Part shown: positions 1 through 64,000 of the stretch, piece by piece
Numbering within the stretch: the stretch's first letter is position 1
How the letters are laid out: each line of letters starts with the position of its first letter
Source of the DNA: a virus
Lineage: Duplodnaviria > Caudoviricetes
Virus record (IMG/VR): IMGVR_UViG_3300043567_000458
Direction: 5' to 3' (one strand)
DNA: 64,000 nucleotides
Translations under genes and position numbers: made by a program
The notes under the pieces: generated by a model
Seen by the model: only the letters and a program-made list of their open reading frames with translations
Told to the model about the DNA's origin: nothing
The model's database searches: none

Positions 1-211
1 CCCCAATACACAGGCATAGGGGGTAGCCCTGTGTGATCTATGTCGGCATGTTTGAGTATTTCATCTAGGGTGTGACCCAAGGGTCTATTCACACACAGGC
101 CATGAGCACCTCGTTCATCGCTGTGGGTCAACATCAGCACTGAATCCCTGAATCGGGGGTCAGGCATGTTTGGGGGTGCTATCAGCAGATCAGTGGGGTT
201 TAGGGCCAGTG

Positions 212-697
212 TCATGACCAATCAGGTAAGGGTCCGCCGTATTTCTTGCCTTTGATCTTCTTGCCACGGACTTTGACTCGCTCTGAGCCCACTTTGTGAC
301 TCTTGCCGCCATCTCTGCTGCGATAGCCTTGACTCTTGCAGCTGGCAAGATTTGAAGCACCCAAGGCTGAGTCTGGCTTGCCGCTTTGGCACAGATCACG
401 ACTAGCAGGCTCTTCGCTGACTGCTGAATCCCCAGTAGTGATGCCCAAGATGTCATCGTTCAAAGGAAAGTTCAGTTCTTGGAAACGTTCTGGTAGTTCT
501 TGTGTGTCTATGATAAACTCCAGCTCCTCGGAGCTGGGATGTTCCTTCATTAGAACCTGTGCAGCAGCATCGTGTGCTTCTGCGTTGCTCCAAATGTCCA
601 CATCATAGTGTTCTTTATACAAGCTGGCCACAGCATCCATGACCAATCTGTAGTCACAGGTGAATATGTTCTCAGTGACGATTTCACGTATTTTCAT
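212..697 (-). CDS. Hypothetical protein with capsid-targeting-like N-terminus (MKIREIVTE) and basic C-terminal tail
   Basis: 161-aa ORF coupled to the 694..930 ORF; N-terminus resembles the T4 internal-protein targeting sequence. Confidence 0.7.
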   Translation of the reverse strand: MKIREIVTENIFTCDYRLVMDAVASLYKEHYDVDIWSNAEAHDAAAQVLMKEHPSSEELEFIIDTQELPERFQELNFPLNDDILGITTGDSAVSEEPASRDLCQSGKPDSALGASNLASCKSQGYRSRDGGKSHKVGSERVKVRGKKIKGKKYGGPLPDWS

Positions 698-930
698 GCT
701 AGTCGTGCTCCAATCATCACGCAGGATACCAATAGGTTCTTGATGTCTTGATCATCTGCTTGTGCGTTGAGTTGATCTGATCTAACCAGATCCTGCATGA
801 GCTCTTGATATTCTTCAAGACTCAGACCCCCACCCTCGTATTGCTGCATTATGGCCAGAGCCATTTGAGCACGTTCACGAGCCCATGGTGGTCCCGATTG
901 TGCTAGTTCATGTAGTTGTTGCATTACCAT
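694..930 (-). CDS. Hypothetical protein
   Basis: 78-aa ORF overlapping both neighbours in operon style. Confidence 0.65.
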   Translation of the reverse strand: MVMQQLHELAQSGPPWARERAQMALAIMQQYEGGGLSLEEYQELMQDLVRSDQLNAQADDQDIKNLLVSCVMIGARLA

Positions 931-1313
931 CTCCCTAGTATGCCCGCAGCTGCTCGCTGGGCCTGTTGTTGCATGACGGTTCGTTTGAGTTCACAGTATG
1001 TGACACTGGCCTGGCCCTTGGATGTGCGTGTATACATGTCTTCCACTGTGGCCTGCATGGGTGCGATCAATCGGATCACATCCTTTTGTAAAGCACCTTT
1101 GCTAGCACTGTAGAGTTCAAACCAACGCAGGTCATCACGTATGCGAGTGATCTGAGCCAGTTGATCCCCAGCACAGTTGAGTCGATCTATGCCCAGTCTA
1201 ACGTCCACAATACGAGCACTTTGATTGTCGTCCCAGAAGCTGGGTATCCATGTCTGCATGCCAGCACAGCCTGTGAGCATGACAGTAATAATAAGTGTGG
1301 TAAAGAGTCGCAT
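924..1313 (-). CDS. Putative lipoprotein
   Basis: Signal peptide with lipobox LTG-C (MRLFTTLIITVMLTGC); TAAATA 5 nt upstream of the ATG. Confidence 0.75.
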   Translation of the reverse strand: MRLFTTLIITVMLTGCAGMQTWIPSFWDDNQSARIVDVRLGIDRLNCAGDQLAQITRIRDDLRWFELYSASKGALQKDVIRLIAPMQATVEDMYTRTSKGQASVTYCELKRTVMQQQAQRAAAGILGRW

Positions 1314-1372
1314 GTAGATATTTAGCGGAGTGTGCAGGCTTTTTGCTATTTCGGCATTGATTGTATCATGAC

Positions 1373-3100
1373 TTAAGAGTATTCGTAAACAACAATAATT
1401 CCGTCACCGCCAGCAGTAGCCGCAGCAACATACCCGGCGCCTCCGCCACCGCCACCATATATACCAGCAGTTCCTGCTGTAACGTAACCAGCTCCTACTC
1501 CAGCCACGCCAAAAAATGCTGGAATACCCCCAGTTCCACCTATGCTGTTAGCAATTGAAAGACCCGAAGCTTGCCCACCAGGTATGTTTAAGTCTCCGCC
1601 GGTTGCTGTTCCACCTGCACCGCCCACTGGATATCCGCCACTATTACTACCAGGACTGCCGCCACCAGCAGTTATTGTCCCAGCTGGATTAGAAAAAGTT
1701 GAACTTGCTCCAGACCCCCCTGCTGCTCCTCCTGCACCTACAACTCCACTAATTGAAGCTATAGATGTCACATCTATCATCTTAACTGCACAACCCCCGC
1801 CCCCGCCCCCGGGTGCTGATGAACCGTTGTAAACCACACCTCCACCTCCACCCCCGATAACATACACGTATATTTTATTAATTCCCACGGGTTTGGTCCA
1901 GGTGATTGCCCCAGCTGTGGTAAAATACTGCACAGAAACAAATCCTCCTACTGCGGCCCATGTGTTGTCGCCTCTCAAATAGGTGCTGGCACTGGCTGTG
2001 CCTGAGGATCCCAGTCGTGCCACGGGCACTGTTCCCGATGTTAATTGGGTGGCGTTGAGTGCAGTTAAATTCACCCCCGACACTGTGGGCAACGTGGCTG
2101 GAAAACGTGCATCAGCCAAAGTGCCCGTGGTTATCTGTGCAGCGTTGAGTGCAGTGATTAAGCTGCCGTCGCCACTGAAGTTGGTGGCTGTGAGTAGACC
2201 TGCATCTGATATTGTTACAGCACTGACCTGTATTAGAGTTCCACTGGTGCCATCATAACGAACCACGCTGTTGTCTACATAGCTGCCACCCTGGCTTATA
2301 ACATCGCCCGAACCTGGTCCTGACGGTCCAGTAGGACCCTGTGGACCTATCACAGAACCTAGATTTACTGTTGAACTATCCCCAAACATGACTATGAGAT
2401 TGCCAGAGCCATCCACTTCAAAAGAACTCACATTCAAGGGACTTGTCCCTGGGAGGCCTTGGGGTCCTGCCACACCCTGTGGTCCTTTGACATTGCCTAG
2501 ATTCACTGTTGAACTATCCCCAAACATGACTATGAGATCGCCAGAGCCATCTACTTCAAAAGAACTCACGTCCAGGGCATTTTGGCCAGCAGGACCCTGT
2601 GGCCCTACCACACCCTGCGGCCCTGTAGCACCAGTGGGACCTTGGGGCCCTACGGGACCTTGAGGGCCTACCACAGTCTGTGGCACAACAGCGGCAGCGG
2701 TCACAGTGGCTGCGCCAGCTGAGCCCATCACAGCAGTCAGCAGTTGACCCTGTCCGGTAGTCACATGTCTAGCTTTGTCCACGGGTTGTTGGCCTGACTG
2801 TATGGATCTACCCTGAGCCCTTAACACAGCCACTGCCTGTGTCCAAGCTGTAGTCCAAGCGGTGGTGTTGGTCAAGGTCGTGCTGCCTATGATTATCTGA
2901 CGAATCTGCTGCGGTGGAGTCAATTGGGGTGGCTGATCATGTGTGATCAAGTTTTTTCCGCTGAATTTGAGATTTACCAACCGGCCAGCTTCAGTGATGT
3001 TCTGTGCCTGAGGATTCAGTGCTATACTGCTGCTACCTGTAGTGAGATAGCTGGCTAGTATGGCCAGCTCTGTGCTGGTAAAAGCAATGGTCTGACTCAT
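1373..3100 (-). CDS. Collagen-like tail fibre / receptor-binding protein with glycine-rich C-terminal domain
   Basis: 575 aa; Gly-X-Y runs (GPQGPVGPQGPTGATGPQG); duplicated SSFEVDGSGxLIVMFGDSSTVNLG module; LNAAQITTGT/LNATQLTSGT repeats; GGGGG-rich C-terminus. Confidence 0.75.
   Translation of the reverse strand: MSQTIAFTSTELAILASYLTTGSSSIALNPQAQNITEAGRLVNLKFSGKNLITHDQPPQLTPPQQIRQIIIGSTTLTNTTAWTTAWTQAVAVLRAQGRSIQSGQQPVDKARHVTTGQGQLLTAVMGSAGAATVTAAAVVPQTVVGPQGPVGPQGPTGATGPQGVVGPQGPAGQNALDVSSFEVDGSGDLIVMFGDSSTVNLGNVKGPQGVAGPQGLPGTSPLNVSSFEVDGSGNLIVMFGDSSTVNLGSVIGPQGPTGPSGPGSGDVISQGGSYVDNSVVRYDGTSGTLIQVSAVTISDAGLLTATNFSGDGSLITALNAAQITTGTLADARFPATLPTVSGVNLTALNATQLTSGTVPVARLGSSGTASASTYLRGDNTWAAVGGFVSVQYFTTAGAITWTKPVGINKIYVYVIGGGGGGVVYNGSSAPGGGGGGCAVKMIDVTSIASISGVVGAGGAAGGSGASSTFSNPAGTITAGGGSPGSNSGGYPVGGAGGTATGGDLNIPGGQASGLSIANSIGGTGGIPAFFGVAGVGAGYVTAGTAGIYGGGGGGAGYVAAATAGGDGIIVVYEYS
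2358..2569. repeat. Two near-identical 74-bp direct repeats inside the fibre gene (2358-2431 and 2496-2569; period 138 bp)
   Basis: cctagatt(t/c)actgttgaactatccccaaacatgactatgagat...ttcaaaagaactcac occurs twice. Confidence 0.9.
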
Positions 3101-3322
3101 TTATTCAGGCCAATCGCAGGCCACTATCATTGCGCCCAAAGCTGCTTCTGCACGAGGGATACTGGGCTCATCATGAGGTTGATCATAGACTGCCAGCTGA
3201 TAACGAACATTGGGTGCAGAACCCACAGTTATCACCAAGCTGCGATTATCAGGCTCTGCTGCCCATGCTTGTATCGCAGCAAGATCTTCATGTCGGGGAA
3301 TATCATAGAGTTGACGGTTCAT
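3101..3322 (-). CDS. Hypothetical protein
   Basis: ORF track 3101..3340; start moved to ATG 3322 because TAAATA lies 4 nt upstream. Confidence 0.65.
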   Translation of the reverse strand: MNRQLYDIPRHEDLAAIQAWAAEPDNRSLVITVGSAPNVRYQLAVYDQPHDEPSIPRAEAALGAMIVACDWPE

Positions 3323-3394
3323 CTTGTATTTACACCACACAGGTTAATTTTGTAGCTGCGAAGCAGCAGCGCGAGATTGTTGTGCAGAGAATTT

Positions 3395-3640
3395 TTACAC
3401 ATAATCCTCGCCAGGAACACGATGTATGATATCCCAGTAGCGTAACACAAACTCTGATTCTAATGTGCTGTCAGTGGGTATCCAATATCTGCAACGATTC
3501 AAATGAACTTCCTGTGGCAGGTTATTAGCCTGTGCCCAAGACCAAGCAGAGTCACCGCCCGACGCCAAGTGTTCATTGAGTATGCCATAACAGCGCATGG
3601 GTTCTTGCACTGTGCGTTCTGATGGTGTTAGTTTGCGCAT
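3395..3640 (-). CDS. Hypothetical protein
   Basis: ORF track 3395..3814; start moved to ATG 3640 (MRKLTP) because TAAATA lies 5 nt upstream. Confidence 0.6.
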   Translation of the reverse strand: MRKLTPSERTVQEPMRCYGILNEHLASGGDSAWSWAQANNLPQEVHLNRCRYWIPTDSTLESEFVLRYWDIIHRVPGEDYV

Positions 3641-3704
3641 GAGAGTATTTAAGTTTTTACTGAGCGCAGAAGCCCATAAACAGGAAGGGCAATTAAATAT
3701 TAAC

Positions 3705-3875
3705 ATGAGCACAGAGTATAGCATACGCACAGATTGGGATGCATATGGTGAACGATACACTGTGCTGAAGAACAATCGTGTGGTGATCATCACTCGCTGT
3801 AGAAGCATCATCACTAAATGGTTTCCCCTAATGTGGATGGATACTAGTGGGATACCTGATGTGGTAGGGATCTAG
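3705..3875 (+). CDS. Small hypothetical protein
   Basis: ATG 3705 (MSTEYS) lies 5 nt after TAAATA at 3694-3699, divergent from the 3640 gene. Confidence 0.5.
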   Translation: MSTEYSIRTDWDAYGERYTVLKNNRVVIITRCRSIITKWFPLMWMDTSGIPDVVGI

Positions 3876-4071
3876 CATAATTACGAGACAACATAAAGGA
3901 CTGGCATATGACGACTTGGCTATTGGTATTTTGGTTGCAGTATCCGGAAAATCACACAGTGTATACAGAGTATAAGACTGAACGAGAGTGTAGAGATGCA
4001 GAGCACTTATGGCAGCGCAGACTGAACATAGTGGGTTCACAGCTGAGAGCGGAGTGCAGGGAGAAACGATT

Positions 4072-4230
4072 ATGAAATGGCTGATCTTCCTGATATACTG
4101 GATCAGTCTAGTATATACAATGCGACAGGGTGATCTATGGATGTGGTTGATACTGATGCCTTCATTCTTGTTGCTGTGGATGTGGGCTGAGGAACAAGAT
4201 CAGGACAATGGCCCCGCTGCAATGGATTAG
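4072..4230 (+). CDS. Small membrane protein
   Basis: MKWLIFLIYWISL... two hydrophobic stretches and an acidic tail. Confidence 0.45.
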   Translation: MKWLIFLIYWISLVYTMRQGDLWMWLILMPSFLLLWMWAEEQDQDNGPAAMD

Positions 4231-4810
4231 CGTATATGCGTTTACACGCATAATTGCACAGTAAATGCAGAAAAGTGTGATTTACTGTTGGCCTGAATGC
4301 GTATAGAGGCCGCTAAAGCAGCCGTGGGAGACAGAACTGGTGGGAAAAGTGTGACAAAGTGCAATAAAGTGTGGAATTGTGTGACCATTTGAGCAATGCC
4401 TCTCCAACCACCGGTCTTGACTCTGCAAACACTATAGATTCTACCCTAGGATCAGTCTCGTTTGAACCGTTTGAACCATTCTTCCACCATGAAATCAGCG
4501 TCGTCAACTGGATACCAGCTCGTATACAGTGGCCCCGCTGCAGGGGTTATGGTGTCATAGTGCTCTACACTAGCTTGTAGTATGTGTGTATGATGTCATA
4601 TACAGTAGCGTGATCAACTCTGAGTCTACGTGCTACCATATCTATACAGTGGTCTTGTTGCCAGCTTTCTCTTACACTGAGATAGAACAGTCTATTCATA
4701 CGCCGATAACGCTTGAGCTAGGTGATCTGTTAACATAGGCCCCGCTGCTGTATATACTAAAATAGCCAAAAACCATTGACACGCTGTCAAAAGTATCGTA
4801 TAATATACAC

Positions 4811-5128
4811 ATGCTTAAGAAAAGAGCACTAGCTAGGAGCAGAGAAATGACATTACCAGATGAAAGATACCGTGCAGTCAAGAATACCATGGAGTTTCTC
4901 ATTAGGTTAAGTGCCGGAGAATACCCACGTGTGCCCAAGGCAGTTCGTGAAGAAGCACGATCATTGCTGCGACACTATCCCAACACCTGGGACATGCAAC
5001 GTGCAGCAGAGGGGGCACCAGAGATATTCCAGGAACGCATGGAAGATCTACACAGATTCGTAGCTGCGGGATCACGTCAAGCAGCGGACAACGAAGCGGA
5101 ACTCTTGAGAGGATACCGAGAGTTGTAA
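4811..5128 (+). CDS. Conserved hypothetical protein (BPSL0761-like)
   Basis: TLPDERYRA...PRVPKAVREEARSLLRHYP resembles that family as recalled; ATG 6 nt after the -10 box. Confidence 0.7.
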   Translation: MLKKRALARSREMTLPDERYRAVKNTMEFLIRLSAGEYPRVPKAVREEARSLLRHYPNTWDMQRAAEGAPEIFQERMEDLHRFVAAGSRQAADNEAELLRGYREL

Positions 5129-5135
5129 CAGTTTC

Positions 5136-5213
5136 GGGCCCCTAGCTCATGTTGGTTAGAGCAGTGGACTCATAATCCATTGGTGCCGAGTTCGACTCTC
5201 GGGGGGCCCACCA
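5136..5213 (+). tRNA. tRNA with CAU anticodon (likely Ile2, lysidine-modified; elongator Met not excluded)
   Basis: Acceptor GGGCCCC/GGGGCCC + A + CCA; D stem GCTC/GAGC; anticodon arm GTGGA-CTCATAA-TCCAT; T arm CCGAG-TTCGACT-CTCGG; no initiator C1:A72 mismatch. Confidence 0.92.
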
Positions 5214-5218
5214 CACAG

Positions 5219-5295
5219 CAGCCCTTAGCTCAGTTGGATAGAGCAACAGCCTTCTAAGCTGTAGGCCACTGGTTCGAATCCAGTAGGGCTGGCCA
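5219..5295 (+). tRNA. tRNA-Arg(UCU)
   Basis: Acceptor CAGCCCT/AGGGCTG + G + CCA; anticodon arm ACAGC-CTTCTAA-GCTGT; T arm ACTGG-TTCGAAT-CCAGT. Confidence 0.95.
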
Positions 5296-5591
5296 GATCA
5301 ACAGCAGCACAGCAGCAGAGAGAGAACTAGCATGTATCAGCATCCAAACCCCATGGATCCCTTTGATGGCGTCAAACGTTGGTATCGCGGGTTATGGCCC
5401 GCGCAGCGTGTGGGAGTGTGGCTGTGCTGCGCTGTAGCTGTATACCTAGCATTCCAGTGGGTCACCATGAACCCTTAGACCGCAGCGAGATCCTGAGAAA
5501 CCCAGGAACCCTAAGGGTCATAGGGTCTTTTCCCGTTTGGTTGACAACATGCTCGAATGCTGCTATAATACATTTTTAACAGGAGCACACA

Positions 5592-5930
5592 ATGATCAAA
5601 GTCAACGCAACACTGCACACAAGCGGTGGGGGCTACTGGAGCAATACTAAAGCTGCTGTAGACATCACCCATCTGCAACTAAGCTACACAAACGATGAGC
5701 TGGACTTCGGCGAGCTGCGGGTGCGTTTTACAGCAGCAAGCTGGGATGTCAACAAGCTGGGTCTCATATACACAGATAAACAGTTTATGACAGAGCTTAA
5801 AGAGTTGTTAACTAGCATGGGCTTTGATGCTAGCGATGTCAGCTACAGCGAGCAGGGCATGCAGGGGGACACCTACGTAAGCTGCGATGTGGGGGAGCTG
5901 TTTATTAACACGTACATGCAACACGCATAA
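5592..5930 (+). CDS. Hypothetical early protein
   Basis: 112 aa; own promoter and AGGAG RBS. Confidence 0.85.
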   Translation: MIKVNATLHTSGGGYWSNTKAAVDITHLQLSYTNDELDFGELRVRFTAASWDVNKLGLIYTDKQFMTELKELLTSMGFDASDVSYSEQGMQGDTYVSCDVGELFINTYMQHA

Positions 5931-5997
5931 CCCTAGGGCCCGTAAGGGCTTTGACATTTTGGTTGACACTTTGGTGAAAAGGTGCTATAATTATAAC

Positions 5998-6336
5998 ATG
6001 AACTTAGAAAAGCCCACCCGCAAAAAACGAGTAGACCGCACTCATATCATCTATGAGCTACGTGTCAACGGAGACAACTACATAGGAGTCACTGCCAAAA
6101 CAGAGACTACTATTAATAAGTCAGTTCTTGCTCGTGCAGCCAAGCACTTCTATCGTGCCAAACGTGAGAACAAGGACTGGCTGTTGTGCAGAGCCCTTCG
6201 TGGTCTCAACGACAAGAGCGAGATCGAAGTGTTGGTTCATGAAACACTGCGCGGCAAGGCAGCTGCCCACAAGCGTGAGGTAGAACTACGTCGCGCAATT
6301 AACCCTACACTGAACACGGATGTTCGTGGGGACTGA
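5998..6336 (+). CDS. Small GIY-YIG-like nuclease
   Basis: IIYEL...NYIGVT motif with downstream R (LARAAKH) and E (AHKRE); ATG 5998 is 6 nt after TATAAT. Confidence 0.65.
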   Translation: MNLEKPTRKKRVDRTHIIYELRVNGDNYIGVTAKTETTINKSVLARAAKHFYRAKRENKDWLLCRALRGLNDKSEIEVLVHETLRGKAAAHKREVELRRAINPTLNTDVRGD

Positions 6337-6389
6337 TTGACAGCGTGGCAAAACACTGCTATAATACACACATGTTAACAAGGAGCGAT

Positions 6390-6560
6390 ATGATTACAGA
6401 AGACATTAACGTTATCGAAGGCATCAAAGCCCGTTTGAATACAGGCATGCTGGAGACCATGATCTACATTGATGCTAACTCAGAAGAGTTCACCCTAGCA
6501 GAGCTTAGGGCCTACTTTAGAGTCAAAGCAGAATTCCAAAAATTGTTTGAACCAGCCTAA
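6390..6560 (+). CDS. Hypothetical early protein
   Basis: Own promoter; AGGAGCGA RBS before ATG 6390. Confidence 0.75.
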   Translation: MITEDINVIEGIKARLNTGMLETMIYIDANSEEFTLAELRAYFRVKAEFQKLFEPA

Positions 6561-6571
6561 GGAGACCCAGC

Positions 6572-6781
6572 ATGGCACAGGTAGAAGGCAAGACCGTCAA
6601 GGTCGGTGATTGGGTAGGCTTCAAGGCTGATGTTGAACAATGTGGGCAGATCATAGAGATCAAGAGCAGCTACATGGGACATGCTCTGGTCCTAGAGAAC
6701 AAGGCAGGGTTCCACGGTGACTACATTGGTGGGCAAACAATAACCACAGAGCAGGCCAGGGATTGTTGGCTTGAAGGTTGA
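6572..6781 (+). CDS. Hypothetical early protein
   Basis: 69 aa; AAGGAG RBS; stop codon overlaps the next -35 box. Confidence 0.75.
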   Translation: MAQVEGKTVKVGDWVGFKADVEQCGQIIEIKSSYMGHALVLENKAGFHGDYIGGQTITTEQARDCWLEG

Positions 6782-6839
6782 CAGAACTGCCGTTTGGTGC
6801 TATAATAGACACTTACACTAACAAACATAGGAGCGAACT

Positions 6840-7109
6840 ATGAAAGCATTAGAGAAGTTTATAGAGCAGAAGAATCACTGGAACTCATTCTTCAAAGGCG
6901 AGCAATACGAGATCGCCACAGCCCAGGGTCGTCAACGAGTAGCGGACATGATTGACTCTGCACTAAGTCCAGAGAACCTTACATGTGATGGTGAGCTGAG
7001 CAGAACAGAAGTCCAGCGCCGTTACAGGGAATTGATGACAGCTGCCAAGCAGTTGAAGAAGTTGGATCCGTCAGTTACATTCTACGAATACTCAGAGGAG
7101 ATTGCATAA
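6840..7109 (+). CDS. Hypothetical early protein
   Basis: 89 aa; own promoter and AGGAGCGAA RBS. Confidence 0.85.
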   Translation: MKALEKFIEQKNHWNSFFKGEQYEIATAQGRQRVADMIDSALSPENLTCDGELSRTEVQRRYRELMTAAKQLKKLDPSVTFYEYSEEIA

Positions 7110-7543
7110 TGGGCACACGATCAAGAGTAGCAGTCATGCATGGCGATGTCTGTAAAAGCGTCTACTGCCACTACGACGGCTATCTGGACTACACAGGGCG
7201 CATTCTGTTGAGCCACTATGATTCCACAGCAGCAAATGCTCTGATTGCACGTGGGGACAATTCGGGCGTCAAAGAGACCCTAGAGGAAATGAACTTCTAC
7301 GAGGATCGGGAAGCTGAGGGTGAGGACGTTGAAGAGTTTGTTAACAGCACTCCCTGGGCTGTGGCACACTCATTCGAAGAGTTCCTCGATCAGGTCCAGG
7401 GTTGCTATGGTGAATACTACTATGTCATGCGGGACGGAGTATGGTATGCGGGTGCTGTATACGAAACTGAGGGCTTGATCAAGAACGGTTTGGTAGCACT
7501 CAAAGACGCAATTGCTGCGATAGAAGCAGCAGATGTGGCATAA
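7109..7543 (+). CDS. Conserved phage hypothetical protein (MGTRS...YCHYDGY type)
   Basis: 144 aa; translationally coupled; GGAG RBS. Confidence 0.8.
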   Translation: MGTRSRVAVMHGDVCKSVYCHYDGYLDYTGRILLSHYDSTAANALIARGDNSGVKETLEEMNFYEDREAEGEDVEEFVNSTPWAVAHSFEEFLDQVQGCYGEYYYVMRDGVWYAGAVYETEGLIKNGLVALKDAIAAIEAADVA

Positions 7544-7632
7544 AAACAACAGGCCACAAACAGGGGTTGACAACTCCCCTGTTTGAGTGCATAATAGAGA
7601 CTATGTTAACAACACACACAGGAGCGAAATCC

Positions 7633-8733
7633 ATGCGTATCACACTAAGCCAAGGCCAATACGGCGCCAAAAGCAATCAGATCTATCCCGGCATTGAGCT
7701 GGATATGGTTGGGGACTTTGTCACAGAAGCCAACAACGGTTGGGAAGGCTACATCAAGGCTCGTTCAGGCTACAACATCAAGGGTGGCGGTGAGACCTGT
7801 AAGGTCTGGTGCAACCAAAGTGACATTGCTACCATGGCGGCTCCTGCTGGTGTTACCATGTTGCAGGCTCTGGCTAAACCCGCTAAGGCTGGCAAGAACG
7901 ATGCTACTGTTACAGACTTTAGCCAGGTCAAAGTGCCAGACTCTGCTGTCGCAGACGAAACTGATGAGCAGATCATTGAGCGCACTAGACTGCGCTTTGA
8001 GATCCTCAAGGACATGACCAAAGCAGTCAAGACTGGTGACGTTCGTGCTATGATTGTCACAGGCCCTCCAGGTGTGGGCAAGAGCTTTGGTGTTGAAGAA
8101 GTTCTAGCCAAAGATGACCTGTTCGATCTCATGGGACAGCGCAAGCCCAAGTATGAGATCGTCAAGGGTGCTATGAGTGCCATTGGCCTGTATAGCAAGC
8201 TCTACAAATACAGTGATCCCAAGAACATCATTGTGTTCGATGACTGCGACAGCATTCTTTTGGACGACGTTGCACTTAACATTCTCAAGGCCGCTTTGGA
8301 CACTTCAAAGAAGCGTACCATTTCGTGGAACACTGACAGCCGTGTGCTACGCTCAGAAGGAGTGCCTGACAAGTTTGATTTCAAGGGCGGTGCTATCTTT
8401 ATCACCAACTTGAAGTTTGAGAATGTTCGCTCTAAGAAACTGCAGGAGCACTTGGCGGCATTGGAGTCACGCTGTCACTTCATCGATCTGCGCATGGACA
8501 CAGACCGTGAGAAGGTTCTGCGTATCAAGCAGATCGTCAAAGACGGCATGTTGGACTCCTATGAGCTTGAGGATGTTGCTAAGGACGAGATCGTGGACTT
8601 CATCCTTGAGAATCGTAGCCACATGCGAGAGCTGAGCCTGCGAACTGTTTTGAAGTGTGCAGACTTGAAGAAGAGCTTCCCTACTAACTGGCAGAACATG
8701 GCCAAGGTCACTGTTATGAAGGGCATGGCCTAA
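7633..8733 (+). CDS. AAA+ family ATPase
   Basis: Walker A GPPGVGKS, Walker B IIVFDDCD, SRC motif; AGGAGCGAA RBS before ATG 7633. Confidence 0.85.
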   Translation: MRITLSQGQYGAKSNQIYPGIELDMVGDFVTEANNGWEGYIKARSGYNIKGGGETCKVWCNQSDIATMAAPAGVTMLQALAKPAKAGKNDATVTDFSQVKVPDSAVADETDEQIIERTRLRFEILKDMTKAVKTGDVRAMIVTGPPGVGKSFGVEEVLAKDDLFDLMGQRKPKYEIVKGAMSAIGLYSKLYKYSDPKNIIVFDDCDSILLDDVALNILKAALDTSKKRTISWNTDSRVLRSEGVPDKFDFKGGAIFITNLKFENVRSKKLQEHLAALESRCHFIDLRMDTDREKVLRIKQIVKDGMLDSYELEDVAKDEIVDFILENRSHMRELSLRTVLKCADLKKSFPTNWQNMAKVTVMKGMA

Positions 8734-8734
8734 T

Positions 8735-8950
8735 ATGAGTGAGTGCCAATACATAGGGTCAGAGCAGACCAAGTGGCCCTACACTATGTGTGGACAAAAG
8801 AATCTTGAGGGCAAGAGCTATTGTGCAGATCACTATTGGGTGGTCTACAAGAAAGGAAGCTCTAACCTCAAGACCAACACCAAGGCCATTGATGCAGAGA
8901 TCGCAGAGCTGAAACGGCTACAAGAACTCGAGGAGATTGAAAATGTTTGA
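8735..8950 (+). CDS. Small Cys/His-containing protein (possible Zn-binding)
   Basis: C4, MCG and YCADH residues; coiled-coil tail. Confidence 0.6.
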   Translation: MSECQYIGSEQTKWPYTMCGQKNLEGKSYCADHYWVVYKKGSSNLKTNTKAIDAEIAELKRLQELEEIENV

Positions 8951-9143
8951 TAGTATCGTAAAGGTCACCGTGGCCATAGCACTGATCATCCTGCTATTGG
9001 CCATTGGACCCTGGTTGGTGATTTGGGCCCTGAATACTCTGTTCCCTGTGCTGGCTATCCAGTTCACATTTTGGACATGGTGTGCTGTGGTTATCTTGGG
9101 CACGTTCTTTCGAGCGAATGTGTCTGTAAAACGGAAGGATTGA
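8937..9143 (+). CDS. Small membrane protein
   Basis: Two to three hydrophobic helices. Confidence 0.7.
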   Translation: MKMFDSIVKVTVAIALIILLLAIGPWLVIWALNTLFPVLAIQFTFWTWCAVVILGTFFRANVSVKRKD

Positions 9144-9221
9144 GCTTGACCTTAGATCAGCGTTCTGTTATTATAATAAAACGCTGATGAAGTTCAGCTC
9201 AACAACAAAGGAAACTTAAAC

Positions 9222-9491
9222 ATGAAACGTTTCAATCCAGAAACAAAGACTTTCAAGGTCTTCAACGCACTCTACAATGGTGCAGCTCTTACAGCAGCTC
9301 AAGCTCGTAAAATGGGTGTAGGCAACCTGTCAGCAGAAGTCAGCCGCATCAAGCAGAATGGTTATGCTGTTTATGCTAACCAACGCACAGCAGGCAATGG
9401 CGTGACTGTCACAGAATACGTGATGGGCCAGCCAAGCCGTGAAATCGTTGCTCTAGGCTACAAGGCCAAGGCATTGGGCATCACTCTTTAA
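9222..9491 (+). CDS. Putative winged helix-turn-helix DNA-binding protein
   Basis: LTAAQARKMGVGNLSAEVSRIKQNGYAVY pattern; AAGGA RBS; followed by hairpins and a terminator. Confidence 0.6.
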   Translation: MKRFNPETKTFKVFNALYNGAALTAAQARKMGVGNLSAEVSRIKQNGYAVYANQRTAGNGVTVTEYVMGQPSREIVALGYKAKALGITL

Positions 9492-9536
9492 TTAGGGTTT
9501 CAAAGACAAGCCGATTCGCTCCCGGGGCGTCTTTGG

Positions 9537-9570
9537 AGGGTGTTGTGTAAAAGCAACACCCTTTTTCTTT
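9537..9570 (+). terminator. Intrinsic terminator
   Basis: AGGGTGTTG/CAACACCCT stem followed by a T-rich tract. Confidence 0.8.
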
Positions 9571-9650
9571 GGCCGGCACTCTCCAAAAGAGGTTGACAGA
9601 TTGGATAAATGATAGTATACTAGCATCATAGTAAGAACTTAGGAGCGAGT

Positions 9651-10280
9651 ATGCAATTCACAGCAGATCAAGTATGGGGTGCCGCGGTAGCTGCAGATCG
9701 TATCAACGGGGGCTATCTCAAAGAGCCTGTATACGCTCAAAACCTAGATGTGATCGAGAAGCAGGCCAACAAGCAGATGGTCAAAGATTGGCTCCGCAGC
9801 AACTCCTTCTCGCTGGTTACAGCTGCAGATATCGAGAGGGGTCGTGAGGTTCGCAACTACTTCAACGGCTTTCTACTCAAAGAGATCGCAGGCAAGATCA
9901 ACGACTTTGAACGTCAGGCCCTGAAGATCGCCCAAAAGGATGAGTTCACAGGTCGCGATATGTTTGATTTCGCTGTGGTCTCATGCTTGCCAGCTGCTAT
10001 GCTGCGCGATCAAGCCAAGAACCAACTCACAACTGAGATCAGGTTCAGCACCCAGCTTGTTGCTGCTGTTGGTGATCGCATCCAGGGAGACATCGAAGTG
10101 ATCAAATGCTACTGGAACCAGAACTATGGCAAGTGGCGTGTCACGGCCCGTATGGGTGAGAGCTTTGTGGACTTTTGGGCTTCTGAGGAGTTTAAGGGCA
10201 CAGTCAGCATCAAAGCCAAAGTCAAAGCCCAGCGTGGCGATAATACAACACAGTTGAATTATGTGAAAATCGTAGGTTGA
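9651..10280 (+). CDS. Hypothetical protein (possible C-terminal OB-fold)
   Basis: 209 aa; own promoter and AGGAGCGA RBS; beta-rich C-terminus ending TQLNYVKI. Confidence 0.8.
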   Translation: MQFTADQVWGAAVAADRINGGYLKEPVYAQNLDVIEKQANKQMVKDWLRSNSFSLVTAADIERGREVRNYFNGFLLKEIAGKINDFERQALKIAQKDEFTGRDMFDFAVVSCLPAAMLRDQAKNQLTTEIRFSTQLVAAVGDRIQGDIEVIKCYWNQNYGKWRVTARMGESFVDFWASEEFKGTVSIKAKVKAQRGDNTTQLNYVKIVG

Positions 10281-10356
10281 CAACTGAGCAGATTGGTGTT
10301 ATACTTATGATACTGAGAGATTAATTGTTTTAACCGTTTTTAACTAGCGAGGTCTT

Positions 10357-11442
10357 ATGTCAAAGCAAACTGATATTTCCGTCCGTCAAGTAGGCCCTAA
10401 GGGTGCTATGAAGGCGATCCGTAAGGCGATTCAAACTCGTCGTCCTACATTCCTGTGGGGCCCTCCCGGCATTGGCAAGAGTGATGTTGTCAAGCAGATC
10501 GGCGAGCAGGCAGGCCGTGAAGTGGTTGACGTTCGACTGGCCCTGTGGGAACCCACAGACATCAAGGGTATCCCCTACTACAATGCTGATCAGGGCAAGA
10601 TGGTCTGGGCTCCTCCCAGCGAACTGCCTACAGACCCAGAGAGCACCGCAATCATCTTCTTGGATGAGTTGAACTCCGCTCCCCCAGCCGTGCAAGCCGC
10701 GGCCTATCAGTTGATCCTGAACCGCCGTGTAGGCACATACAAATTGCCTGCAGGTGTTGACGTGGTTGCCGCCGGTAACCGTGAAGGTGACCGTGGTGTG
10801 ACATATCGTATGCCAGCTCCGTTGGCTAACCGTTTCGTCCACTTGGAGATGAAGGTAGACTTTGATGACTTCCAAGACTGGGCTACGCTCAACAAGGTGC
10901 ATCCAGAGGTCTTGGGTTATGTGGGTTTTGCCAAGCAAGACTTGTATGACTTTGATCCTAAGAGCCCTTCAAAGTCATTCGCAACTCCACGCTCTTGGGT
11001 GTTCGTCAGCGAACTCCTGCAGGACGATGACTGCGACAACGACACACTGGCCACCCTGATCGCTGGTGCGGTTGGTGATGGCTTGGCTACCAAGTTTATG
11101 GCTCACCGTAAGATTGCAGGACGCTTGCCTAAGGCAGAGGACATCCTCAGCGGTAAGGTCAAGGACCTGCAGATCAAAGAAGTGTCAGCCATGTATTCAT
11201 TGACCGTGTCTTTGTGCTATGAGTTGAAAGACCAAGCAGAGAAGAAGGCCAAGGGTTGGGATGGTATGGCAGACTGCTTCTTCCGCTACATGATGGACAA
11301 TTTCCCAACTGAGTTGGTTGTGATGGGTGCCAAGACTGCACTTACCAATTATGACTTGCCTTTGGATGCAACGAAGATGAAGAGCTTCGATGAGTTCCAC
11401 AAGCGTTTCGGTAAGTATGTTCTCAGTGCTATGGAGAATTAA
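10357..11442 (+). CDS. MoxR-like AAA+ ATPase
   Basis: WGPPGIGKS, IIFLDELN, AAGNR, PLANRF motifs; adjacent to a vWA protein. Confidence 0.88.
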   Translation: MSKQTDISVRQVGPKGAMKAIRKAIQTRRPTFLWGPPGIGKSDVVKQIGEQAGREVVDVRLALWEPTDIKGIPYYNADQGKMVWAPPSELPTDPESTAIIFLDELNSAPPAVQAAAYQLILNRRVGTYKLPAGVDVVAAGNREGDRGVTYRMPAPLANRFVHLEMKVDFDDFQDWATLNKVHPEVLGYVGFAKQDLYDFDPKSPSKSFATPRSWVFVSELLQDDDCDNDTLATLIAGAVGDGLATKFMAHRKIAGRLPKAEDILSGKVKDLQIKEVSAMYSLTVSLCYELKDQAEKKAKGWDGMADCFFRYMMDNFPTELVVMGAKTALTNYDLPLDATKMKSFDEFHKRFGKYVLSAMEN

Positions 11443-11459
11443 GACCTCGCCCATAGCAA

Positions 11460-11497
11460 GGGCGGGAGCTTCTCAGAGTTGCCCGCCCACCTTTTTT
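11460..11497 (+). terminator. Intrinsic terminator
   Basis: GGGCGGG...CCCGCCC stem followed by a T run. Confidence 0.65.
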
Positions 11498-11553
11498 GGT
11501 TGACAGGTGTGTAAATAGATGCTATAATATACACATACTAAGGAGAGCGACAC

Positions 11554-12759
11554 ATGGACCCAATCGTAGAGAAACTAACAACTGCACGAGTAGGACTGCT
11601 ACTCAAAGCGCCTTTCTTTGGCAACATGGCCACTCGTATGCGTTTGATCCAAAGCGACGACTGGTGCCCGACTGCGGCCACTAACGGTCGTGACTTTATG
11701 TATAACACAGAGTTCGTCAAGAAGCTCAGTGTTAAGAAACTAGAGTTCCTCTTTGCACATGAGATCTGTCATGCTATCTTTGATCACTTTGGTCGTTGCG
11801 GTAGCAGAGATCGTATGCTGGCGAACATCGCACAAGACTACGCTGTCAACCAGATCCTTGTAGACGAACGCATTGGTGAGAAGATCACTGAAGTTAAGAT
11901 CTGCTATGATCCAAAGTATCGCGGCATGGCTTGGGAAGAGATCTACGATCAATTGTATGAGCAGGCAGAGAAGATCCCTATGGATCAATTGCTCAAGCAA
12001 TTGGGCGATCTCTTAGACGAGCACATCAAAGAAGAAGAAGGTGCTGGTGCTGGCGGCGACAAGACCAAAGACGGCAAGGGCAAGCCTAGCCTTACCAAAG
12101 AAGAAGCAGAAAAGATCAAGCAAGAGGTCAAAGACGCAATGATCCAAAGTGCCGCGGCCGCAGGTGCAGGCAAGACTCCTGCAGGCATCATGCGTATGAT
12201 CAAGAACATGACTGAGCCTAAGATGGACTGGCGCCAGTTGGTGCAACAAGAGATCCAAAGCATCGTTCGCAACGACTACTCCTTTCAGCGTGTGAATCGC
12301 AAGAGTATGCACTCAGGTGCCATACTGCCGGGCATGAAAGAAGCAACTACTATCGACGTGGCAATCAGCATTGATATGTCAGGTTCAATTGGTGACGAAG
12401 ATGCAACTGCATTCCTCAGCGAGATCAAAGGCATCATGGATCAGTATGAGGACTTCCGCATTAACTTGTGGTGCTTTGACACAGACATCTACAACTGGAA
12501 GACCATCACACACGACGAAGGTCACGAGTTAGAAGAGTATGAACCACAGGGTGGCGGTGGCACAGACTTTGAAGTCAATTGGACATTCATGGAAGAGAAC
12601 GGTATCCAGCCCAAGAAGTTTATTATGTTCACAGACGGCTACCCATGCGGTGGTTGGGGTGACGAGGACTACTGCGATACAATCTTTATCGTCAAAGGCA
12701 ATACACAGGCCAACGCACCGTTTGGTCAGACTGTGATCTATGAGAAGGAGACTGCATGA
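11554..12759 (+). CDS. Metallopeptidase-like + vWA domain protein (DUF2201-type), MoxR partner
   Basis: HEICH (HExxH) in the N-terminal domain; MIDAS DMSGS, GGGGTDF and FTDG in the C-terminal vWA domain. Confidence 0.88.
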   Translation: MDPIVEKLTTARVGLLLKAPFFGNMATRMRLIQSDDWCPTAATNGRDFMYNTEFVKKLSVKKLEFLFAHEICHAIFDHFGRCGSRDRMLANIAQDYAVNQILVDERIGEKITEVKICYDPKYRGMAWEEIYDQLYEQAEKIPMDQLLKQLGDLLDEHIKEEEGAGAGGDKTKDGKGKPSLTKEEAEKIKQEVKDAMIQSAAAAGAGKTPAGIMRMIKNMTEPKMDWRQLVQQEIQSIVRNDYSFQRVNRKSMHSGAILPGMKEATTIDVAISIDMSGSIGDEDATAFLSEIKGIMDQYEDFRINLWCFDTDIYNWKTITHDEGHELEEYEPQGGGGTDFEVNWTFMEENGIQPKKFIMFTDGYPCGGWGDEDYCDTIFIVKGNTQANAPFGQTVIYEKETA

Positions 12760-12947
12760 GCCCTACCACACCTAGGTTCCCTAACGATCCTATGGACTAT
12801 GATCTACCACCACACTCAGACTGAAGTGCCAGGGGTTGTGGCACAAATGCCACAGGCCCCGCTGCTTACGTGTGCGTGTAATCTAGGTGTTGACATCTGG
12901 ATAGATTGGTGTTATAATATAGACATATTAACAAGGAAGGAGCGGTA

Positions 12948-13097
12948 ATGATAGAACTGATTTTAGCTTTCGTAGCAGGTATGATTGTAATGGACTTTAT
13001 GTATGCCTGGCGCATGGGCATTCCTCAGATGTTGTGGTATCGTTTCAAACATCGCAATGATCCTAAACCTAACTTTCGTGAATGGAGCGAAGACTAA
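12948..13097 (+). CDS. Small membrane peptide (49 aa; not in ORF track)
   Basis: Hand-translated MIELILAFVAGMIVMDFMYAW...; own promoter and AGGAGCGG RBS. Confidence 0.7.
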   Translation: MIELILAFVAGMIVMDFMYAWRMGIPQMLWYRFKHRNDPKPNFREWSED

Positions 13098-13222
13098 TGA
13101 AAATCATTTTGGCATTCATCGCTGGTATGTTCGTGGCCACAGTGGGAATCTCTGGTGTAGCATCTGCTGTAGATAAGGCCGTTGGTAAAACTCAAGAAGT
13201 AATGAAGGAGACTGTTAAATGA
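13097..13222 (+). CDS. Small membrane/secreted peptide (41 aa; not in ORF track)
   Basis: Hand-translated MKIILAFIAGMFVATVGISG...; GGAGCGAA RBS; TAATG coupling. Confidence 0.65.
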   Translation: MKIILAFIAGMFVATVGISGVASAVDKAVGKTQEVMKETVK

Positions 13223-13398
13223 GCGCAATGAGTAATCTGGATTACGATATCCAAGAACTATACATCGAAGGCCACAGTGCCAAGATGATCGCTGCTTTGT
13301 TAGAGTGCCCTGTAGAGCTAGTCTTAGGTGCACTTGAGACCATGGGGGTTAAGGATGTAGAGGACGAAGAGATCTATAGTCCCTACCAAGGAGCATGA
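13219..13398 (+). CDS. Small acidic protein (59 aa; not in ORF track)
   Basis: Hand-translated MSAMSNLDYDIQELYIEGHSAKMIAALLECPVELV...; ATGA overlaps at both ends. Confidence 0.6.
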   Translation: MSAMSNLDYDIQELYIEGHSAKMIAALLECPVELVLGALETMGVKDVEDEEIYSPYQGA

Positions 13399-13721
13399 GT
13401 AGATTAGAATACCTAGCAAGGCCCTTGGTGGCCTTTGATCCTTACAACAAAGATCACAGACGATACTACGCAGAGTTCCTAGAAAGTGGCGGTTGGGGTT
13501 CATGCCCTGTGCGTTTTATCTGCCCCGAGGACTCGGGCAGTGACCTTACTGTTATGATCAAGAACAGCTTGATCTACTTTTACATTGAACGTGAGTTTGG
13601 TGGTGGGAAGCTGGCTAAAGCACGATCAGCTGACCTCAAGGAGCAGGCAGACCGCAGGTACAAGGAAGCGGGACAACTGCGCAAAGAGGCACAGGCTCTG
13701 ATGAAACCCAGGCGCGGATAG
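13395..13721 (+). CDS. Hypothetical protein
   Basis: 108 aa; AAGGAG RBS. Confidence 0.75.
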   Translation: MSRLEYLARPLVAFDPYNKDHRRYYAEFLESGGWGSCPVRFICPEDSGSDLTVMIKNSLIYFYIEREFGGGKLAKARSADLKEQADRRYKEAGQLRKEAQALMKPRRG

Positions 13722-13772
13722 GGTCTTTCCCAAGTGGTTGACAATGTGGTGAAACCTTGCTATAATACAAGC

Positions 13773-14222
13773 ATGAACACACAATACAACACCACATACG
13801 AATTTGACTTCACAGGCAAAATCCAATTTGGAGATATGCCTGTGGAGCAACTGCACACTCTGTTTCAAGACGGTCGTGTGGCCAGCAAGTTCTTGGAGCA
13901 CACGATTCCTACGTGGTTCCCGGACTTGGAGTTCGTGGACGCCAAGGGCTATGATCACGTGAGTAAGACCACTGGACGCAAGTTTGATCTCAAAGGCTTT
14001 ACCAAAGGTGGAGCCAGCTATGCCCCTAGCACCATGTTAGGGGCGGGTCGTAAGATCGACACAGTGGTGTTACACGAGCACGCCGAGAGCATCGACTACA
14101 TCATCAGCGATGTTACAGAGTTCCCCAAGGTTCGAGTAGTGTTCAAACAGGGCACTGATCTAGTGCGTGATTATCCCAGCGGCAAGATTCCGCTCAAAGC
14201 CCGCAAAACACTTTTTGGTTGA
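13773..14222 (+). CDS. Putative PD-(D/E)xK restriction-endonuclease-fold protein
   Basis: E..., GYD-H-V...KFDLK pattern; ATG 6 nt after TATAAT. Confidence 0.5.
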   Translation: MNTQYNTTYEFDFTGKIQFGDMPVEQLHTLFQDGRVASKFLEHTIPTWFPDLEFVDAKGYDHVSKTTGRKFDLKGFTKGGASYAPSTMLGAGRKIDTVVLHEHAESIDYIISDVTEFPKVRVVFKQGTDLVRDYPSGKIPLKARKTLFG

Positions 14223-14276
14223 CAGATTGGATCATCGGTGTTATACTATAGGTATAGTGAATAACAAGGAGCGAAG

Positions 14277-14543
14277 ATGTATATTAAACTAGAATCTGAC
14301 ACAGAACAAGAGCGTATCATAAAGATCCTCAAGGGATGGCAGTTCGATCGCAAGCAACACGGTTGCCTGTTTGATCGTGGCAGTGCTGATTCCTACTACG
14401 GTCGATCACGTGATCCACACTACGGCGGTGTGGGAGGCGACTCAGGTCTGCGTGTTGATCAGTTGTCTGAGGAAGAAGTAGCAGAGTATCAAAGAGGCTA
14501 CACCCACAACGAACTCTACGGTGACAAGAAAGACTACCGATGA
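14277..14543 (+). CDS. Hypothetical early protein
   Basis: Own promoter and AGGAGCGAA RBS. Confidence 0.8.
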   Translation: MYIKLESDTEQERIIKILKGWQFDRKQHGCLFDRGSADSYYGRSRDPHYGGVGGDSGLRVDQLSEEEVAEYQRGYTHNELYGDKKDYR

Positions 14544-14770
14544 AGAAGTTCACATTTTGGCGCAATGCCATCATATCGGAAATCTACGTGGTCGACGCAG
14601 CAACTGAAGAAGAAGCTCGGGAGATGCTCCAGGCAGGGGAAGTGGAAGTGTTCTCAGAAGAGTGGATGGATTGGGCAACAGACGATTTCGAGCTTGAGCA
14701 CGTGGAGATCATAGACCCTTTGTACCGTATGGTTAAAGACTACGAATCGGTTGACAAATTGAGCAACTGA
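14540..14770 (+). CDS. Hypothetical acidic protein
   Basis: ATGA coupling. Confidence 0.7.
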   Translation: MKKFTFWRNAIISEIYVVDAATEEEAREMLQAGEVEVFSEEWMDWATDDFELEHVEIIDPLYRMVKDYESVDKLSN

Positions 14771-14804
14771 TAGTATAATATACACATACTAAGGAGAGCG
14801 AGTA

Positions 14805-15014
14805 ATGGGTTATAAGACATTTGAATTCGATACAATGCGTGACAAGTATGGTCCACGCCCAGGGTTAGAAGGCCCATTCAACTTCCTTGGTAGGGTTTTG
14901 TATTACGATCCCAAAGAGGGCAAGTATTGGGATCCACGCACAGACTTCTATGTTGAGCAGAGTGAGATGGACACACTCAACCGGAACCTGATGAATCTTT
15001 TAACAACATCTTAA
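14805..15014 (+). CDS. Hypothetical early protein
   Basis: Own promoter and AGGAGAGCGA RBS; LYYDPKEGKYWDP motif. Confidence 0.8.
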   Translation: MGYKTFEFDTMRDKYGPRPGLEGPFNFLGRVLYYDPKEGKYWDPRTDFYVEQSEMDTLNRNLMNLLTTS

Positions 15015-15023
15015 GGAGCGAAC

Positions 15024-15641
15024 ATGCCTAATTGGTGCAACAACAACCTAACACTGGAACACGAAGACCCAGCAATGATCAAGCGTGCCGCAGATGCACT
15101 GTTGCGTGGAGAGTTCTTGAATGAGTTCATTCCAGTGCCAACGGATCTGCAGATCGTTGCAGGACGATTGGGTGACGGTGACGAGCAGAGAGAACTAGAA
15201 CGCAAGACCGCTGAGAATCTAGAGAAATACGGTTATGGCAACTGGTATGACTTCTGTGTAGGCGAGTGGGGAACCAAATGGGATGTAGGCTGTGAAGGAA
15301 GCACTGATGTGCATCCAGATGGCAAGATGCTACACACCTACTTTGATTCAGCCTGGGCTCCTCCTGTGAATGCCTATGTGAAGTTAGAAGAGTTGGGCTT
15401 CAAGGTCAACGCTATGTATTACGAATCAGGTATGGCTTTTGCTGGTGCCTACGGTGATGGCAATGATGAAGAGATCAGCCTCGAAGGCATGAGTGCCGAT
15501 GATATCGAACAGCACTATCCAGAGATCAACGAAGCATTTGGCATTGCAGAAAGCATCCGGGAATACGAGGCTGAGAATGAAGAAGAGCTCACTGCTTGGA
15601 TCAAGGATGGTGCCGAGAAGAAGGCGCTGATCGCAGAATGA
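15024..15641 (+). CDS. DUF1281/YubB-like ferredoxin-fold protein
   Basis: MPNWC start, WGTKWD and FDSAWAPP motifs; AGGAGCGAA RBS. Confidence 0.7.
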   Translation: MPNWCNNNLTLEHEDPAMIKRAADALLRGEFLNEFIPVPTDLQIVAGRLGDGDEQRELERKTAENLEKYGYGNWYDFCVGEWGTKWDVGCEGSTDVHPDGKMLHTYFDSAWAPPVNAYVKLEELGFKVNAMYYESGMAFAGAYGDGNDEEISLEGMSADDIEQHYPEINEAFGIAESIREYEAENEEELTAWIKDGAEKKALIAE

Positions 15642-15931
15642 AAGTAATCAAACTTGATCGACGCTATAGTGGCTACGGTGTTTGGACACACAGAACCAAT
15701 AGCGGTCATTGGTACGGTGAAGAAGCTCGTGCCCAAGGACTCATGGCCTTCTACGAAATGCGATGCTACATGACGCAGATGAATGGCCCAGGCTGTTTCA
15801 TTCACGAAGCGTGGGCTATCAAGAAGGCGGGTCGGGCAGTGCCGGAATGGGCCTGGGACACAGACGGCAATGTGTTCTTTCGTGACTCGGCCCTGGTTAA
15901 CTTTACCTTGGCAAAGGATAGATGGTTATGA
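15638..15931 (+). CDS. Hypothetical protein
   Basis: ATGA-coupled start MKVIKLDRR. Confidence 0.7.
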   Translation: MKVIKLDRRYSGYGVWTHRTNSGHWYGEEARAQGLMAFYEMRCYMTQMNGPGCFIHEAWAIKKAGRAVPEWAWDTDGNVFFRDSALVNFTLAKDRWL

Positions 15932-16104
15932 GAGAATATCAATTTGTTTTCAACGTGGTTTGTGCTGGGAACGGCACACCCGATATGGCTAGAGTCGAAG
16001 AAATGATCGACCTTAGCATGCAGGATCTGGTCTTTGACGATGAGTTCATCACCGCCCTTGACGAGAAAGAGAGTGTCACTATTCAGGTTAATTTGGTAAA
16101 ATGA
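15922..16104 (+). CDS. Hypothetical protein
   Basis: 60 aa; overlaps the upstream gene end. Confidence 0.6.
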   Translation: MVMREYQFVFNVVCAGNGTPDMARVEEMIDLSMQDLVFDDEFITALDEKESVTIQVNLVK

Positions 16105-16192
16105 ATGGTTGACTGTTTGAATTTGGTATGCTATACTAATAACATGCTGAATGATTGGCATATTTTTAACACACACAGAAAGAGGTAACATC

Positions 16193-16504
16193 ATGGCAAC
16201 AGATAAAAAGTTTGCAGTAGCAGGCGTTTCAACATACGAAGGCAAGACCAAGGTTCGTTTCGCCAACGACACCATGCGTGTCAAGATCCTGGCCAAGAAC
16301 GGTCACACAGACGTGCAGCTCGTGGATCTTCCACATGAGATGACCAAAGCGGAGATCGGTGCGCACATGGTGAGCACAGGCTTTGGCAAGGGCAACGCAG
16401 CTATCGAAGCTGCTGTAGCCTACGTAGTCAAGAAGAACCCTTCGGCCACAGCTGCCAAGGTAACTACAACTACTGTCGCGAAGGCAGAAGCTGTTGCTGA
16501 ATAA
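16193..16504 (+). CDS. Hypothetical protein, probably highly expressed
   Basis: Own promoter, GAGG RBS, downstream hairpin and terminator. Confidence 0.8.
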   Translation: MATDKKFAVAGVSTYEGKTKVRFANDTMRVKILAKNGHTDVQLVDLPHEMTKAEIGAHMVSTGFGKGNAAIEAAVAYVVKKNPSATAAKVTTTTVAKAEAVAE

Positions 16505-16537
16505 CCCGATTCGCTCTCGGTAATCAGCAACCTTGAT

Positions 16538-16568
16538 AGACCCTAGTAACCCTAGGGTCTTTTTTTTT
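16538..16568 (+). terminator. Intrinsic terminator
   Basis: AGACCCTAG/CTAGGGTCT stem followed by a T run. Confidence 0.85.
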
Positions 16569-16623
16569 GGCTTGACATTTTGGACAACTTGTGCTATAAT
16601 ACATTTTTAACAGAAAGTAAAAG

Positions 16624-16770
16624 ATGACAAGCAAACAAGCTAAACAAAAAATCGACAGCTTAATGTTGCAACTGCAAGACATGCTAGAACAAGTAGGACT
16701 AGACGAACACGAGCGCATACAAAATGCTTTTAATGCACTTGCAATAGAACTAGACGACGTTGTCTATTAA
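16624..16770 (+). CDS. Small helical protein (48 aa; not in ORF track)
   Basis: Hand-translated MTSKQAKQKIDSLMLQLQDMLEQ...; own promoter at 16572. Confidence 0.6.
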   Translation: MTSKQAKQKIDSLMLQLQDMLEQVGLDEHERIQNAFNALAIELDDVVY

Positions 16771-16867
16771 ACGCAAAGACCCTACACCTTGTAGGGTTTC
16801 TTCTTGACCCCACAGGCCCCGTTGCTAGACGGTTGACTTTTGATCCAAAATCCAGTATAATATAAAT

Positions 16868-17257
16868 ATGGACATGACAGAACTAATCATCGCAGCAGCT
16901 GTGGGGATCTTCATAGGATGGAGAGCATCAAGACAGGTGCATCTCGATGGATTCCGGCAACTGTTGCGAGCCTTGAAGGTCTCTGAACAGGACCTACTCC
17001 GAGCCATGATCAAGATCCAATCACCAGGATGGCAGCCGGAAGATGTCGAGGAAGCCAAGGACTTGACCGTGGTAGAAATCACCCTAGAGCAACAGGGCAA
17101 TCAGATCTTCGCTTACCGCAAGGATGATTCCACGTTCCTTGGACAGGGAAATGACAAGGCCACGTTGATAGATGCCATTGCCCACAGGATGAAGGATGTG
17201 AGGTTGGTGATCTCCGAAGAGGACGGCGCTGATCTGTTGCAGAAAAACAACACCTAA
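16868..17257 (+). CDS. Membrane-anchored hypothetical protein
   Basis: N-terminal TM helix; both a sigma70 promoter and TATAAATA (16861-16868) upstream; true start may be 16874. Confidence 0.75.
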   Translation: MDMTELIIAAAVGIFIGWRASRQVHLDGFRQLLRALKVSEQDLLRAMIKIQSPGWQPEDVEEAKDLTVVEITLEQQGNQIFAYRKDDSTFLGQGNDKATLIDAIAHRMKDVRLVISEEDGADLLQKNNT

Positions 17258-17297
17258 TTTGGTTGACAATCTGGCTGTTCAGTGTTATAATACACAC

Positions 17298-17528
17298 ATG
17301 AACAGAACAAATGACATCTTACAGTGGACCGGAGCAGCGGCCATTATCGCCATGCATGTGCTCAACGCTATGGGTCCAGAAGCATATCCCTGGAACATCA
17401 TCGCAGCATTCATAGGCACAGTGGCATTCCTTGCATGGACCGTGCGTGTGCGTAACCTACCTCAGTTCACAGTCAACGTGGTAGCACTGCTGATAGGCTT
17501 TGTGGGACTATACAAGGCATTTGGATAA
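17298..17528 (+). CDS. Small multi-pass membrane protein
   Basis: Three hydrophobic helices; ATG 6 nt after TATAAT. Confidence 0.75.
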   Translation: MNRTNDILQWTGAAAIIAMHVLNAMGPEAYPWNIIAAFIGTVAFLAWTVRVRNLPQFTVNVVALLIGFVGLYKAFG

Positions 17529-17544
17529 CAACAAGGAGCAGATC

Positions 17545-17799
17545 ATGAACAAATTCTTGGCATTCACTGTGCTGACCGCAGACGAACAAGCAATGATACA
17601 ACAATATCGCAGTCCTGTCAACGAACTCAGCGTGGTCAAACAGGTTCCCATAGACCAAGCTGAATACTTCAGGGCCTTGGTCAAACGAGCCAGTCCCGGG
17701 CAGCGTGTTCGTGTGCGCTATCGTGGACCTAGATACGATCACATGCGCCAGACCACACTTCGCAGCAACGCGGTTCACGTTTCTATCTATGCGGACTAA
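17545..17799 (+). CDS. Hypothetical protein
   Basis: AAGGAG RBS; RVRVRYRGPR motif. Confidence 0.7.
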   Translation: MNKFLAFTVLTADEQAMIQQYRSPVNELSVVKQVPIDQAEYFRALVKRASPGQRVRVRYRGPRYDHMRQTTLRSNAVHVSIYAD

Positions 17800-17816
17800 C
17801 CCCACGTAAATATCAC

Positions 17817-18764
17817 ATGCAGACCAACATCATTCACCTACAAGACTGCGTGGCAGGCATGCTGTCCCTTCCCGCAGCCAGTGTGGACATGGTCACAACT
17901 TCCCCGCCCTACAACTTGGGAATCGACTACAGCACCTATCAGGACAACAAACCCAGACAGGAATATCTAGAATGGTTGGACGGGGTTTTTGTTGCCGTCA
18001 AGCACTGCCTCAAAGACACAGGCCACTTTTGGTTGAACATGGGCTACAGCAACATCGATCCCTGGGTGGGCATGGATGTGGGCATGATCGCTCGCAGACA
18101 TTTCGTCCTGCAGAACAATTTTACATGGGTCAAGAGCATCGCAGTCAATGACGTGACTTCTGGGCATTTCAAACCCATCAACAGCACACGATTCGCTAAT
18201 CCCACGTGGGAACATCTGTTTCACTTCACCAAAACCGGCGCTGTGGTCTGTGACAAGTTGGCGGTTGGAGTGCCTTACATGTGGGACTGCAACATTGACA
18301 ACTCCGGCCGCGTTCGTGGGCGTTTGGCCAAGAAGATGGGATTCACAGACATCAAAGACTTCAATCGTCGAGCCACTGCTGCTGAACAGGCCAAACTTGC
18401 AGCTGATCTAGCACAGAAGATGGCTAGTCAGAAACCACGTCCAGCAGTTCGATGCCGGGGCAACAGCTGGTATGTGCCCTATGATACCATAGCCAATCGA
18501 GAGCTGCACAGGGGCAGTCATCCCGCCACGTTCCCCGTGGCCCTAATCGAACAGTGCATACGGTTCAGCGGAGTCAAGTCGGGAGTGTTGGTGGATCCAT
18601 TCATGGGATCAGGAACCAGTGCTGTGGCCGCGCAGCGTCAGGGCTTGGACTACATTGGATTTGACATTGATGCAGACTACATCCAGTTTGCCCAAGATAG
18701 AATCCGTGATCAGGCCCAGGGATCTGCGCCATTGAATCCCCTGTTTTTCGAAGCTACGGAATAA
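17817..18764 (+). CDS. DNA methyltransferase, amino-MTase beta class (N4-C/N6-A)
   Basis: Motif IV TSPPY N-terminal, HPATFP, motif I DPFMGSGTS C-terminal; TAAATA 4 nt before the ATG. Confidence 0.9.
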   Translation: MQTNIIHLQDCVAGMLSLPAASVDMVTTSPPYNLGIDYSTYQDNKPRQEYLEWLDGVFVAVKHCLKDTGHFWLNMGYSNIDPWVGMDVGMIARRHFVLQNNFTWVKSIAVNDVTSGHFKPINSTRFANPTWEHLFHFTKTGAVVCDKLAVGVPYMWDCNIDNSGRVRGRLAKKMGFTDIKDFNRRATAAEQAKLAADLAQKMASQKPRPAVRCRGNSWYVPYDTIANRELHRGSHPATFPVALIEQCIRFSGVKSGVLVDPFMGSGTSAVAAQRQGLDYIGFDIDADYIQFAQDRIRDQAQGSAPLNPLFFEATE

Positions 18765-18862
18765 CCCTACTCGATCTAGGGTTATATTTGAATTTGGTTG
18801 ACAACCCAGCCAATCTGTCATATAATACACACATAGCAACAAACAAACAGTAGGAGCGATAT

Positions 18863-19069
18863 ATGACAATAACAGTAGCACACATGATCCAGGCATTGCA
18901 GGCATTGCCTCAGGACGCAGAGTTGGTAGTAACCGAGAGCGGTTACTACTGCTATGGCGAGTTGGCAACTATCATGTTGCCAGAAGCCTACACCATAGAA
19001 GGTGAAGACGAAGAGGTTGCCCGGGGCACACAAGTCTACCGCATTGGTCACAGTCACCAAAGCTACTAG
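18863..19069 (+). CDS. Hypothetical early protein
   Basis: Own promoter and AGGAGCGA RBS. Confidence 0.75.
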   Translation: MTITVAHMIQALQALPQDAELVVTESGYYCYGELATIMLPEAYTIEGEDEEVARGTQVYRIGHSHQSY

Positions 19070-19150
19070 TCCAATAACCCGGGTGGTTGACGGGTTATCC
19101 AAAAGGTGTTATAATACACACATAGTAACAAAGCAATAGGAGCGAACCAA

Positions 19151-19537
19151 ATGGCTAAAGTAAATTATGACAACTTTGCCTCGTTTGACATTAACGAGTG
19201 CTGTGACTACTTTGACAGCGAGAAGCAGAGCAACTGGAAGAAGATCGGCAAGTTCATCGTAGCAGACGGTCAGGACTACGTGAACATTATGGAGCAGGAG
19301 TTCGACTTTGAGGACACAGCAGACGGTGAGTATGCGGCCTTTGACGCAGGCGTCAAGTATGCACTTACAAAGATGAACATTGCCTTTGAGGCCGCAGGCT
19401 TGGACCTTCAGATCTGCTCTGTGGACCTGGTAGAAAGCATGGGATTCGTGTTAGTGCGCACTGACGATGAGCCCGAGGATTTCGTCAAGCGTGTGCTGAA
19501 AAAGCCCGTGATGATGGTAGAAAGCTGGGTGGACTAA
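19151..19537 (+). CDS. Hypothetical acidic early protein
   Basis: Own promoter and AGGAGCGAA RBS. Confidence 0.8.
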   Translation: MAKVNYDNFASFDINECCDYFDSEKQSNWKKIGKFIVADGQDYVNIMEQEFDFEDTADGEYAAFDAGVKYALTKMNIAFEAAGLDLQICSVDLVESMGFVLVRTDDEPEDFVKRVLKKPVMMVESWVD

Positions 19538-19650
19538 TTGCCAACGTGTCAACCCTACCACTAGACCCTGCAACTCGCCTGGGCACTTCGTGGGGTTGAC
19601 ATCGAGGCTTTTTGGTTGTATAATCAACACATAGCAACAAAGGAGCGGCA

Positions 19651-19761
19651 ATGGTTAAACTGATTGGATGGATCGCTGTTACATGGTTCTTGTTCCACTT
19701 TGGCATTGCCCAGGCTCTCCTGCTGTGGACTGCAGGCATAGGCACTATCATATTTGGTTGA
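19651..19761 (+). CDS. Small membrane peptide (36 aa; not in ORF track)
   Basis: Hand-translated MVKLIGWIAVTWFLFHFGIAQALLLWTAGIGTIIFG; own promoter and AGGAGCGG RBS. Confidence 0.65.
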   Translation: MVKLIGWIAVTWFLFHFGIAQALLLWTAGIGTIIFG

Positions 19762-19811
19762 CAGTTTGGTAAAACGGTAGTATAATTAACACATACACAC
19801 AAAGGACACAT

Positions 19812-20159
19812 ATGACTATCACAGCAACTCCAGAGCAGATCCCCATGATCGTAGCCGAAGCTGAATTCGCTGCCCACGCCGCAGCTGATCAATACTTTCG
19901 CCAAGAGCTGGGCGGCAGGGATCAATTCGCATGCGGCTTTGCCTGGGTGAAGATCTACGGTGTCAAGGGCAACACCAAGTTGGGCCGGGCCTTGAAGGCC
20001 GCCGGGATCCGTCCTTCATACTCAGGCGGCTTAGAGATGTGGAATCCATCCAAGTTTGGATGCCAGAACGTGGACACGCTGGAAGCAGGTGCTAGAGCAG
20101 CAGCCGGTGTGTTTGAGAAGTATGGCTTTGAGGCCTATGCGGGAAGTAGGTTGGATTAA
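19812..20159 (+). CDS. Conserved phage hypothetical protein (CGFAWV motif)
   Basis: Own promoter; AAGGA RBS. Confidence 0.8.
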   Translation: MTITATPEQIPMIVAEAEFAAHAAADQYFRQELGGRDQFACGFAWVKIYGVKGNTKLGRALKAAGIRPSYSGGLEMWNPSKFGCQNVDTLEAGARAAAGVFEKYGFEAYAGSRLD

Positions 20160-20228
20160 CCCTAGTGGTTGACAGGTTATCCAAAAGACGCTATAATTAA
20201 CACATACACAAACACACAAGGAAACACA

Positions 20229-20414
20229 ATGACAACTAATCAAGCAATGTTCGTATTCATCGCAGGACTCTTGCTCACCCTGGGTGCAGTAGGTGGTGTA
20301 GAGGCCAGCGTAGATGCAGAGCAACTCACAGGTTCATTGTTGTTGGCAGTGTTGGGCCTCCTAGGCATGTATGCGGGCACATTGGGTTTCCGTAACGCAC
20401 ACTACTTCGACTAA
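20229..20414 (+). CDS. Small membrane protein
   Basis: Two TM helices; own promoter; AAGGA RBS. Confidence 0.7.
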   Translation: MTTNQAMFVFIAGLLLTLGAVGGVEASVDAEQLTGSLLLAVLGLLGMYAGTLGFRNAHYFD

Positions 20415-20415
20415 C

Positions 20416-20730
20416 ATGGAAGCACTGAGAGAGATCACAGGGGGCCAGTTCCCCGCCCACATATACCTTGTAGATGGCACGAATCTAGTATCGTATATCA
20501 AACAGGGCGAAACCGAAGCCTTCTACTTCAAGAATCCCATCAAAGGATTTGACAAGAGAGGCCGTAAGTTTGAACCAGTAAAACCCAATCCATTCACAAC
20601 GAAGAAAGCATCAAATGCAAAAACAGTCATTGGTAGTAGTGGGCAAGTATACACAGTCACTGAAGACTCGTGTAGCTGTCCCGGCTTCACGTATAGAGGT
20701 TCCTGCAAACACTTGGGCCAACATGATTGA
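20416..20730 (+). CDS. SWIM zinc-finger protein
   Basis: C-terminal YTVT...CSCPGF...CKH SWIM motif. Confidence 0.75.
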   Translation: MEALREITGGQFPAHIYLVDGTNLVSYIKQGETEAFYFKNPIKGFDKRGRKFEPVKPNPFTTKKASNAKTVIGSSGQVYTVTEDSCSCPGFTYRGSCKHLGQHD

Positions 20731-20748
20731 ATACCTGCGAGGTGTAGC

Positions 20749-20973
20749 ATGATCCGGCTAGAAGGCTTATCCAAACAAGACGTGCAGATCTGCACACTGT
20801 TGTGGAACTGTGACACAGTAGAAGCAGTAGAGGTATTGGTCAACGCCATGCCCGCCGCATATAAACAACGTGCTGTGACCATGCGTGAGCTAATGACAGC
20901 AGCACAACTAGATACCATAGAGGACATTGATGAAGATATCACTGCTTATCTGCAGCATATTAGTAGCCGCTAG
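20749..20973 (+). CDS. Hypothetical protein
   Basis: GAGG RBS. Confidence 0.65.
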   Translation: MIRLEGLSKQDVQICTLLWNCDTVEAVEVLVNAMPAAYKQRAVTMRELMTAAQLDTIEDIDEDITAYLQHISSR

Positions 20974-21142
20974 CACAGTAACGGGCTGCGCTACACACGA
21001 TCGCAGGGATGCGCCTTGGGATCCCAATCTGAGGAGGGGTCAGAGCCTGTTCGATCAGATCCCCAATTGGGAAGGTTCAGCTCAGAAGATATGTTGCGGA
21101 CATCTTCGAAGCTGCGGTCCGGGACAATCGCCGAGGTGTTGA
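20930..21142 (+). CDS. Putative small lipoprotein
   Basis: Signal peptide with lipobox VTG-C; Cys-rich C-terminus. Confidence 0.6.
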   Translation: MKISLLICSILVAASTVTGCATHDRRDAPWDPNLRRGQSLFDQIPNWEGSAQKICCGHLRSCGPGQSPRC

Positions 21143-21299
21143 GAGGTCAGGTGGTGGTCATGGTGGGGTGGCCGGTTATGCATGTAGTGTTGTATAATAG
21201 CAACAGTAGTGGTAGCAAATCACCACCCTGAAATGATAAGTAACTCACCCAAATTTTTTACGCAGCTGGTTTTTTTCAACTTCAAACTCTTTTTCTACT

Positions 21300-21569
21300 A
21301 TGAATCATTCCTTACAACACAGAGACCTTGCAGGCCATCATCTCTCACCCGGAGATCATTGCCTAGTCACTGAACACAATAGAATCATCCTAGCCCGTGT
21401 CTTAAAACTCTATGATGCCAGCAATCAACTACAGTTACAGCCATTATCCAGTGATGCAGGTGGCCGTAGAAGCCGACCCAGTCAAAAACCCATTAGGCGA
21501 GAGTGCTACAATGTGTATAAGATTGCTGATACAGAGATCACCATGAGCATACTACGAGGGGCCATTTAA
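21300..21569 (+). CDS. Hypothetical protein
   Basis: 89-aa ORF. Confidence 0.55.
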   Translation: MNHSLQHRDLAGHHLSPGDHCLVTEHNRIILARVLKLYDASNQLQLQPLSSDAGGRRSRPSQKPIRRECYNVYKIADTEITMSILRGAI

Positions 21570-21624
21570 AAAACTGCGCAGGATTTTTTTAGGTGCATAG
21601 ACCCATTTCAGCTGTAAATACAAG

Positions 21625-21819
21625 ATGCCTAACATCTATCACTTTCTATCACTGTCACCCGCTCCCTTGTTCTTTCTAGGGTTTATATACAGCATCTTCA
21701 ATCCCATGCACATATGCAGTTCTTGGCCCTATGAAATGGCAGTGATGTGGTTTGTGATGTTTCTAGCACACCTAACACCGTGGCTCATATGGTTCAAGCA
21801 GCGCAACTTTACCAGGTAA
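21625..21819 (+). CDS. Small membrane protein
   Basis: Two TM helices; TAAATA 4 nt before the ATG. Confidence 0.6.
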   Translation: MPNIYHFLSLSPAPLFFLGFIYSIFNPMHICSSWPYEMAVMWFVMFLAHLTPWLIWFKQRNFTR

Positions 21820-22032
21820 ACTAAAGCAGCAGTGATATGCACCTTGTATGACTGCCCATGATTCCCAGTAGTATATTGACAGTATGTCCGGTCTATCTTG
21901 GGGACACCATACTAGATCGTGTATGCGTATCACACCCATGGGACCTTGTATTTCCACTGTGGTGTTGTATTCACCTGTGCTGGCAATCAGAGTTAGCATA
22001 TGTGTATATAGCTGGTCACGTAAATAACTCAT
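21772..22032 (-). CDS. Hypothetical protein
   Basis: 86-aa ORF convergent with the 21625 gene. Confidence 0.4.
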   Translation of the reverse strand: MSYLRDQLYTHMLTLIASTGEYNTTVEIQGPMGVIRIHDLVWCPQDRPDILSIYYWESWAVIQGAYHCCFSLPGKVALLEPYEPRC

Positions 22033-22265
22033 GCGCTATAATTTGATATTGCCCAGTGGTGCGATTATTTCATTTAATCTGCTGAGCTGTGCTGAAATAT
22101 ATCGTCGTGCTTTGGGCGGGCACATAGAGCAGGTAGAGCCCAAAACATAGACTGTAAAAAATCTTGCGCTGTGTGCTTTGCACAAAAAAAATTTTGCGCT
22201 GCGCTTCGCAAGGAATAATCTCCACCTTGATCCCTATGGATAATTAAGCGTAGCAAGGATCGTTA

Positions 22266-22874
22266 ATGGAAATTTTAAATTTATTCCCCACAGCAGTTTT
22301 ACAAGATAATCTAGGCAAAGATTTCACTGATGCTGAGCAGGCATCGTTTTCTAAACTTCAGTCCCAAACAAGAGGCAATGCTGAAAACACCACCAGCATT
22401 AGTTCTGAAATTTTAGAACGTCCTGAATTTGCAGCGTTAAAACAGTTTTGTTTAGACAAGACCAAGTTCTACATGAAAAACATCCTTGCTGTGCCGGATA
22501 CTGTGGAACCTTACATCACACTGAGCTGGTTGAATTTTACCAACAAAGGTCAACAGCACCATAGGCATGCTCACAGCAACAGCATTTTGAGCGGAGTGTT
22601 TTATATCCATGCCAAAAAAGACATGGACAAGATTCATTTTTTCAAAGATCGATACGTGGCCATTGACCTAGGATCAACTAGTTATAATCCGTTTAATTCA
22701 GAAACTTGGTGGGTTCCTGTGGGCACAGGAGACATTGTTATATTCCCGTCGTCGTTGTGTCACGGTGTTATACCAACAAACAACGATCACACTCGCGTCA
22801 GTCTAGCATTTAATGTGTTTGTTCGAGGGGAGATTGGCAGTAGAAGCGATCTAAAATGGTTGAATATCAAATGA
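22266..22874 (+). CDS. 2OG-Fe(II) oxygenase (TIGR02466-like)
   Basis: WLN, HAHSNSILSGVFY, IFPSSLCHGV and RVSLAFN motifs. Confidence 0.85.
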   Translation: MEILNLFPTAVLQDNLGKDFTDAEQASFSKLQSQTRGNAENTTSISSEILERPEFAALKQFCLDKTKFYMKNILAVPDTVEPYITLSWLNFTNKGQQHHRHAHSNSILSGVFYIHAKKDMDKIHFFKDRYVAIDLGSTSYNPFNSETWWVPVGTGDIVIFPSSLCHGVIPTNNDHTRVSLAFNVFVRGEIGSRSDLKWLNIK

Positions 22875-22908
22875 CCTGTATAGTTGATTCTAGAAGATAA
22901 ATATCTGT

Positions 22909-23118
22909 ATGAGCGAACAATTCCTATTACCCATGGCCCGCAACATGATTACCGGGCAAACTGTGAAAAATCAAGATCTCACTGGCGACAGATTCACGCA
23001 GCGTCAACGTGTGTTAGCCGAAGACATGGCTGCGCAGTTGGCGCAACGAATGACAGCTAGAACCGGTGAAACGTGGCAGGGCTTTGTAAAACTGTATACC
23101 CCATCAGTTCGCAGTTGA
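22909..23118 (+). CDS. Hypothetical protein
   Basis: TAAATA 5 nt before the ATG. Confidence 0.7.
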   Translation: MSEQFLLPMARNMITGQTVKNQDLTGDRFTQRQRVLAEDMAAQLAQRMTARTGETWQGFVKLYTPSVRS

Positions 23119-23556
23119 TTATCTGTAGAGATAGTTCACTGTATCAGCGTTTTCTCTAAAAACTTCTGCACCGTTTTTCAAGTGGAATCTACGAGCCATT
23201 TCAGTCTTGGGACTCAGAGTCACATAGGTATTGATCTCAGGCTGCTCACGTTGGATTTCCCGCTGTGCTTCTTGAATCAATCTACGCCCTGCACCTGCAG
23301 CATATGACCATATGGTATAGAACACAGCAGTATTGGTGTTTACTGCAAGATCTGCTAGATCATCGACATCCTGCGGAATCTCACTGAGAAACTTCACACA
23401 GGTCACTGCTAGGGGTTGTTGTGTTTGATCATCCCTCAGCACAAAAATTCGAGAATTGTTGTTGACTCGAAACTCTGCAGGCAGTTCGGGTCTTACTGGA
23501 TCGTCTTTGATTAGATCAAGCAGGTTATCTCTAAGGTCTGTGATGATGTGTAGCAT
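23119..23556 (-). CDS. GNAT-like acetyltransferase-fold protein
   Basis: FYTIWSYAAGAGRRLI (GxG-type loop) and TLSPKTEMARRFHLKNG (motif B-like). Confidence 0.55.
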   Translation of the reverse strand: MLHIITDLRDNLLDLIKDDPVRPELPAEFRVNNNSRIFVLRDDQTQQPLAVTCVKFLSEIPQDVDDLADLAVNTNTAVFYTIWSYAAGAGRRLIQEAQREIQREQPEINTYVTLSPKTEMARRFHLKNGAEVFRENADTVNYLYR

Positions 23557-23628
23557 GATGGGTGGTTCCTATTATATGCGTATTTATTGATATCGGTGTG
23601 ATTTGGCGGTTTTTGTCAAAATCACATG

Positions 23629-23657
23629 TTGACTGTTAGTATATTATACAGTATAAT
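23629..23657 (+). promoter_or_regulatory. sigma70-type promoter for the BI-1/YccA gene
   Basis: TTGACT-N17-TATAAT. Confidence 0.75.
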
Positions 23658-23688
23658 TAAATATACAGCAACCACAAAGGAGTTCAAA

Positions 23689-24387
23689 ATGTTCGGAACA
23701 AATTACACAGGCGGGGACGTATTAAGTTACCGCTCAGCAGAACAAGTCAACGCAGCCATGGGCCGTGTCTACGGACACATGAGTCTAGCAGTCATAGTAT
23801 CAATGTTGGTGAGTTTTTGGGTGGGCACCACACCTGAGCTGCTGCAATTCTTCTTCACAGGTGTGCTAAAATGGATCGTGATCTTTGCACCCCTGGCCGC
23901 CATATTTGGCGTCAGCTATGTGCTAGGTAACAATCCCAGCAAAGGTGTAGCGCAGTTATGCCTACATGGTTTTGCGGCCTTGATGGGCTTGAGCTTTGCA
24001 ATGATTTTTGCAGTGTTTACCATGGGCAGCATTGTTAGTGCATTCATGGGAGCAGCCGTCTTGTTTGCCGTGATGAGCGGATATGGATACTTTACCAAAC
24101 AGAATCTAGACAGCATGGGCAAGTTCATGTTTGTGGGTTTGATAGCCATCATCATTGCCAGCATTGTTAATATCTTTATTGGTAGCACAGTCATGCAGAT
24201 GGTGATCTCAGCATTGGCAATTGTCATCTTCCTTGGACTAACTGCCTACGACACACAAAAGATACGTGAAATGGTTTCAGTGGATACCAGTGATGCGGTA
24301 GAAGTATCGGGTGCATTGACCCTTTACATGGACTTTATCAACCTGTTCCTAAATCTCTTGCAGTTGTTCGGCGATAGAAAAGACTAG
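23689..24387 (+). CDS. Bax inhibitor-1/YccA family membrane protein
   Basis: Seven TM helices; MGRVYGHM, YDTQKI and ALTLYMDFINLFLNLL motifs; AAGGAG RBS. Confidence 0.9.
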   Translation: MFGTNYTGGDVLSYRSAEQVNAAMGRVYGHMSLAVIVSMLVSFWVGTTPELLQFFFTGVLKWIVIFAPLAAIFGVSYVLGNNPSKGVAQLCLHGFAALMGLSFAMIFAVFTMGSIVSAFMGAAVLFAVMSGYGYFTKQNLDSMGKFMFVGLIAIIIASIVNIFIGSTVMQMVISALAIVIFLGLTAYDTQKIREMVSVDTSDAVEVSGALTLYMDFINLFLNLLQLFGDRKD

Positions 24388-24641
24388 TCCAGCCTGTGCC
24401 AATCGGGCCACGTTGAACGCCATATCAGAGCAAACTGGGTCAACATCGACCCAGTTTCAAAAACCACAGTAATGATATTATGTTGTCTGGTTTCTGTAAA
24501 TCTAATCCAAGGATAACAGCGCCGTATAGATCTCAATCCTGACCTGATTCTCTTGATCCTACTCCACCGTCGATGAGGCAAGATCAAGTCCGTGGTTCTA
24601 GGATTGAAAACTATTGATACTGAGTCCAAAATTGTATCCAA
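24384..24641 (-). CDS. Hypothetical protein
   Basis: 85-aa ORF. Confidence 0.5.
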   Translation of the reverse strand: MDTILDSVSIVFNPRTTDLILPHRRWSRIKRIRSGLRSIRRCYPWIRFTETRQHNIITVVFETGSMLTQFALIWRSTWPDWHRLD

Positions 24642-24808
24642 AAATACATGCCGATGACTATCACAGCAAACTCTATACGCTCACGCCAATATCCTCTAGG
24701 ACGCTGTGATTTTTCTACTGTCGCAGGTTGAGGTTCTGGACGTTGCTGCGCCAGCTTTAAGGGCTGGCTCTTAGTCCAAGGCGGTCTAGGTTTATCTGGA
24801 AAAATCAT
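24611..24808 (-). CDS. Small protein with C-terminal TM helix
   Basis: Coupled to the upstream gene. Confidence 0.5.
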   Translation of the reverse strand: MIFPDKPRPPWTKSQPLKLAQQRPEPQPATVEKSQRPRGYWRERIEFAVIVIGMYFWIQFWTQYQ

Positions 24809-25668
24809 TTCCCGGGAGCGATACGATTAGCAATGCGCTTCTGTGTACCGTCTACTTTTTCTCTGAGATTAATAACTTCGTCTCGGAGTTCATTGCCGTG
24901 ATCCTGGCATTCTTGTAGATGATCACCTAGGCTGTCTGCTAGTCCTGCTAGAGCACGGATTTCTAACTTGTTGATTTCTGCTGCTTTGAGTAGAATATCG
25001 GTTTCAGTTTCCGATGCGGTTACACGCTCTGCATTACCGTCTGCGGTAGATGCCTTCATCGTGCGATCTAGTTCGCCATCAAACCAGACTGCATTCTCGT
25101 TGCTGATGTCATCACAGTGTTCTACCATCAGCTCGTTGACAGCATAGAAACGCTCTGACACATCTCCAATAGCACGGATAGCTGCTGCCATTTCTTTGAT
25201 GATCTCTACCATTTCTTGATTGACATGATTACGATGATGTAGATAATCCAGTTTAGTTTTGGTAATCATCGAATCCTGGAACAATGCCTGTTGTGGATTC
25301 TGTGGTTGTAGCTGTGTCAACATCATCATGCGATTACGATAGACATCGTCTGTGGTACGCATAATCAGCTCACGATTGCCGCCAGCATTGATGGTATAGC
25401 TCTGCATAGCATCAGTAACATTTTCTTCGACAATCGATCGTGCTACTTGTACCTGGGCTACATTGAACTGTACCAGAGCTTCTGAATCCCAGGCACGTCG
25501 AGTATTACGAGCAACCAGTTCTTGCTGTCTGCGGATCTGATCAGGATCCTGAGAACGGCTTTCGCGCTCTATACGTAGGAATTTTAGTTCTTCTTGCAGC
25601 TCACGAATCGTGTCGTGATCCGTTTTGTTTTCTACAGGGGCTGCTTCCTGCTTTTTGATTCTGGCCAT
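24805..25668 (-). CDS. Helical/coiled-coil hypothetical protein
   Basis: 287 aa; AGGAGA RBS. Confidence 0.75.
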   Translation of the reverse strand: MARIKKQEAAPVENKTDHDTIRELQEELKFLRIERESRSQDPDQIRRQQELVARNTRRAWDSEALVQFNVAQVQVARSIVEENVTDAMQSYTINAGGNRELIMRTTDDVYRNRMMMLTQLQPQNPQQALFQDSMITKTKLDYLHHRNHVNQEMVEIIKEMAAAIRAIGDVSERFYAVNELMVEHCDDISNENAVWFDGELDRTMKASTADGNAERVTASETETDILLKAAEINKLEIRALAGLADSLGDHLQECQDHGNELRDEVINLREKVDGTQKRIANRIAPGK

Positions 25669-25726
25669 CTAAATCTCCTTTGGGTTGATTTAGGCCTAGC
25701 TCAGATCGCCTCACACGCAGGGATAT

Positions 25727-26437
25727 TTAGTCGAGTATATTAGTCTGCTGTTCTAAACTGAGTTCTTGATCTTCCAATTCACGGATCTTGTCTGTGATTT
25801 GATCTATCAGTCCTAGATTGCGCAGGATCTTAAACACCACATTTTCCACCGAGTATTCCCCAGCACGATCAAGCCCAGCTCGGCGCATGGTAGTAATCTT
25901 GTCTTTGACGGTTCTCAGCTTGTCGAGATCTTTTGACAGCAGAGCCTGTTCTATCTGCGAGAGCATGCTGTCTTTTTTAGCTTCCACTGCTTGATCGTCT
26001 AGATCAGGTTCTGTCTTCTGAGGCTTGAGAATCCATGTGTTATTGACCACGCTGTAGACACCTGTGCTGTGATGTGTTTCTGATTCACCTTGCACATAAC
26101 ATTCCACAGGCAGGCCTTTGACAGTGATATCATGGTATTCTGCCCACAGTGCCTTTTTTGCTGAAAACAGCTCTCTTTGTGCATCTGAGACTTCACCTTC
26201 AATGATCACATGTAGATCAAGGTCGCTGTATTTGCTCCAGGTATAATTGGCATTTGATCCAGTTATGGTGTAGTCTTTGACATCTAGATCTACACCCACA
26301 AAATCCACAAATGCACGAGCAATCTGCAAGAGTTTAAGACGAACTTCACCGTCCAGTCTCCCGCCTTGCCATAGCTTGGGATTCAGCTCTGAGTTTACCG
26401 TGACAAAATCTGTTTGGGAAAATTCTCGCAGTCGCAT
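25727..26437 (-). CDS. Pol-beta superfamily nucleotidyltransferase
   Basis: ITGS-NANY...SDLDLH (hGS...DxD) motif plus a third acid in VECY. Confidence 0.8.
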   Translation of the reverse strand: MRLREFSQTDFVTVNSELNPKLWQGGRLDGEVRLKLLQIARAFVDFVGVDLDVKDYTITGSNANYTWSKYSDLDLHVIIEGEVSDAQRELFSAKKALWAEYHDITVKGLPVECYVQGESETHHSTGVYSVVNNTWILKPQKTEPDLDDQAVEAKKDSMLSQIEQALLSKDLDKLRTVKDKITTMRRAGLDRAGEYSVENVVFKILRNLGLIDQITDKIRELEDQELSLEQQTNILD

Positions 26438-26438
26438 A

Positions 26439-26798
26439 TCAAACTCCGTAGCGATTACGTTTAACCACAGCTACTGTGCTCTGTGTATTAACATTGTTTG
26501 TTTCTTCTGAGCCTTTACCAGTGACTTCTTGACTAGGTGCACCCATTAGTTTTTCGGCGCTGCGTCGAATTGCTGCGTCGCCTTCTGAATAGTCCACCGT
26601 GATAAAGTTACTGCCTAGAGGACCTTCCTGATCCATCGTGGATCCTGGACTGCCAGCCATAGCCACACCCATTCTATAGGCTAGATAGGGATTATTATTG
26701 TTGTCTAGATATGTGTTTTTACGGAGACTGCTGATACTAGCCTTAGCACTTTTACGTAAGGGTTTTGTAGTCTCATTGATAAACTCTTTTGCTCGCAT
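26439..26798 (-). CDS. Hypothetical (possible virion internal) protein
   Basis: MRAKEFINE N-terminus; TAAATA 4 nt before the ATG. Confidence 0.75.
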   Translation of the reverse strand: MRAKEFINETTKPLRKSAKASISSLRKNTYLDNNNNPYLAYRMGVAMAGSPGSTMDQEGPLGSNFITVDYSEGDAAIRRSAEKLMGAPSQEVTGKGSEETNNVNTQSTVAVVKRNRYGV

Positions 26799-26801
26799 CC
26801 A

Positions 26802-27041
26802 TTATTTAGCCCACATTAAGTGATAAGCTAATAGTGTTTGCTGATCGTAGAATTCTGCTACGAGCTTGAAATCGTCGTTGAGTTTATCTACAACTAACTG
26901 ACATTTTTCTTTGGGCTGTTTATTGATCCAATTTATTAGATCTACTCCTACAGTTTTATGTACTTTGGGCCAGTCTACTTCTATTATATCTTTACCGTTG
27001 CGTGTGTGCCAATGATAAAGTTCAAACCTACTACTCTTCAT
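26802..27041 (-). CDS. Hypothetical protein
   Basis: Overlaps the helicase end. Confidence 0.6.
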   Translation of the reverse strand: MKSSRFELYHWHTRNGKDIIEVDWPKVHKTVGVDLINWINKQPKEKCQLVVDKLNDDFKLVAEFYDQQTLLAYHLMWAK

Positions 27042-28488
27042 CTGTGTTCATGCTGTTTAATATTTCACGTAGTTTGGTGCTTTCTACCTGTGCTCGCACC
27101 TTGGGTTTATCTAGGCTGAATCCGTCTTTGGGTTCAGCACGTTCCCAACTAGGTTTGCTGTCACCGGGCTCTTCACGTGAAGTAAGTTCGGTCTTGCGTT
27201 TGATCTGTTCAATAATGCTGGATCCACCGCGTCCTGCGCCGTTGTGACTTTCTTGTTCATCTTCTGGAAGATCACTGATTCGCAGACTTTCAAGATTAAA
27301 CTCTAGATCAATCTTCATGCCCACGCCACTCGATGAGCGTGTCTTCATTAACTGTATTTGATAACGACCACGCTCACGCATGGCACGGCTTGTAAAGATA
27401 CCAAACACGTTATCCGCAGTTTGAATCTTTGACAAACCGCCTGAAATGTGACTGTGATCAAATTCAACTTCTTCAACAGCGCCTCGATTCAACTGTGCCG
27501 CGGTGACAAATACACAGTTCTTTTCTACTGCTAGGTTACGAAGTTCTTCTGACACATACTTGTCTTTGATAAACAAGTCTGCTGGACTAATTTTCTTGCT
27601 CACTGGCATCAACAAGTCCAAATAATCAACCAACAGCACATCGACTTTCTTGCCTACTTTGATTTCATATTCTTTCAAATATGCACGAATGTCGTTGGCA
27701 GTCTTGCCGCTAGGCATGTATTTGATCTGCAACATACCTGACTTCTTGCCAATCATTTTAACTTTCATTTCAACATCATCTAGCTCTTTGAAAATATCCT
27801 TGGTTGACGTTCCGGTGATCATTGCATCAATACGCATACTAACTAGTGCTTCTGAAAGTTCAAGAGTTAGGTATACCACATTTAATCCTGCCAATGCCCA
27901 GTTCACGCCTAGATTAGCCAAGAATAAGGATTTACCTGCACCTGACCCGCCTGCAAAGATGTTCAACTCTCCTCGATTCATTCCGCCAAACAGTTTACGA
28001 TCCATACAGGGCCATCCTGTGCTCACTTGACCGTTTTTGTCTTTGATGCCCATCAATCTTCCACGGGGATCAGCAAAATAGTCTGTGCCCATGTCTCGAG
28101 CAAGACCAATCTGCACAGCTTCTTTGATCAATACTTCTACTGCTCCGTAGTCATGTTTTTCTAATAAATCAGCACTTTCAATAATAGCACGTTCTAATGC
28201 CTTGTGTTGAGTGAACTTTTCGAATTCGTCCATGAACCAATCCATATGACCATCTTTGAGATCGTCGGGTCGTTTAAGTTCAGTTCTACAGGTGGCATTG
28301 ACCATTTCATAGTCTGGCAATACATTATAGCCCTTGGCATATTCATTTATGAATTCTGCTGCATCTTGTAGTTTGCGATCAAACAGGCTGTGATCAAAAA
28401 TACCTTGACATCGAACAAATACTTCTGCATCTGCCAGCATGAGTTCAAGATATAATTTTTGCACTTCGTAATCGTATGTTTTTATCAT
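27031..28488 (-). CDS. Replicative DnaB/gp41-like helicase
   Basis: GGSGAGKS Walker A, LELSE, LLVDYLDLL, TAAQLNR and KTR motifs. Confidence 0.93.
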   Translation of the reverse strand: MIKTYDYEVQKLYLELMLADAEVFVRCQGIFDHSLFDRKLQDAAEFINEYAKGYNVLPDYEMVNATCRTELKRPDDLKDGHMDWFMDEFEKFTQHKALERAIIESADLLEKHDYGAVEVLIKEAVQIGLARDMGTDYFADPRGRLMGIKDKNGQVSTGWPCMDRKLFGGMNRGELNIFAGGSGAGKSLFLANLGVNWALAGLNVVYLTLELSEALVSMRIDAMITGTSTKDIFKELDDVEMKVKMIGKKSGMLQIKYMPSGKTANDIRAYLKEYEIKVGKKVDVLLVDYLDLLMPVSKKISPADLFIKDKYVSEELRNLAVEKNCVFVTAAQLNRGAVEEVEFDHSHISGGLSKIQTADNVFGIFTSRAMRERGRYQIQLMKTRSSSGVGMKIDLEFNLESLRISDLPEDEQESHNGAGRGGSSIIEQIKRKTELTSREEPGDSKPSWERAEPKDGFSLDKPKVRAQVESTKLREILNSMNTDEE

Positions 28489-28505
28489 ATATTATATTAT
28501 ACACT

Positions 28506-29975
28506 CTAGTTGAACACAGGTAAACCATGCAGTTGGGTCCAGCTTTCTGCATCAGCAGCATCATTAACCATAGGCTTGCCTTTGATGTTTAGGCTGGTAT
28601 TCAACAACATAGGACAACCAGTCTTTGCATACCAAAGCTCTAACAAGGCGCGGAACTGAGGATTATCAGTCTTATTAACCGTCTGCACACGGCTGGTATT
28701 GTCTAGATGCACTATGGCCGGAAAAGACTCAGATTTCAAACAAGGCGAAATATATTGCATGTAAGTCGTTGATTCTGTTGGCATTTTAAAGTACTGATTT
28801 GCGAATTCTTCTAATATTGCAGGAGCGAAGGGTCTGAACTGCTCACGATGCTTTATCTGGTTAATTGCGACCTTGATTTCCGAACCACGTGGATCGGCTA
28901 TCAAACTGCGGTTACCCAACGCTCTGGGCCCAAACTCTGCAGGGCCTCGAGCAAGACCACACATCTTGTATTCGAGTAAATGTGTCACGATATCTTCGTT
29001 GCTGGAGATATACCCCATGTCATATCCCAAATACGGACCAGTCCATTCTATGTGTTTTTTCTTATGTGCCAATACTGCACCAATACTGCTGCCACTGTCG
29101 CCGGGTGCAGGCATGATCCAAACTCGATCAAAATATTTGTAGGCTATGGGATTAGCTGCACAGTTTAGAGCGCAACCGCCCATCAACACTAGATTTCTAC
29201 TTGAACTAGATCTTACGGCCTGCTGCAACGCTCTCTCAAATGCCATTTCATACACAGCTTGTGTGGCTGCTGCTATATCGTAAAAATCTTGCTGTGTTGT
29301 TAATTCAGGTCGCCACCATGTGCATCCACGATGTAGATTTTGTTTGATCCTGTAAACATGCTCATAATCGTCATTGGGTAAACTAACAAAATCATCTAGT
29401 AGATCTCTGAGAAATCTTTTTGGATTTCCCAATGCTGCCATGCCCATTAAGATATATTCTTCTTCGTTGGGTTTTAGTCCGCAGCGTTGTGTCATTGCGG
29501 AATAAAACAATCCTAGACTATTTGGATATTCTAGACTATACCGTTTATGTAAGTTATTACCAACAGCATCCCATTGTGTTAGGCATTCAAATTCACCAAT
29601 GGCATCGATTACTAGCACACAGGCATTGTCAAATTCGCTGGTATAATATCCTGCGGCGGCATGTGTTTGATGATGTCCAAAAGTTTTGATTGGTGCTCGA
29701 ATGTTAAACTTTCTAAGATAATCTTTTACATTATTATTCTGCCATCCTTGCCCGGCAGTGAGCTGTCTTAGGGTTTTTAACCAAGGACGTTCATACCAAC
29801 ACACAAGATCAGGCTCGCCAAACGTTCGTGCATGATCTACTAGTTTTTGATCTAGATCGGCATCGTTTTTTATTCCGCTGAATCTTTCGCTTTCACTAGC
29901 GAAAATCAATTTGTCGTCTTCAAACACTGCTAATGCAGCGTTGTGACTAGCGGCAGAAATTCCCCAGGTAATCAT
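28506..29975 (-). CDS. Carbamoyltransferase (NodU/CmcH family)
   Basis: SERFSGIKND, HHQTHAAAG, DAIGE, GGCALN, PAPGDSG, EFGPRALGNRS, FRPFAP and LNTSLN motifs. Confidence 0.93.
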   Translation of the reverse strand: MITWGISAASHNAALAVFEDDKLIFASESERFSGIKNDADLDQKLVDHARTFGEPDLVCWYERPWLKTLRQLTAGQGWQNNNVKDYLRKFNIRAPIKTFGHHQTHAAAGYYTSEFDNACVLVIDAIGEFECLTQWDAVGNNLHKRYSLEYPNSLGLFYSAMTQRCGLKPNEEEYILMGMAALGNPKRFLRDLLDDFVSLPNDDYEHVYRIKQNLHRGCTWWRPELTTQQDFYDIAAATQAVYEMAFERALQQAVRSSSSRNLVLMGGCALNCAANPIAYKYFDRVWIMPAPGDSGSSIGAVLAHKKKHIEWTGPYLGYDMGYISSNEDIVTHLLEYKMCGLARGPAEFGPRALGNRSLIADPRGSEIKVAINQIKHREQFRPFAPAILEEFANQYFKMPTESTTYMQYISPCLKSESFPAIVHLDNTSRVQTVNKTDNPQFRALLELWYAKTGCPMLLNTSLNIKGKPMVNDAADAESWTQLHGLPVFN

Positions 29976-30088
29976 TTGTAGATAAAAGGATCACGTTTAC
30001 GTAGCTCTTTTAATCTACGTTTGAATCTTCGGTGTTCTTGATATCTGTTCCAAGGGTAGAGCAGAAAATCTATAATTTTTTTAAACAT
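29972..30088 (-). CDS. Small basic protein (38 aa; not in ORF track)
   Basis: Hand-translated MFKKIIDFLLYPWNRYQEHRRFKRRLKELRKRDPFIYK; overlaps both neighbours. Confidence 0.6.
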   Translation of the reverse strand: MFKKIIDFLLYPWNRYQEHRRFKRRLKELRKRDPFIYK

Positions 30089-31100
30089 TTTCTAACCTTT
30101 CTAATTTATGTTCTTGTTGTTTCTTGGCCATGTTAATTTTAATCTGTCCTTGTTGTGCTGTTTTTATTGCATCTACAAGCACAAATAACTTCCCATAACG
30201 ATATACTGCATCTGCTACATCTTTGACATCGGCATCCCAATTTGGTATAGCCACTGACCAACCAAGTTCTGCTGCACGATCATACAACACCAATCCTGCT
30301 CGATCTTGGTCTGGGATCACAATAACTTCTGCACCTAGACTGTTAATTATTCTACTTTGTTGTTCGGCAATCTCGTTGGTAAGAAGGGCTACACCGTCAA
30401 TGGCCAAGGCATCAAACGGGCCTTCACACACAAATATATACTTCTGATTTTCTTTTTGTTGATCAAAATTGAAAACAAAATGAGGATGCTGATCTGATAG
30501 ATATTTAGGTTTTCCGGCAGTTACTTTTCTTGCAGTATTACCTACAATACGTCCTTGCCACCTAAAGGGAATAATTACTCTATCAACATATCCTGGTGCG
30601 GGACTCCAGTAGAAGTTTTCGCTAGTGGGATCGTATCCTCTACTAACTACATATTCAACAACTTCTACTAACTTTTGCTCTTCTTCAGTAGTTAATTTAG
30701 CATCTAGCCATTCTAACAAAGGCATTGCACCCTCTGGTAATTGTTTGTCTGTGAATTCTAGCTTGATTTCCTGGTGTTCTGGGCGGTAATCATCGCCTTC
30801 TGTTCTCATGGCTTCGAACACTAGTTCTTTAATAGTGTCTTCGCTGGCGCCTAACCATCTGCACAGCGTTTTCATCTTTTCGCCTATGGTGCTACCAGGT
30901 TGCCACCCTGTGGTAAATTTGCAATTGAAACAGTTATAGATTACACCATCACCGTCAAATCTTATGCCGGCACGTTTGCGAGTATCAGGACTATGCCCTC
31001 GATGTTGACAGCAGGGTGCATTGAATGATGTCCATCCTGATGGGCTCGATTTAGCACGAGGTGGGAGCAGTGTTCGAAATTTATCAACGACAAGAGTCAT
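30081..31100 (-). CDS. DNA primase (DnaG/gp61-like)
   Basis: N-terminal Zn ribbon (APCC...CFNC); TOPRIM VCEGPFDAL and PDQD. Confidence 0.88.
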   Translation of the reverse strand: MTLVVDKFRTLLPPRAKSSPSGWTSFNAPCCQHRGHSPDTRKRAGIRFDGDGVIYNCFNCKFTTGWQPGSTIGEKMKTLCRWLGASEDTIKELVFEAMRTEGDDYRPEHQEIKLEFTDKQLPEGAMPLLEWLDAKLTTEEEQKLVEVVEYVVSRGYDPTSENFYWSPAPGYVDRVIIPFRWQGRIVGNTARKVTAGKPKYLSDQHPHFVFNFDQQKENQKYIFVCEGPFDALAIDGVALLTNEIAEQQSRIINSLGAEVIVIPDQDRAGLVLYDRAAELGWSVAIPNWDADVKDVADAVYRYGKLFVLVDAIKTAQQGQIKINMAKKQQEHKLERLENV

Positions 31101-31106
31101 ACTACA

Positions 31107-31135
31107 AGTATACTATCTATACAGTATCTTGTCAA
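31107..31135 (-). promoter_or_regulatory. sigma70-type promoter of the primase operon
   Basis: Minus strand TTGACA-N17-TATACT, 6 nt before the ATG. Confidence 0.8.
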
Positions 31136-32195
31136 TGGTTCCAACAGGAATATTAGAGTCATTTAACACAAATGTTTTGACTCCATTATATGAAAGGCCG
31201 GTATATGTAAATCCAGTAATGCCGCCGTCTGCATTAACAGCAGAAACCGTGATAGTGAGATCATTGGTTCCCAATTCTCCACCCAATTTATTACCTGTGA
31301 TGACAATAATATCACCTACATCATAACCTTTGCCAATCTCACCAATAGTAACATTATATGTTAGTAGAAGAGTTTGAGCTATGGTAAATCTTGCGACGCT
31401 GGAAATTTCGCCTGGAGTGTGTTTGATTCTAAACCAATTATACTTGCCTGTGACGTTTTTATACTGTTCGGTATCAAGATCCACGGTAGACACTGTGATC
31501 CATTTAGTCTCTCTTGGTGTGGCTCCTTGATCGTCTAAACTGGCCTGTATCTCTACTGTGCCTTTGTAATTAGTAGAGTAAAATTGAAATGTGTGAATAG
31601 GATAGGCTGGCGATGTTTTAGGACGAGCATCTATAATAGCACTGGTGTAAAATGGTTGAGGATCAGTGGCACCTTGAGTGAAAGGATTGGTATAATTAAA
31701 TGTGTCTACTATTACACTGTCTGCTACCCCGCCGTATACATCGCCAGTGATTTCTAAGGTGCCTATAGTATCATATTGGCTGTCCATATATAAAGGCATT
31801 TTAGAATTTACTATATAGTCTGTGCTGTCTACTGTAGATCGAACTTCTTTGACTATGCTGTAGTTATAGAATCCTGTATTAAGATCCAGCAGTTCGTCGG
31901 CAGTAACAATCACAGTGACCTTGCCGGTAGCAAGATCCATAGCAGTGAAGTCTTTTTGTAGCACTAAATCTTTAGTGTCTTGACTGACGAGATTAAATAC
32001 CAAAGTGCTGCCCGCAATGTTGCTGGCCTTTTGATCACTATTACGAACTTGGATGTCAATGCGATTATCAACACCTCGAAATATTTTTAGATTTCTGTTA
32101 TACACTCTGCGATACCTCTCAGTTGACCAAGTGTCCGCCGGGGTGGTAAATACATCGAGTTTGTTGACATATAAATAAACAGGATTAAATTGCAT
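31113..32195 (-). CDS. Hypothetical protein, beta-rich, possibly structural
   Basis: 360 aa, T/V/G-rich; TAAATA at 32217-32222 upstream. Confidence 0.75.
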   Translation of the reverse strand: MQFNPVYLYVNKLDVFTTPADTWSTERYRRVYNRNLKIFRGVDNRIDIQVRNSDQKASNIAGSTLVFNLVSQDTKDLVLQKDFTAMDLATGKVTVIVTADELLDLNTGFYNYSIVKEVRSTVDSTDYIVNSKMPLYMDSQYDTIGTLEITGDVYGGVADSVIVDTFNYTNPFTQGATDPQPFYTSAIIDARPKTSPAYPIHTFQFYSTNYKGTVEIQASLDDQGATPRETKWITVSTVDLDTEQYKNVTGKYNWFRIKHTPGEISSVARFTIAQTLLLTYNVTIGEIGKGYDVGDIIVITGNKLGGELGTNDLTITVSAVNADGGITGFTYTGLSYNGVKTFVLNDSNIPVGTIDKILYR

Positions 32196-32226
32196 ACACT
32201 AACGGACCTTTAGCAGTATTTATCGA

Positions 32227-32598
32227 ATGAGAATAACAACTAACCTACAAGAAAATTTTCCCTTTATCAGTGTTATAGTGCATGTTAACCATGAATATGT
32301 GGGCATCATTATTAACCAAGATGCTCAAGTCACTAGTATGTATGACTATTCTATGATAAAAACAGACGAGGAAAAACAGCGATTTCTAGAACTAGGCGAA
32401 GCCTGGTGGTGGGAGTCGAACAGGCAAATTCCTATCAACATTTTCTTGGCCAGAGAAATCATTGAATTTCGATACGTAATTAGAAATTTTTCAACTAAAG
32501 ATGTCAAACTCATGCACGGTCCCTGCACTAGTTTAAATGACATTATTGTCAAACGAATCAAGCGTAAGTCGATTACTCTAGTTAGAAAGATCGGTTAA
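32227..32598 (+). CDS. Conserved hypothetical protein
   Basis: 123 aa (WWWESNR.IPINIFL); TATAAATA at 32170-32177. Confidence 0.75.
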   Translation: MRITTNLQENFPFISVIVHVNHEYVGIIINQDAQVTSMYDYSMIKTDEEKQRFLELGEAWWWESNRQIPINIFLAREIIEFRYVIRNFSTKDVKLMHGPCTSLNDIIVKRIKRKSITLVRKIG

Positions 32599-33343
32599 CT
32601 TGTTTTTCTAATAATTTTTTTATATCGGGATTCTTTTTCCAAGGACCTGTTAGAGACCAAATCTTAGAATCTTGCTTTTTAGTTACAAAATTTTCTAAAT
32701 TGCACAAATTAAAAAAATCGTGTTCTTGAGTTATTAGTTCCGACATGCAGACCTGATCTAATCCATACATATTCGCTCTTTGCAGTTTTTCCATATTTTC
32801 GGTAATAGTTTCAAACGGAATATGTTGAATTTTTTCGTTGTATAAATTTACAATATTTTTTATAAAGTTTTTTCTTTTGTCAGTAACATAAAGAAAATTA
32901 GCTCCGGTTTTCTTCCACAAAGTATCATACTGTGGATAATATAGAATACCCAACTCTACGCTATTGTCAAAATTTATTCTTTCATTAAAAATAATATCTG
33001 CGTCTACTATGTATGCTTTAGAAATTAAATTTTGTTCGAACAATAGATTAGAAATAAAATATCTCGAACAAAAATAATAACTTTTTAGTTTATAAAAATT
33101 AATATTTGTAGTTGTTAACTTCTCTTTACTAATTGAAAGATCGATTGATAATTTTAAATTTTTAATTTGCTCAAGTAGTAAATCGGAAGGATTTATTAAA
33201 TGTAAATGAACGTCGTGACCGTGATTGTCGCAAGAAAATAAATTATAAATTCCATAATTTATAAAATAATTCTCATCACATTGAAAAATTACTTTTTCTC
33301 TACCGTTTGGTCTAGAAATTAATTCTACATCTTGAAAAAACAT
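32582..33343 (-). CDS. Putative GT-A fold glycosyltransferase
   Basis: DVHLHLINP, CSRY, IVDADII (DxD) and GLDQ motifs; paralogue of 35767..36450; very AT-rich. Confidence 0.6.
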   Translation of the reverse strand: MFFQDVELISRPNGREKVIFQCDENYFINYGIYNLFSCDNHGHDVHLHLINPSDLLLEQIKNLKLSIDLSISKEKLTTTNINFYKLKSYYFCSRYFISNLLFEQNLISKAYIVDADIIFNERINFDNSVELGILYYPQYDTLWKKTGANFLYVTDKRKNFIKNIVNLYNEKIQHIPFETITENMEKLQRANMYGLDQVCMSELITQEHDFFNLCNLENFVTKKQDSKIWSLTGPWKKNPDIKKLLEKQVNRSF

Positions 33344-33921
33344 TAACTATACCCGTAACTGATCTGCTCACAGATCAAATTCATCTGCACCACAATAGCT
33401 ACAGCATAGGCAGTGGCATGCGATTGTTTGAAGAAATATTCTTCATTGTCGGGTTTCGTCCAAACTTCCGTCATCACCGTGGTCCATTCTTTCCCAATCA
33501 GATAACGTTTCGCTGGTCGGATCATCGCTAAAACGGCTGCTAGTTGTTCGATAGATTTTGGTTCCATCTTTCTTAGTATAGATCCATGACCGTTCACATG
33601 AAACAGATTCTGGATAAACTCTTCGTCTTGTAGTAGATCCCATAATGGCTCAGTCTCCATGAGTTGAATAAGGTGCGCCTCATCTCGAACACCTTTGTAA
33701 ATGCCAACATTTAAAAAATCAATCTTGAAATATTCTTCGGCTGCTGCATGATCGTATGGTATACTGCACACAGCTTTCTCAGCATTCATTGGAACACTAT
33801 GTAAATACACACCGGTGTTGTGTTTGGTCAGAGTTTCGTTGTCAACACGGCTGGCTGGCACATGCTTGAATAACTTTAGAGCATGGGCTCTGTCTACAAA
33901 GTCTATGTCGATATCAGGCAT
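33343..33921 (-). CDS. Miniature DNA polymerase III alpha (DnaE)-like protein
   Basis: PDIDIDF, FKIDFL, LAAVLAMIRP and FKQSHATAYA match C-family polymerase motifs in only 192 aa. Confidence 0.75.
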   Translation of the reverse strand: MPDIDIDFVDRAHALKLFKHVPASRVDNETLTKHNTGVYLHSVPMNAEKAVCSIPYDHAAAEEYFKIDFLNVGIYKGVRDEAHLIQLMETEPLWDLLQDEEFIQNLFHVNGHGSILRKMEPKSIEQLAAVLAMIRPAKRYLIGKEWTTVMTEVWTKPDNEEYFFKQSHATAYAVAIVVQMNLICEQISYGYS

Positions 33922-34126
33922 TGTTTTTGATCTCTGCGGGTGGAGTCCATGTAGCATAGTCTATCTTCTTCCACTGTCTAGGCCCGGGTGTGGTGTAAGG
34001 AGTATATATCTCGCCAGTCTCTCTATCAACCAACAACCATTTCTCTGGGCATTTAGTTGTAATTGTTAATTCTACTGCCGTATTGTATTCTTGAACTGTG
34101 GTTCCGTCTATGAGTTGTCTTGACAT
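33914..34126 (-). CDS. Hypothetical protein
   Basis: 70 aa (TKCPEKWLLVDRETGE). Confidence 0.7.
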   Translation of the reverse strand: MSRQLIDGTTVQEYNTAVELTITTKCPEKWLLVDRETGEIYTPYTTPGPRQWKKIDYATWTPPAEIKNNA

Positions 34127-34323
34127 TACTGCATCCTTGTTGTTTCGAATAGCAACAACGGAAGTGTCTCTGCTAAAAATGCTGCATATTCTTCTGCAGA
34201 TTCTTCATCTGCAAAGTTTGAAAATTTAACATATACACAGTGTTCACTATCTTCTTCTGTAGTCATTACTTCTATATCTATGTCATCACTAGAAATTAAT
34301 TCTTGTTTGTTTTCTTCAGTCAC
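34126..34323 (-). CDS. Small acidic protein
   Basis: Coupled at both ends. Confidence 0.65.
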   Translation of the reverse strand: MTEENKQELISSDDIDIEVMTTEEDSEHCVYVKFSNFADEESAEEYAAFLAETLPLLLFETTRMQ

Positions 34324-35003
34324 AGTATTTTGGCCTCCTTGATGACATCTTTTACTAATTCATGATCTGCTGGCAGAGCTTTAAATCTACGCAACCAAAA
34401 CTGAGGATCTATCATAGGCCCGATGATTTCTAATTGTTCATCGTTCATGCGGGTCAACATTTCTTTGCCTGATCGAGTATTCAATATCATCCAAGGACTT
34501 ACTAATCCTTCTTTGATATCATGAGTGGCTCTGTTTAGATTTACATAGGCAAAATAATGTTCCCATGCTGCAGAGTTTGATTCCGCCCATGACATCATGG
34601 TCATGATACTGCGTTGTATGGCACCATCAGCAGGCTCTACTTTGATTAAATCTGCGATATAGCTTTGATACAATTCATCTCTGCACCAATGATCTAGTTT
34701 AACTCCGCTCTTGACCACGTAGTCTACAAATCGCTCAGGATATATAGGCGCTGTATTAACCAAGAAACTGCCAAATTTCACAAAGGCTGTATAGAAACTA
34801 GAAGTGGCAAACTCTTCAAAGGTCTTGGGCTGTTGTGCTTTTTGTGTGAGCTGATAGAATCTTTGGAATGTCAACAATCCCATTAGCACATGTTTTTCAT
34901 TGCGGCTAAGATGGCGACGCTTTTGTTCACAAATATGCACTACCAAAGTTTTTTCTTTGGCAAATAATTTATTGCAATGTTCGCACTTAAAATTTAATTG
35001 CAT
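34320..35003 (-). CDS. C2H2 zinc-finger-containing protein
   Basis: FKCEHCNKLF...LVVHIC motif; start 35003 chosen (track 35084). Confidence 0.7.
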   Translation of the reverse strand: MQLNFKCEHCNKLFAKEKTLVVHICEQKRRHLSRNEKHVLMGLLTFQRFYQLTQKAQQPKTFEEFATSSFYTAFVKFGSFLVNTAPIYPERFVDYVVKSGVKLDHWCRDELYQSYIADLIKVEPADGAIQRSIMTMMSWAESNSAAWEHYFAYVNLNRATHDIKEGLVSPWMILNTRSGKEMLTRMNDEQLEIIGPMIDPQFWLRRFKALPADHELVKDVIKEAKIL

Positions 35004-35466
35004 TGACTTCTTTTTTGTCCCATCCAAGGGTTTGACAATAGTCTTTGATTTCTCGATCTGTAGTGATGGCTGCAAGTGTAGCAATGTCTGCCCTTTTCAT
35101 AGTTGGAAATATCGTGGCAAGAAATTCTTCTTTCCTGTTCTTTTCTTTTTTCAGAGGAATCCATTCATGAAACTGTTTGGCTTTAGATTCGTGACTGCAA
35201 GCCACTAATGTCAGCCATTGCAGTTTAGGGTGTTGGCTAATGTTGGCCCAGTTTTTGTTGTAGTATTGATTTACAGTGAGCAGATAGTGTTCTTGTATTT
35301 CTCTATCAGAGCCCGATACACTGCTGATATATCTGTTGAGATTCCACAGATCTCCTTTGATTTCTTTTCGGCCTTCTTCTGTGGCAGCGTCCCAGAGTTC
35401 TTTGATTCCCTGATCAACACAGGGTATGATATCTTTGAATAGATCTACGTGTTTATTTTTGGCCAT
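34987..35466 (-). CDS. Possible clamp-loader small subunit (gp62-like)
   Basis: Size and LNRYIS...VN..YN...HPKLQWL pattern recalled from gp62-like proteins. Confidence 0.45.
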   Translation of the reverse strand: MAKNKHVDLFKDIIPCVDQGIKELWDAATEEGRKEIKGDLWNLNRYISSVSGSDREIQEHYLLTVNQYYNKNWANISQHPKLQWLTLVACSHESKAKQFHEWIPLKKEKNRKEEFLATIFPTMKRADIATLAAITTDREIKDYCQTLGWDKKEVNAIKF

Positions 35467-35713
35467 GGTCTTTGCTCAAGTGATACAATATTTTAACACG
35501 TTCTAGGGCTTCTTGTAAAGTGGGATTCGTCCGAGATTCTCTTAAAATATCTTTCCAAGTATTTTCTAACTCATAATTGATGGTTATATTTTCGTTAAAT
35601 GGGTCGATATATTTTCCAATCATCGTTCGTTCTAATTTACCAACTTCTCTGGCATAGATTTCTTCGCCGTTGCGTTCGTAGATATATGTAGCACTTGGTG
35701 TTAATTTTCCCAT
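35453..35713 (-). CDS. Hypothetical protein
   Basis: 86-aa ORF in operon. Confidence 0.7.
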   Translation of the reverse strand: MGKLTPSATYIYERNGEEIYAREVGKLERTMIGKYIDPFNENITINYELENTWKDILRESRTNPTLQEALERVKILYHLSKDHGQK

Positions 35714-35766
35714 TTTATTTCCTAATCTATAAATTTTAACACAAATTTCGAACCCTGCTAACCTTT

Positions 35767-36450
35767 TTATACCTGCGAATTATAAAAATTTAATAAGTTT
35801 ACATACTGTTCGTTTTCATGTTTTCTAGATCCTTTAGCAGTCCATATCATTCGTTCGGGGGTCATTTTTGTACCGGTCCATTCAGAACTTAATCGAGGTA
35901 TTGATTTTTCTATCATCATAGCATCTAATATATCTTGATCTAAAAACCAATAAATGTTTCCTTGTTTGAAACTTTCTTGTAATCTAGTGCTATAAGTATT
36001 TCTAAAATCATCATCTCCAAACGATATTGCACTGGCTAACGATTTGCCACCTTTTCTAATAGTAATTTTACTAATGTTAGTTGCCTCTAAAAATTTAATT
36101 AATGGAATTGTTTTATTGGCAATCACATCACAATCAAAACTTATAATTTTTGCAGCTGGATCAAATATTTCCGGAATTCGTATAAATCGAATGCAGGCAC
36201 ATAGGGTATTAAATTCTTTATCATCAACATCTAGTAATTCGTTGGTGTAACTTATATTTTTTTGAGAACACCATTCTAGTTGTTTGTCTGTTGGATTATA
36301 CAAGTGAACATGAACTTTTGCCCACGGCGCATGTTGTAGTAAACTTAAGGCCAGTGCTTTACCATATAGATCAAAATATTTTGAATCTGCCGCAAAATAA
36401 AAAAAGTTACCCGTTAATCGAGCCGGTATATTCAAAGAAGGAAGAATCAT
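35767..36450 (-). CDS. Putative GT-A fold glycosyltransferase
   Basis: HVHLYNP, CIRF, SFDCDV (DxD) and WFLDQ motifs. Confidence 0.6.
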   Translation of the reverse strand: MILPSLNIPARLTGNFFYFAADSKYFDLYGKALALSLLQHAPWAKVHVHLYNPTDKQLEWCSQKNISYTNELLDVDDKEFNTLCACIRFIRIPEIFDPAAKIISFDCDVIANKTIPLIKFLEATNISKITIRKGGKSLASAISFGDDDFRNTYSTRLQESFKQGNIYWFLDQDILDAMMIEKSIPRLSSEWTGTKMTPERMIWTAKGSRKHENEQYVNLLNFYNSQV

Positions 36451-37262
36451 AGATTTTTTAATTCAATAAGCATTTGATCGTAATCGGAAATATTAAACTC
36501 TAATAATTTACGTGTGTCAATTAAGATTTTGTTTACGGGCTTTGGACCTTGTGTTTGTATAATGGTTTTGTTAAGAGCAAATATATCGTTTATTTTACAC
36601 AACAAGTCATATTTGTTAATCTTATTATCATTGTTAACAAGATGATACACTCCCGTAATTACCGGAGTTTGCATGTATTGATCAATGCATTTTGCCAACT
36701 GTAAGGTAGTGATGCCGTTCCACCAAGCATTGTTCCATCCTTGCAATTCACTTGCAGAATTATTGACAATCCAATTAAAGAGTCCTGTGCCATTTGATTT
36801 TATTTCAGGTCCGATGATACTCATTCTAAAAGTAACGTCTTTATCGTTGTTAATTTCACCTAGAGATTTCGACTTGCCATACAAGTTAGTTTCGGTGTGT
36901 GTATCTAATTCAACATAGTTTCCTTTCTTGCCATCAAACACACAATCAGTTGATAAGTGAACCACTCGTGTTTTGCTTTTTAAAAAGGTATGTTCTAAAA
37001 AGTGTGGAAACCAACCATTGATCAATGCAGCACGATCCGGACGATCGTTACTATCTTTAACTAACAATCCCACACAATTGATCACAAAGTCAAAAATATT
37101 TGTAACTTCACCGAGGCGTTGTATTTCTGCAAAATTCTCAACATCTATAATAAGATCTGCATTAGATCTTGCCAGTGTGCTTACATCGTGGCCTTGTTGT
37201 TTGAGATATCGAGTGATAACATGACCGGCCATACCGTTACTGCCAACTACTAAGATTTTCAT
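36447..37262 (-). CDS. RmlD-like SDR nucleotide-sugar 4-reductase (WbvR-type)
   Basis: GSNGMAG, VINCVG, HLSTDCVFDG and YGKSK motifs. Confidence 0.88.
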   Translation of the reverse strand: MKILVVGSNGMAGHVITRYLKQQGHDVSTLARSNADLIIDVENFAEIQRLGEVTNIFDFVINCVGLLVKDSNDRPDRAALINGWFPHFLEHTFLKSKTRVVHLSTDCVFDGKKGNYVELDTHTETNLYGKSKSLGEINNDKDVTFRMSIIGPEIKSNGTGLFNWIVNNSASELQGWNNAWWNGITTLQLAKCIDQYMQTPVITGVYHLVNNDNKINKYDLLCKINDIFALNKTIIQTQGPKPVNKILIDTRKLLEFNISDYDQMLIELKNL

Positions 37263-38251
37263 ATAAAATTGCCTTTCTTAAGCATTTCTTTAATGGCATT
37301 GCGTTGCATAATAAATGTTTTAGAACTAAACTCTTCTTCTGAAAACTTCTCTAAGCTGCTATACTTGTCTATTAATGTTTGTTTAGGATTAAATGGTAGT
37401 ATCACAAAATATGCATCGTCATATTTGTATGACATTACTGCTTCGTGTTTTGATATCAGCATCTCATCTAATTTTTCACCGGGTTTACTCCCCATCTCTG
37501 TAATTTCTGCATCGCCGTAGACATCTATCAAAATGTCTGCGATATCTTTGATGTATGCCGCTGGCATATTCATTACAAATGTTTCACCACCTATACTTTC
37601 TTCGGCAGCTTTAAATAGTAAACCAATAGCTTCTTCGAGTGTTAAGAAGAATCGAGTCATTCTTAGATCAGTGATAGTAACCGGTCCACCGTTACGGATC
37701 TGTTCTATAAAGTATGGAATAACACTGCCATTAGATCCCATAACATTGCCTCCACGTACACAGACAAATCTAGTATGATCGGTTAGATCGTTGGCTTGAA
37801 TAATCAACTTTTCACCCACAGCTTTAGTCATTCCGTATAAGTTCAATGGCTCAACTGCCTTGTCGGTGGATACATCGATGACTTTTTTAACACGATTTTC
37901 AATCGCAGCATTAACAACATTTGTTGTACCTATTACATTTGTTTTAATAGCTTCCTGAGGTTGATCTTCGCAGATAGGTACGTGTTTAAGAGCAGCCATG
38001 TGAAAAATATAATCAACATTCTTAGTAGCAAACTTAACTGCTTCGTAGTCTCTAACATCTCCTATGATGTATTTGATATTGAGATTTTTAAACTTACGTT
38101 GCATTAATACCTGCTGAAGTTCACCTCTTGAAAAAATAATAATTTCTTTAGGGTTGTGTTTTTCAAGCATTAATCGAGTCAGTGTTTGCCCCCACGAGCC
38201 AGTGCCGCCTGTAATTAAAATTCGTGCGTTGTCAAAAATACTATCATTCAT
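37259..38251 (-). CDS. UDP-GlcNAc 4,6-dehydratase/epimerase (FnlA/PseB/CapD-type)
   Basis: ITGGTGSWG, GDVRD, HMAALKHVP, STDKA, YGMTK and RGGNVMGSNGSV motifs. Confidence 0.9.
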   Translation of the reverse strand: MNDSIFDNARILITGGTGSWGQTLTRLMLEKHNPKEIIIFSRGELQQVLMQRKFKNLNIKYIIGDVRDYEAVKFATKNVDYIFHMAALKHVPICEDQPQEAIKTNVIGTTNVVNAAIENRVKKVIDVSTDKAVEPLNLYGMTKAVGEKLIIQANDLTDHTRFVCVRGGNVMGSNGSVIPYFIEQIRNGGPVTITDLRMTRFFLTLEEAIGLLFKAAEESIGGETFVMNMPAAYIKDIADILIDVYGDAEITEMGSKPGEKLDEMLISKHEAVMSYKYDDAYFVILPFNPKQTLIDKYSSLEKFSEEEFSSKTFIMQRNAIKEMLKKGNFI

Positions 38252-39002
38252 ATTTTACTCCGATGTCATCTGGGTTGTGGAATAATGCTCTATGTTTGTT
38301 ATCCAAAGATTCCACTTCCTCTGCAGGTCTTGTATTTGTATAGTAATACAAAATTAATGATCTACGACTTCTATCTTCGGGGCATTTTAACGGAGTAGGA
38401 TGACCGTGAAAACTAAAATCGTCAGTTCTAAATACAACCAGTCTGTTAAGTAATGGACTAATTTTATCAACGCATACTCCTGGTTTGTTGTCGGGGGTTC
38501 TAGACCACATTTCTAAATGGCCTCCCCATTCTTCTTGCCAATTATCGTTTAAGTATAGGATAACATTTAATCTTCTGTGTACTCCCATTAGATCGTGCCA
38601 GTTGCCGTCTGCGTGTACTGCTAGTGTGCCGCCTGTATTGATCTGGTTAAATCCGCCGCCTGTTAGATAGGGATCAGGAATAAGCCCATTAATTCCAGTT
38701 AGCTTAGATAAGAATCTTAAAAATGTTCCACCATTTAAAAAATTAATTAAATCCAATGTGTTAGCAGGAACATCACTATCGTCTTTCCAATCACTACGCC
38801 ATTTAATTTGAATCTTATCGTGATTACGCTTGTCCCAACTTTCAAAATTTTCATTGTTGAAGTCAGTTAGTGTTTCATTAATAACTTTTTCTGTAAAAAA
38901 ATCATCTATAGCAATATAGTTAAACGGTTGCTTAGATTGAAATTCGTTAGAAAGATCTTCTAGATCAAATTTGTCAAATTCTACATATTTCTTTTTCATC
39001 AA
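38244..39002 (-). CDS. 2OG-Fe(II) oxygenase (prolyl-hydroxylase-like)
   Basis: HAD (HxD), RRLNVILYLN, GGHLEMW, distal HGH and RRS motifs. Confidence 0.85.
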   Translation of the reverse strand: MMKKKYVEFDKFDLEDLSNEFQSKQPFNYIAIDDFFTEKVINETLTDFNNENFESWDKRNHDKIQIKWRSDWKDDSDVPANTLDLINFLNGGTFLRFLSKLTGINGLIPDPYLTGGGFNQINTGGTLAVHADGNWHDLMGVHRRLNVILYLNDNWQEEWGGHLEMWSRTPDNKPGVCVDKISPLLNRLVVFRTDDFSFHGHPTPLKCPEDRSRRSLILYYYTNTRPAEEVESLDNKHRALFHNPDDIGVKYE

Positions 39003-39008
39003 TTGTCC

Positions 39009-40082
39009 TTAGTTCGACAGTAGTATGTTAACAACTACGTCTGATACATTATTTTGATTGTACTCTTCAGGTATTTTCCAGTTCCTGTCAGCTGACTTCA
39101 TTCTGTTAAAGCAGGCAACAATATTTTCTTTATCCAAGCCGCTAATTACGTTAGAGCCGCACCAAACTGTTTCTGGTCTTTCTGTTGTATCTCTAATGGT
39201 AATTGTTGGTATACCGAATAAACACATTTCTTCTTGAACCGTTCCTGAATCGCTAATTGCCATATGTGCATTTTTTTCTAAGTTGACAAAATCAAAAAAC
39301 CCCAAAGGTTCCGTTATTATAATGTTTGGATTATCAACTAAAATATTAAACTTTGCTAATTTTTGTTTGGTTCTAGGATGACAACTAAACACTATCTTAT
39401 ATTCTTTAGATATTTCTTCAAAACTTTCAAAAATATTAATCAACCGATCGTTAACATCAACATTTTCTGCTCGATGCGCTGTGGCTATAATGTAGTTATT
39501 TTTTTCAAGATTAAGTGCTGATAATATAGGAGAACTGTCTATTTCATTTGCATAAAAATCTATTACTTCTTTAATTGGATTCCCCGTGACAAATACTTTG
39601 TTGTTTGCAGCACCTTCACGCAATAAATTTTGACGGCTTAACTCAGTATAAGGTAAATTTATACTAGACACGGCATCAATAATTTTTCTATTCTTTTCTT
39701 CAGGAACTTTAAGATCATAACAACGATTGCCAGCTTCCATATGATAGACCGGAATGCCTAATCTTTCACATATAATTGCTGCTAGGCCTGAATTGGTGTC
39801 GCCCAATATCAAAACTTTATCAGGCTTAAATTCGTTTACAAATTTTTCAACACCTACAAATGTATTACCAATTTGTTCTGCAAAGGATACAGATTTATTG
39901 TCAATTACATAATCTGGGTTTCTTAAACTCAATTCTTTGAAGAATACATCATTTAAATTTTTATCATAATTTTGACCGGTATGCAATATTTTATGATCAA
40001 CAATGTTATCAAGTTTAGGAATAATTCTAGATAGTCTTATAATCTCAGGTCTTGTTCCTAAAATTGTTAGAACCTTAGTCAT
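39009..40082 (-). CDS. Non-hydrolysing UDP-HexNAc 2-epimerase (FnlC/Cap5G/WbvD-type)
   Basis: GTRPEIIRL, HTGQNYD, LGDTNS, HMEAGNR, HRAENVD and SDSGTVQEE motifs. Confidence 0.92.
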   Translation of the reverse strand: MTKVLTILGTRPEIIRLSRIIPKLDNIVDHKILHTGQNYDKNLNDVFFKELSLRNPDYVIDNKSVSFAEQIGNTFVGVEKFVNEFKPDKVLILGDTNSGLAAIICERLGIPVYHMEAGNRCYDLKVPEEKNRKIIDAVSSINLPYTELSRQNLLREGAANNKVFVTGNPIKEVIDFYANEIDSSPILSALNLEKNNYIIATAHRAENVDVNDRLINIFESFEEISKEYKIVFSCHPRTKQKLAKFNILVDNPNIIITEPLGFFDFVNLEKNAHMAISDSGTVQEEMCLFGIPTITIRDTTERPETVWCGSNVISGLDKENIVACFNRMKSADRNWKIPEEYNQNNVSDVVVNILLSN

Positions 40083-40608
40083 TTGGAAATACCCCAACAA
40101 AATAATGGCAAAGACTAGGTAAGTCTAATGGTGTCCAGTCTGTAAAATCTTCTTTATGCCAAAGACTTTTATGTATGTCAAAAGTATTACCATAGCACCA
40201 TAATCTTGGATCATTTACATTTTTATGATTATCATCCCAAATTTCTTCTAACGGAGTCAATAATACAATTTTTTTAGTGGTAAGAGTTTTCACAGAATCT
40301 AAAAGACGAATGCCTGCATCTTTATCAAGGTGTTCGATAAAATCTATCATTAAAACATAATCAAATTTCTCACCGCCTAATAAGGTGTTTAGATCAACAG
40401 TTTCTAGGTCTGCTACAAAATCTGGATTCACTGACTCCCATGCATCAATTGTGATAATTTTGCTACATCTGTCTTTAAATGGATCTGAATATAATTTCGG
40501 ACCGCATCCGAGATCTAAAATAGAATCTCCTTCTTTAACAACGGAGTGTAGATATCTCATTAGCTCGTCGTTCGATGAAGCTCGTTTTCCGTTTATATTG
40601 TGTTTCAT
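40075..40608 (-). CDS. Class I SAM-dependent methyltransferase
   Basis: ILDLGCG and DFIEHL motifs. Confidence 0.85.
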   Translation of the reverse strand: MKHNINGKRASSNDELMRYLHSVVKEGDSILDLGCGPKLYSDPFKDRCSKIITIDAWESVNPDFVADLETVDLNTLLGGEKFDYVLMIDFIEHLDKDAGIRLLDSVKTLTTKKIVLLTPLEEIWDDNHKNVNDPRLWCYGNTFDIHKSLWHKEDFTDWTPLDLPSLCHYFVGVFPND

Positions 40609-41375
40609 TTAATATTGTCCTTATTATTAGCTCTAATAGTGGGGGGAACAGATGCTTGCAATTTGGCAAGTAATTGTTGATTATTAACAGTTGCTGGCGG
40701 CGCCAGCGGGTTATTATACATTTTAGGGTGCCATTGATGTATAACATACGGTGCTTCAACAAACGTTACATTTAATTTTTTATTTTTAATTCTTTGTAAA
40801 AATTCGTCGTCATCATAACTATGACCGAAAGCAAATTCTTCGTCAAAACCATTTAATTCACACAAGTTCTTCCTAGTAATTGCCGAGGTATAGTGATATC
40901 CCACTGGATGGTGAACACTATGATTAACCCATTTTGTTTTACTAGATTTTGTTCCGCCTACATCTATTGTACCGCCTTGATGTAGAATTCTTACATCGCC
41001 TTTGTTACATGCCCAGCAATGAAAGGTTAGATAATTGTCATCAGTTAATGTTTGATTCACATATGAGATTACATCGCCTTGATGACAGCACTCTGGATTT
41101 TGAATAATAATTTTGTCACCAGAACTTTCACGGAATCCAACATTATACGGCACACAGGGATTAAACCAAGTCTTAGATCCTCGATCTGACATTTTAATTA
41201 TTTTAATATTCAGCGACGGAAATTCACTAGGAACAGTATCTAAACTGTTTTCTAAATTGCTAAAATCATCTACAATTATTACTTCAAAGTCTTTTTCCCG
41301 ACTTTGAATAAATGTTTTTAGAGTATGTCTTAATAATTCTAATCGATTATAATATGCCATTACTATTGATATCAT
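40605..41375 (-). CDS. Glycosyltransferase family 2-like
   Basis: ISIVMAYYNR, IIVDD, NVG and GFDE...YDDDEF motifs. Confidence 0.88.
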   Translation of the reverse strand: MISIVMAYYNRLELLRHTLKTFIQSREKDFEVIIVDDFSNLENSLDTVPSEFPSLNIKIIKMSDRGSKTWFNPCVPYNVGFRESSGDKIIIQNPECCHQGDVISYVNQTLTDDNYLTFHCWACNKGDVRILHQGGTIDVGGTKSSKTKWVNHSVHHPVGYHYTSAITRKNLCELNGFDEEFAFGHSYDDDEFLQRIKNKKLNVTFVEAPYVIHQWHPKMYNNPLAPPATVNNQQLLAKLQASVPPTIRANNKDNIK

Positions 41376-41971
41376 GATAGTTTTACCTCAGCCATTATAT
41401 ATTTGTTTCGTTGATTAATCACATTAACAATTTCTACGCCGTCTTCTTGCTCGGGCATATTAGTCTTTTTGTATATCACTCGCAAATCCATTATAATTCT
41501 CGTATTTGCATGTGAATGTTTTAATATCAAATCTTTATAAGTGTTTACAGGATAGTGAAAACCACAAGACACCCACGACGTAATCAAATCAAATTTAACA
41601 TCTTCTGGAATATTAATATTATTGCAATCAATTAAATGATATTTTTTAGTGCCTAATTTTTTTAATTCTGCGTCTACCTCTGACAATGGATGATAGAATA
41701 AGAAATCGTTAGCTGTCTTATTATATTTTCCAGTTGATGCTTCGGGAGATTTAGAGTCGTTATCTTTAGTATCGCCGTCTAACAACCACAGCTCGGAATT
41801 ATATTTTTCATTGAACATTCTCGATTCCCAAGCAAGCCCGCAGCCAATATCTAAAATCTTCATTGGTGCGCTGCCTAAGAATTTATCTAGAATTTCAAAA
41901 TTTTCTTTCTTGTGGCTTTGATATAATTCTGTTTCCCAGAGCCCGCCACTGCCTAACCACTGTTTTGTCAT
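41372..41971 (-). CDS. Class I SAM-dependent methyltransferase
   Basis: ILDIGCG and FDLITSW motifs. Confidence 0.8.
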   Translation of the reverse strand: MTKQWLGSGGLWETELYQSHKKENFEILDKFLGSAPMKILDIGCGLAWESRMFNEKYNSELWLLDGDTKDNDSKSPEASTGKYNKTANDFLFYHPLSEVDAELKKLGTKKYHLIDCNNINIPEDVKFDLITSWVSCGFHYPVNTYKDLILKHSHANTRIIMDLRVIYKKTNMPEQEDGVEIVNVINQRNKYIMAEVKLS

Positions 41972-42312
41972 TTTGAATACCCCACAGTTTCACGCTCAAT
42001 GTCATCGTGATCAAATTCTGCCCAATATAATTCAAATGCTACACAGTCTGTGACTGCTTCAAATTGATGATATTCGCCCGGAGCAACCTTTGTATATTCG
42101 CCTGCCTTTAACAAAGTTTCGTCTACGAGATCATAATTGCCTTTCCATACACGAATAATCATTTCACCGGACTCGACAAAGAATCCATTCCACTTGTATT
42201 TGTGTTTATGCTTAGAACATACTCCACCGGCGTTGGCTTCAATACGATGAAATTCTAATACACCGTTGGCTTCTAACAATTCTGTCTGTCCCCATACTTT
42301 TCCTGCTTTCAT
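41968..42312 (-). CDS. Cupin (sugar isomerase-like) protein
   Basis: KVWG, HKH...F.V.SG and PGEYHQF motifs; AAGGAG RBS; TAAATA upstream. Confidence 0.8.
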   Translation of the reverse strand: MKAGKVWGQTELLEANGVLEFHRIEANAGGVCSKHKHKYKWNGFFVESGEMIIRVWKGNYDLVDETLLKAGEYTKVAPGEYHQFEAVTDCVAFELYWAEFDHDDIERETVGYSK

Positions 42313-42338
42313 GCTATCTCCTTAATGTGTGTATTTAA

Positions 42339-42845
42339 TCAGATCAATTTATGTAATTGCAAAACTTCGCTTTGTCTTGAAACTTCTTTGACAAAGAACA
42401 CGCAAGGTGGATTGACCTCCTCGCTGAGCGGCACAGTTAATAATTGTCCGTTTTTCATCTTAGGAAAATACCAACGCACATCCTGATAGATATTAACAAT
42501 TTCTATAGGCATATATTCTGCTCTAAAGCCTTTGATCGGATTAAACACTAGTGCGTCAAATCCACGCTCATTGATACTAGTCAACGGTAACACTTCGGGA
42601 TCAAGCCCACAATCTTTGTCACCTACTACCATGCACCAATCCAAAGGCATTTGCACTTCATAGCCTCCTATGTTCAGCACTATAGCCGGTGAATTAAACG
42701 ATTCTAAAAATATCAAAGGCATGAAATAAAAATCTGGATCCTGTGGATTTGAATTATCCAGCACCGAAAATCTTGTATCTTCGTCTACTTGATCCGGCAA
42801 TTCGTTTAGATCAAATGCTTCATTGTTTAGTGTGAGTATTCTCAT
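42339..42845 (-). CDS. Conserved hypothetical protein, possible degenerate Hint fold
   Basis: 168-aa beta-rich protein near UvsW. Confidence 0.6.
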   Translation of the reverse strand: MRILTLNNEAFDLNELPDQVDEDTRFSVLDNSNPQDPDFYFMPLIFLESFNSPAIVLNIGGYEVQMPLDWCMVVGDKDCGLDPEVLPLTSINERGFDALVFNPIKGFRAEYMPIEIVNIYQDVRWYFPKMKNGQLLTVPLSEEVNPPCVFFVKEVSRQSEVLQLHKLI

Positions 42846-43483
42846 TTTAATTTTCCTAGTATTACGTTTCGGTGATCAGCATCCCATGCTAAAATGTCAT
42901 AGTTAAAATTGATCTTACAGAAATCAATTGCTCTAGTATCACTGTTTTCTTGTTCTACAACCAACAGAGGATTGTATTTTTTAATGGTGTTAACTGCACC
43001 TTGTAAAACATTTAATTCGTATCCGTCTACATCAATTTTAATATAATCAATATCTGAAAAATTAAATTCATCTATAGTGTATAGCTGTTCATCATACCAC
43101 TTTTCTTGCGGTACTTTTCCAGCAGTTATACTTCCACCACCGCTTACCTTTATAATTTTATGTTCTTCACCCAACGCACATTTAAAATGTGTAATTTTAG
43201 ATAGGTCAACATTTTTATGAAATAATTTTCTTCTTCGATAATCAAAACAAAAAACATGATTAAAATCTTTGTGAAGATATCTTGTATATTCGCCGTCTCT
43301 ACAACCAACATCTATAGCATTTCTTTTTTCTGTAATAAAAGGAAGACTAGCTACCCACGTTTTTTTACAATGGTGATTAGGGAATTCTTGTGTGCCATCT
43401 GGGCTAAAGAAAAAATCAGTATCGTAAAAATCCCAGTTAAATGTGTTTTCAGAAAACTGAGTAGGTTCAAGAGGATGTATCAT
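42842..43483 (-). CDS. FkbM-family methyltransferase
   Basis: AIDVGCRDG and IDYIKIDVDGYE..VLQGA motifs. Confidence 0.85.
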   Translation of the reverse strand: MIHPLEPTQFSENTFNWDFYDTDFFFSPDGTQEFPNHHCKKTWVASLPFITEKRNAIDVGCRDGEYTRYLHKDFNHVFCFDYRRRKLFHKNVDLSKITHFKCALGEEHKIIKVSGGGSITAGKVPQEKWYDEQLYTIDEFNFSDIDYIKIDVDGYELNVLQGAVNTIKKYNPLLVVEQENSDTRAIDFCKINFNYDILAWDADHRNVILGKLK

Positions 43484-44973
43484 ATATTAACCTTGGTAAT
43501 GGTAAAGGGGTATTTGGCCTCTTTATAAAACTTTTTTCTTTCTGTTAGGTGCCGCTTGGCATATTTGCAGGTGCTGGTAATATCCCAGATCTCTACGTGA
43601 TCTTTGTCTTCTGCTTTTCTAATGCCTCGCCCAATGCTTTGTATAACACGGACAAAGCTCTTTCCGGGTTCAAGAAGAACCAAATTAAAAATACGTGGAA
43701 TATTAATACCCACAGCGGCCACACCATAAGTCGCCAAAATAATCTTGCCATCACTTGTTTTAATTTCATCATATTCTTCCTTGCGATCATCGAGTTTCAT
43801 ACCGCCGCTGACAAACACTGCCTCTGGTATTAAGTCAATTAATTTTTTTCCTGTATCGATTCTGTTAATTAACACCAGAGTATTACCGGTAGCAGATAAC
43901 GCAGTGATCTTACCGGCGATCCATTGTAGCCGATTATCGTCTGTGACAAGAAATGAGTATTCGTCCTGGAATGAATTAAACACCTGCACATCTGTGGTCT
44001 GTAACACATTGATATTCAATTGTGCTAACACACCTTTTTCCTGTAAATCATACGCAGATACTTGATTTATCACAGGACCTATACTGGCCAATATACCTTG
44101 AAACTCCCACTGTTCTTTAGGCACAGTTCCGGTGAGTCCCCAGCGTATGGCACAGTTACGAAAGTTTTGTGTCAGTAGTTTGGTCAATACTTCTGCCTTG
44201 GCTTGATGCACTTCGTCAACAATGATCGCGCAGACTCCTTCACAGAATTCTGCCAATGTCATGGTGTCGTTGTCATAGCTTTTCTTGTCTAACACATTCA
44301 AACTTTGCCAGGTGCATATGGTATGTGTCTTACCTAATTCTTTTCTATCTCCGAAGTAAACACCAACATCCAGGCCTAGGTTCTTGTAATCTTCTTCAGT
44401 TTGAACCACCAACGATTTATTAGGAACAACTACCATTGTGCGACCATAAGGTTCGCATAGATGGCTTAAAGTTGCTGTGGTAATTGTTTTTCCAGCACCA
44501 GTGGCTACTTCTTGCAAGGCCTGAGGATTCTCTAAAAACTTGTTGATTACCTCATACTGATAGTCTCTTAGAACAATAGGTTCTCCTGCCTGTTGATGTC
44601 CTTTGGGCCAGACTTTGCCTTTGTCGGCCCAGTAATTTTCATCGATAGCAGCAAATTTTAATTCCTGATGCGGTCTAAGATCTTCGACTTCGATGTCATA
44701 ACCTTCATCATCAATTACTGCTAGAATCACATCAAGGTGTGCAAGATATCCACTGCCGCCAATGTTAAAATAAGTTTTAGTTCCGTCCCAACGTCCTAGT
44801 TTATAGGCCGGCATGTGTCGGGCATAAGGTAAATCGAACTTTAATTTATTGACAATTTTCCGTCGTGTTTCAACTCGTAGCCCTTCTACCTTGATGTTTA
44901 CTTCGTCTTTGATTGTTAACTTACAGTTCAACAATTTTTTGTCCTTTGGTTTCTGTTGGTCTAGTATCACCAA
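43480..44973 (-). CDS. uvsW: SF2 DNA helicase, UvsW-like
   Basis: LRDYQ, ATGAGKT, DEVH, GLTGT and QSIGRGIR motifs; true start may be TTG near 44931. Confidence 0.9.
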   Translation of the reverse strand: MVILDQQKPKDKKLLNCKLTIKDEVNIKVEGLRVETRRKIVNKLKFDLPYARHMPAYKLGRWDGTKTYFNIGGSGYLAHLDVILAVIDDEGYDIEVEDLRPHQELKFAAIDENYWADKGKVWPKGHQQAGEPIVLRDYQYEVINKFLENPQALQEVATGAGKTITTATLSHLCEPYGRTMVVVPNKSLVVQTEEDYKNLGLDVGVYFGDRKELGKTHTICTWQSLNVLDKKSYDNDTMTLAEFCEGVCAIIVDEVHQAKAEVLTKLLTQNFRNCAIRWGLTGTVPKEQWEFQGILASIGPVINQVSAYDLQEKGVLAQLNINVLQTTDVQVFNSFQDEYSFLVTDDNRLQWIAGKITALSATGNTLVLINRIDTGKKLIDLIPEAVFVSGGMKLDDRKEEYDEIKTSDGKIILATYGVAAVGINIPRIFNLVLLEPGKSFVRVIQSIGRGIRKAEDKDHVEIWDITSTCKYAKRHLTERKKFYKEAKYPFTITKVNI

Positions 44974-46105
44974 GATATATCACACAGGGATGACACATAA
45001 ACCAATCCCGTGCCATGGTATTTGTTGGTGGGAAAATGTTATTTGTTACTACTAGTGTAACATCATTGCTTGTCTTAAACAACCACTTAGCCGGCTTTGA
45101 TTCAAAAATTAATATCCTACCAGTTTCGACTTTGCCGCCAACTCCTGCAACCTTGATCCAGTCATTCAGCCCAGTAGTGGATTCTTTGTTTTCTCTAAAA
45201 CACACCTTGATTTCTTCACGATCAACTCCACTTTTTTCAGCATCGGCTACAAAACTTTGCAGCCACGGCAATGTGGCGCTGCTTCGATCTAGCAATATAC
45301 ATATTTGTCCGGAAAAAGATTTAGATAACTCAAAAAAATCTTGATTGGTTTTCAACCAGAAGCTGTTTTCTTGGCTGGCTGCGATTTTTTCCACTAAAGT
45401 ATGTGGTTTTTCTTGGTATAAAAACCCCATACTTTTAGCTAATAACAAATCTTTGCTGATGTTACTAGTTTTATTACTTTGCCACCACTCCGCTGTTTCG
45501 TCACTGGCGTTTTTCAATTGAACGCCATTTATATCAACTTCGCTGTAAGGTGTAGCATCCTCAGAATTTTGCCAAATTTCTTCTACATCCGACAACACGT
45601 TCATAAAAGTATCGTCAATTTCAAAATTATGCTTACAGACAAATTCATATAATGTGATTAAGTTATACTGATACAAATCTAAGCGTCTTACCTTATCATC
45701 GGGATCCCAAAAGCTGTAAGCGTAAAGAGTTTCTCGACGTTCAATCTCATCTTCAAATTCTTTTTTCAGCTGATACGGAAATTTTAGACAAATTTCCAGT
45801 TTGTTTTCACGCAGTTCTACATATATTTTTTTACTGAGATCCAACACTCTAAACGGCTTGCGCCATTTGAGATCTTGTAGTTGCGACCTATAATCAAAAC
45901 CTGCCTGAGCAGATACAATCTTGTATTTTTCCAATAATTTTATGAGAAAATTCGCCTGATTTTTGGTCAGCTCACCGCTGTTGATAATTTTTTCATGAAA
46001 ACTTGAGATGGGTGAAAAATCTTGACCTTGTATGGAGATTTTTTGTTGAGCAACAAGTTTATAAAACTCAACAAATATGTCTTCGGCAAATTCTGATGGT
46101 AACAT
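44921..46105 (-). CDS. Conserved hypothetical protein
   Basis: 394 aa; sigma70 promoter ends 6 nt before the ATG. Confidence 0.8.
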   Translation of the reverse strand: MLPSEFAEDIFVEFYKLVAQQKISIQGQDFSPISSFHEKIINSGELTKNQANFLIKLLEKYKIVSAQAGFDYRSQLQDLKWRKPFRVLDLSKKIYVELRENKLEICLKFPYQLKKEFEDEIERRETLYAYSFWDPDDKVRRLDLYQYNLITLYEFVCKHNFEIDDTFMNVLSDVEEIWQNSEDATPYSEVDINGVQLKNASDETAEWWQSNKTSNISKDLLLAKSMGFLYQEKPHTLVEKIAASQENSFWLKTNQDFFELSKSFSGQICILLDRSSATLPWLQSFVADAEKSGVDREEIKVCFRENKESTTGLNDWIKVAGVGGKVETGRILIFESKPAKWLFKTSNDVTLVVTNNIFPPTNTMARDWFMCHPCVIYLGDTRPTETKGQKIVEL

Positions 46106-46111
46106 TATTCA

Positions 46112-46140
46112 AGTATACAGCCTTGATTTCTGGTTGTCAA
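46112..46140 (-). promoter_or_regulatory. sigma70-type promoter of the UvsW operon
   Basis: Minus strand TTGACA-N17-TATACT; the -35 box overlaps the TGA stop of the upstream gene. Confidence 0.8.
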
Positions 46141-46961
46141 CTGAATAATCTAGAAATTGGTATGCCTTGACGTATTTCGTCCACGGTCCACTCGGTGTGA
46201 CATAGTTTTAAAAACCATTCAGTTCTGTCTGGCACATAGGGACTGTCTAATTCTGACCATTTGATGCTGAGATCTGCAGCTAGACTAGACGAATCACACA
46301 TTATAGGAACACCATTTATGGCTGCTTGAATAGCTGGTCCGCTGTTATGGTTGATCACGCAATGATAATTGTAAAAAATATCAAAACTGTCATAGGTATC
46401 GGGTATAAGCACGGGTCTTTCTACCTCCACCCCAGATTGCTTGAACGGAAATGCTGACCGAGGATGATATCTCACACGGATTCTTCTATGAGTATGTTGT
46501 TTTATTTTTCCAATGGTGTCTGCTACCCAGTCTTTCATGGCAGGCATTCCTTGCCATTGTAGACTTTCTTGATGTTGGCAGGCTATTAATATTTCGCCAC
46601 GACGTGTGGTGGCAATTGGCTGCAATTTAACACCTAATTTTTCAGGTCTAGTTGGATCGAGATTGATATCGTTGCCGAATCTGCCAAGATTGTTGATATG
46701 GTCGAGACTGATGCGCCAAGTTTCGCCTCTTTTCAGATTTCCTACTTCTATGATCATCACAGATTTGCCTGATTGTCGACACTGTTCGTAGATTGTTTTA
46801 TTTGAACGCATTCTACCGGCCCATAGCACAGACCAAATCACAGACACGTCTTCGTTGTCATGCACAATGGTATGCCCTAGTTGTTTTAAACCTTGTTCTA
46901 GAGCGTCAAACACAGGAGGACTGTTTAACGCACCGTATTCTCGATATAATTTGAAGCGCAT
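46137..46961 (-). CDS. GT-B / KpsS-like (capsule synthesis) glycosyltransferase paralogue 1
   Basis: ILIACQ, VRYHP and VINHNSGPAIQAAINGVP motifs. Confidence 0.6.
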   Translation of the reverse strand: MRFKLYREYGALNSPPVFDALEQGLKQLGHTIVHDNEDVSVIWSVLWAGRMRSNKTIYEQCRQSGKSVMIIEVGNLKRGETWRISLDHINNLGRFGNDINLDPTRPEKLGVKLQPIATTRRGEILIACQHQESLQWQGMPAMKDWVADTIGKIKQHTHRRIRVRYHPRSAFPFKQSGVEVERPVLIPDTYDSFDIFYNYHCVINHNSGPAIQAAINGVPIMCDSSSLAADLSIKWSELDSPYVPDRTEWFLKLCHTEWTVDEIRQGIPISRLFS

Positions 46962-46969
46962 AATGTTGA

Positions 46970-47007
46970 TAAATAATCTACGTAGTTAATACTGCCATAT
47001 ATTTATA
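46970..47007. promoter_or_regulatory. Divergent late-type promoters
   Basis: TAAATA on plus at 46970-46975; TATAAATA on minus at 47000-47007. Confidence 0.6.
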
Positions 47008-47011
47008 GATC

Positions 47012-47410
47012 ATGAATAAGATTAAAAAAAGACTGAGTAAATTGTCAAAAAACGCAGACAATGCGTTGGTAATTGGTGCCGCATTTGGTCAATTAGAACA
47101 ACTGTTAGACTTATATTCAACAATTTTTGTTGTGAACGAAGACAACACAGAACTAAAAGCAAAAAATCTCATTTATAGACAAAGCATTGACAGATTAGAT
47201 AGCATTGTAAATGTCAGGGCAGTATTTTTTGACATCAAACACATCTCTAAATTAGAAAGTCTGCAAACATTTTGGAAGAAAAATAATTCGTTGATATTCA
47301 TTGAAGGCGGCGACGCTTTGCCTAGGGATCTATCAACGCCGTTATACGATTCAGGGTGGCGATGCACCAGTCTCCAAGGAGCATTTCACGTATGGGAAAA
47401 ACAACAATGA
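47012..47410 (+). CDS. Hypothetical protein (possible degenerate Rossmann/MTase fold)
   Basis: ALVIGAAFG; coupled to the next gene. Confidence 0.6.
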   Translation: MNKIKKRLSKLSKNADNALVIGAAFGQLEQLLDLYSTIFVVNEDNTELKAKNLIYRQSIDRLDSIVNVRAVFFDIKHISKLESLQTFWKKNNSLIFIEGGDALPRDLSTPLYDSGWRCTSLQGAFHVWEKQQ

Positions 47411-48240
47411 AAATAGCAGTAGTAACAACCTTTCACGAAGACGGACTTAACAAATATGCACAGCGTATGATCAACACCTTCTGCGAGAACTGGCCTACTG
47501 AGGTCATACTTCATTTATATCCCGAAAAGTGCAACCCTGCGATCCGTGATCACAGTCGTGTCACACTGAAACGTCTAGAAGAAGTTGCAGAACTAATGAC
47601 TTTTAAAAACACATGGAAAGATGTGCCTAAGGCCAACGGCGATGTGTCGGCGGATCCTGTGAGATCTCTAAGAAAAGATTCAGGCAAAGGATTCAAATGG
47701 CATGCTGTGAGATTTGCACATAAAGTTTATGCCATATTTGATTGTGTCAAAGAAACAGATGCGGATATTTTAATATGGATGGATGCAGATACTATTTGCC
47801 ACAGTCCTATCACCATGACCGATCTATACAAGATGATTCCCACTGATAGTGAGCTGTGCTATCTGGGTCGAAGGGGCAAATATTCAGAGTGTGGTTTGTA
47901 TGCAATGAATCTACGATCGCCTAACATTCAACTTTTTCTCAAAGAATTTCAAAGAGTCTATGATCAAGCCGAACAAGGAATTTTTCAGTTAGCTGAGTGG
48001 CATGACAGTTTTGTGTTTGATGCGGTACGAGTAAAATTTCCGCAGATGCGACAACTAGATTGGGCAGCACACTTGCATGACCTACGTCCAGCACCAGGAA
48101 TGACGTCGGGCGAAGGACACCCATTAATTAATAGCCAATGGGGCGCATGGCTGGATCACCTCAAGGGTGGTAGAAAGAAATTAGGTCGTAGTAAACCTGA
48201 AGATCTAAAAGTTCAAAGAACAGAAGCGTATTGGCGTTAG
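47407..48240 (+). CDS. Putative GT-A fold glycosyltransferase
   Basis: AVRFAHKV, IWMDADT (DxD), WHDSFVFD and DHLKG motifs. Confidence 0.7.
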   Translation: MKIAVVTTFHEDGLNKYAQRMINTFCENWPTEVILHLYPEKCNPAIRDHSRVTLKRLEEVAELMTFKNTWKDVPKANGDVSADPVRSLRKDSGKGFKWHAVRFAHKVYAIFDCVKETDADILIWMDADTICHSPITMTDLYKMIPTDSELCYLGRRGKYSECGLYAMNLRSPNIQLFLKEFQRVYDQAEQGIFQLAEWHDSFVFDAVRVKFPQMRQLDWAAHLHDLRPAPGMTSGEGHPLINSQWGAWLDHLKGGRKKLGRSKPEDLKVQRTEAYWR

Positions 48241-49163
48241 AGATACTGTTTGAAAAATTGCCAAGCTTCTCCGGATCGAAGTTCATTAAAATTCCAATGG
48301 CACATAGATATCTGTTCAATCCATGATTTTCTCTCGGGCATCTCGGGATTTTCTAATCGACTTAAATCTGTATTCGCTACTTGGTAACTTTGACTACGCT
48401 GTGGATTATGATCTGTAAGAAATGCCGGAACTCCTTCAATAATACTAGCCACGCTTGGACTACTGTTGTATACTACTGTGGCCCATGCACCTCTTAAATC
48501 GTCGACTAATCTTTCATTAACACTTAATCGTACACCTTTGCCGTAAATTTTTAAAATTGATTTAATTTTTTTATCTCCGGGGTGTGTTCGAACAACAATC
48601 TGACGTTTTCTACTATGCTGTCTAATTTGTGCAATAGTTTGATCTAACCATGTCTGAACATCTAGCCCACCCATGCTCCACCCACCGTGTCGCTGTAGGC
48701 AAATCAATATGTGCTCTCCCTGTGTTCTCCAAGGCTGCAAACTTATGCGTAAATCGTGACTAATTTTTTGCCAACGTCCAGGATCGATATCTCGATCAAA
48801 GTAAAATCCAGTAGTAGGAAAAACTCCATCAAAACTGTATCTCAGATAGGTTTTGGTATTATTCGGATCAGCATATAAAAACAAATTGCTGTCTACGATT
48901 AAACTTCTCCGATTGTTTTCTTTCTGCAATGCAACGGCATCTTGTCTCAATTGAAGATGAGGAGCCGATTTACCATGTTCGTGAACAAACCCCTGTATCA
49001 ATGCTACATCACAAGGCACAGCATTCATCCCAGTGTGTGCAATGGCATGATCCCCGGACGATTTCACTCCCTGCAAAAAATTATCCAAGATCAAAGGTTT
49101 TTCTGGATTCTTGTTTGTAGGCGGGATTCCACCATAATAGGCCACAGCGGTGATGTTAGACAC
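48237..49163 (-). CDS. GT-B / KpsS-like paralogue 2
   Basis: ILICLQ, VRTHP and VVYNSSPSVASIIEGVP motifs. Confidence 0.6.
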   Translation of the reverse strand: MSNITAVAYYGGIPPTNKNPEKPLILDNFLQGVKSSGDHAIAHTGMNAVPCDVALIQGFVHEHGKSAPHLQLRQDAVALQKENNRRSLIVDSNLFLYADPNNTKTYLRYSFDGVFPTTGFYFDRDIDPGRWQKISHDLRISLQPWRTQGEHILICLQRHGGWSMGGLDVQTWLDQTIAQIRQHSRKRQIVVRTHPGDKKIKSILKIYGKGVRLSVNERLVDDLRGAWATVVYNSSPSVASIIEGVPAFLTDHNPQRSQSYQVANTDLSRLENPEMPERKSWIEQISMCHWNFNELRSGEAWQFFKQYL

Positions 49164-50250
49164 TGTGATATTCCTTTACTATATTGTATGCAGTTCCGTC
49201 CATGAGTTCATTGTAGGTAAACTGACAATAACTAAGCCATGCTAGCCAATCGCCAAGCGGGCCATAATATAAATCATTGATCTGTGCTAGATTATTTCTA
49301 GTAACAGAGTTACTAACATGTTTGTCAAGAGTGATAGCAGGAATGCCTGCCCAGATAGATTCCACAGCACTGTTTGAATTGATACTAACCGTGCAATAGT
49401 AGTCTCCATCTAGCAGTGTTTGATAAAGACTAGTGCGTGTTTTCTTATTAGTTTTAGATCTAATTTCTATAGGTCTATCTGTGTGTTTTTTCAGTTCATC
49501 GACGATTTGTTTGGTCCAAGATTCCACATCTACATGCATGATGCTGGCTGCAAACTCGCCGGGCTCTACCACTAATATTTTTTTGCCAGTGTTACGCCAA
49601 GGTCTAGGAAATTCTGTGAAATTTTTCAATCTATCTGCAGGTGCAACAAATTGATTATTAAAATGCAGGTGATTTCTTGTAAGCCTATGCCATTTTTTAT
49701 TAGATTCAACAAAATTAGTATACCCGCTATCTATGAACCAGAACGGAAGATGATTATCAATTTTATCTACAATGATATTTTCATTGCCTACTGTGTTTCG
49801 TAATAGACAGTCTTCTGCGCTGTTCAAGAAATCTCTGCGACGAATCATAGTTGCTGTGGGATCAATTTGTAGTCCAACGGTTTTGATAAAATATTGTTGA
49901 TCACTATTCATATAGGCGTCAATGATATTTTCAGCACCTAATTTTTCTATCACGTATTCAGCCTTTTTGTGTATTTGGCCGAAATAATTTTTTCTGTAAT
50001 TTTCTAAAACTGTGTTGACTTTACTGCGCCATTCTATAGCATCCGCAGAGACTCCCCGCCATAGTTTTTCTTTAAACTTATCACGGAATTTTTCAATATC
50101 AAATTTATGATGATCTCTTTTTTCGATGATAAAGTGTATAGCTTCTGCAGTTTTACGCTCATCTAACTCAATGTGTGCGCAATGATCTTTTAAATCTATC
50201 AGACTGATAAGATAGTGTGCAAGTTCTTTGTCGTTTACTAGTAATTTCAT
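49156..50250 (-). CDS. GT-B / KpsS-like paralogue 3 with N-terminal extension
   Basis: FIDSGY, RPIEIRSK and VSINSNSAVESIWAGIP motifs. Confidence 0.6.
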   Translation of the reverse strand: MKLLVNDKELAHYLISLIDLKDHCAHIELDERKTAEAIHFIIEKRDHHKFDIEKFRDKFKEKLWRGVSADAIEWRSKVNTVLENYRKNYFGQIHKKAEYVIEKLGAENIIDAYMNSDQQYFIKTVGLQIDPTATMIRRRDFLNSAEDCLLRNTVGNENIIVDKIDNHLPFWFIDSGYTNFVESNKKWHRLTRNHLHFNNQFVAPADRLKNFTEFPRPWRNTGKKILVVEPGEFAASIMHVDVESWTKQIVDELKKHTDRPIEIRSKTNKKTRTSLYQTLLDGDYYCTVSINSNSAVESIWAGIPAITLDKHVSNSVTRNNLAQINDLYYGPLGDWLAWLSYCQFTYNELMDGTAYNIVKEYHSV

Positions 50251-51017
50251 TGATTTAATATTTTCCAGGCTGTACCGTTGGTAATTTCTTCTTGGGTGAA
50301 CTGGCCATACGCCAAGGTCTTACACATTTCGGTTATATTTTCTGTCGAAGGTTTGAATGGATTTCCGAGTGTGGATAGATCGGTAGATGCCAGAGTGCTG
50401 GCTGCGCAAGGCACCGAAACAAATGCCGGGATGCCGTATAGCACACTTTCCAATGATGCTATGCTGTTGAATGACACCGTGGCGTAAACTCCAGAATTAA
50501 ATGCGTCGTAAATTGAATATCCATGTCCCCTTTCACTTCTTGATCCTTTCGCCCTGATTTCAATCGGCAAATTAGAATATGTTTTTATTTTTTCAGTAGT
50601 TTCTTTAATCCATGTATCACAATCAATATCAAAATATCTACAGGCTTTGGGATTCGGCAATACCAATAATATCTTTTTATTAAAAGGTTTCCAGCCTTTC
50701 CAACTCAATCTAGGATCTTGGTTAAGAAGATTGATCCATCGATCGGCGGGAACTGATTGAGGGGTAATATGTTGTAGATCATTTTTTACAATTCGGTGCC
50801 ACCATTTTTTACCTGACTTGTTTCCTACACTTGGAAAATTACCTACATAACCAGTATCTATGTAATAAAAATCTCTGTTCGTCTTTTTGCACTCTACTAT
50901 TTCGCTTTTGCTTGTTACCCCACGAACAACCATAGGGTTATCAATGTTGGACATATCCGTAGTACAAAAATGATTCGACCCTACGACCAGAGATTCTTCT
51001 AAAGATAGTTCTTTCAT
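50247..51017 (-). CDS. GT-B / KpsS-like paralogue 4
   Basis: YIDTGY, RIVKNDLQH and VSFNSIASLESVLYGIP motifs. Confidence 0.6.
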   Translation of the reverse strand: MKELSLEESLVVGSNHFCTTDMSNIDNPMVVRGVTSKSEIVECKKTNRDFYYIDTGYVGNFPSVGNKSGKKWWHRIVKNDLQHITPQSVPADRWINLLNQDPRLSWKGWKPFNKKILLVLPNPKACRYFDIDCDTWIKETTEKIKTYSNLPIEIRAKGSRSERGHGYSIYDAFNSGVYATVSFNSIASLESVLYGIPAFVSVPCAASTLASTDLSTLGNPFKPSTENITEMCKTLAYGQFTQEEITNGTAWKILNQ

Positions 51018-51826
51018 AATGTTAATAACATCTCCATGGCTTTGCCGTTTCTCAATTCTGAATTATGAAACTGCCCGTATGACAAATGACAGGCCCACGC
51101 ATATAATTTATCTTGGTCGGGATAGTAAGGTTCGTTTATTTTAGATAGATCCTGCAAACTAACAGGACTAGCTGCATTAGCCGGTGCTAGAGTAAATGCA
51201 GGTATTCCAAGGAATACAGCTTCTGTAGCTGCTACACTGTTGAATGTAACTAATGCAAATACATCATCATTGAGGGCCTGTTCTAGTGTATCGTTAACTG
51301 TTCTATCTAATCTTTTAGGTGCCCGCTCTCTAACTACCACAGGTCTATCTGTGTATTTTTTTATTTCATTTACTGTATGTTCTAACCAAATATCTAGATT
51401 GTAGTCATAGAATCGCATGGGTTTTTCATCTGGTTTCGCTACTAGTATCTTTCTTCCATCTTTCTTCCAGGGCTGAAACTTTTTATTAAAATGTTTAAAT
51501 CTATCATCTTTTCTTGGCACGATCTCGCCATGTTGTAGATTGTTCTTTACTATACGATGCCAATTTTTCCAACCATTGGGATTTGAATCAGTTCTCTCAT
51601 TGCCAAAATATCCCGTGTCTATATAATAGAAATCACGACTATCTTCCCAACATTGGTGTATCCACTTTTTCTTAAGTATACCTCTTAATACAATAGGATC
51701 AATACTGTCGTTGTAATTAAAATCTTCAGTTGAAGTTGTTCTAGTGTTGCACCCCTGTGCAAACATGTTAATATATGGATCTTTGCCGTCTTTGCTTAAA
51801 AAGATCATAGACCGTGCTGTAGACAA
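51014..51826 (-). CDS. GT-B / KpsS-like paralogue 5
   Basis: YIDTGY, RIVKNNLQH and VTFNSVAATEAVFLGIP motifs. Confidence 0.6.
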   Translation of the reverse strand: MSTARSMIFLSKDGKDPYINMFAQGCNTRTTSTEDFNYNDSIDPIVLRGILKKKWIHQCWEDSRDFYYIDTGYFGNERTDSNPNGWKNWHRIVKNNLQHGEIVPRKDDRFKHFNKKFQPWKKDGRKILVAKPDEKPMRFYDYNLDIWLEHTVNEIKKYTDRPVVVRERAPKRLDRTVNDTLEQALNDDVFALVTFNSVAATEAVFLGIPAFTLAPANAASPVSLQDLSKINEPYYPDQDKLYAWACHLSYGQFHNSELRNGKAMEMLLTL

Positions 51827-52485
51827 TAATCTACGTAAATTTTTTCTCTATGCCATTCGTTGGAGAAATCACCCTGGTCTGAAAATTCATGGAAGCAAGG
51901 TGTTCCTAGGGTATAGTGAACTAATTTTGCTTGAGGGTTCCACTCGTATTCAATATCCAGCCAGTTCCATTCTACTGGAAGTTCGCCGACTAAGTCGTCA
52001 GTAAGCCATGTAAATCTATGTACCTGTGCTCCAGTGGCATTTTGTATAAACTCCGGAGTAACCACAGCATTGGCAGGGTGCCCACAGTTCCAAAGTATCA
52101 CACTAGACCAATTTTTACAAGGATAGTCTTCGTTCTTGGCACCAAGATACTTTTCAGACATTTTAGTTTTGTAGTCGTGTTTAACAACCATAACTGCTTT
52201 TGAATTATCTCTTAATGCCCATAGTTTTTCAATGTCGTCACGCAATAACATATCGCCGTCCATGAATATTGCCCAACCTTTATATTGCATTAAGTGTGGA
52301 ACAAGGAAGCGACTGTAGATAAAATGATTACTACCGTCGGTGTGTTTTTCTTCGTAGTCTTTTAATATGTTCAATGCCAACGGGTTAATACTCACTGGAT
52401 GACTAGAATGTCTAATAATACTGTTTGAACACACATGGTATGCTATGGCTTCTCGGGGATCATACCCAATAAAAATTGGAATCAT
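51805..52485 (-). CDS. Glycosyltransferase (GT8-like GT-A fold)
   Basis: IFIGYDPRE, FIYSRFLVP, FMDGDM, NWSSV, EWNWL and HYTLGTP motifs. Confidence 0.82.
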   Translation of the reverse strand: MIPIFIGYDPREAIAYHVCSNSIIRHSSHPVSINPLALNILKDYEEKHTDGSNHFIYSRFLVPHLMQYKGWAIFMDGDMLLRDDIEKLWALRDNSKAVMVVKHDYKTKMSEKYLGAKNEDYPCKNWSSVILWNCGHPANAVVTPEFIQNATGAQVHRFTWLTDDLVGELPVEWNWLDIEYEWNPQAKLVHYTLGTPCFHEFSDQGDFSNEWHREKIYVDYCLQHGL

Positions 52486-53243
52486 TTTCTTTCTATATCC
52501 TCTTCTATGCACTGATCTCCGTATTGTATTTCTACAACTTTCAGAGGCTGATCGGTTTCGTTGCATAACTTATGCCATTGATGCTTGTTGATGTGTATAT
52601 GTTGAAATCGAGTAAATTCACCTAGCAGATCCATGTCTGTAGATTGGTCAACAGTATAGACTGTAGCGATGCCTTCAGACACGAACCAATGTTCTGCTCG
52701 ATTTTGATGGCGTTGCATGCTGAGACAGGTTTTAGGTAATACCGTAAGTTCTTTGACTTTGACTTCTTGACCTTGTTCATGCAAGACACGATAGTATCCC
52801 CAGGCCCTACCGGTCTTAGGAGCCTTCCATTCTTGAAGAATCCACGAACTAGAATTCATTTTATTTTCGCCGCCCACACCAAATACAAATGACAAATTGG
52901 AATCTACAACATCCATCTCTGGAATGTTATCTTTGGTCCTATCGCCGCCATTGGCAAATATCAGTTTGGCATCGGGATAATGTGCTCGCACTTGTTGAAT
53001 AAAATGTTTTGCTGATCCGTCATCGTCATTAAAGGTATAAACTTCGTCAACCATCGATAGATTATTGATGATGCACAGTCGTTCGTTCCACGGCATAAAG
53101 GCCGCGCCTTTTTTACGGACAAGCCAATCGTCAGAATTTAATCCAACAATTAACATGTCTCCTAGAGTTTTTGCAGCTTTGAAGTAGGCAATGTGCCCGG
53201 AATGTAGGGGATCAAATCCACCAGTAATTAAAACGATTTTCAT
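52482..53243 (-). CDS. Cytidylyltransferase-family (RfaE/TagD-like) nucleotidyltransferase fused to a mannose-6-phosphate-isomerase-like cupin
   Basis: GGFDPLHSGH, GLNSD and FANGGDR in the N-domain; WGYY, LSMQRH..RAEHW and VEIQYG in the C-domain. Confidence 0.88.
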   Translation of the reverse strand: MKIVLITGGFDPLHSGHIAYFKAAKTLGDMLIVGLNSDDWLVRKKGAAFMPWNERLCIINNLSMVDEVYTFNDDDGSAKHFIQQVRAHYPDAKLIFANGGDRTKDNIPEMDVVDSNLSFVFGVGGENKMNSSSWILQEWKAPKTGRAWGYYRVLHEQGQEVKVKELTVLPKTCLSMQRHQNRAEHWFVSEGIATVYTVDQSTDMDLLGEFTRFQHIHINKHQWHKLCNETDQPLKVVEIQYGDQCIEEDIERK

Positions 53244-53275
53244 GCAGATATTTATCTGCGTATATTATCTAGTAT

Positions 53276-53731
53276 TTAAAGACTGGCGTCTTCTAGTCCA
53301 GATACTCGTAGTTTAACAATGTTGCTGAGATGCCATTGTTTTTGGTCAAGTGCTTTGATAATGCCCAGCCATTTGTTGCGTAGAAGAGCGAAATCGTTGA
53401 TAATTTTTTCAAAGTCTACAACGTCAGCTTCACCTTCAACGAACTTTTCACAGTCCCTTGAAGATAAAGCTCGTTGATAATTTTCGAGATACTTGCGAAA
53501 ATGTTGACTGCGAAGTCTACGAAGTTCAATATTTAAGTATTCAAGGATACCTTCAATTTCTTGAAGTTGATTAAAGCGTTCTTCCACAATGCCGGGCATC
53601 TGCGAACTTGCCTTCTCGATGTTACCCGCTATGCGGACATCTTGTTTTGCTTCGATTAACTCAGCTTCATAATAGGCCGCAGCATCTGGAATGTTGCTTA
53701 TATCTTTACTAACCTTGTCGTACCAATTCAT
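53276..53731 (-). CDS. uvsY: UvsY-like recombination mediator
   Basis: Helical 151-aa protein (YLENYQRALSSRDCEKFVEG...KQW) downstream of uvsX. Confidence 0.75.
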   Translation of the reverse strand: MNWYDKVSKDISNIPDAAAYYEAELIEAKQDVRIAGNIEKASSQMPGIVEERFNQLQEIEGILEYLNIELRRLRSQHFRKYLENYQRALSSRDCEKFVEGEADVVDFEKIINDFALLRNKWLGIIKALDQKQWHLSNIVKLRVSGLEDASL

Positions 53732-53965
53732 TTATTCCTCTTCGTCGTAGCTGTCTACATCTTCTTCGATCTCTTCACCGTCGATGGCGTATGTGATAGC
53801 TTCGTCAAGAAAAGGATCTACTCCTTGCAAACTGTCTAACACACTTTCTTTGATACCGTAGTCAAGCAATGTGTTTACAAAATCAGTGGCCACATCCGGT
53901 CTTTGTTTTTCAGGAATATGTCCAATTACCACGTGCCACAGGTCAGCGATTAAATCTTCTTTCAT
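53732..53965 (-). CDS. Small acidic protein
   Basis: Between uvsX and uvsY. Confidence 0.75.
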   Translation of the reverse strand: MKEDLIADLWHVVIGHIPEKQRPDVATDFVNTLLDYGIKESVLDSLQGVDPFLDEAITYAIDGEEIEEDVDSYDEEE

Positions 53966-55041
53966 TGTGCTTCCTCCAAGTCTGGTTCAACTGTAGTAGT
54001 TATCTCAGATGTGGAAATTTCACCATGTTTGGAAATATCTTCCATGGCAATGTCTAGGCCGTCTTTCTCATTACGTTCCCAAGCCTTGCGGAACTGCTTG
54101 ATGATCTCGCCGTCTTTGGTAGTGTAGACAAGGCTGTTACCTTCTTTCTTGAGCATGCCTTTGGCTTCGAACAGGTCGACTAATCCACTATATGGACTCA
54201 TACCTGTTTCATAAGGAATCTCGACCTGCACACTTTCAAACGGCTTTGCATAACGAGTTTTCATGATCTTACAAGCAGCACGAATACCTTGCACAGTTGT
54301 GGTCTTGTTGCCATCAGCATCGAGTTTCAGTTTCAATTTACGCATGGCAACCACGATTGAACTGGCGTAGATAAAGCCTTGACCGCCACTGATCTTGTCG
54401 TCTGGATCAAACATGTCTTGGCTTGCGTATGTGTGATTGGTTGCGACTAGACCAATACCTAGACTACCAAACATGTTTACACAATTACGAACCAGTGCTG
54501 TGAGTGCTTTAGGTTTACGGCCCATGTCACCTTTGAGATCCCCGGCTTGAAACTGGTTAACATCAGTGGGAGTCAGTAACATTCCAAGACTGTCAATGAT
54601 GAACAATACTTTAGGACGCTCGTCTTCTGGCATTGTCTTGTATTCTGCAACAAATTCTGTAATAGTTTTTGCCACATCGTCAATCATGGCCATGTTAAGT
54701 TTCAACAACTTATCTGGACTTGTATCAACTTCAAGTGCGTGTAACCATTTCTCGTCAAGCGCATTTTCTGTATCAATCAAGATCGGAAAGATACCTTGTG
54801 CTTGTGCATTCTTAACTAGATTGCCTGAACAGATAAAACTCTTACCTGCGCCACTTTCGCCTGCAAATACTGTAACTTTACCTAGCGGAATACCACGTTT
54901 AAAGTCTCCGCTAATAAGATAATTTAATGCATAGTTGTTTGTACTGACCCAATCAGTTGGGTCGTTAAAGCCAATACTTAAACCGTCAATAGATTTAGTA
55001 ATTGACTTTCTAAATTTAGAAATATCAAATGCTTTTGCCAT
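53962..55041 (-). CDS. uvsX: RecA/UvsX recombinase
   Basis: AGESGAGKS, IDTENA, IIDSLG, NHTY and SGG motifs. Confidence 0.95.
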   Translation of the reverse strand: MAKAFDISKFRKSITKSIDGLSIGFNDPTDWVSTNNYALNYLISGDFKRGIPLGKVTVFAGESGAGKSFICSGNLVKNAQAQGIFPILIDTENALDEKWLHALEVDTSPDKLLKLNMAMIDDVAKTITEFVAEYKTMPEDERPKVLFIIDSLGMLLTPTDVNQFQAGDLKGDMGRKPKALTALVRNCVNMFGSLGIGLVATNHTYASQDMFDPDDKISGGQGFIYASSIVVAMRKLKLKLDADGNKTTTVQGIRAACKIMKTRYAKPFESVQVEIPYETGMSPYSGLVDLFEAKGMLKKEGNSLVYTTKDGEIIKQFRKAWERNEKDGLDIAMEDISKHGEISTSEITTTVEPDLEEAQ

Positions 55042-55042
55042 A

Positions 55043-55234
55043 TTAATTGTCCAGGTCCATTGCGTTGTATTCTTTGATTAACGCAATTAATTCTTCTTCT
55101 GTGTTGCAGACTGTTTTAGAATTCTTCCATTCTTCTTTTTTATCACGCCCGCTAATTTCAACCATCCAAGCATTATCATAACGATTGATCGTGATTGATT
55201 CGCTCACTTTTGTTAATTTAGTTAGTTTTGCCAT
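55043..55234 (-). CDS. Small conserved hypothetical protein
   Basis: MAKLTKLTKVSESITINRYDNAWMVEISGRD. Confidence 0.7.
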   Translation of the reverse strand: MAKLTKLTKVSESITINRYDNAWMVEISGRDKKEEWKNSKTVCNTEEELIALIKEYNAMDLDN

Positions 55235-55249
55235 TATTATTTTCCTAGA

Positions 55250-55282
55250 AATGAAAGAGAGTGCGAGATTGCCTCGCACTCT
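55250..55282 (-). terminator. Hairpin terminator after the SSB gene
   Basis: AGAGTGCGAG/CTCGCACTCT stem; T-rich tail on the minus strand. Confidence 0.65.
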
Positions 55283-55295
55283 ATGTTTAGTCTAA

Positions 55296-56264
55296 TTACT
55301 TCTGACGATTGCGAATCATGGCAAGAATGTCTTGCGCACGACTAGCAGATTCTGTTGAAGCTGCCGGAGCGGCTGCTGGAGCGGCCTTAACTACAGGAGC
55401 TGGTTCGTCATCTGCATCTGCAATAGGAGCAGCAACAGCCGTTGGTCTATTAGGATCACCAGTGGCTTGGCTCATGCCTGCTGGTTTAAAATATTGTCCC
55501 CAACGTTCCATGTCATAGGCTTCACCATCTACAGAAGCTTCAAACATTTCTTTCATGACTTTAAGTTCAACATCAGTGGGTTTCTTTGGCAAGAAGCCGC
55601 TGAGATCAAAAAGACCATGTGACTCTACTGCCGCTGATTCAACATCTGTCAGTGAACGCTCACGTCGGCTCCACTTTGATGTAGAGTAGTCAGCAAAGCC
55701 ACCTTTTGATGTCTTGGCAATACGGAAGTCGAGACCTTTCAGATAGTCTGTTGGCAACTCATCCAATTCCGGATCCATCAACGCTGAACGGATGATAGCA
55801 TAGATCTGAGGTCCGATAATAAATCTACGGATAGGGTTGTCTGGAAGTTTATCTTCCTTGAGTGGATCTTCAACCACAAAGCCTTGGAAAATGTATGAAC
55901 GCTTTTTCCAATATTTACGACCCATTTCTTCCAATGATTTATCTTTAAACCAACCACGCACTTCTGATAGGATTGGACATGCTGTGCCGTCGTTATACAT
56001 TTCCACACAGGGAACTTGTACCTGCACTGCTCTGCTGTCTGTTTCACCTTTGATGCCAGCGAATGGCAATTTGATCATCGCACGTTCTACCCAGAAGAAT
56101 GTGTTGTTAGGATTGCCATCAGGTAAGAAACGTACAACGGCTTCTTTGCCTTCTTGCATATTCCAGTGTGGGTAAATTGCGTTGTCTCCACCGCCAGTGG
56201 ATTGTCCTGTGGACTTTGATTGTGCTTCTTGAAGTTTAGCACGGATTTCTGATAATGTTGCCAT
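55296..56264 (-). CDS. Single-stranded DNA-binding protein (gp32-like)
   Basis: VRFLPD, CPIL, YWKKRSY, GLDFRIAK and ADYSTSKW motifs; AP-rich linker; AGGAGG RBS. Confidence 0.88.
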   Translation of the reverse strand: MATLSEIRAKLQEAQSKSTGQSTGGGDNAIYPHWNMQEGKEAVVRFLPDGNPNNTFFWVERAMIKLPFAGIKGETDSRAVQVQVPCVEMYNDGTACPILSEVRGWFKDKSLEEMGRKYWKKRSYIFQGFVVEDPLKEDKLPDNPIRRFIIGPQIYAIIRSALMDPELDELPTDYLKGLDFRIAKTSKGGFADYSTSKWSRRERSLTDVESAAVESHGLFDLSGFLPKKPTDVELKVMKEMFEASVDGEAYDMERWGQYFKPAGMSQATGDPNRPTAVAAPIADADDEPAPVVKAAPAAAPAASTESASRAQDILAMIRNRQK

Positions 56265-56573
56265 TTTAAATGCCTCCTTGTGTTATGCCTAAAATGTTTA
56301 TATGCCTTATGCACATGTTTTATTATGCGCTTTTTATTTATCAAGGTCAACGATTATCTACGTATTTTTTGATTTATCTTACCAAAAGAAAAAGCGGGTC
56401 AGGCCCACTTTTTCTTATATGCTGCCATGGCTCGTTGCCTAGCTAGCCATAATCTAAATTTTACATACTCTGATAAGTCATCATCAACTACCTTACCAAA
56501 GTCTCGAGCCTTTAGATTACGACCAAATGTGACTTCATCATCAACAACGAAGTCACTATCGTCTAACCCGAAA

Positions 56574-56771
56574 TTACTTCGCTGGAGTAGCGGCTTTTGC
56601 GTCTGCTTTAGCTGGCTCTTTCTTAGCAGGTTCACTTTTTGCAGGCGTTGCTGCCTTTGCAGGAGCAGATGCAGCTGGTTTAGCTTCTTCTTTCTTAGCA
56701 GGTGCAGCAGGTGCTTGTGCAAATGCTGATACTGCAAATGCTGATACAATGATTGCGATTACTGATTTCAT
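56574..56771 (-). CDS. Small secreted Ala/Lys/Pro-rich protein
   Basis: Signal peptide ending AFA-Q; APAK repeats; AAGGA RBS. Confidence 0.75.
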   Translation of the reverse strand: MKSVIAIIVSAFAVSAFAQAPAAPAKKEEAKPAASAPAKAATPAKSEPAKKEPAKADAKAATPAK

Positions 56772-56877
56772 TTTAAAGTTTCCTTTAGGTTGTTTTACGC
56801 AAAGAATATTCCCTACGTATATATATAACGCTTTAATAAGACTAAACGTTTACATAAAAGTTTGATTTCATTTCGCC

Positions 56878-56902
56878 AAAAAGAAAGGGCACCTAAGTGC
56901 CC
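56878..56902 (-). terminator. Intrinsic terminator
   Basis: GGGCAC/GTGCCC stem followed by TTTCTTTTT on the minus strand. Confidence 0.7.
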
Positions 56903-56923
56903 AATCTAACTGCGACGAAACTT

Positions 56924-58816
56924 TTAATAGCCTGCTAATTCTCTAATGCGTGATAGTTCTTGAAGTTCTGGATTTTGATCGGTACTCTGCTGTGGTGCCA
57001 TACGTTCTACAAATTTACGAGCAACTTGTTCTGCCTGTTCGCCAAACTTCTTGCCTACCATAATAGCAACACCTTCTGGGCCTTTGGGAAATGTGCCTGT
57101 GTCACGATCATAAAATGATGTGATAAACTCTGCTAACTCTTCGGTGTTTAATCTTTCTTTTCTCTTTTCAAAATCACGTTTGGGTTTGTCGTCTTTGTAT
57201 TCTACATCTTTCATAGTTAACGGTGACTGGCCTGCTTTTTTTCTATCTACTGCTGGTCTTTCGTAGTCTCTTGGATTGTCGGGATCCACAGCTTCTCGCG
57301 GCAATGGCTCTTGTGCAGGCGCAACCGCTGCCGCTGGATCAACTGGTGCTGGTTCCGCTTCCGGAGCAGTTTGATCAACTCCCTGGGTCGCTTCCGGGTC
57401 ATCTACCATATCGCCAAAATCCAACTGTTCTAGTGTTTCAGGTGCATTGAATTCCAACCAATCTTTGACCAATGGTCTTACACATGCATCTGGATCTTGT
57501 GCTGCCTGTTCTTTGATTCTTTTATACAATTCTGGATCTTCGATTAATCCTTTAAGACTTTCAATGGCGTTGGTTCCATCGACACCTGCTGGGAAGTGTT
57601 GTCCTACAAGTTCTTGTAGTCCCTGTAATGCTGCTGCCTGCTCTTCAGGATCTTCACTGGTTACCGCACTTTCTTCGCCTAGTGCCATTACCCAATTTTC
57701 AAATTGAGCAAATGGGTCATTGTCTTCTGTTTCAACTGTAAGGTCTTCGTTGTTGATTTCTTCTTGTGTCATAGCGACTATGTCGTCATAGCCTATAGTG
57801 CTTCCTTCTTTCATTAGTCTGTATAAGACCGGAAACACAGTTGCAATATCTTCTTTAAACGATCTGACTGTGAATTTTTGTTTAAAATCTTCTACCACGT
57901 CTTGAGGTATTTCCTCGTTGGGGTTTGCCTGGAATGATTCTCTGTAAGCCTCGTAGTGACTTTGTTTGCTCAATGCCTTGATCTGTTCTCTAAGATGATT
58001 TAGATATTCTGTGCTTCTTTCGACCACTGAGTTGGTTTCGGAATTCATTAGATCGTTACGGACCACATAGTTACCAAAACTTTTCAACTGTGCAATTTCT
58101 TCGCTCATTTGCGTAATACTTTTGCCTAGATCATCGTAAGGCAGGCCGCCATTGGCCACATGGCGCTGCATGGCTCTAGCACCAGCTAGATGAATAAATG
58201 GATATTTGAATCTTTCACCGTCTTGATTTTCTACAAACAAGGCACCGATATTTCTGGTTCTAGAACCTGGTTGTGTGTCATCCATCACTGCTTGATTATG
58301 TTTAATGATCAAACGTGTGTCCATTAATTTTTGATAGCTCATTGTTTTGCTACCATACATTGAGCTTTCGCTCATTATGTTTTCACTCATTGTGCTTTCT
58401 CCAACTGGTTTTTGTATCGTATTTGTCTGTGGTTTAGGTTGTGCGTTCTGACTAAGGAATTGATAATCTCGTTTGTCAAGATTGTCTTTGGCAATGTCTC
58501 TGGTGTCAAAACTCAATAATCTGCGTTTGGCAAATTGACGCAGTTCTTTTAAGAATCCGTACCAATTTGTTTTTTGTCCATCATCCATGCCTTCGGTAAT
58601 TCCATTGGAAAAATACACTTTCATGGAGTTGGGTTCAGCAAGACTGATGCTGACATGCCCTATGGGATTCTGGCCTTCTGTGTAGTCAAAATCAAAGAAT
58701 CTTGCCTGTTCCGGATTGATGGTTATCTCACCGGTTTCGGCACCTAATTTCAGCCCAGAGAAGCGGCTGCGTACTTTGTAGAATAAATCGGTGGCTATGT
58801 TGTTTGTTGCGTCCAT
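56924..58816 (-). CDS. Large conserved late protein of unknown function
   Basis: About 630 aa, acidic; TAAATA 5 nt before ATG 58816. Confidence 0.8.
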   Translation of the reverse strand: MDATNNIATDLFYKVRSRFSGLKLGAETGEITINPEQARFFDFDYTEGQNPIGHVSISLAEPNSMKVYFSNGITEGMDDGQKTNWYGFLKELRQFAKRRLLSFDTRDIAKDNLDKRDYQFLSQNAQPKPQTNTIQKPVGESTMSENIMSESSMYGSKTMSYQKLMDTRLIIKHNQAVMDDTQPGSRTRNIGALFVENQDGERFKYPFIHLAGARAMQRHVANGGLPYDDLGKSITQMSEEIAQLKSFGNYVVRNDLMNSETNSVVERSTEYLNHLREQIKALSKQSHYEAYRESFQANPNEEIPQDVVEDFKQKFTVRSFKEDIATVFPVLYRLMKEGSTIGYDDIVAMTQEEINNEDLTVETEDNDPFAQFENWVMALGEESAVTSEDPEEQAAALQGLQELVGQHFPAGVDGTNAIESLKGLIEDPELYKRIKEQAAQDPDACVRPLVKDWLEFNAPETLEQLDFGDMVDDPEATQGVDQTAPEAEPAPVDPAAAVAPAQEPLPREAVDPDNPRDYERPAVDRKKAGQSPLTMKDVEYKDDKPKRDFEKRKERLNTEELAEFITSFYDRDTGTFPKGPEGVAIMVGKKFGEQAEQVARKFVERMAPQQSTDQNPELQELSRIRELAGY

Positions 58817-58827
58817 AAGTATATTTA

Positions 58828-60414
58828 TCAAAGACCCATACTGACAAAGATCGGCATAGGCATGGATTCATCGGTGATTTTTTCTGTCATTTTATCGTAG
58901 ATCTGCGGATCCCAGTCCGCTAACACATCTGCCATGCGCATGATTAACAGTGTTGAACTGACTAAATCGTCATGTTCTCCACTCTTGGCTTTAAAACCCA
59001 GCCCTGAAGCAATATATGTTTTTAGCTCAGATATCAACGGTTTGCTGTTGATAGTCATCTTGTGATTTTCGATCATGTTTTTTAGTTGACTGCAAGCAGA
59101 TATTTTACTTCTGTGCGTGGTATTAAATCCTTTACGGAACTTGCGTATGTGTCCTTTGCGGATGGGCTCACTAAGAAACAGTCCATGAAAGTTTTCTTCG
59201 CCTATATCGTTGATAACTATCAGAGCAGATTCACCTATTGTATTATTTTCAACACTGTAATACATGATAGGTGCACCGCCTCGTTCTTCGCCTCTGTCAT
59301 GTATGTATTTTAGTATTTCTCTCAAGACTCTGACCTGTTGCTGCACAGGCGTGGTATTGTGATGCCACTCTGCTACTTGTATCATTTCAGGCATTTCGTA
59401 GACTTGGATGGCTCCGTAGTCACCACCTGTGCCTAGGCTGGGATCTAAAGCTATTAGATATGTGGCTTTGGGATTTATATCTTTATACCAACGAGTCTGC
59501 CCCATGTTCATCATAGGGTCTGAACCTGCAAGTTCAACCAACTTCACAGAGTTGATTAAAGTTTCGTCATAGATCAAGAACTCGCATTCAAACTCTCTAC
59601 GGAACCGTTCTTCGCCAATCTTGGCACGTTCTAATCTAGCCCACTCGTCATCCCTGTCTGGATGTTCCTTCCAGTGTGCGAAGAAGGGGAAGAAACCGTT
59701 GACTCCTAGTTTAGTTTCATTGCCGAAGTCGTCAAACCGTTTGTTGGCTTCTAACCAAATCATAGCAAATTGATCTTCGTCACTGTTAGGAGTTGATGTG
59801 ATAATAGCTTTACCGCCTGTGGCCAGCGTAGGTGATAATGCTGTCCAGAATTCTTTGGCTTTTTCCGGCGGCTGCACGAATGCAAACTCATCGCAATAGA
59901 TTAGAGAAAGAGATTTACCACGACCTGTGTTTTCTGTGGTAGTAGTTGCTTGTATACGTGATCCGTTGTCGTATTCAATGGTGTTTCTGTTGTATGAATA
60001 CACTCCAGCTCGAATAAAGTCGGGTAAATTTTCATAGGCGTATCTATAACGATCCATGATGTCTCGAGCACCTTCATACTTGTGTGCCGCTATCAATACC
60101 TGCACATCTGGCATAAACTGTGTATACCACAACAGGTATGCCACTGCACATGTAGTCTTACCCATCTGGCGCGGCAACATGGCTATGCATTCTTTGTTTG
60201 TGTGATATGCGTCAATCAACAATTCTTGAAACCCGTAGGGCTCAAATGGTATTGATCCTCTAGTAGGGTGTTGTATCTTGATAAAGTTTTTAGCAAAGTA
60301 TAGCGGACCGGTTACTGGATCCATACAAGCTTCTAGATGCTTGACTTCGTCGAGATTATAGCGTATCTGTGCATGGGCTTTCTTAATTAGATTGCCGTCT
60401 AAGGATTTTGACAT
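58828..60414 (-). CDS. terL: Terminase large subunit (gp17-like)
   Basis: PRQMGKT Walker A, YCDEFAF Walker B, TSTPN, ALDPS and HDDLV nuclease motifs. Confidence 0.95.
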   Translation of the reverse strand: MSKSLDGNLIKKAHAQIRYNLDEVKHLEACMDPVTGPLYFAKNFIKIQHPTRGSIPFEPYGFQELLIDAYHTNKECIAMLPRQMGKTTCAVAYLLWYTQFMPDVQVLIAAHKYEGARDIMDRYRYAYENLPDFIRAGVYSYNRNTIEYDNGSRIQATTTTENTGRGKSLSLIYCDEFAFVQPPEKAKEFWTALSPTLATGGKAIITSTPNSDEDQFAMIWLEANKRFDDFGNETKLGVNGFFPFFAHWKEHPDRDDEWARLERAKIGEERFRREFECEFLIYDETLINSVKLVELAGSDPMMNMGQTRWYKDINPKATYLIALDPSLGTGGDYGAIQVYEMPEMIQVAEWHHNTTPVQQQVRVLREILKYIHDRGEERGGAPIMYYSVENNTIGESALIVINDIGEENFHGLFLSEPIRKGHIRKFRKGFNTTHRSKISACSQLKNMIENHKMTINSKPLISELKTYIASGLGFKAKSGEHDDLVSSTLLIMRMADVLADWDPQIYDKMTEKITDESMPMPIFVSMGL

Positions 60415-60428
60415 ATGTTTATTTAATG

Positions 60429-60456
60429 AAAAAAATAGGCTCCGAAGAGCCTATTT
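60429..60456 (-). terminator. Intrinsic terminator with C(UUCG)G loop
   Basis: Minus strand AAATAGGCTC-TTCG-GAGCCTATTT-TTTT. Confidence 0.9.
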
Positions 60457-60472
60457 GATTTATTAGTTTATA

Positions 60473-61117
60473 TTAACTGTCTATGGTTTCTGCTGCATCA
60501 ACAAGGGTTACGGCCACGTCTTTGTAAATGTCCGCAAGTGAGTCGGGCAACGTAACAGTCAAAGATTCTTGTATTTCAGCACCTTGACTGCCATCAAACA
60601 CTCTCATGCTTTTAACGTGATTGGTTCTGCCAATGGCCTGACCAATTTGATAGCGTAGAGCTTTGGCTGTTGTATCAACTGTAATTGTACCGTCTGTGGT
60701 AGCTGTAAATTGGAATGGTGTTCCAATTTCTGCTCTTGTGCCGCCCAATACGCCGTCTGCTGTGCCTGCACCTGCTGCACCTGCACGATCATATCTCACT
60801 GTAAAAGTCACTGCTGTTGCCTGGTTGTCTGCCACCGTTGCACCAGCACTGGTAAACTGCACGTCTTGAATCTGTGCATCAGCATATTTTTGTAGATTTT
60901 CGATAATGGCTAAGAAACGTTGATGAGCTCTGGCTACACGACGACCAATGGCTAATGTAGTTGGTTTGGTTGTAAATGCACTGTGATCTTGTGGGCATAC
61001 CGCTCCGTTATCGTTGCCATCTGCTGTAGGATATGTTCCTGCACCACCAGACAATGTGATTACCACTTGATAAAATTCTGGTCTTAGCGACTCAGTTGAA
61101 ATTTTAAATCCTGACAT
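60473..61117 (-). CDS. Hypothetical (probable virion) protein
   Basis: 214 aa, A/T/G-rich, in the head-gene operon. Confidence 0.75.
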   Translation of the reverse strand: MSGFKISTESLRPEFYQVVITLSGGAGTYPTADGNDNGAVCPQDHSAFTTKPTTLAIGRRVARAHQRFLAIIENLQKYADAQIQDVQFTSAGATVADNQATAVTFTVRYDRAGAAGAGTADGVLGGTRAEIGTPFQFTATTDGTITVDTTAKALRYQIGQAIGRTNHVKSMRVFDGSQGAEIQESLTVTLPDSLADIYKDVAVTLVDAAETIDS

Positions 61118-61794
61118 TATTTTGCTCCTTTAGCTTCTGACAATCTTTGAAGCAGTTCTTCTCGTATACTAGCACGTAGTTGTTCTTTGCTTTCGTAAGC
61201 GCCAGCTGCCATAGGGTTGTCACCGCGATATGGTTTGCCACTGAAGCTTTTCTTAGGCTTGTTTAGATCATTCCCGTCCGGGATAGCAGCGTCAATACCT
61301 GCATATTCTGTCTCTGATCCGTTTAGTGAATTACCAAATGCTTCTTCTTTGTCTTTTTTCTTTTCCATGTCATGATCATCCATGTCATGGTCACCGTCGT
61401 CGTCTTGATCTAGAGTTTTGATCAAGGGTTTTTCATCTGCGTGATCTTTTTCGTGTGCATCAAGATCTCCGCTGTTATCATAATCGCTGTCCATGTCTGG
61501 CAGCATTTTCAATGGAGGTAGTCCGCCCATAGGCTTGTCCATAGGTTCGATGCTGATAGAATTCATCGGTGCTGGCTGATTAATCATGTCTGGATTAACT
61601 TTGGTCATCAGCTTCATTAGTTCTTCGATGTTGTCCATGCCTTGTGCATTGAGATTTAAACTCATGCTTGGTGGCGGTGTGTCTGGTTTCTCTGGCATCG
61701 ATGGCATGCTCATTGGCATAGGTGAGTCACCACAGGCTTCTGTGGCGGGCCTGTCTAATTCCTGCATCTTTGCCATTAGTTCTTGAAAGTTCAT
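61117..61794 (-). CDS. Acidic low-complexity protein, possible prohead scaffold/core
   Basis: M/P/D-rich with a C-terminal helix; position near the terminase genes. Confidence 0.6.
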   Translation of the reverse strand: MNFQELMAKMQELDRPATEACGDSPMPMSMPSMPEKPDTPPPSMSLNLNAQGMDNIEELMKLMTKVNPDMINQPAPMNSISIEPMDKPMGGLPPLKMLPDMDSDYDNSGDLDAHEKDHADEKPLIKTLDQDDDGDHDMDDHDMEKKKDKEEAFGNSLNGSETEYAGIDAAIPDGNDLNKPKKSFSGKPYRGDNPMAAGAYESKEQLRASIREELLQRLSEAKGAK

Positions 61795-61796
61795 AG

Positions 61797-62393
61797 TTAA
61801 TTTCCTTTGCGTGGATCTTGTTTGCCAGCAGTTGACATTGGACTCATAGATCCAGCTTTGTCTGTTTTTTGCTTGGGTATTTTATATTCAGCAGCAAATC
61901 CATCTTTGGTTCTCTGCTTGGCTGTTTTGCTTAAATCTTTAAGAAACCCTTTGTTAAAATCATCACCAAAATAATCTTTGTGTTTGATTTTTCCTGTGCC
62001 TTTGTCTAAATCTTGTTCATCCAACATGGCTTCACCGCTGGGTTCATCGTCCAGTAATACCTGATCTGCTTCTGTAGGCTCGCCACTGTTTCTAACACGG
62101 AAACAATCTTCATCAATGCCCATGGCTTTGACATGAGTAGCAATTTCAGGCGGTGTTGTAGGATATTCGCAGATCACTTCATATATAGTAACCTGCATGT
62201 TTTCTTTGCCTGGAAAATCTAAGGGCAATTTTTGTATAGGTGTTGTTGACAGCTTTTCAAAGGTCATAACCTTGCAGCTGTCCAGGCGTGACTTTAGTGC
62301 TTCTTGGAATTTTTCAGGAACATCGCCCGCAACTTTGATCTTAAAGCTGTAAATTTTTTTGTTTTCGACGAGATATTCTTTAAAAGTTTTCAT
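61797..62393 (-). CDS. Putative head internal/core protein
   Basis: MKTFKEYLVE N-terminus like the T4 capsid-targeting sequence; TAAATA 5 nt upstream. Confidence 0.7.
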   Translation of the reverse strand: MKTFKEYLVENKKIYSFKIKVAGDVPEKFQEALKSRLDSCKVMTFEKLSTTPIQKLPLDFPGKENMQVTIYEVICEYPTTPPEIATHVKAMGIDEDCFRVRNSGEPTEADQVLLDDEPSGEAMLDEQDLDKGTGKIKHKDYFGDDFNKGFLKDLSKTAKQRTKDGFAAEYKIPKQKTDKAGSMSPMSTAGKQDPRKGN

Positions 62394-62401
62394 ATGAGTA
62401 T

Positions 62402-62872
62402 TTATGCTTTTCCGCTTAATTTTTTCAGCAGTTCGTTGCGATCGGTGATCACATAGCCCTGTCCATTTATCACGTTGTTGGGATCTACCCCAGCATCGTT
62501 GTCTATTTTTAGTTTTTTCAGCTGTAGATCTACAGCTTTGAGTTTCTTTTCTATCTTGTTGCTTTTGGCAGTGATAGCATTGCCCATCATTGAGCTAGCT
62601 ACTTCAAATATCCTACCCGAATATCTCACTTCCACGTTCATACCAAGGTCCATGAGATCGTCGTAGGCTTGTTCTGCTTTTTTGGCAAGATTGTCTAGTT
62701 CTTGCTCATCAAGATTTTCTAGTTCTTGTATATGTGGCAGTGTTTGCACGATCTTTTGCACTGCTTGATACTGATCATCGAGACTGTTAATTTCTTCATG
62801 CACAGGCGGTGGTGGTGCTGTAGGCTCGGCTTGAGATTCTAAATCAAATAGTTCTTCTAATTTTTTCGTCAT
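62402..62872 (-). CDS. Putative terminase small subunit
   Basis: 156-aa helical protein (YDDLMDLGMNVE..., AITAK...KLQLKK); packaging context. Confidence 0.55.
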   Translation of the reverse strand: MTKKLEELFDLESQAEPTAPPPPVHEEINSLDDQYQAVQKIVQTLPHIQELENLDEQELDNLAKKAEQAYDDLMDLGMNVEVRYSGRIFEVASSMMGNAITAKSNKIEKKLKAVDLQLKKLKIDNDAGVDPNNVINGQGYVITDRNELLKKLSGKA

Positions 62873-63447
62873 ATCATACTTATCTGTGTTTTAACCCAGT
62901 CTCTATATTCTACAGTTTTAAATTCTATATCTTTATTCACATACCAGGTTTCAAAATGACATTCACCTGTCCAAGATTTTCTTCTTCTAATAGCAAACAC
63001 ATTATTTACTGCAACTTTGTATCCTTTGCTATCTAGATATTCTTTTGCAGAATTACATGTTTCCAAAAATCCTTTTTCTTCTCGCCAATAATCGTCATGT
63101 TCAAAAGTTATACAGTCAAAAACAATACCCTGATTGATTACATTTTTAAGTGCCTGCAATGTTAATTCTGGAGGATTAATGTCACAACTCAAATATCCTA
63201 TTCGATCTTTTAAATTATACTTGTAATTAACTGCGTCTGTATAATAGCAAGAATTACCCCTGATGTTAGACCAGTCTGCTTTAAAATCTGCATTAAGTTC
63301 TAAACTAATACCCGACCAGCCCTGTTTTTCTAACAAAAACGTATTACTCAGTTTTATAGGATCTGCTGCACCAATTTCTACATATGATTTGTGATTGCAA
63401 ATTTGAAGCGCAAAGATATCTTGACCAACCTGTGAATAATGCATCAT
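62869..63447 (-). CDS. FkbM-like methyltransferase
   Basis: YSQVGQD, YVEIGA..P...SNT..LE..GWSG and YLSCDI motifs. Confidence 0.75.
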   Translation of the reverse strand: MMHYSQVGQDIFALQICNHKSYVEIGAADPIKLSNTFLLEKQGWSGISLELNADFKADWSNIRGNSCYYTDAVNYKYNLKDRIGYLSCDINPPELTLQALKNVINQGIVFDCITFEHDDYWREEKGFLETCNSAKEYLDSKGYKVAVNNVFAIRRRKSWTGECHFETWYVNKDIEFKTVEYRDWVKTQISMI

Positions 63448-63884
63448 TTTCTTTTTGATCCTTGATGGAAAATATCACCTTCATTGACCACCCTGAATCT
63501 AAGGCCCTGCTGTTTGCACCAAGCTGTGGCAGCTTCCCATTTGGCCATGTTTTTAATATATTGCTCTTGGTTGTATCGGCTTTTGCCCACCGACTCTCTT
63601 AGTGTTTGACTCTGCGGTTTTACTTCAACAACTTCTGCATGTTTCTTACCAGTTTTGTCCTTGTAGACCACAAAGAAATCAGGCACATATATTGTGTATT
63701 TGCCCGTCAAGGGATCTCTATACGGTATCTGTATGCTTTCGCTGGCCCAATTTTCTACACCTTGATGCTCATCCAACATGCGCATGAACACAAATTCCCA
63801 TGAACTACGAGCCAATGGTATTTTCTTGCCGACATACTTGTCGGGATTTTTCATTTCAAATCGTCCCTGTGCAAATTTAGACAT
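63444..63884 (-). CDS. Head-completion nuclease (T4 gp4-like; TnsA N-terminal fold)
   Basis: RSSWE, WASE.IQIPY, YVPDF and VEVKP motifs. Confidence 0.82.
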   Translation of the reverse strand: MSKFAQGRFEMKNPDKYVGKKIPLARSSWEFVFMRMLDEHQGVENWASESIQIPYRDPLTGKYTIYVPDFFVVYKDKTGKKHAEVVEVKPQSQTLRESVGKSRYNQEQYIKNMAKWEAATAWCKQQGLRFRVVNEGDIFHQGSKRK

Positions 63885-64000
63885 TAGGCAGCGATATTTC
63901 TAGTCTTATTGTTATCGACGTTTTGAGTTCTATATCCCAATATAGATGTAGGCACGCGATTGTTGTTAAGTATTTCTGCAACTATCTGGCTCAATGAAAC
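63884..64000 (-). CDS. 3' end of a gene entering from outside the window
   Basis: Open frame ...VSLSQIVAEILNNNRVPTSILGYRTQNVDNNKTRNIAA* with TAATG coupling to the gp4-like gene. Confidence 0.6.
   Translation of the reverse strand, partial: VSLSQIVAEILNNNRVPTSILGYRTQNVDNNKTRNIAA

Follow-up and report, generated by a model that had tools for sequence, protein, structure and literature searches.

3'UTR hairpins with loops complementary to tagged ribosome sites: a candidate RNA control of early translation in T4-like jumbo phages

Why does a phage genome carry two nearly identical 15-mers, each between the end of a small gene and an intrinsic terminator, and what could the sequence at their centre recognize? 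We addressed this question in a 64,000-nt stretch of DNA from an uncultured giant lake phage of the Caudoviricetes (IMG/VR record IMGVR_UViG_3300043567_000458), hereafter the window; the promoters, genes, hairpins, terminators and ribosome sites located below are all on the + strand. The 15-mers CCGATTCGCTCCCGG (9511-9525) and CCGATTCGCTCTCGG (16506-16520) lie where the initial annotation had placed them, and they are the sole window matches at two mismatches or fewer, far above the chance expectation of 0.05. Both are the tips of longer hairpins, whose stems are not alike between the two sites. Hairpin A (9502-9534) consists of an outer stem (9502-9507/9529-9534) and an inner CCG/CGG stem (9511-9513/9523-9525) around a 9-nt loop at 9514-9522, AUUCGCUCC, closed by an A.C mismatch. 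Hairpin B (16495-16529) has an outer stem (16495-16500/16524-16529) that overlaps the last codons and stop of gene B, and an inner CCGA/UCGG stem (16506-16509/16517-16520) around the 7-nt loop UUCGCUC (16510-16516). The loop at site A can partly pair with a conserved GGGGCG 3' of it, and the predicted unpaired probability of its central bases is just 0.4-0.6. The annotated layout is likewise borne out, with a stop codon 5' of each 15-mer (9491 and 16504), a sigma70-like promoter on each gene and a terminator 3'. Hairpin A is followed by an intrinsic terminator at 9535-9573 (12-bp stem and U-run; terminator-like hairpin with U-run at 9535-9564) and hairpin B by another at 16538-16569 (9-bp stem and U9; hairpin with U-run at 16538-16560). 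Both window hairpins are single rather than arrayed.

Gene A (9222-9491, 89 aa) has a TG-extended sigma70-like promoter at 9146-9174 (TTGACC-17-TATTAT); its product shows a weak winged-helix (HTH_39-like) match and no match among cultured phages. Gene B (16193-16504, 103 aa) has a sigma70-like promoter at 16109-16137 (TTGACT-17-TATACT) and is conserved, with no real Pfam match and no known family or fold; its AlphaFold2 model (pLDDT 72.7) gave no PDB fold match at E<=0.001, and a protein atlas returned only its own viral clusters. Relatives of about 90% identity are also represented over genes A and B by contigs from four RNA libraries of lake or freshwater origin, and one of these contigs stops at 16515, within loop B, beside adapter sequence. 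These metatranscriptome contigs carry no information on RNA ends, strand or level and may stem from DNA, and they were excluded from the support.

The complement of the loops, GGAGCGA(A), is a motif over the ribosome sites of window genes and in the leaders of relatives. The window contains nine copies of AGGAGCGA versus 1.1 expected, eight of them 2-5 nt 5' of a start codon and the ninth (28821) away from any start. GAGCGA stands at the ribosome site of 10 window genes: as AGGAGCGA at 6381-6388 (gene 6390), 9641-9648 (gene 9651, directly 3' of hairpin A) and 18852-18859 (gene 18863); as AGGAGCGAA at 6829-6837 (gene 6840), 7620-7628 (gene 7633, an NrdC.10-like AAA ATPase), 14267-14275 (gene 14277), 15014-15022 (gene 15024, the second gene of its operon) and 19138-19146 (gene 19151); and as GAGAGCGA at 11543-11550 (gene 11554) and 14794-14801 (gene 14805). 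The weaker tag GGAGCGG is found at 12939-12945 (gene 12948) and 19642-19648 (gene 19651). With ten GAGCGA genes and two GGAGCGG genes, the original count of about 13 tagged early genes is fair. As had been stated, the tag is missing from genes A and B, whose ribosome sites are AAAGGAAA and AAGAGG. The hairpin genes and the tagged target genes have the same type of promoter, so a timing mechanism is not evident from sequence. Among relatives, 275 distinct leaders have GAGCGA 0-7 nt 5' of ATG, 193 of them as AGGAGCGA, with a following A in 167.

With loop A, tagged leaders have predicted duplex energies of -9.8 to -14.3 kcal/mol (the eight AGGAGCGA leaders, -12.4 to -14.3 kcal/mol), compared with -2 to -3 kcal/mol for the leaders of genes A and B, which are untagged. 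The same tagged leaders are predicted to pair with the canonical 16S tail at -6.5 to -10.2 kcal/mol. We also considered kissing loops, as some leaders can place GAGCGAA in the loop of a hairpin (CAUAG...CUAUG near 6831 is one such case), and dropped them: stems of at least 3 bp occur in 18 of 275 leaders versus about 10.6 with random partners, which was judged no commoner.

We then compared the hairpins among relatives. The loop core UCGCUC(C) is constant over more than 100 diverged related IMG/VR loci while its flanks drift, and inner and outer stems vary in compensating fashion around it in more than 100 related contigs. UCGCUC is invariant in 27 distinct hairpins. About 70 of 80 gene A loci have the core behind the gene, and so do all 33 gene B loci. 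This one loop is carried by inner stems as different as CCG/CGG, CCGA/UCGG, UUGG/CCAA, UCAG/CUGA, UCG/CGA (in L230), CCUAGG/CCUAGG and GCUAG/CUAGC. RNAalifold on 17 site-B sequences returned a 6-bp outer helix and a 3-bp inner one, with double changes in eight of nine pairs; none of 500 shuffles matched the covariation score, and sliding the 3' partner makes the paired fraction collapse. The initial annotation had suggested looking for covariation in related phages and had named loop variation among them as evidence against its reading; by RNAalifold and by pair counts the stems covary, and it is the loop core that stays constant. Many relatives have an additional, unstructured anti-tag copy right behind the stop codon, which is more in keeping with a pairing seed than with a hairpin bound by protein. 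A pattern scan of IMG/VR could not serve as chance background, because many of its single matches were later shown to be true relatives. The proposal that the two loop variants answer exactly to two leader variants did not hold up: the CUCUC loop B is limited to the window and its three closest relatives (L200, L201 and L209), and GGAGAGCGA leaders are widespread in phages with a CUCCC B loop. The C-to-U change in the window's loop B simply closes an A-U pair.

A sister clade, comprising the complete 357-kb genome G002 and the contigs G003, L304, L316 and L325, has the leader tag (G)AGGGCA and hairpin loops UGCCCU(C). In G002, AGGGCA is found in 11 of 55 promoter leaders, and a four-hairpin array at 19750-19905 has GCCCUC/UGCCCU loops and a terminator at its end; the four contigs show the same pattern. 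We tabulated unique 3'UTRs, in place of a whole-locus hairpin contingency that was too noisy. At GAGCGA-tag loci TCGCTC occurs in 72 of 101 3'UTRs and TGCCCT in 3 of 101, and at AGGGCA-tag loci TCGCTC occurs in none of four and TGCCCT in three of four, counts that ignore relatedness. Judged from these genomes, tag and loop switched together between the clades, and this clear switch may be a single evolutionary event. The array-carrying gene of G002 is itself tagged, so exemption of carrier genes from the tag is not general.

Further tag states are less regular. G009, L340 and L393 have GGAGCA leaders and UUGCUCC in the 3'UTR of gene A, although in L341, L352 and L353 a majority of GGAGCA leaders goes together with UCGCUCC behind gene A; this mismatch indicates that tag and loop are not strictly coupled at fine scale, and a third tag state is only suggested. 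In G008 the tag ACGGAGAAAC occurs in 13 of 24 leaders, and no convincing anti-tag hairpin was found in the 59 kb examined. Relatives also contain a second loop/leader pair: ACACUA occurs in 42% of leaders in the presence of a GUAGUGU-loop hairpin, compared with 10% elsewhere.

The hairpin structure, the invariance of the loop, its complementarity to the tag and the concerted change of tag and loop from clade to clade are thus observed computationally, and we lean towards the view that the 3'UTR hairpin RNAs form base pairs with early mRNAs at their tagged ribosome sites. In the mechanism that we propose, the mRNAs of genes A and B would end in the hairpin and then the intrinsic terminator, and the hairpin would expose (A)UUCGCUC(C) in its loop of 7-9 nt, for pairing in trans with GGAGCGA(A) of early mRNAs. 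In the latter motif the Shine-Dalgarno core GGAG is putatively extended on its 3' side to give a private mark of about a dozen early genes. Because the pairing would cover the ribosome-binding site, accumulating hairpin RNAs would most likely lower the translation of tagged mRNAs and perhaps their stability. The physical contact and the repression are what we infer here, with either the whole mRNA or a processed 3' fragment as the presumptive active form.

The pairing evidence is silent on the sign of the effect, and a real contact between loop and tag could instead protect the mRNA, by shielding it from a RegB-like nuclease, by stabilizing it or by opening an inhibitory leader fold. The extended GGAG site of T4 early mRNAs is read by RegB/S1 (PMC3014915), which makes a nuclease that a duplex could block conceivable. 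We nevertheless regard a positive effect as unlikely: a covered Shine-Dalgarno sequence normally blocks initiation, the leaders are short (20-35 nt) with no excess of inhibitory hairpins, and a search for RegB (PF10715) gave no match in G002 (complete), G006 or G007, the control genomes being equally silent. Binding of the hairpin by a protein, in antitermination of the nut/boxB kind, in stability or in processing, would leave the tag complementarity functionless. An invariant loop is a frequent trait of protein sites, and the layout resembles cro-nutR-tR1 of lambda: nutL/nutR and the window have in common two near-identical 15-nt hairpins separated by kilobases, of which one sits between a small HTH gene and a terminator. 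The lambda nut site, however, joins an upstream boxA to a boxB hairpin whose 5-nt GNRA-like loop is bound by N and has no complementarity to leader motifs, and the window loops have 7-9 nt. A presumed likeness of the loop sequence CGCUC to the start of boxA was set aside, as it leaves the GCCCUC clade unexplained. Protein binding also fails to account for the exact complementarity, over 7-8 nt, to the most frequent leader motif of each of two clades that differ in this motif, or for the unstructured extra copies behind stop codons. Most terminators in the region lack a hairpin, and the gene after each of the two terminators has its own promoter, so that readthrough is not needed; we find a protein-binding element decidedly unlikely.

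The initial annotation had offered a decoy for a motif-binding protein as its alternative, which finds no support, because binding of single-stranded GGAGCGAA by a protein would not extend to the complementary sequence. Of the link it drew between loops and leaders, the conserved RNA hairpins and their selected complementarity to the tag stand, while the two-variant match and the decoy do not. An operator in double-stranded DNA was a further candidate, as the leader tag and the loop are one and the same duplex site inverted: one protein, perhaps the product of gene A with its weak winged-helix match, would read GGAGCGAA either way round, just 3' of early promoters and behind genes A and B. Such an operator is nonetheless very improbable, given that the compensating stem changes at the 3'UTR copies indicate a folded single strand, that the spacing of the tag is fixed to the start codon (mostly 2-5 nt) and not to the promoter, and that the internal operon gene is tagged as well (15014). 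Any C-rich CUCC loop matches GGAG, and the complementarity could then be chance or a functionless remnant of an inverted ribosome-site duplication. This we consider scarcely credible: the match runs 3-4 nt past the Shine-Dalgarno core in each of two clades, and more than 100 diverged loci have kept the loop unchanged while their flanks drift.

If the hairpin RNAs do pair with the tagged sites, their mode of action would by analogy resemble that of the cuckoo/CcsR and staphylococcal C-rich-loop sRNAs, although the phage element is not a member of either family. Its position between a stop codon and the intrinsic terminator of the same mRNA, which is the same in relatives, and its conserved seed complementary to targets are both as in 3'UTR-derived regulatory RNAs. 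The cuckoo/CcsR sRNAs (RSs0680, ar14) are alphaproteobacterial and, like the phage element, consist of hairpin modules in which the stems vary and covary around a single conserved, C-rich, anti-Shine-Dalgarno-like loop (PMC4615179, PMC8034643). In Rhodobacter, these RNAs are processed out of the 3'UTR of a gene for a small protein (PMC4615179, PMC8034643). Arrays of 2-4 hairpins likewise occur in G002 and L297-type relatives. The cuckoo/CcsR loop motif, in each of 2-4 adjacent hairpins, is CCUCCUCCC (PMC4615179), whereas that of the phage is UUCGCUCC, and the window loops, AUUCGCUCC and UUCGCUC, differ from the cuckoo/CcsR motif. Unlike the cuckoo/CcsR loop, the phage loop matches a clade-specific extension past the Shine-Dalgarno core. 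The cuckoo/CcsR RNAs adjoin a DUF1127 gene (PMC8034643), whereas genes A and B show a weak HTH_39 match and no real Pfam match; they are cellular and act on host mRNAs, while the viral element is proposed to target the phage's own early genes. In Staphylococcus aureus, UCCC loops of RNAIII hairpins and Rsa RNAs pair with the ribosome-binding sites of several targets and block initiation (PMC4615179). The staphylococcal loops match the generic Shine-Dalgarno sequence, whereas the phage loop matches a private tag, so that its effect should be confined to a single temporal class of viral mRNAs. T4 marks its early mRNAs with an extended GGAG site, GGAGRAYARAA, for switching early translation off (PMC3014915); the reader of the mark is the protein nuclease RegB in T4 and, as we propose, an RNA loop in this phage.

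We searched for known counterparts of the element. Rfam cmscan over 9400-16700 with E up to 5 gave no match at threshold, ar14/RSs0680 being absent, and just three sub-threshold matches (NsiR1, mmgR/suhB and a snoRNA model). We found no paper describing this hairpin/tag circuit. Against cultured phages, megablast returned nothing, and the only blastn matches were to PA5oct-like phages, over the ATPase at 10357-11442. The NrdC.10-like ATPase (7633-8733) and its counterpart in Pseudomonas phage PA5oct share 48% identity; this phage was rejected as a cultured model, with no array behind its NrdC.10-like ATPase gene.

These comparisons allow a further reading, possible but tentative, in which the virus would encode a lock-and-key translation code: anti-tag 3'UTR hairpins would read a private Shine-Dalgarno extension and so time the early shut-off. 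The clade-specific pairs would be GGAGCGAA/UUCGCUCC and GAGGGCA/UGCCCUC, with ACACUA/GUAGUGU as a possible second pair. With a different tag/anti-tag pair in each clade, such a circuit would work orthogonally to the mRNAs of the host and to other phages. Should the pairing prove functional, RNA would control a whole temporal gene class in a large, abundant freshwater group of T4-like jumbo phages, doing the job that the protein nuclease RegB does in T4. The clade-specific tag/anti-tag pairs would then be natural orthogonal translation switches, and the early regulons of uncultured phages could be recognized from sequence only.

The window derives from an uncultured jumbo phage whose nearest record found shares 25% of its k-mers; PA5oct-like phages are the closest cultured matches, and all matches to cultured phages are at the protein level only. 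About 20 near-consensus promoters are arrayed over 4.7-20.2 kb, most of them followed by a short leader, and the hairpin-carrying genes share this promoter type with the tagged target genes. The tag is an early-gene leader motif at the ribosome site. The window has nine copies of AGGAGCGA versus 1.1 expected; eight stand just 5' of a start codon, and the ninth, at 28821, is not at a start. GAGCGA stands at the ribosome site of 10 window genes, counting GAGAGCGA (11543 and 14794), and GGAGCGG at that of 2 further genes, in agreement with the initial annotation, which had placed the motif over early-gene ribosome sites. In relatives, GAGCGA lies 0-7 nt before ATG in 275 distinct leaders, most commonly at a spacing of 3 nt. 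Because 193 of these leaders read AGGAGCGA, and A is the next base in 167, the tag is the Shine-Dalgarno core (GGAG) with a private extension, CGA(A). To our knowledge, this extension has no match to the canonical 16S tail.

Two 15-mers, at 9511-9525 (site A) and 16506-16520 (site B), lie where they had been reported; with up to 2 mismatches allowed, the window has no other match (0.05 expected). At both sites the 15-mer lies 15-20 nt or less behind the stop codon of a small gene with a sigma70-like promoter, namely gene A (9222-9491; 89 aa; weak winged-helix match) and gene B (16193-16504; 103 aa; no family), and a terminator-like hairpin with a U-run lies just 3' of it (9535-9564 and 16538-16560, respectively). 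The layout described earlier, with a promoter-driven gene, its stop, a hairpin and an intrinsic terminator, is thus present at both sites. The ribosome sites of genes A and B differ from the tag, as noted before, and so do those of their homologues in three related loci (L198, L212, and L232) and the related genome G009. Both 15-mers form the tip of a longer hairpin, with the outer stem AAAGAC/GUCUUU at site A and UGCUGA/UCAGCA at site B. The loop is usually 9 nt (A-UUCGCUC-C, with a closing A.C mismatch), and at window site B a U replaces the final C, so that an A-U pair forms and the loop shrinks to 7 nt. Exposure of loop A is subject to a caveat, as this loop can partly pair with a conserved GGGGCG just 3' of the hairpin. 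The GGGG(C/U) at 9526-9529 is kept in relatives and can pair with the loop's CGCUC; the resulting alternative fold would hide the anti-tag, the complementary loop sequence, and could be a switch.

The IMG/VR relatives comprised 263 for gene A (80 loci fetched) and 33 for gene B. Of the 80 loci fetched for gene A, about 70 have the identical core CCGAUUCGCUCCCGG behind the gene, with varying flanks, and a hairpin follows gene B in 33 of 33. Inner stems compensate around a constant loop (CCG/CGG, CCGA/UCGG, UUGG/CCAA, UCAG/CUGA, UCG/CGA in L230, CCUAGG/CCUAGG, and GCUAG/CUAGC), and for 17 site-B sequences RNAalifold predicts two helices, an outer one of 6 bp and an inner one of 3 bp, with double changes in eight of nine pairs. 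By pair counts, none of 500 shuffles reached the covariation score, and pairing drops from 79-91% to 18-61% once the 3' partner is slid. UCGCUC is unchanged across 27 distinct hairpins. The covariation in related phages that the initial annotation proposed as a check is found, and the hairpins are real RNA structures. RNA-library contigs from relatives cover genes A and B, although such contigs cannot show RNA ends. Gene B always carries the hairpin in its own 3'UTR. Its N-terminal half is strongly conserved (34 invariant residues among 16 diverse homologues); it has no family or fold match, with moderate model confidence and no solved structure matched.

UUCGCUCC and GGAGCGAA are exactly complementary. 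With loop A, tagged leaders form predicted duplexes of -9.8 to -14.3 kcal/mol (the eight AGGAGCGA leaders, -12.4 to -14.3), compared with -6.5 to -10.2 for the same leaders with the canonical 16S tail and -2 to -3 for untagged leaders with loop A. The proposed matching of two loop variants to two leader variants was not supported, as CUCUC occurs only in the window's nearest kin and GGAGAGCGA leaders are widespread. In many relatives an unstructured extra anti-tag copy lies right 3' of the gene A stop. A second conserved 3'UTR hairpin, CCGGGG-GUAGUGU-CCCGG (L338:2190-2215, L340, L345, L350, and about 25 other loci), is placed after this copy and before the next hairpin, and ACACUA, the complement of its loop, stands 5' of AGGAGC in 42% of leaders in these loci versus 10% elsewhere. 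Both the unstructured copies and this co-occurrence fit RNA-RNA pairing.

We regard the tag and loop of the complete sister phage G002 (357,559 bp) as the decisive comparative result. Its early leaders carry (G)AGGGCA(A) in 11 of 55 promoter leaders, often twice each; the UCGCUCC hairpin is absent behind its gene A homologue, and four hairpins with GCCCUC/UGCCCU loops, the fourth being the terminator, lie directly 3' of its NrdC.10-like ATPase gene. G003, L304, L316, and L325 likewise combine the AGGGCA tag with loops of GCCCU(C). In G004, G006, G007, and a dozen loci anchored on the ATPase, the GGAGCGA tag goes with UCGCUCC loops, often as two-hairpin arrays and sometimes with the anti-tag in the terminator loop. 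In raw counts of unique 3'UTRs that ignore kinship, GAGCGA-tag loci contain TCGCTC in 72/101 and TGCCCT in 3/101, and AGGGCA-tag loci in 0/4 and 3/4, respectively; the joint switch may be one evolutionary event. Even so, coincidence is very unlikely to account for an exact 7-8-nt complement in both clades, whose motifs differ. A finer, third state is seen in G009, L340, and L393: their leaders have GGAGCA, and the gene A orthologue is followed by UUGCUCC, which in G009 lies within a hairpin (8-bp stem, 7-nt loop). This coupling is loose, since L341, L352, and L353 combine UCGCUCC with GGAGCA-rich leaders. G008 (IMGVR_UViG_3300013094_000017), from another clade, has the tag AACGGAGAAAC in 13 of 24 promoter leaders, and a matching hairpin was not found in the 59 kb read (200-259 kb).

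The window gene at 7633-8733 encodes a 366-aa AAA ATPase homologous to T4 NrdC.10, with matches in 1306 phage records and 48% identity to the PA5oct protein. In many relatives an anti-tag hairpin array lies directly 3' of this gene; that position is taken in the window by a small Cys-rich gene (8735-8950). About 2 kb upstream of its NrdC.10-like ATPase gene, PA5oct has a 'putative lncRNA' annotated from RNA-seq (L418:3040-3658). The anti-tag lies within an intrinsic terminator's own loop at L310:4891-4990, G002 19870-19905, and G003 33550-33590. Nearly all early transcripts of G002 (L234:11600-23400) are tagged twice, once roughly 8 nt downstream of the -10 box (AUAGGGCAAAC) and once at the ribosome site; therefore, the four-hairpin array could bind multivalently, beyond the ribosome site alone.

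These comparisons best support a model in which the loops of the 3'UTR hairpins base-pair in trans with tagged ribosome sites of early mRNAs. A hairpin bound by a protein, in the manner of nut sites, is improbable, as it leaves unexplained both the complementarity in two clades and the unstructured anti-tag copies. An operator in duplex DNA is less probable still, for it accounts neither for the covarying stems nor for the fixed distance from tag to start codon. The loop is complementary to the tag and not a copy of it, so the suggested decoy for a tag-binding protein fails. If trans pairing is real, its effect might instead be positive or protective, which we consider unlikely; the likeliest effect is that early protein synthesis is repressed or tuned, because a loop covering the Shine-Dalgarno sequence should block 30S binding. 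This effect is proposed by analogy with staphylococcal C-rich-loop sRNAs (RNAIII/Rsa; PMC4615179) and the cuckoo/CcsR family (PMC4615179, PMC8034643), whose mode of action it would share. Membership in the cuckoo family was rejected, because the hairpins lack its motif, its neighbouring gene and a match to its Rfam model; they match no Rfam family, and no account of such a phage circuit turned up in full-text literature searches.

The private extension of the tag would confine the effect to the phage's own early class. A functional parallel is found in T4, where RegB/S1 reads an extended GGAG site of early mRNAs (PMC3014915). A viral private code of tag and anti-tag would, if true, be new, and it is easily tested.

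Follow-up and report, generated by a model that had tools for sequence, protein, structure and literature searches.

Soluble glycan-assembly genes beside the replication genes of an uncultured freshwater jumbo phage, with virion proteins as their tentative target

Why would a phage place about 20 enzymes for sugar synthesis, sugar transfer and methylation alongside the genes that replicate its DNA? Such a set occupies positions 32582-53243 of the window, a 64,000-nucleotide stretch from an uncultured freshwater jumbo phage whose replisome is of the T4 type and whose genome is about 350 kb, as implied by the CheckV completeness of related contigs. The first-pass annotation described the region as a glycan factory of about 20 kb, apparently under late control and a candidate for virion decoration, which as a self-sufficient pathway of this size would be well beyond characterised phage glycosylation. 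The last point does not hold, since T4-like cyanophages and pelagimyophages are known, at the gene level, to have "LPS-gene" islands of comparable size (PMC3037559, PMC7029224, PMC12801897).

The enzyme set itself was recovered by the HMM and structure searches that had been proposed as a check (Pfam, NCBIfam, PDB): about ten glycosyltransferase-like proteins, a trio for a UDP-6-deoxy-L-HexNAc, a nucleotidyltransferase-cupin fusion, a free cupin, three methyltransferases and a prolyl-hydroxylase-like 2OG oxygenase. The sugar-gene content of the "factory" thus stands, but the island is not one block: it is interrupted by UvsW, its helicase-like 394-aa partner, a mini-polymerase and small backbone genes (86, 159, 254 and 168 aa), and these non-glycan genes account for about 6.5 kb. 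No membrane segment was detected in any island protein, and hydrophobic 19-mers never score above 1.62, so the island holds no flippase, polymerase, ABC transporter or phosphoglycosyl initiating transferase. All its products are predicted from sequence to be soluble, and the island is best explained as a soluble glycan-assembly system of this phage. A gene for a NodU-type carbamoyltransferase lies near it.

The right-hand glycan operon (region A, minus strand) opens with the fusion of an HldE-domain-II/TagD-like nucleotidyltransferase to a PMI-type cupin (52482-53243; Pfam CTP_transf_like, 2.4e-11, and MannoseP_isomer, 8.2e-21; NCBIfam rfaE_dom_II, 1.7e-21, under its cut-off), which is found in most relatives whose contigs extend to that end of the island. 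Next comes a GT8-like GT-A glycosyltransferase (51805-52566; phrog_28018; Pfam Glyco_transf_8, 4.8e-07, over cut-off); its true start is probably near 52512, and its orthologue in the relative G001 has 235 aa. Four tandem genes (48237-51826, minus strand: 51014-51826, 50247-51017, 49156-50250 and 48237-49163) encode β-Kdo-transferase-like GT-B proteins, and a fifth, of 274 aa (46137-46961, minus strand), is assigned by paralogy and keeps the H-P motif (RYHPR). Sequence comparison establishes the five as true paralogues, and a Pfam search with them gave no match. The AF2 model of 51014-51826 has a pLDDT of 96.4, and its best 27 Foldseek matches are KpsC, WbbB and KrkA, except for the selenosugar glycosyltransferase SenB at rank 8; a VIA comparison with KpsC, WbbB and KrkA gave Z 11.4-11.8, and a PDB profile search matched WbbB (E 0.009). 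The paralogy claimed earlier is thereby confirmed, and on this evidence the five proteins share the GT-B-like fold of retaining β-Kdo transferases. The family comprises 4,749 clusters at 50% identity; in its protein-atlas clusters, nearly all members with a classification are viral. Known members of the KpsC, WbbB and KrkA family use lipid-linked acceptors at the inner membrane, not proteins. Because the island encodes no pathway to a donor sugar for these five enzymes, the claim of self-sufficiency has to be withdrawn.

Comparison with about 30 related contigs reveals a conserved core, placed around the 394-aa/UvsW pair and flanked by two hypervariable sugar-gene regions, A and B. The core consists of one β-Kdo-transferase-like GT-B enzyme, a GT-A-like protein, two small putative proteins and the cupin. 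Its GT-B member is the 274-aa paralogue, the sole copy of the five to be conserved in most relatives (53-95% identity). The GT-A-like protein (294 aa; 47356-48240, plus strand), kept in most relatives at 56-96% identity, has an invariant W-x-D-x-D; its GT2 assignment is weak (Pfam Glycos_transf_2, E 0.0022, sub-threshold), and a PDB profile search found no match. Beside it lies a fast-evolving putative protein of 132 aa (47012-47410, plus strand; 25-88% identity in relatives, alignment A8) with a Rossmann-like G-x-A-F-G motif, for which family searches gave nothing. The 168-aa core protein (42339-42845, minus strand; phrog_11279, 3.5e-49) retains 79-99% identity in relatives, and the free cupin of 114 aa (41968-42312, minus strand; Pfam Cupin_2, 2.2e-06) is weakly WbuC-like (TIGR04366, E 3.8e-4, under cut-off).

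Between the core genes, the 394-aa backbone protein (44921-46105, minus strand; AF2 pLDDT 84.7) is a degenerate SF2-helicase-like protein and not a glycan gene: its matches to XPB, WRN, T4 UvsW, SMARCAL1 and Mfd are weak but consistent, and none of its 660 homologues carries a Pfam domain. Its gene overlaps the start of the UvsW-type helicase (43480-44973, minus strand; Pfam ResIII, DEAD and Helicase_C), which probably begins at 44934; UvsW orthologues have 484 aa. An FkbM-family methyltransferase (42842-43483, minus strand; Pfam Methyltransf_21, 8.3e-11; TIGR01444, over cut-off) is an insertion relative to G001, where it is precisely absent. At the left, the 86-, 159- and 254-aa backbone proteins and a 204-aa polymerase-like fragment (33343-35713, minus strand; phrog_11778, phrog_11058, phrog_11758) share 91-98% identity with G001. 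They adjoin a 253-aa GT-A-like protein with an invariant D-x-D (32582-33343, minus strand), for which Pfam and PDB searches found no match; the protein atlas gives it a score of 0.97 with 191 features shared with PF03407/PF01501 (GT77/GT8-type) virus clusters, its ten best named matches all falling within one clan, and hhalign puts the DxD on that of GT8 with a probability of only 4.5%.

Variable cassette B (35767-41971, minus strand) holds eight sugar-pathway, transferase, methyltransferase and oxygenase genes. A weakly assigned methyltransferase (41372-41971) is followed by a GT2 (40605-41375), a second methyltransferase (40075-40608), a non-hydrolysing 2-epimerase (39009-40100; TIGR00236, 292 bits against a cut-off of 210), the prolyl-hydroxylase-like 2OG oxygenase (38244-39002), an inverting UDP-GlcNAc 4,6-dehydratase (37259-38251; Polysacc_synt_2, E 2.5e-96; PDB 4j2o, E 2.6e-75), an RmlD-like reductase (36447-37262) and a GT-A-like protein of 227 aa (35767-36450); the GT2, second methyltransferase, oxygenase and reductase are Pfam/NCBIfam matches. 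The epimerase, dehydratase and reductase would convert UDP-GlcNAc to a UDP-2-acetamido-2,6-dideoxy-L-hexose of the L-RhaNAc/L-QuiNAc type. The closest relatives of the oxygenase are protein prolyl hydroxylases (OGFOD1, Tpa1, P4H). The three further DxD proteins listed at first pass are less certain as glycosyltransferases: the 32582-33343 protein has its atlas match, 35767-36450 is a weak paralogue of it and 47356-48240 reaches GT2 only below threshold. Unrelated sugar genes take the place of cassette B in G001, L012, L013, L014 and others, and two contigs with an identical anchor protein differ in their cassettes. Judging from these sequences, related phages swap parts of the glycan block. 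The commonest Pfam families among 138 non-redundant island proteins from relatives are almost all sugar-related, led, in the most frequent 25 of 56 matched families, by NDP-sugar SDR enzymes, methyltransferases, GT25, GT2, GT8, aminotransferases and UDP-sugar dehydrogenases.

The promoters bear on timing. TAAATA is depleted across the window (34 sites, about 78 expected), and TAAATA-N4-5-ATG occurs 14 times against 1.85 expected, a count reached in 0 of 100 shuffles; the motif is a genuine, strongly non-random signal. It was found at the operon heads named at first pass (53254, 53278, 47005 as TATAAATA, 46970 and 42337) and is conserved at homologous heads in relatives. Two elements precede the right-hand operon (53249-53278, minus strand); G001, L012 and L013 retain the proximal one, which stands 5 nt from the ATG, and L014 has lost it. 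In the divergent region between the 274-aa and 132-aa genes (46970-47007), TATAAATA (47007-47000, minus strand) is directed at the former and TAAATA (46970-46975, plus strand) at the latter, and both keep their positions in G001 and L012-L015 despite diverged flanks. Upstream of the free cupin, TAAATA (42337-42332) is accompanied by a Shine-Dalgarno site, and this promoter too is kept in relatives. TAAATA also stands directly before the genes for the large terminase (60425) and for a structural protein of the virion (58827) and before the tail-fibre module (1324, 3332), which agrees with the late control proposed at first pass, but likewise before non-structural genes: at 17807 a DNA methyltransferase gene, at 32222 the gene that lies upstream of primase, and at 56340 gp32. 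By analogy with T4 TATAAATA, and by association with structural genes, the island operons may be called late. Near-consensus sigma70 promoters cluster in the early region at 4.7-20 kb and, as first reported, before primase (31135-31107) and the 394-aa/UvsW operon (46112-46140, minus strand, ending 6 nt before the 394-aa gene's ATG), both with the architecture TTGACA-17-TATACT. The latter operon includes the FkbM methyltransferase and the 168-aa gene, so that the exclusion of sigma70 from glycan genes is true of most heads but not of all genes.

Taken as a whole, the island probably makes a strain-specific sugar coat, and virion glycosylation is its best reading, albeit a tentative one. T4-late-type TAAATA promoters would drive most island genes along with those for packaging and the virion. 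Region A would supply the nucleotidyltransferase-isomerase fusion, the GT8 enzyme and four further Kdo-transferase-like paralogues, and region B the 6-deoxy-L-HexNAc route, the GT2, two methyltransferases, the GT-A-like protein and the oxygenase. These enzymes would act in the cytoplasm, assembling a methylated hetero-oligosaccharide step by step on an acceptor of phage origin, most likely a virion protein or several of them, with host CMP-Kdo or a similar sugar as donor for the paralogues; cassette exchange among relatives would give each strain a different glycan. Virion glycosylation is suggested by the enzyme set with its five β-Kdo-transferase-like paralogues, by the lack of membrane proteins, by the variability of the cassettes among relatives, by the TAAATA shared between island heads and packaging and virion genes, with sigma70 promoters mostly elsewhere, by the oxygenase's resemblance to protein-directed enzymes, and, by analogy, by the unrelated Caulobacter phage CcrColossus, in which a homologue of the paralogue family lies with other glycosyltransferases between a tail protein and the lysis cassette. 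Against it count the lipid-linked acceptors of the nearest structural family, the TAAATA before non-structural genes, the methyltransferase in a sigma70-driven operon, and the interleaving with UvsW and the polymerase fragment. The island is housed in a replication/recombination module, without adjacent capsid genes (capsid and tail-tube genes fall outside the window), and no Ser/Thr- or Pro-rich tag was found in any window ORF. The earlier proposal of virion decoration therefore keeps its soluble enzymes, promoter association and oxygenase, and lacks an acceptor among these ORFs.

The published reading of similar islands, host-surface modification (PMC7029224, PMC12801897, PMC3037559), also counts against virion glycosylation and is the strongest competitor, though here it appears rather unlikely. 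Working on the cytoplasmic side of the inner membrane, soluble enzymes would add caps (such as the Kdo-type cap added by WbbB), branches or methyl groups to the host's lipid-linked intermediates of O-antigen, capsule or core, with export by host transporters, which would make export genes unnecessary; masked receptors would then block superinfection or keep progeny from being trapped on cell debris. KpsC, WbbB and KrkA as nearest solved structures fit this well, GT8, GT25, GT2 and the 6-deoxy-L-HexNAc route are classical LPS/capsule families, and strain-level hypervariability mirrors host O-antigen diversity. However, late-type promoters shared with packaging genes would give export and turnover of the surface little time before the cell lyses, the island has no membrane-anchoring segment or initiating transferase, and the prolyl-hydroxylase-like enzyme would have no obvious role. 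Experimentally proven serotype conversion by phages, moreover, involves temperate phages with integral-membrane Gtr-type or Wzy-type proteins.

It is improbable that the island yields a free or lipid-bound glycoconjugate (a decoy, storage or osmotic polymer) or is largely dispensable cargo in a recombination hot spot. Cassette B is missing from L019, L020, L029 and L030, its low G+C (0.34-0.37, against 0.47-0.50 over the first 20 kb) suggests foreign origin, and "stuffer DNA" was once suggested for cyanophage LPS clusters (PMC3037559); yet core genes are kept in most of the relatives, at identities that fall to 33-53%, no reading frame is broken, genes adjoin tightly or overlap, promoters are conserved, and an exact 10-kb stretch was recovered from at least 24 lake metagenome runs between 2020 and 2025.

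Least probable of all is DNA hypermodification, by which a strain-variable oligosaccharide on a hydroxymethylated or otherwise activated base would shield phage DNA against restriction and further nucleases. In its favour, the island lies among the replication and recombination genes (UvsX, UvsY, UvsW, primase and the polymerase fragment) and is in part transcribed together with them, a NodU-type carbamoyltransferase is nearby, LPS-like phage glycosyltransferases put mono- to trisaccharides on 5hmC (bioRxiv 10.1101/2023.12.21.572611), and hypervariability would suit an arms race with modification-dependent nucleases, but about ten transferases with methylation and deoxy-amino-sugar tailoring far exceed known DNA glycans (at most a trisaccharide), the window showed neither a dNMP hydroxymethylase nor an oxygenase of the TET/JBP type, both its 2OG enzymes belonging to other families, most operon heads carry the late-type promoter, and the DNA methyltransferase encoded in the window belongs to the N4/N6 amino class rather than to C5.

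The glycan island (32582-53243) holds the gene content claimed for it in the first-pass annotation, as borne out by Pfam and NCBIfam. Its sugar trio comprises an inverting UDP-GlcNAc 4,6-dehydratase (37259-38251; Polysacc_synt_2, 2.5e-96; PDB 4j2o, 2gn4 and CapE at 1e-68 to 1e-75), an RmlD-like C4 reductase (36447-37262; RmlD_sub_bind, 4.8e-22, under the TIGR01214 cut-off) and a wecB-type non-hydrolysing 2-epimerase (39009-40100), for which TIGR00236 gives 292 bits, above the curated cut-off of 210. The dehydratase scores 327 bits against PseB and 258 bits against FnlA, each under its NCBIfam equivalog cut-off. An inverting 4,6-dehydratase/5-epimerase with an adjacent C4 reductase and 2-epimerase, the features of a UDP-6-deoxy-L-HexNAc pathway, is therefore present here. 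In bacteria, WbvB/WbvR/WbvD lead to L-RhaNAc/L-QuiNAc and FnlA/B/C or Cap5E/F/G to L-FucNAc, and these systems likewise have the inverting dehydratase, 4-reductase and 2-epimerase as neighbours. The phage trio differs from them in its dehydratase and reductase, which fall short of equivalog level, and in the insertion of a 2OG oxygenase gene (38244-39002, minus strand) between epimerase and dehydratase. The closest matches of this oxygenase are the protein prolyl hydroxylases OGFOD1 (E 1.4e-5), Tpa1 and P4H, and not TET/JBP; a second 2OG oxygenase (22266-22874) belongs to phrog_81.

The same searches identify a GT2 (40605-41375), a GT8 (51805-52566), a fusion of a cytidylyltransferase-like domain with a cupin of mannose-6-phosphate-isomerase type (52482-53243), a free cupin (41968-42312) and three methyltransferases, namely one at 40075-40608, an FkbM type at 42842-43483 (minus strand) and a weak match at 41372-41971. 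Other transferases are assigned less directly. The protein of 32582-33343 is a candidate GT77/GT8-type GT-A from language-model features only (score 0.97, with the ten best named matches all in one clan), and 35767-36450 is its weak paralogue. The conserved 294-aa protein of 47356-48240 has a GT2 match below threshold and an invariant W-x-D-x-D motif. Profile searches of the GT2-like and DxD families against the PDB returned nothing meaningful, and in hhalign comparisons with the GT8 family the DxD strands were matched at a probability of just 1-4.5%. A 132-aa protein (47012-47410, plus strand) carries a Rossmann-like G-x-A-F-G motif; it evolves faster, with 25-62% identity where its neighbours retain 65-93%. 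In no island protein does any 19-residue window exceed a hydrophobicity of 1.62, and the island is therefore without a flippase, polymerase, ABC transporter, ligase or phosphoglycosyl initiating transferase. The predicted set of soluble enzymes is complete for at least one rare nucleotide sugar, about ten sugar transfers and methylation of the product.

The remaining transferases are five mutual paralogues (46137-46961, 48237-49163, 49156-50250, 50247-51017 and 51014-51826) without a family match. Pfam, NCBIfam, PHROGs and a five-sequence PDB profile were all empty, and after these sequence-only routes had given nothing, only a deep profile and a fold search succeeded in assigning them. The profile of the five, run against 1.84 billion representatives at E <= 0.001, gathers a family of 4,749 clusters. 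An AF2 model of 51014-51826 made with a 93-sequence alignment (pLDDT 96.4) has a GT-B-like fold, its two Rossmann-type domains being of the KpsC/WbbB type. The best 27 Foldseek matches are all KpsC, WbbB or KrkA (probability 1.0), bar SenB at rank 8, and an independent all-against-all aligner also places KpsC, WbbB and KrkA first (Z 11.8, 11.7, 11.4 and 9.4; next unrelated, 8.8), the top values of 11.4-11.8 covering 224-238 residues. The retaining beta-Kdo transferases KpsC/KpsS (GT107), WbbB (GT99) and KrkA are the best and only strong structural matches of the model, and against the WbbB sequence the family profile reaches an E of 0.009 over the C-terminal nucleotide-binding motif. This bears out the earlier call of five GT-B paralogues, which can be made more specific: they are beta-Kdo-transferase-like.

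Unlike these solved enzymes, to which they are 7-15% identical, the paralogues are short (256-364 aa), lack PF05159 and belong to a family whose classified members, in its atlas clusters, are nearly all viral. PF05159 (Capsule_synth) is found in none of 93 family members, and DUF6716 in nine; a PF05159 search of G001, a related IMG/VR fragment, was empty, and a single atlas cluster has an 18% share for this domain. The His-Pro motif of the CMP-binding C-terminal domain, aligned to RAHP of WbbB, is kept in 46137-46961 and 48237-49163 and replaced in the other three (K-T, K-G and R-A). Retaining beta-Kdo transferases take CMP-beta-Kdo as donor and have an Asp nucleophile on which the covalent Kdo adduct forms. 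No invariant Asp/Glu follows the first strand of the C-domain, the expected nucleophile position, in two alignments of the family, both made at sequence level. Since PF05159 is absent, His-Pro is kept in two of five only and no acidic residue is invariant at that position, membership of GT99 or GT107 is not established.

Comparison with 30 related loci, gathered from ENA contigs and IMG/VR, separates a conserved core from two variable regions. The core consists of the GT-A-like 294-aa and 132-aa genes on one strand and, on the opposite strand, the 274-aa paralogue (46137-46961), a 394-aa gene, UvsW, a 168-aa gene and the cupin. Region A, from UvsY to the 294-aa gene, contains in some relatives the nucleotidyltransferase-cupin, GT8 and between two and five paralogues, and in others an entirely different set of 9-10 genes on the opposite strand. 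Region B, from the cupin to the 86/159/254-aa genes, ranges from no genes to eight, and almost every relative has a different version. In G001, cassette B (35767-41971) gives way to other sugar genes spanning about 3 kb, between flanks that are 90-94% identical. Two ENA contigs (L012 and L013) share an identical 395-aa anchor protein and a common left-hand gene order, and have wholly different sugar cassettes after UvsW, which points to very recent cassette exchange. In a distant relative the dehydratase/epimerase/reductase/methyltransferase/GT2 module recurs at 56-76% identity, but in region A and on the other strand. Compared with G001, in which the 168-aa gene directly follows UvsW, the FkbM methyltransferase is cleanly inserted, and relatives have zero to two differing methyltransferases in this slot. 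Pfam matched 56 families in 138 non-redundant island proteins of the relatives, and the 25 most frequent are almost all sugar-related: NDP-sugar epimerases/dehydratases/reductases (15), GDP-mannose-dehydratase-like (12), Polysacc_synt_2 (9), FkbM (12) and other methyltransferases, GT25 (6), GT2 (5) and GT8 (4), together with DegT aminotransferases, UDP-sugar dehydrogenases and TylF O-methyltransferases. The G+C content of cassette B is 0.34-0.37, versus 0.47-0.50 across the first 20 kb.

The island sits between UvsY/UvsX and primase, amid a T4-type replication and recombination set: a DnaB-like helicase (27031-28488), primase (30081-31100), UvsW (43480-44973), UvsY (53276-53731), RecA/UvsX (53962-55041) and gp32 (55296-56264). 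The window likewise encodes the large terminase (58828-60414), virion proteins and a tail-fibre gene; terminase and virion genes start only from 56.9 kb. About 6.5 of the island's 20.7 kb is not glycan-related and comprises UvsW, the 394-aa gene, a polymerase-like backbone fragment (33343-33957) and the 86/159/254/168-aa genes. The 394-aa protein (44921-46105, minus strand) lies upstream of UvsW, overlapping its start, and is kept in all relatives at identities as low as 33% without any Pfam or family match. Its model (pLDDT 85) gives weak, consistent matches to SF2 helicases (XPB, WRN, T4 UvsW, SMARCAL1 and Mfd), and the protein may be a degenerate helicase-like partner of UvsW. As a helicase-like backbone protein, it was ruled out as a glycan enzyme or acceptor.

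The cultured phages with the nearest DNA match are the jumbo phages Atu_ph07, PA5oct and GAP32, the match being confined to UvsW; the UvsW neighbourhood in Atu_ph07 holds hypothetical proteins only. The Moraphage lineage, considered as the clade, has reduced replication machinery and Bacteroidota hosts (PMC12619734) and is no obvious fit. Completeness ratings of 14% for G001 (49.6 kb) and 24% for an 85-kb relative put the genome at about 350 kb. At least 24 metagenome runs of lake water, from the years 2020-2025, contain the exact stretch 44000-53999 (99-100% of sampled words), so that the phage population carrying the present cassette version appears stable and recurrent in lakes. Among the runs listed as carrying this 10-kb stretch there is no RNA dataset. 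Two lake metatranscriptome runs of one study contain short contigs, 90-95% alike and from relatives, that span the dehydratase, FkbM, UvsW, 394-aa, nucleotidyltransferase and UvsY genes; DNA carry-over is possible, and they have no bearing on timing or transcript starts.

The first-pass annotation placed TAAATA motifs at the glycan operon heads and sigma70 promoters at primase and UvsW, a description that proved accurate. TAAATA is under-represented in the window (34 sites, versus about 78 expected from composition), and TAAATA-N4-5-ATG occurs 14 times versus 1.85 expected, with none of 100 shuffles exceeding five. This arrangement precedes the large terminase (60412-60425), a virion structural protein (58814-58827), both ends of the tail-fibre module (1324 and 3332) and the first gene of the right-hand glycan operon (53241-53254). 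Between the divergent 274-aa paralogue and 132-aa genes, a full TATAAATA faces one way and TAAATA the other, and at the cupin heading cassette B a Shine-Dalgarno site comes after TAAATA. At these three glycan operon heads the position of the motif is kept in G001 and in more distant contigs despite diverged flanks, one relative having lost one. Near-consensus TTGACA-N17-TATAAT/TATACT sites are concentrated at 4.7-20 kb (e.g., 5963, 6337, 13738 and 17263), and in the right half of the window sigma70-type sites precede primase (31135-31107) and the 394-aa/UvsW operon (46140-46112). Reading TAAATA as a late promoter is an inference from the T4 late-promoter consensus and the association with packaging and virion genes. 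The T4 late consensus is used as TATAAAT in PMC3037559. The proposal of late control stands in part: the element is real and shared with packaging and virion genes, but it also precedes non-structural genes, namely a DNA methyltransferase (17807-19), the gene upstream of primase (32222) and gp32 (56340), and the FkbM methyltransferase, with the 168-aa gene, belongs to the sigma70-driven UvsW operon. Both promoter classes often stop just short of the start codon (TAAATA-N4-5-ATG and TTGACA-N17-TATA(A/C)T-N6-ATG), which points to a lack of leader in many mRNAs of the phage, early and late alike; other genes retain a leader with AGGAG.

Glycans have been demonstrated on the virions of giant viruses of eukaryotes, on the Mimivirus and Megavirus fibril and the chlorovirus capsid. 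The island resembles giant-virus clusters in its virus-encoded rare-sugar pathway, its many soluble transferases and methyltransferases, its clade-specific content and its putative late expression, the comparison being one of gene content and timing. Its kind is already known from cyanophages and pelagimyophages. The islands of P-SSM2, S-SM2, S-SSM7, S-SCSM1 and S-SCSM2R and the pelagimyophage host-recognition clusters also belong to large myoviruses with a T4-type core, and likewise combine at least ten glycosyltransferases with NDP-sugar epimerases/dehydratases and cytidylyltransferases in hypervariable regions (PMC3037559, PMC7029224, PMC12801897); in S-SCSM2R such genes number 22, of which 13 are for glycosyltransferases and others for TagD, KdsA and KdsB (PMC12801897). 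What marks T4-like "LPS gene" islands, a T4-type replisome with a glycosyltransferase/NDP-sugar cluster that varies from relative to relative, is found here as well. However, the present island lies around UvsW in the replication/recombination module, while cyanophage-type islands lie between VrlC and gp14 or near hli/phoH, and it is dominated, unlike them, by the beta-Kdo-transferase-like array; a tblastn search of phage records with one paralogue (E 1e-5) found no cyanophage. Host clade and habitat also differ, this being a lake jumbo phage of about 350 kb. What is new is the fold assigned to the dominant paralogue family, the architecture of a core plus two cassettes around UvsW in a lake jumbo-phage clade, and the promoter wiring of the island.

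The acceptor of the glycan is less clear. The first-pass annotation proposed the virion, and we retain this reading tentatively, at somewhat less than an even chance. A phage-made cytoplasmic acceptor, most likely a virion protein, is favoured by the structural-type promoters, by the lack of any membrane or export component, by the prolyl-hydroxylase affinities of the cassette 2OG enzyme and by the setting of a family homologue, gp128 of Caulobacter phage CcrColossus (within 93581-108156), which lies between a tail protein and the lysis cassette, in company with sialyltransferase-like, GT-A and GT9 genes. In mycobacteriophages Che8, Corndog and Myrna, as secondary accounts of Freeman et al. 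2023 relate (PMC12619734, PMC12801897), one to four transferases lie beside capsid/tail genes, and the acceptors have Ser/Thr-rich C-terminal tails. These accounts describe soluble phage transferases, sometimes with methyltransferases, and the phage's own particle is the target proposed here too; unlike them, the window has about ten transferases and a nucleotide-sugar pathway in a replication module, away from capsid/tail genes. Five related IMG/VR records gave no capsid-gene match, in a search that left the control genomes unmatched as well. Against a virion acceptor, no Ser/Thr/Pro-rich tag occurs in the window ORFs, among which there are no capsid or tail-tube genes, and the island's position in the replication module is shared by a small homologous block of Pelagibacter phage Mosig (within 118156-136764), beside primase, RNR and RuvC, where the homologue is accompanied by methyltransferases, glycosyltransferases and a sulfotransferase. 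CcrColossus and Mosig are cultured, tractable systems for testing the family.

The nearest solved enzymes (KpsC/WbbB/KrkA) act on lipid-linked acceptors, which also counts against a virion target and speaks for remodelling of the host envelope, the sense in which the many GT8 and rfaE-type genes in pelagimyophage hypervariable regions were read, as host O-chain modification (PMC7029224); for the present island this is rather unlikely. For the large "LPS" gene clusters of P-SSM2, S-SM2 and S-SSM7 the authors asked "functional or stuffer DNA" (PMC3037559), and some other role, or dispensability, of the present island seems improbable. Hypermodification of DNA, onto which LPS-enzyme-related phage glycosyltransferases put up to trisaccharides (bioRxiv 10.1101/2023.12.21.572611), is the least probable, as the window ORFs scanned include neither a dNMP hydroxymethylase nor a C5-methyltransferase with TET/5mYOX, the 2OG enzymes are of other families, the island one being nearest to prolyl hydroxylases, and the DNA methyltransferase is of N4/N6 type.

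The pathway logic of the WbvB/R/D and FnlA/B/C systems suggests a scheme. From UDP-GlcNAc, the inverting dehydratase, the RmlD-type reductase and the 2-epimerase would produce a UDP-2-acetamido-2,6-dideoxy-L-hexose of L-RhaNAc/L-QuiNAc type, and the nucleotidyltransferase-isomerase fusion would activate a second sugar phosphate. The paralogues would most plausibly take a CMP-activated ulosonic acid from the host, since the island encodes no such pathway, and the glycan would be acidic if they transfer Kdo-type sugars. In the present strain it might be started on hydroxyproline made by the phage prolyl-hydroxylase-like enzyme, a counterpart, if true, of the cytoplasmic Skp1 hydroxyproline-glycosylation pathway of protists. 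The full proposal, in which a large, nearly virus-only beta-Kdo-transferase-like family builds in the cytoplasm a strain-variable methylated coat on the phage's own virion proteins, possibly hydroxyproline-started in this strain, and cassette swaps create phage "glycotypes" analogous to bacterial O-serotypes, is doubtful as a whole. Were the virion the target, jumbo phages of Gram-negative-type hosts would join giant viruses and a few mycobacteriophages in having complex glycosylation of their particles, with a bearing on phage recognition, grazing and immune evasion.

The role of the "LPS-like" islands of big aquatic phages, a question since the first cyanophage genomes, becomes testable with this locus. 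The beta-Kdo-transferase-fold family (about 4,700 clusters) is a major unannotated component of such islands; here all of the enzymes are soluble, most of them lie behind promoters of the structural-gene type, and the core is set apart from two freely exchanging sugar cassettes. Lake metagenomes show the phage to be abundant and stable, which puts glycoproteomics of the virion fraction and nucleoside analysis within reach.

Outside the island, a NodU/Nol-type carbamoyltransferase (28506-29975, minus strand) lies between the helicase and primase genes. Its position is another variable slot, since G001 has an unrelated 315-aa ORF there, and the enzyme could carbamoylate the glycan or DNA.

Follow-up and report, generated by a model that had tools for sequence, protein, structure and literature searches.

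The locus described here raises two questions: what use a large group of T4-type jumbo phages, which also carry a family B replicase, has for a miniature polymerase of the bacterial type, and whether the core of a C-family polymerase can work without a thumb and an index finger. The gene lies in a 64,000-nucleotide stretch of DNA (the window) from an uncultured lake phage. An earlier note on this DNA had read the motifs PDIDIDF, KIDFL, LAMIRP, and FKQSHATAYA, in that order, in a 192-aa ORF; all four are present as described, and HNTGV was found in addition (Table 1). Iyer et al. (2021), working from sequence, describe group 2.2 jumbo phages in which a minimal Pol III alpha is split over distant genes, with an NTP-binding N-protein, a Mg- and template-binding C-protein, and a family B polymerase alongside; the roles they propose are synthesis of one strand or repair (PMC7824862). 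The 192-aa protein is the C-half of this split minimal Pol III alpha of RaK2/PA5oct/Atu_ph07-like (group 2.2) phages. It is 35 to 51% identical to the RaK2, PA5oct, Atu_ph07, and Phosso proteins, shares their gene order, and shows no substantive difference from the group 2.2 system, in which the Mg-binding C-half is likewise on its own gene. New here beyond the work of Iyer et al. are natural fusions of the two halves, a residue map, and a model of the complex; the fusions, the exact break point, and the lost arginines described below are not mentioned in the accessible part of their article.

Table 1. Positions of the C-half, its motifs, its neighbors, and the natural fusions (window coordinates unless a locus handle precedes them)
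Feature	Position	Strand	Remarks
C-half of split minimal Pol III alpha	33343..33921	-	192 aa; equivalent to E. coli alpha 399-784 minus thumb and index finger
PDIDIDF (residues 2-8)	33898..33918	-	D3 = D401, D5 = D403 (100/100); D7 = D405 (98/100)
HNTGVY (HNTGV, 34-38), palm strand past deleted thumb	33805..33822	-	H34 = H511 (99/100), G37 = G514 (98/100)
KIDFL (66-70)	33712..33726	-	K66 = K553; D68 = D555, third catalytic Asp; both 100/100
LAMIRP (131-136), then index-finger deletion	33514..33531	-	R135 = R639 (99/100), P136 = P640 (100/100)
FKQSHATAY (in FKQSHATAYA, 164-173)	33406..33432	-	E. coli F756-Y764; H168 = H760, Y172 = Y764
Two small upstream ORFs, 65 and 70 aa	33914..34323	-	60/87 and 28/87 loci; 70-aa ORF overlaps C-half start by 8 bases
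227-aa protein, C2H2-type zinc finger, PHROG 11058	34320..35003	-	Fixed neighbor, 79/80 loci; also in RaK2
159-aa protein, PHROG 11758, candidate gp62-like clamp-loader small subunit	34987..35466	-	76/78 loci
253-aa inserted gene (GT-like)	32582..33343	-	2/75 loci; overlaps C-half stop by one base
Small convergent gene, PHROG 11637	32227..32598	+	71/72 loci; also beside fused genes
gp61-like Toprim primase	30081..31100	-	Zinc-ribbon cysteines, CEG and DxD acidic motifs; 59/60 loci
gp41/DnaB-like helicase	27031..28488	-	47/48 loci
P0213, fusion	L101:1066-2193		375 aa; residues 1-180 match N-half, 189-375 match C-half
P0273, N+C fusion	L103:1827-2957, also L104
P0274, N+C fusion	L102:519-1649

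The 192-aa gene is a real gene under strong conservation and not a pseudogene. Its ORF runs intact from ATG to TAA with no internal stop. An alternative in-frame ATG lies 12 codons upstream of 33921, and homologues carry 0 to 17 residues ahead of D3; since the first ATG precedes the first Asp by 0 or 1 codons in every one of the 80 viral loci, whose products are 188 to 193 aa long, 33921 is the true start. The family, which corresponds to PHROG 11778 (E = 4e-64), includes at least 7,985 sequence clusters matching at E ≤ 0.001. Across 100 homologues of 30 to 91% identity, D3, D5, K66, D68, and P136 are invariant, and D7, H34, G37, R135, and H168 are kept in 98 to 99%. The dN/dS ratio, a check that the earlier note had suggested, is 0.05 to 0.09 against 12 relatives, as expected under purifying selection. 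An aromatic tail, considered as a possible clamp-binding tail, is frequent at the C terminus in the lake clade; matches from cultured phages mostly end ahead of it. A scan for promoters performed at chance level (36 found versus 27.3 ± 5.8 expected).

Thumb and finger segments had been reported missing, and the spacing of conserved residues confirms this. D405 and H511 are 106 aa apart in E. coli alpha and 24 to 33 aa apart in the C-half family; for R639 and H760 the values are 121 and 31 to 46 aa. About 79 residues are thus absent between the D405 and H511 equivalents, a gap assigned to the thumb from its domain limits, and about 88 residues, the index finger including R709 and R710, are absent between the P640 and H760 equivalents. 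Basic residues special to the C-half family are K138 and K165, the latter basic in 99 of 100 homologues and corresponding to N757 in E. coli. Residue 166 (33424-33426, minus strand) is Gln here, as in 3 of 100 homologues, while 94 of 100 have Lys or Arg (K758 in E. coli).

A PDB search with the single 192-aa sequence gave no match; a profile search matched Pol III alpha structures (E = 2.4e-5). Comparison of a structural model (pLDDT 94.6) with known folds gave the outcome anticipated for a DnaE palm. The seven top matches are all C-family polymerases, with 182 to 188 of the 192 residues aligned; they include PolC of G. kaustophilus (3f2b; Z = 9.5, rmsd 3.3, 186 aa), DnaE1 (5lew; Z = 8.9), and E. 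coli alpha 401-784 (Z = 7.6). The best unrelated structure scored Z = 4.1, and Foldseek agreed with the C-family ranking. Like DnaE and PolC (E. coli 5m1s, M. tuberculosis 5lew, T. aquaticus 2hpi, and G. kaustophilus 3f2b), the protein has a Pol-beta-like palm with three catalytic aspartates, and K553, H511, R639-P640, and the FxKSH motif of bacterial Pol III alpha are kept. In contrast with the bacterial enzyme, which has about 1,160 aa on one chain, the phage version has about 350 aa over two chains, lacks the PHP, thumb, index finger, HhH, clamp-binding, and OB regions, and has lost R390, R396, R709, and R710. Because PHP, thumb, full fingers, HhH, and OB domains are all absent from the C-half, it is not a replicative DnaE; it may act like a DnaE core.

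As the earlier note had stated, no complementary DnaE fragment lies in the window: the 64,000 nucleotides gave no N-half match, no further DnaE motif, and no other Pol III domain, and family B polymerase is likewise not in the window. The same protein, and 12.6 kb of DNA identical to the window, occur on a 269,771-bp metagenome contig. Together with the T4-type genes of the window listed below, this marks the phage as a jumbo phage with a T4-type replisome, and the DNA stretch is also present in lake-water sequencing runs. N-halves from lake contigs were compared by identity and cluster, and none could be linked to the 269,771-bp contig. The setting becomes clear from relatives. Matches were found in 96 phage records of RaK2-, PA5oct-, Atu_ph07-, and XacN1-like jumbo phages, in which a fused N+C query hit 188 places, about two in each. 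The N-half of relatives is its own gene of 153 to 189 aa (PHROG 11127) and carries GRGSS; PF07733 detects it as an ORF of its own in Phosso, in RaK2, and on five contigs of lake phages. Nine relatives, of which the closest has a C-half 74% identical to that of the window, carry it on a separate, distant gene; the two genes are 34 kb apart in RaK2, 147 to 186 kb in lake phages, and 224 kb in Phosso. Two near-complete genomes carry both halves. Family B polymerase is present in 8 of 10 related records, and the two lacking one are incomplete. PHP and HHH_6 were not found in five relatives, four of them complete or near-complete, although controls were detected. Two cultured phages and two near-complete virus genomes each combine N-half, C-half, and family B polymerase, and PHP and HHH_6 gave no match in any of them. 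A distant N-half gene, a family B polymerase, and no other Pol III domains are features of the group 2.2 system. Among lake phages, N-halves come in a short form of 153 to 159 aa (L086, L089, L090, and L186-L231) and a long form of 162 to 189 aa (L085, L088, and L106-L185); the closest relatives of the window with both genes have the short form. Downstream of the N-half are genes that, read by eye, resemble GroES and the RFC/gp44 clamp-loader ATPase; the latter gene, judged by its beginning, is a few genes away.

The break between the halves is precise. On E. coli alpha, the profile of the N-half covers residues 320-392, ending nine residues short of D401; the N-half stops 36 codons past the WG motif, at the FERFL equivalent, in 81 of 83 loci. 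In the intein-split DnaE of cyanobacteria, DnaE is also encoded by two distant genes. Unlike that system, the phage halves have no intein at either end and have lost most domains; with the C-half starting at a catalytic motif and the N-half stopping at the FERFL equivalent, an intein would not fit, and the chains cannot be spliced.

Three natural N+C fusions of 375 to 376 aa were found on four contigs from four assemblies: P0213 and two more, P0273 and P0274, that are 78 to 81% identical. They were retrieved from a 50% library, and the contigs that carry them are short; only one is long enough to show what lies beyond the fused gene, and there the convergent PHROG 11637 gene and the structural gene come next, as at the C-half locus. 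Viral and metagenome contigs and cultured phages were scanned and yielded no further fusions. Another candidate, P0122 (350 aa), has the last 110 residues of the C-half behind an unrelated N terminus on a 2-kb contig and is probably an assembly chimera. The linker of the fusions is three residues longer than that of E. coli and unlike it in sequence. The fusion model (pLDDT 82, with residues 1-80 uncertain) covers E. coli alpha 270-773 and matches DnaE1 5lew with Z = 21.4 (rmsd 3.1, 286 aa), compared with about 9 for the C-half alone. In a C-half tree, a quick version without an outgroup, the fusions form one clade (SH-aLRT 100) within two supported branches (95 and 97) of stand-alone proteins, which suggests that they arose by recent re-fusion of split halves. 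Iyer et al. put forward the split form as a model of the Pol III ancestor (PMC7824862); as the fusions look like recent re-fusion, they show no ancestral unsplit state. Use of these single-chain proteins (P0213, P0273, and P0274) would spare two-subunit reconstitution and so simplify a test of activity.

To model the complex, a cognate N/C pair from one contig was used, with a C-half 74% identical to the 192-aa protein. The pair reached an ipSAE of 0.92, with 0.00 for the best control; at least 76% of contacts recurred between runs, and partner pLDDT was at least 76. The mark for a complex is reached by 58 of 80 solved pairs and 2 of 110 mismatched pairs. In the model, the WGVGRGSS stretch of the N-half packs onto the aspartate strand. 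This score supports but does not prove binding, since halves of a split gene may pass by their likeness to solved DnaE. Homology, fusions, and model together make it very likely that the C-half and N-half form a heterodimer, and the 192-aa protein probably does not work alone. Among the options raised earlier, that of one subunit of a split polymerase is supported by the distant N-half gene in relatives, the natural fusions, and the published arrangement.

In the proposed enzyme, three metal-binding aspartates, together with the remaining palm and a shortened finger, would come from the C-half, and the GRGSS loop for binding the incoming nucleotide would come from the separately encoded N-subunit; the two would assemble into a catalytic core without an intein. 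Since thumb, PHP, HhH, clamp-binding, and OB domains are all missing, this core would be distributive and without proofreading. Distributive synthesis is also what one would predict from PolC, in which the thumb and duplex-binding domain give most of the DNA contacts (PMC9224347). Most likely, the enzyme would be a helper to the family B replicase at the fork, making short DNA on RNA primers or filling short gaps, although its role is the least certain part of the reading. We would give this reading as a whole an even chance; with the heterodimer granted, the role at the fork would again be about evenly balanced. It is favored by gene order, the place of the C-half being fixed between the gp62-like gene and the primase-helicase and the N-half lying a few genes from the RFC/gp44-like gene, and by a precedent: DnaE of B. 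subtilis extends primers for PolC (PMC3664799). Both cases would pair a C-family enzyme with a second main replicase and a link to primase and helicase. The B. subtilis DnaE, in contrast, is a full-length single chain with a C-family partner (PMC3664799), and the link in the phages is by gene order only. Our literature search found no paper testing a split minimal Pol III alpha experimentally. Against the helper reading count the altered nucleotide-contacting arginines described below, which leave use of ordinary dNTPs unassured, and a search for the N-half of this phage that did not locate it. T4 itself is not known to need such a helper polymerase.

The same heterodimer may instead be a repair or recombination polymerase that works off the normal fork, extending invading 3′ ends or bypassing damaged or modified bases. 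This is a reading of some weight, though we think it unlikely. The window encodes gp41, gp61, gp32, uvsW, uvsX, uvsY, and a T4-type terminase; with uvsW, uvsX, uvsY, and SSB in the same region, the place of the gene in a T4-type core would suit recombination as well. By analogy, an active site left open by the lack of a thumb recalls the Y-family design (PMC9224347), and repair is an option named by Iyer et al. (PMC7824862). However, there is no repair gene among the fixed neighbors, and the near-universal retention of both halves, together with a dN/dS below 0.1, looks more like a core function.

A further reading keeps the heterodimer but gives it a different reaction: it would be a Pol-beta-type nucleotidyltransferase that does not copy a template and instead makes primers, adds nucleotides untemplated, or uses another acceptor. 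Arginines of E. coli alpha that contact the nucleotide include R390, R709, and R710 (PMC4374717). The R390 position is E or D in 83 of 83 N-halves, R709 and R710 fall inside the deletion, and R396 lies in the missing linker; R362, G363, and S364 are conserved. Use of ordinary dNTPs is therefore not assured, and these losses, with the family's own basic K138 and K165, keep other nucleotidyl transfer in play. The loss of the duplex-gripping thumb, the basic residue at the N757 position, and a likeness of the bare fold to minimal nucleotidyltransferases at low Z (3 to 4) point the same way. Against this stand the kept equivalents of K553, H760, Y764, and R639-P640, strong structural matches to C-family polymerases only, and a primase with catalytic motifs as a fixed neighbor, so that we consider this reading improbable. 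The broader idea that the core of about 350 residues carries out chemistry other than that of Pol III (making primers, adding nucleotides without a template, or copying modified templates) that is essential in these phages is similarly a long shot; if true, the 375-aa fusion would be a C-family enzyme of very small size on a single chain and could serve directly as a reagent.

It is very doubtful that the 192-aa protein acts alone as a minimal enzyme, one of the suggestions of the earlier note. All three aspartates are present, the C-half alone is modelled with confidence, and the window has no N-half; yet the GRGS nucleotide-binding loop is on the other gene, and the halves co-occur, fuse in nature, and share a large modelled interface. 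Least probable of all is that the gene is what remains of a dnaE that decayed or lost catalysis: most of Pol III alpha is indeed absent, but the 80 loci, with products of 188 to 193 aa, have no stops or frameshifts of the kind that a decayed full-length gene would leave, and the invariant aspartates and the dN/dS of 0.05 to 0.09 rule out decay.

Gene order around the C-half is the same in Phosso and RaK2, and a structural gene is also a fixed neighbor (67 of 68 loci). The convergent PHROG 11637 gene is a candidate partner of the C-half. A gp62-like neighbor had been proposed, and the gene is indeed conserved; its identity as gp62 is a lead from an Atlas cluster with PF16790 on 13% of members, and the gene itself has no Pfam or PDB match. 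The finger of the 227-aa neighbor resembles C2H2-type fingers of eukaryotic transcription factors; a likeness of this protein to gp59 was unsupported when checked. The GT-like gene matched no family, and its rarity beside the C-half makes it incidental, which leaves the suggestion of a nucleotide-modifying enzyme unsupported.

Between primase and helicase lies a carbamoyltransferase gene (28506-29975, minus strand) in 42 of 52 loci, and its 37 to 92% identity suggests repeated exchange. A second, unrelated Pol-beta-type nucleotidyltransferase (PF01909 above the cutoff) is encoded at 25727-26437 (minus strand). About 17 kb of sugar, epimerase, methyltransferase, and glycosyltransferase-like genes surround uvsW (35767-53243, minus strand, and 47356-49163, plus strand), an insertion within the replication core that differs in content among relatives. 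At 10357-12759 (plus strand), a MoxR-like AAA ATPase is followed by a metallopeptidase-vWA protein, a pair that Iyer et al. list for group 2.2 phages (PMC7824862).
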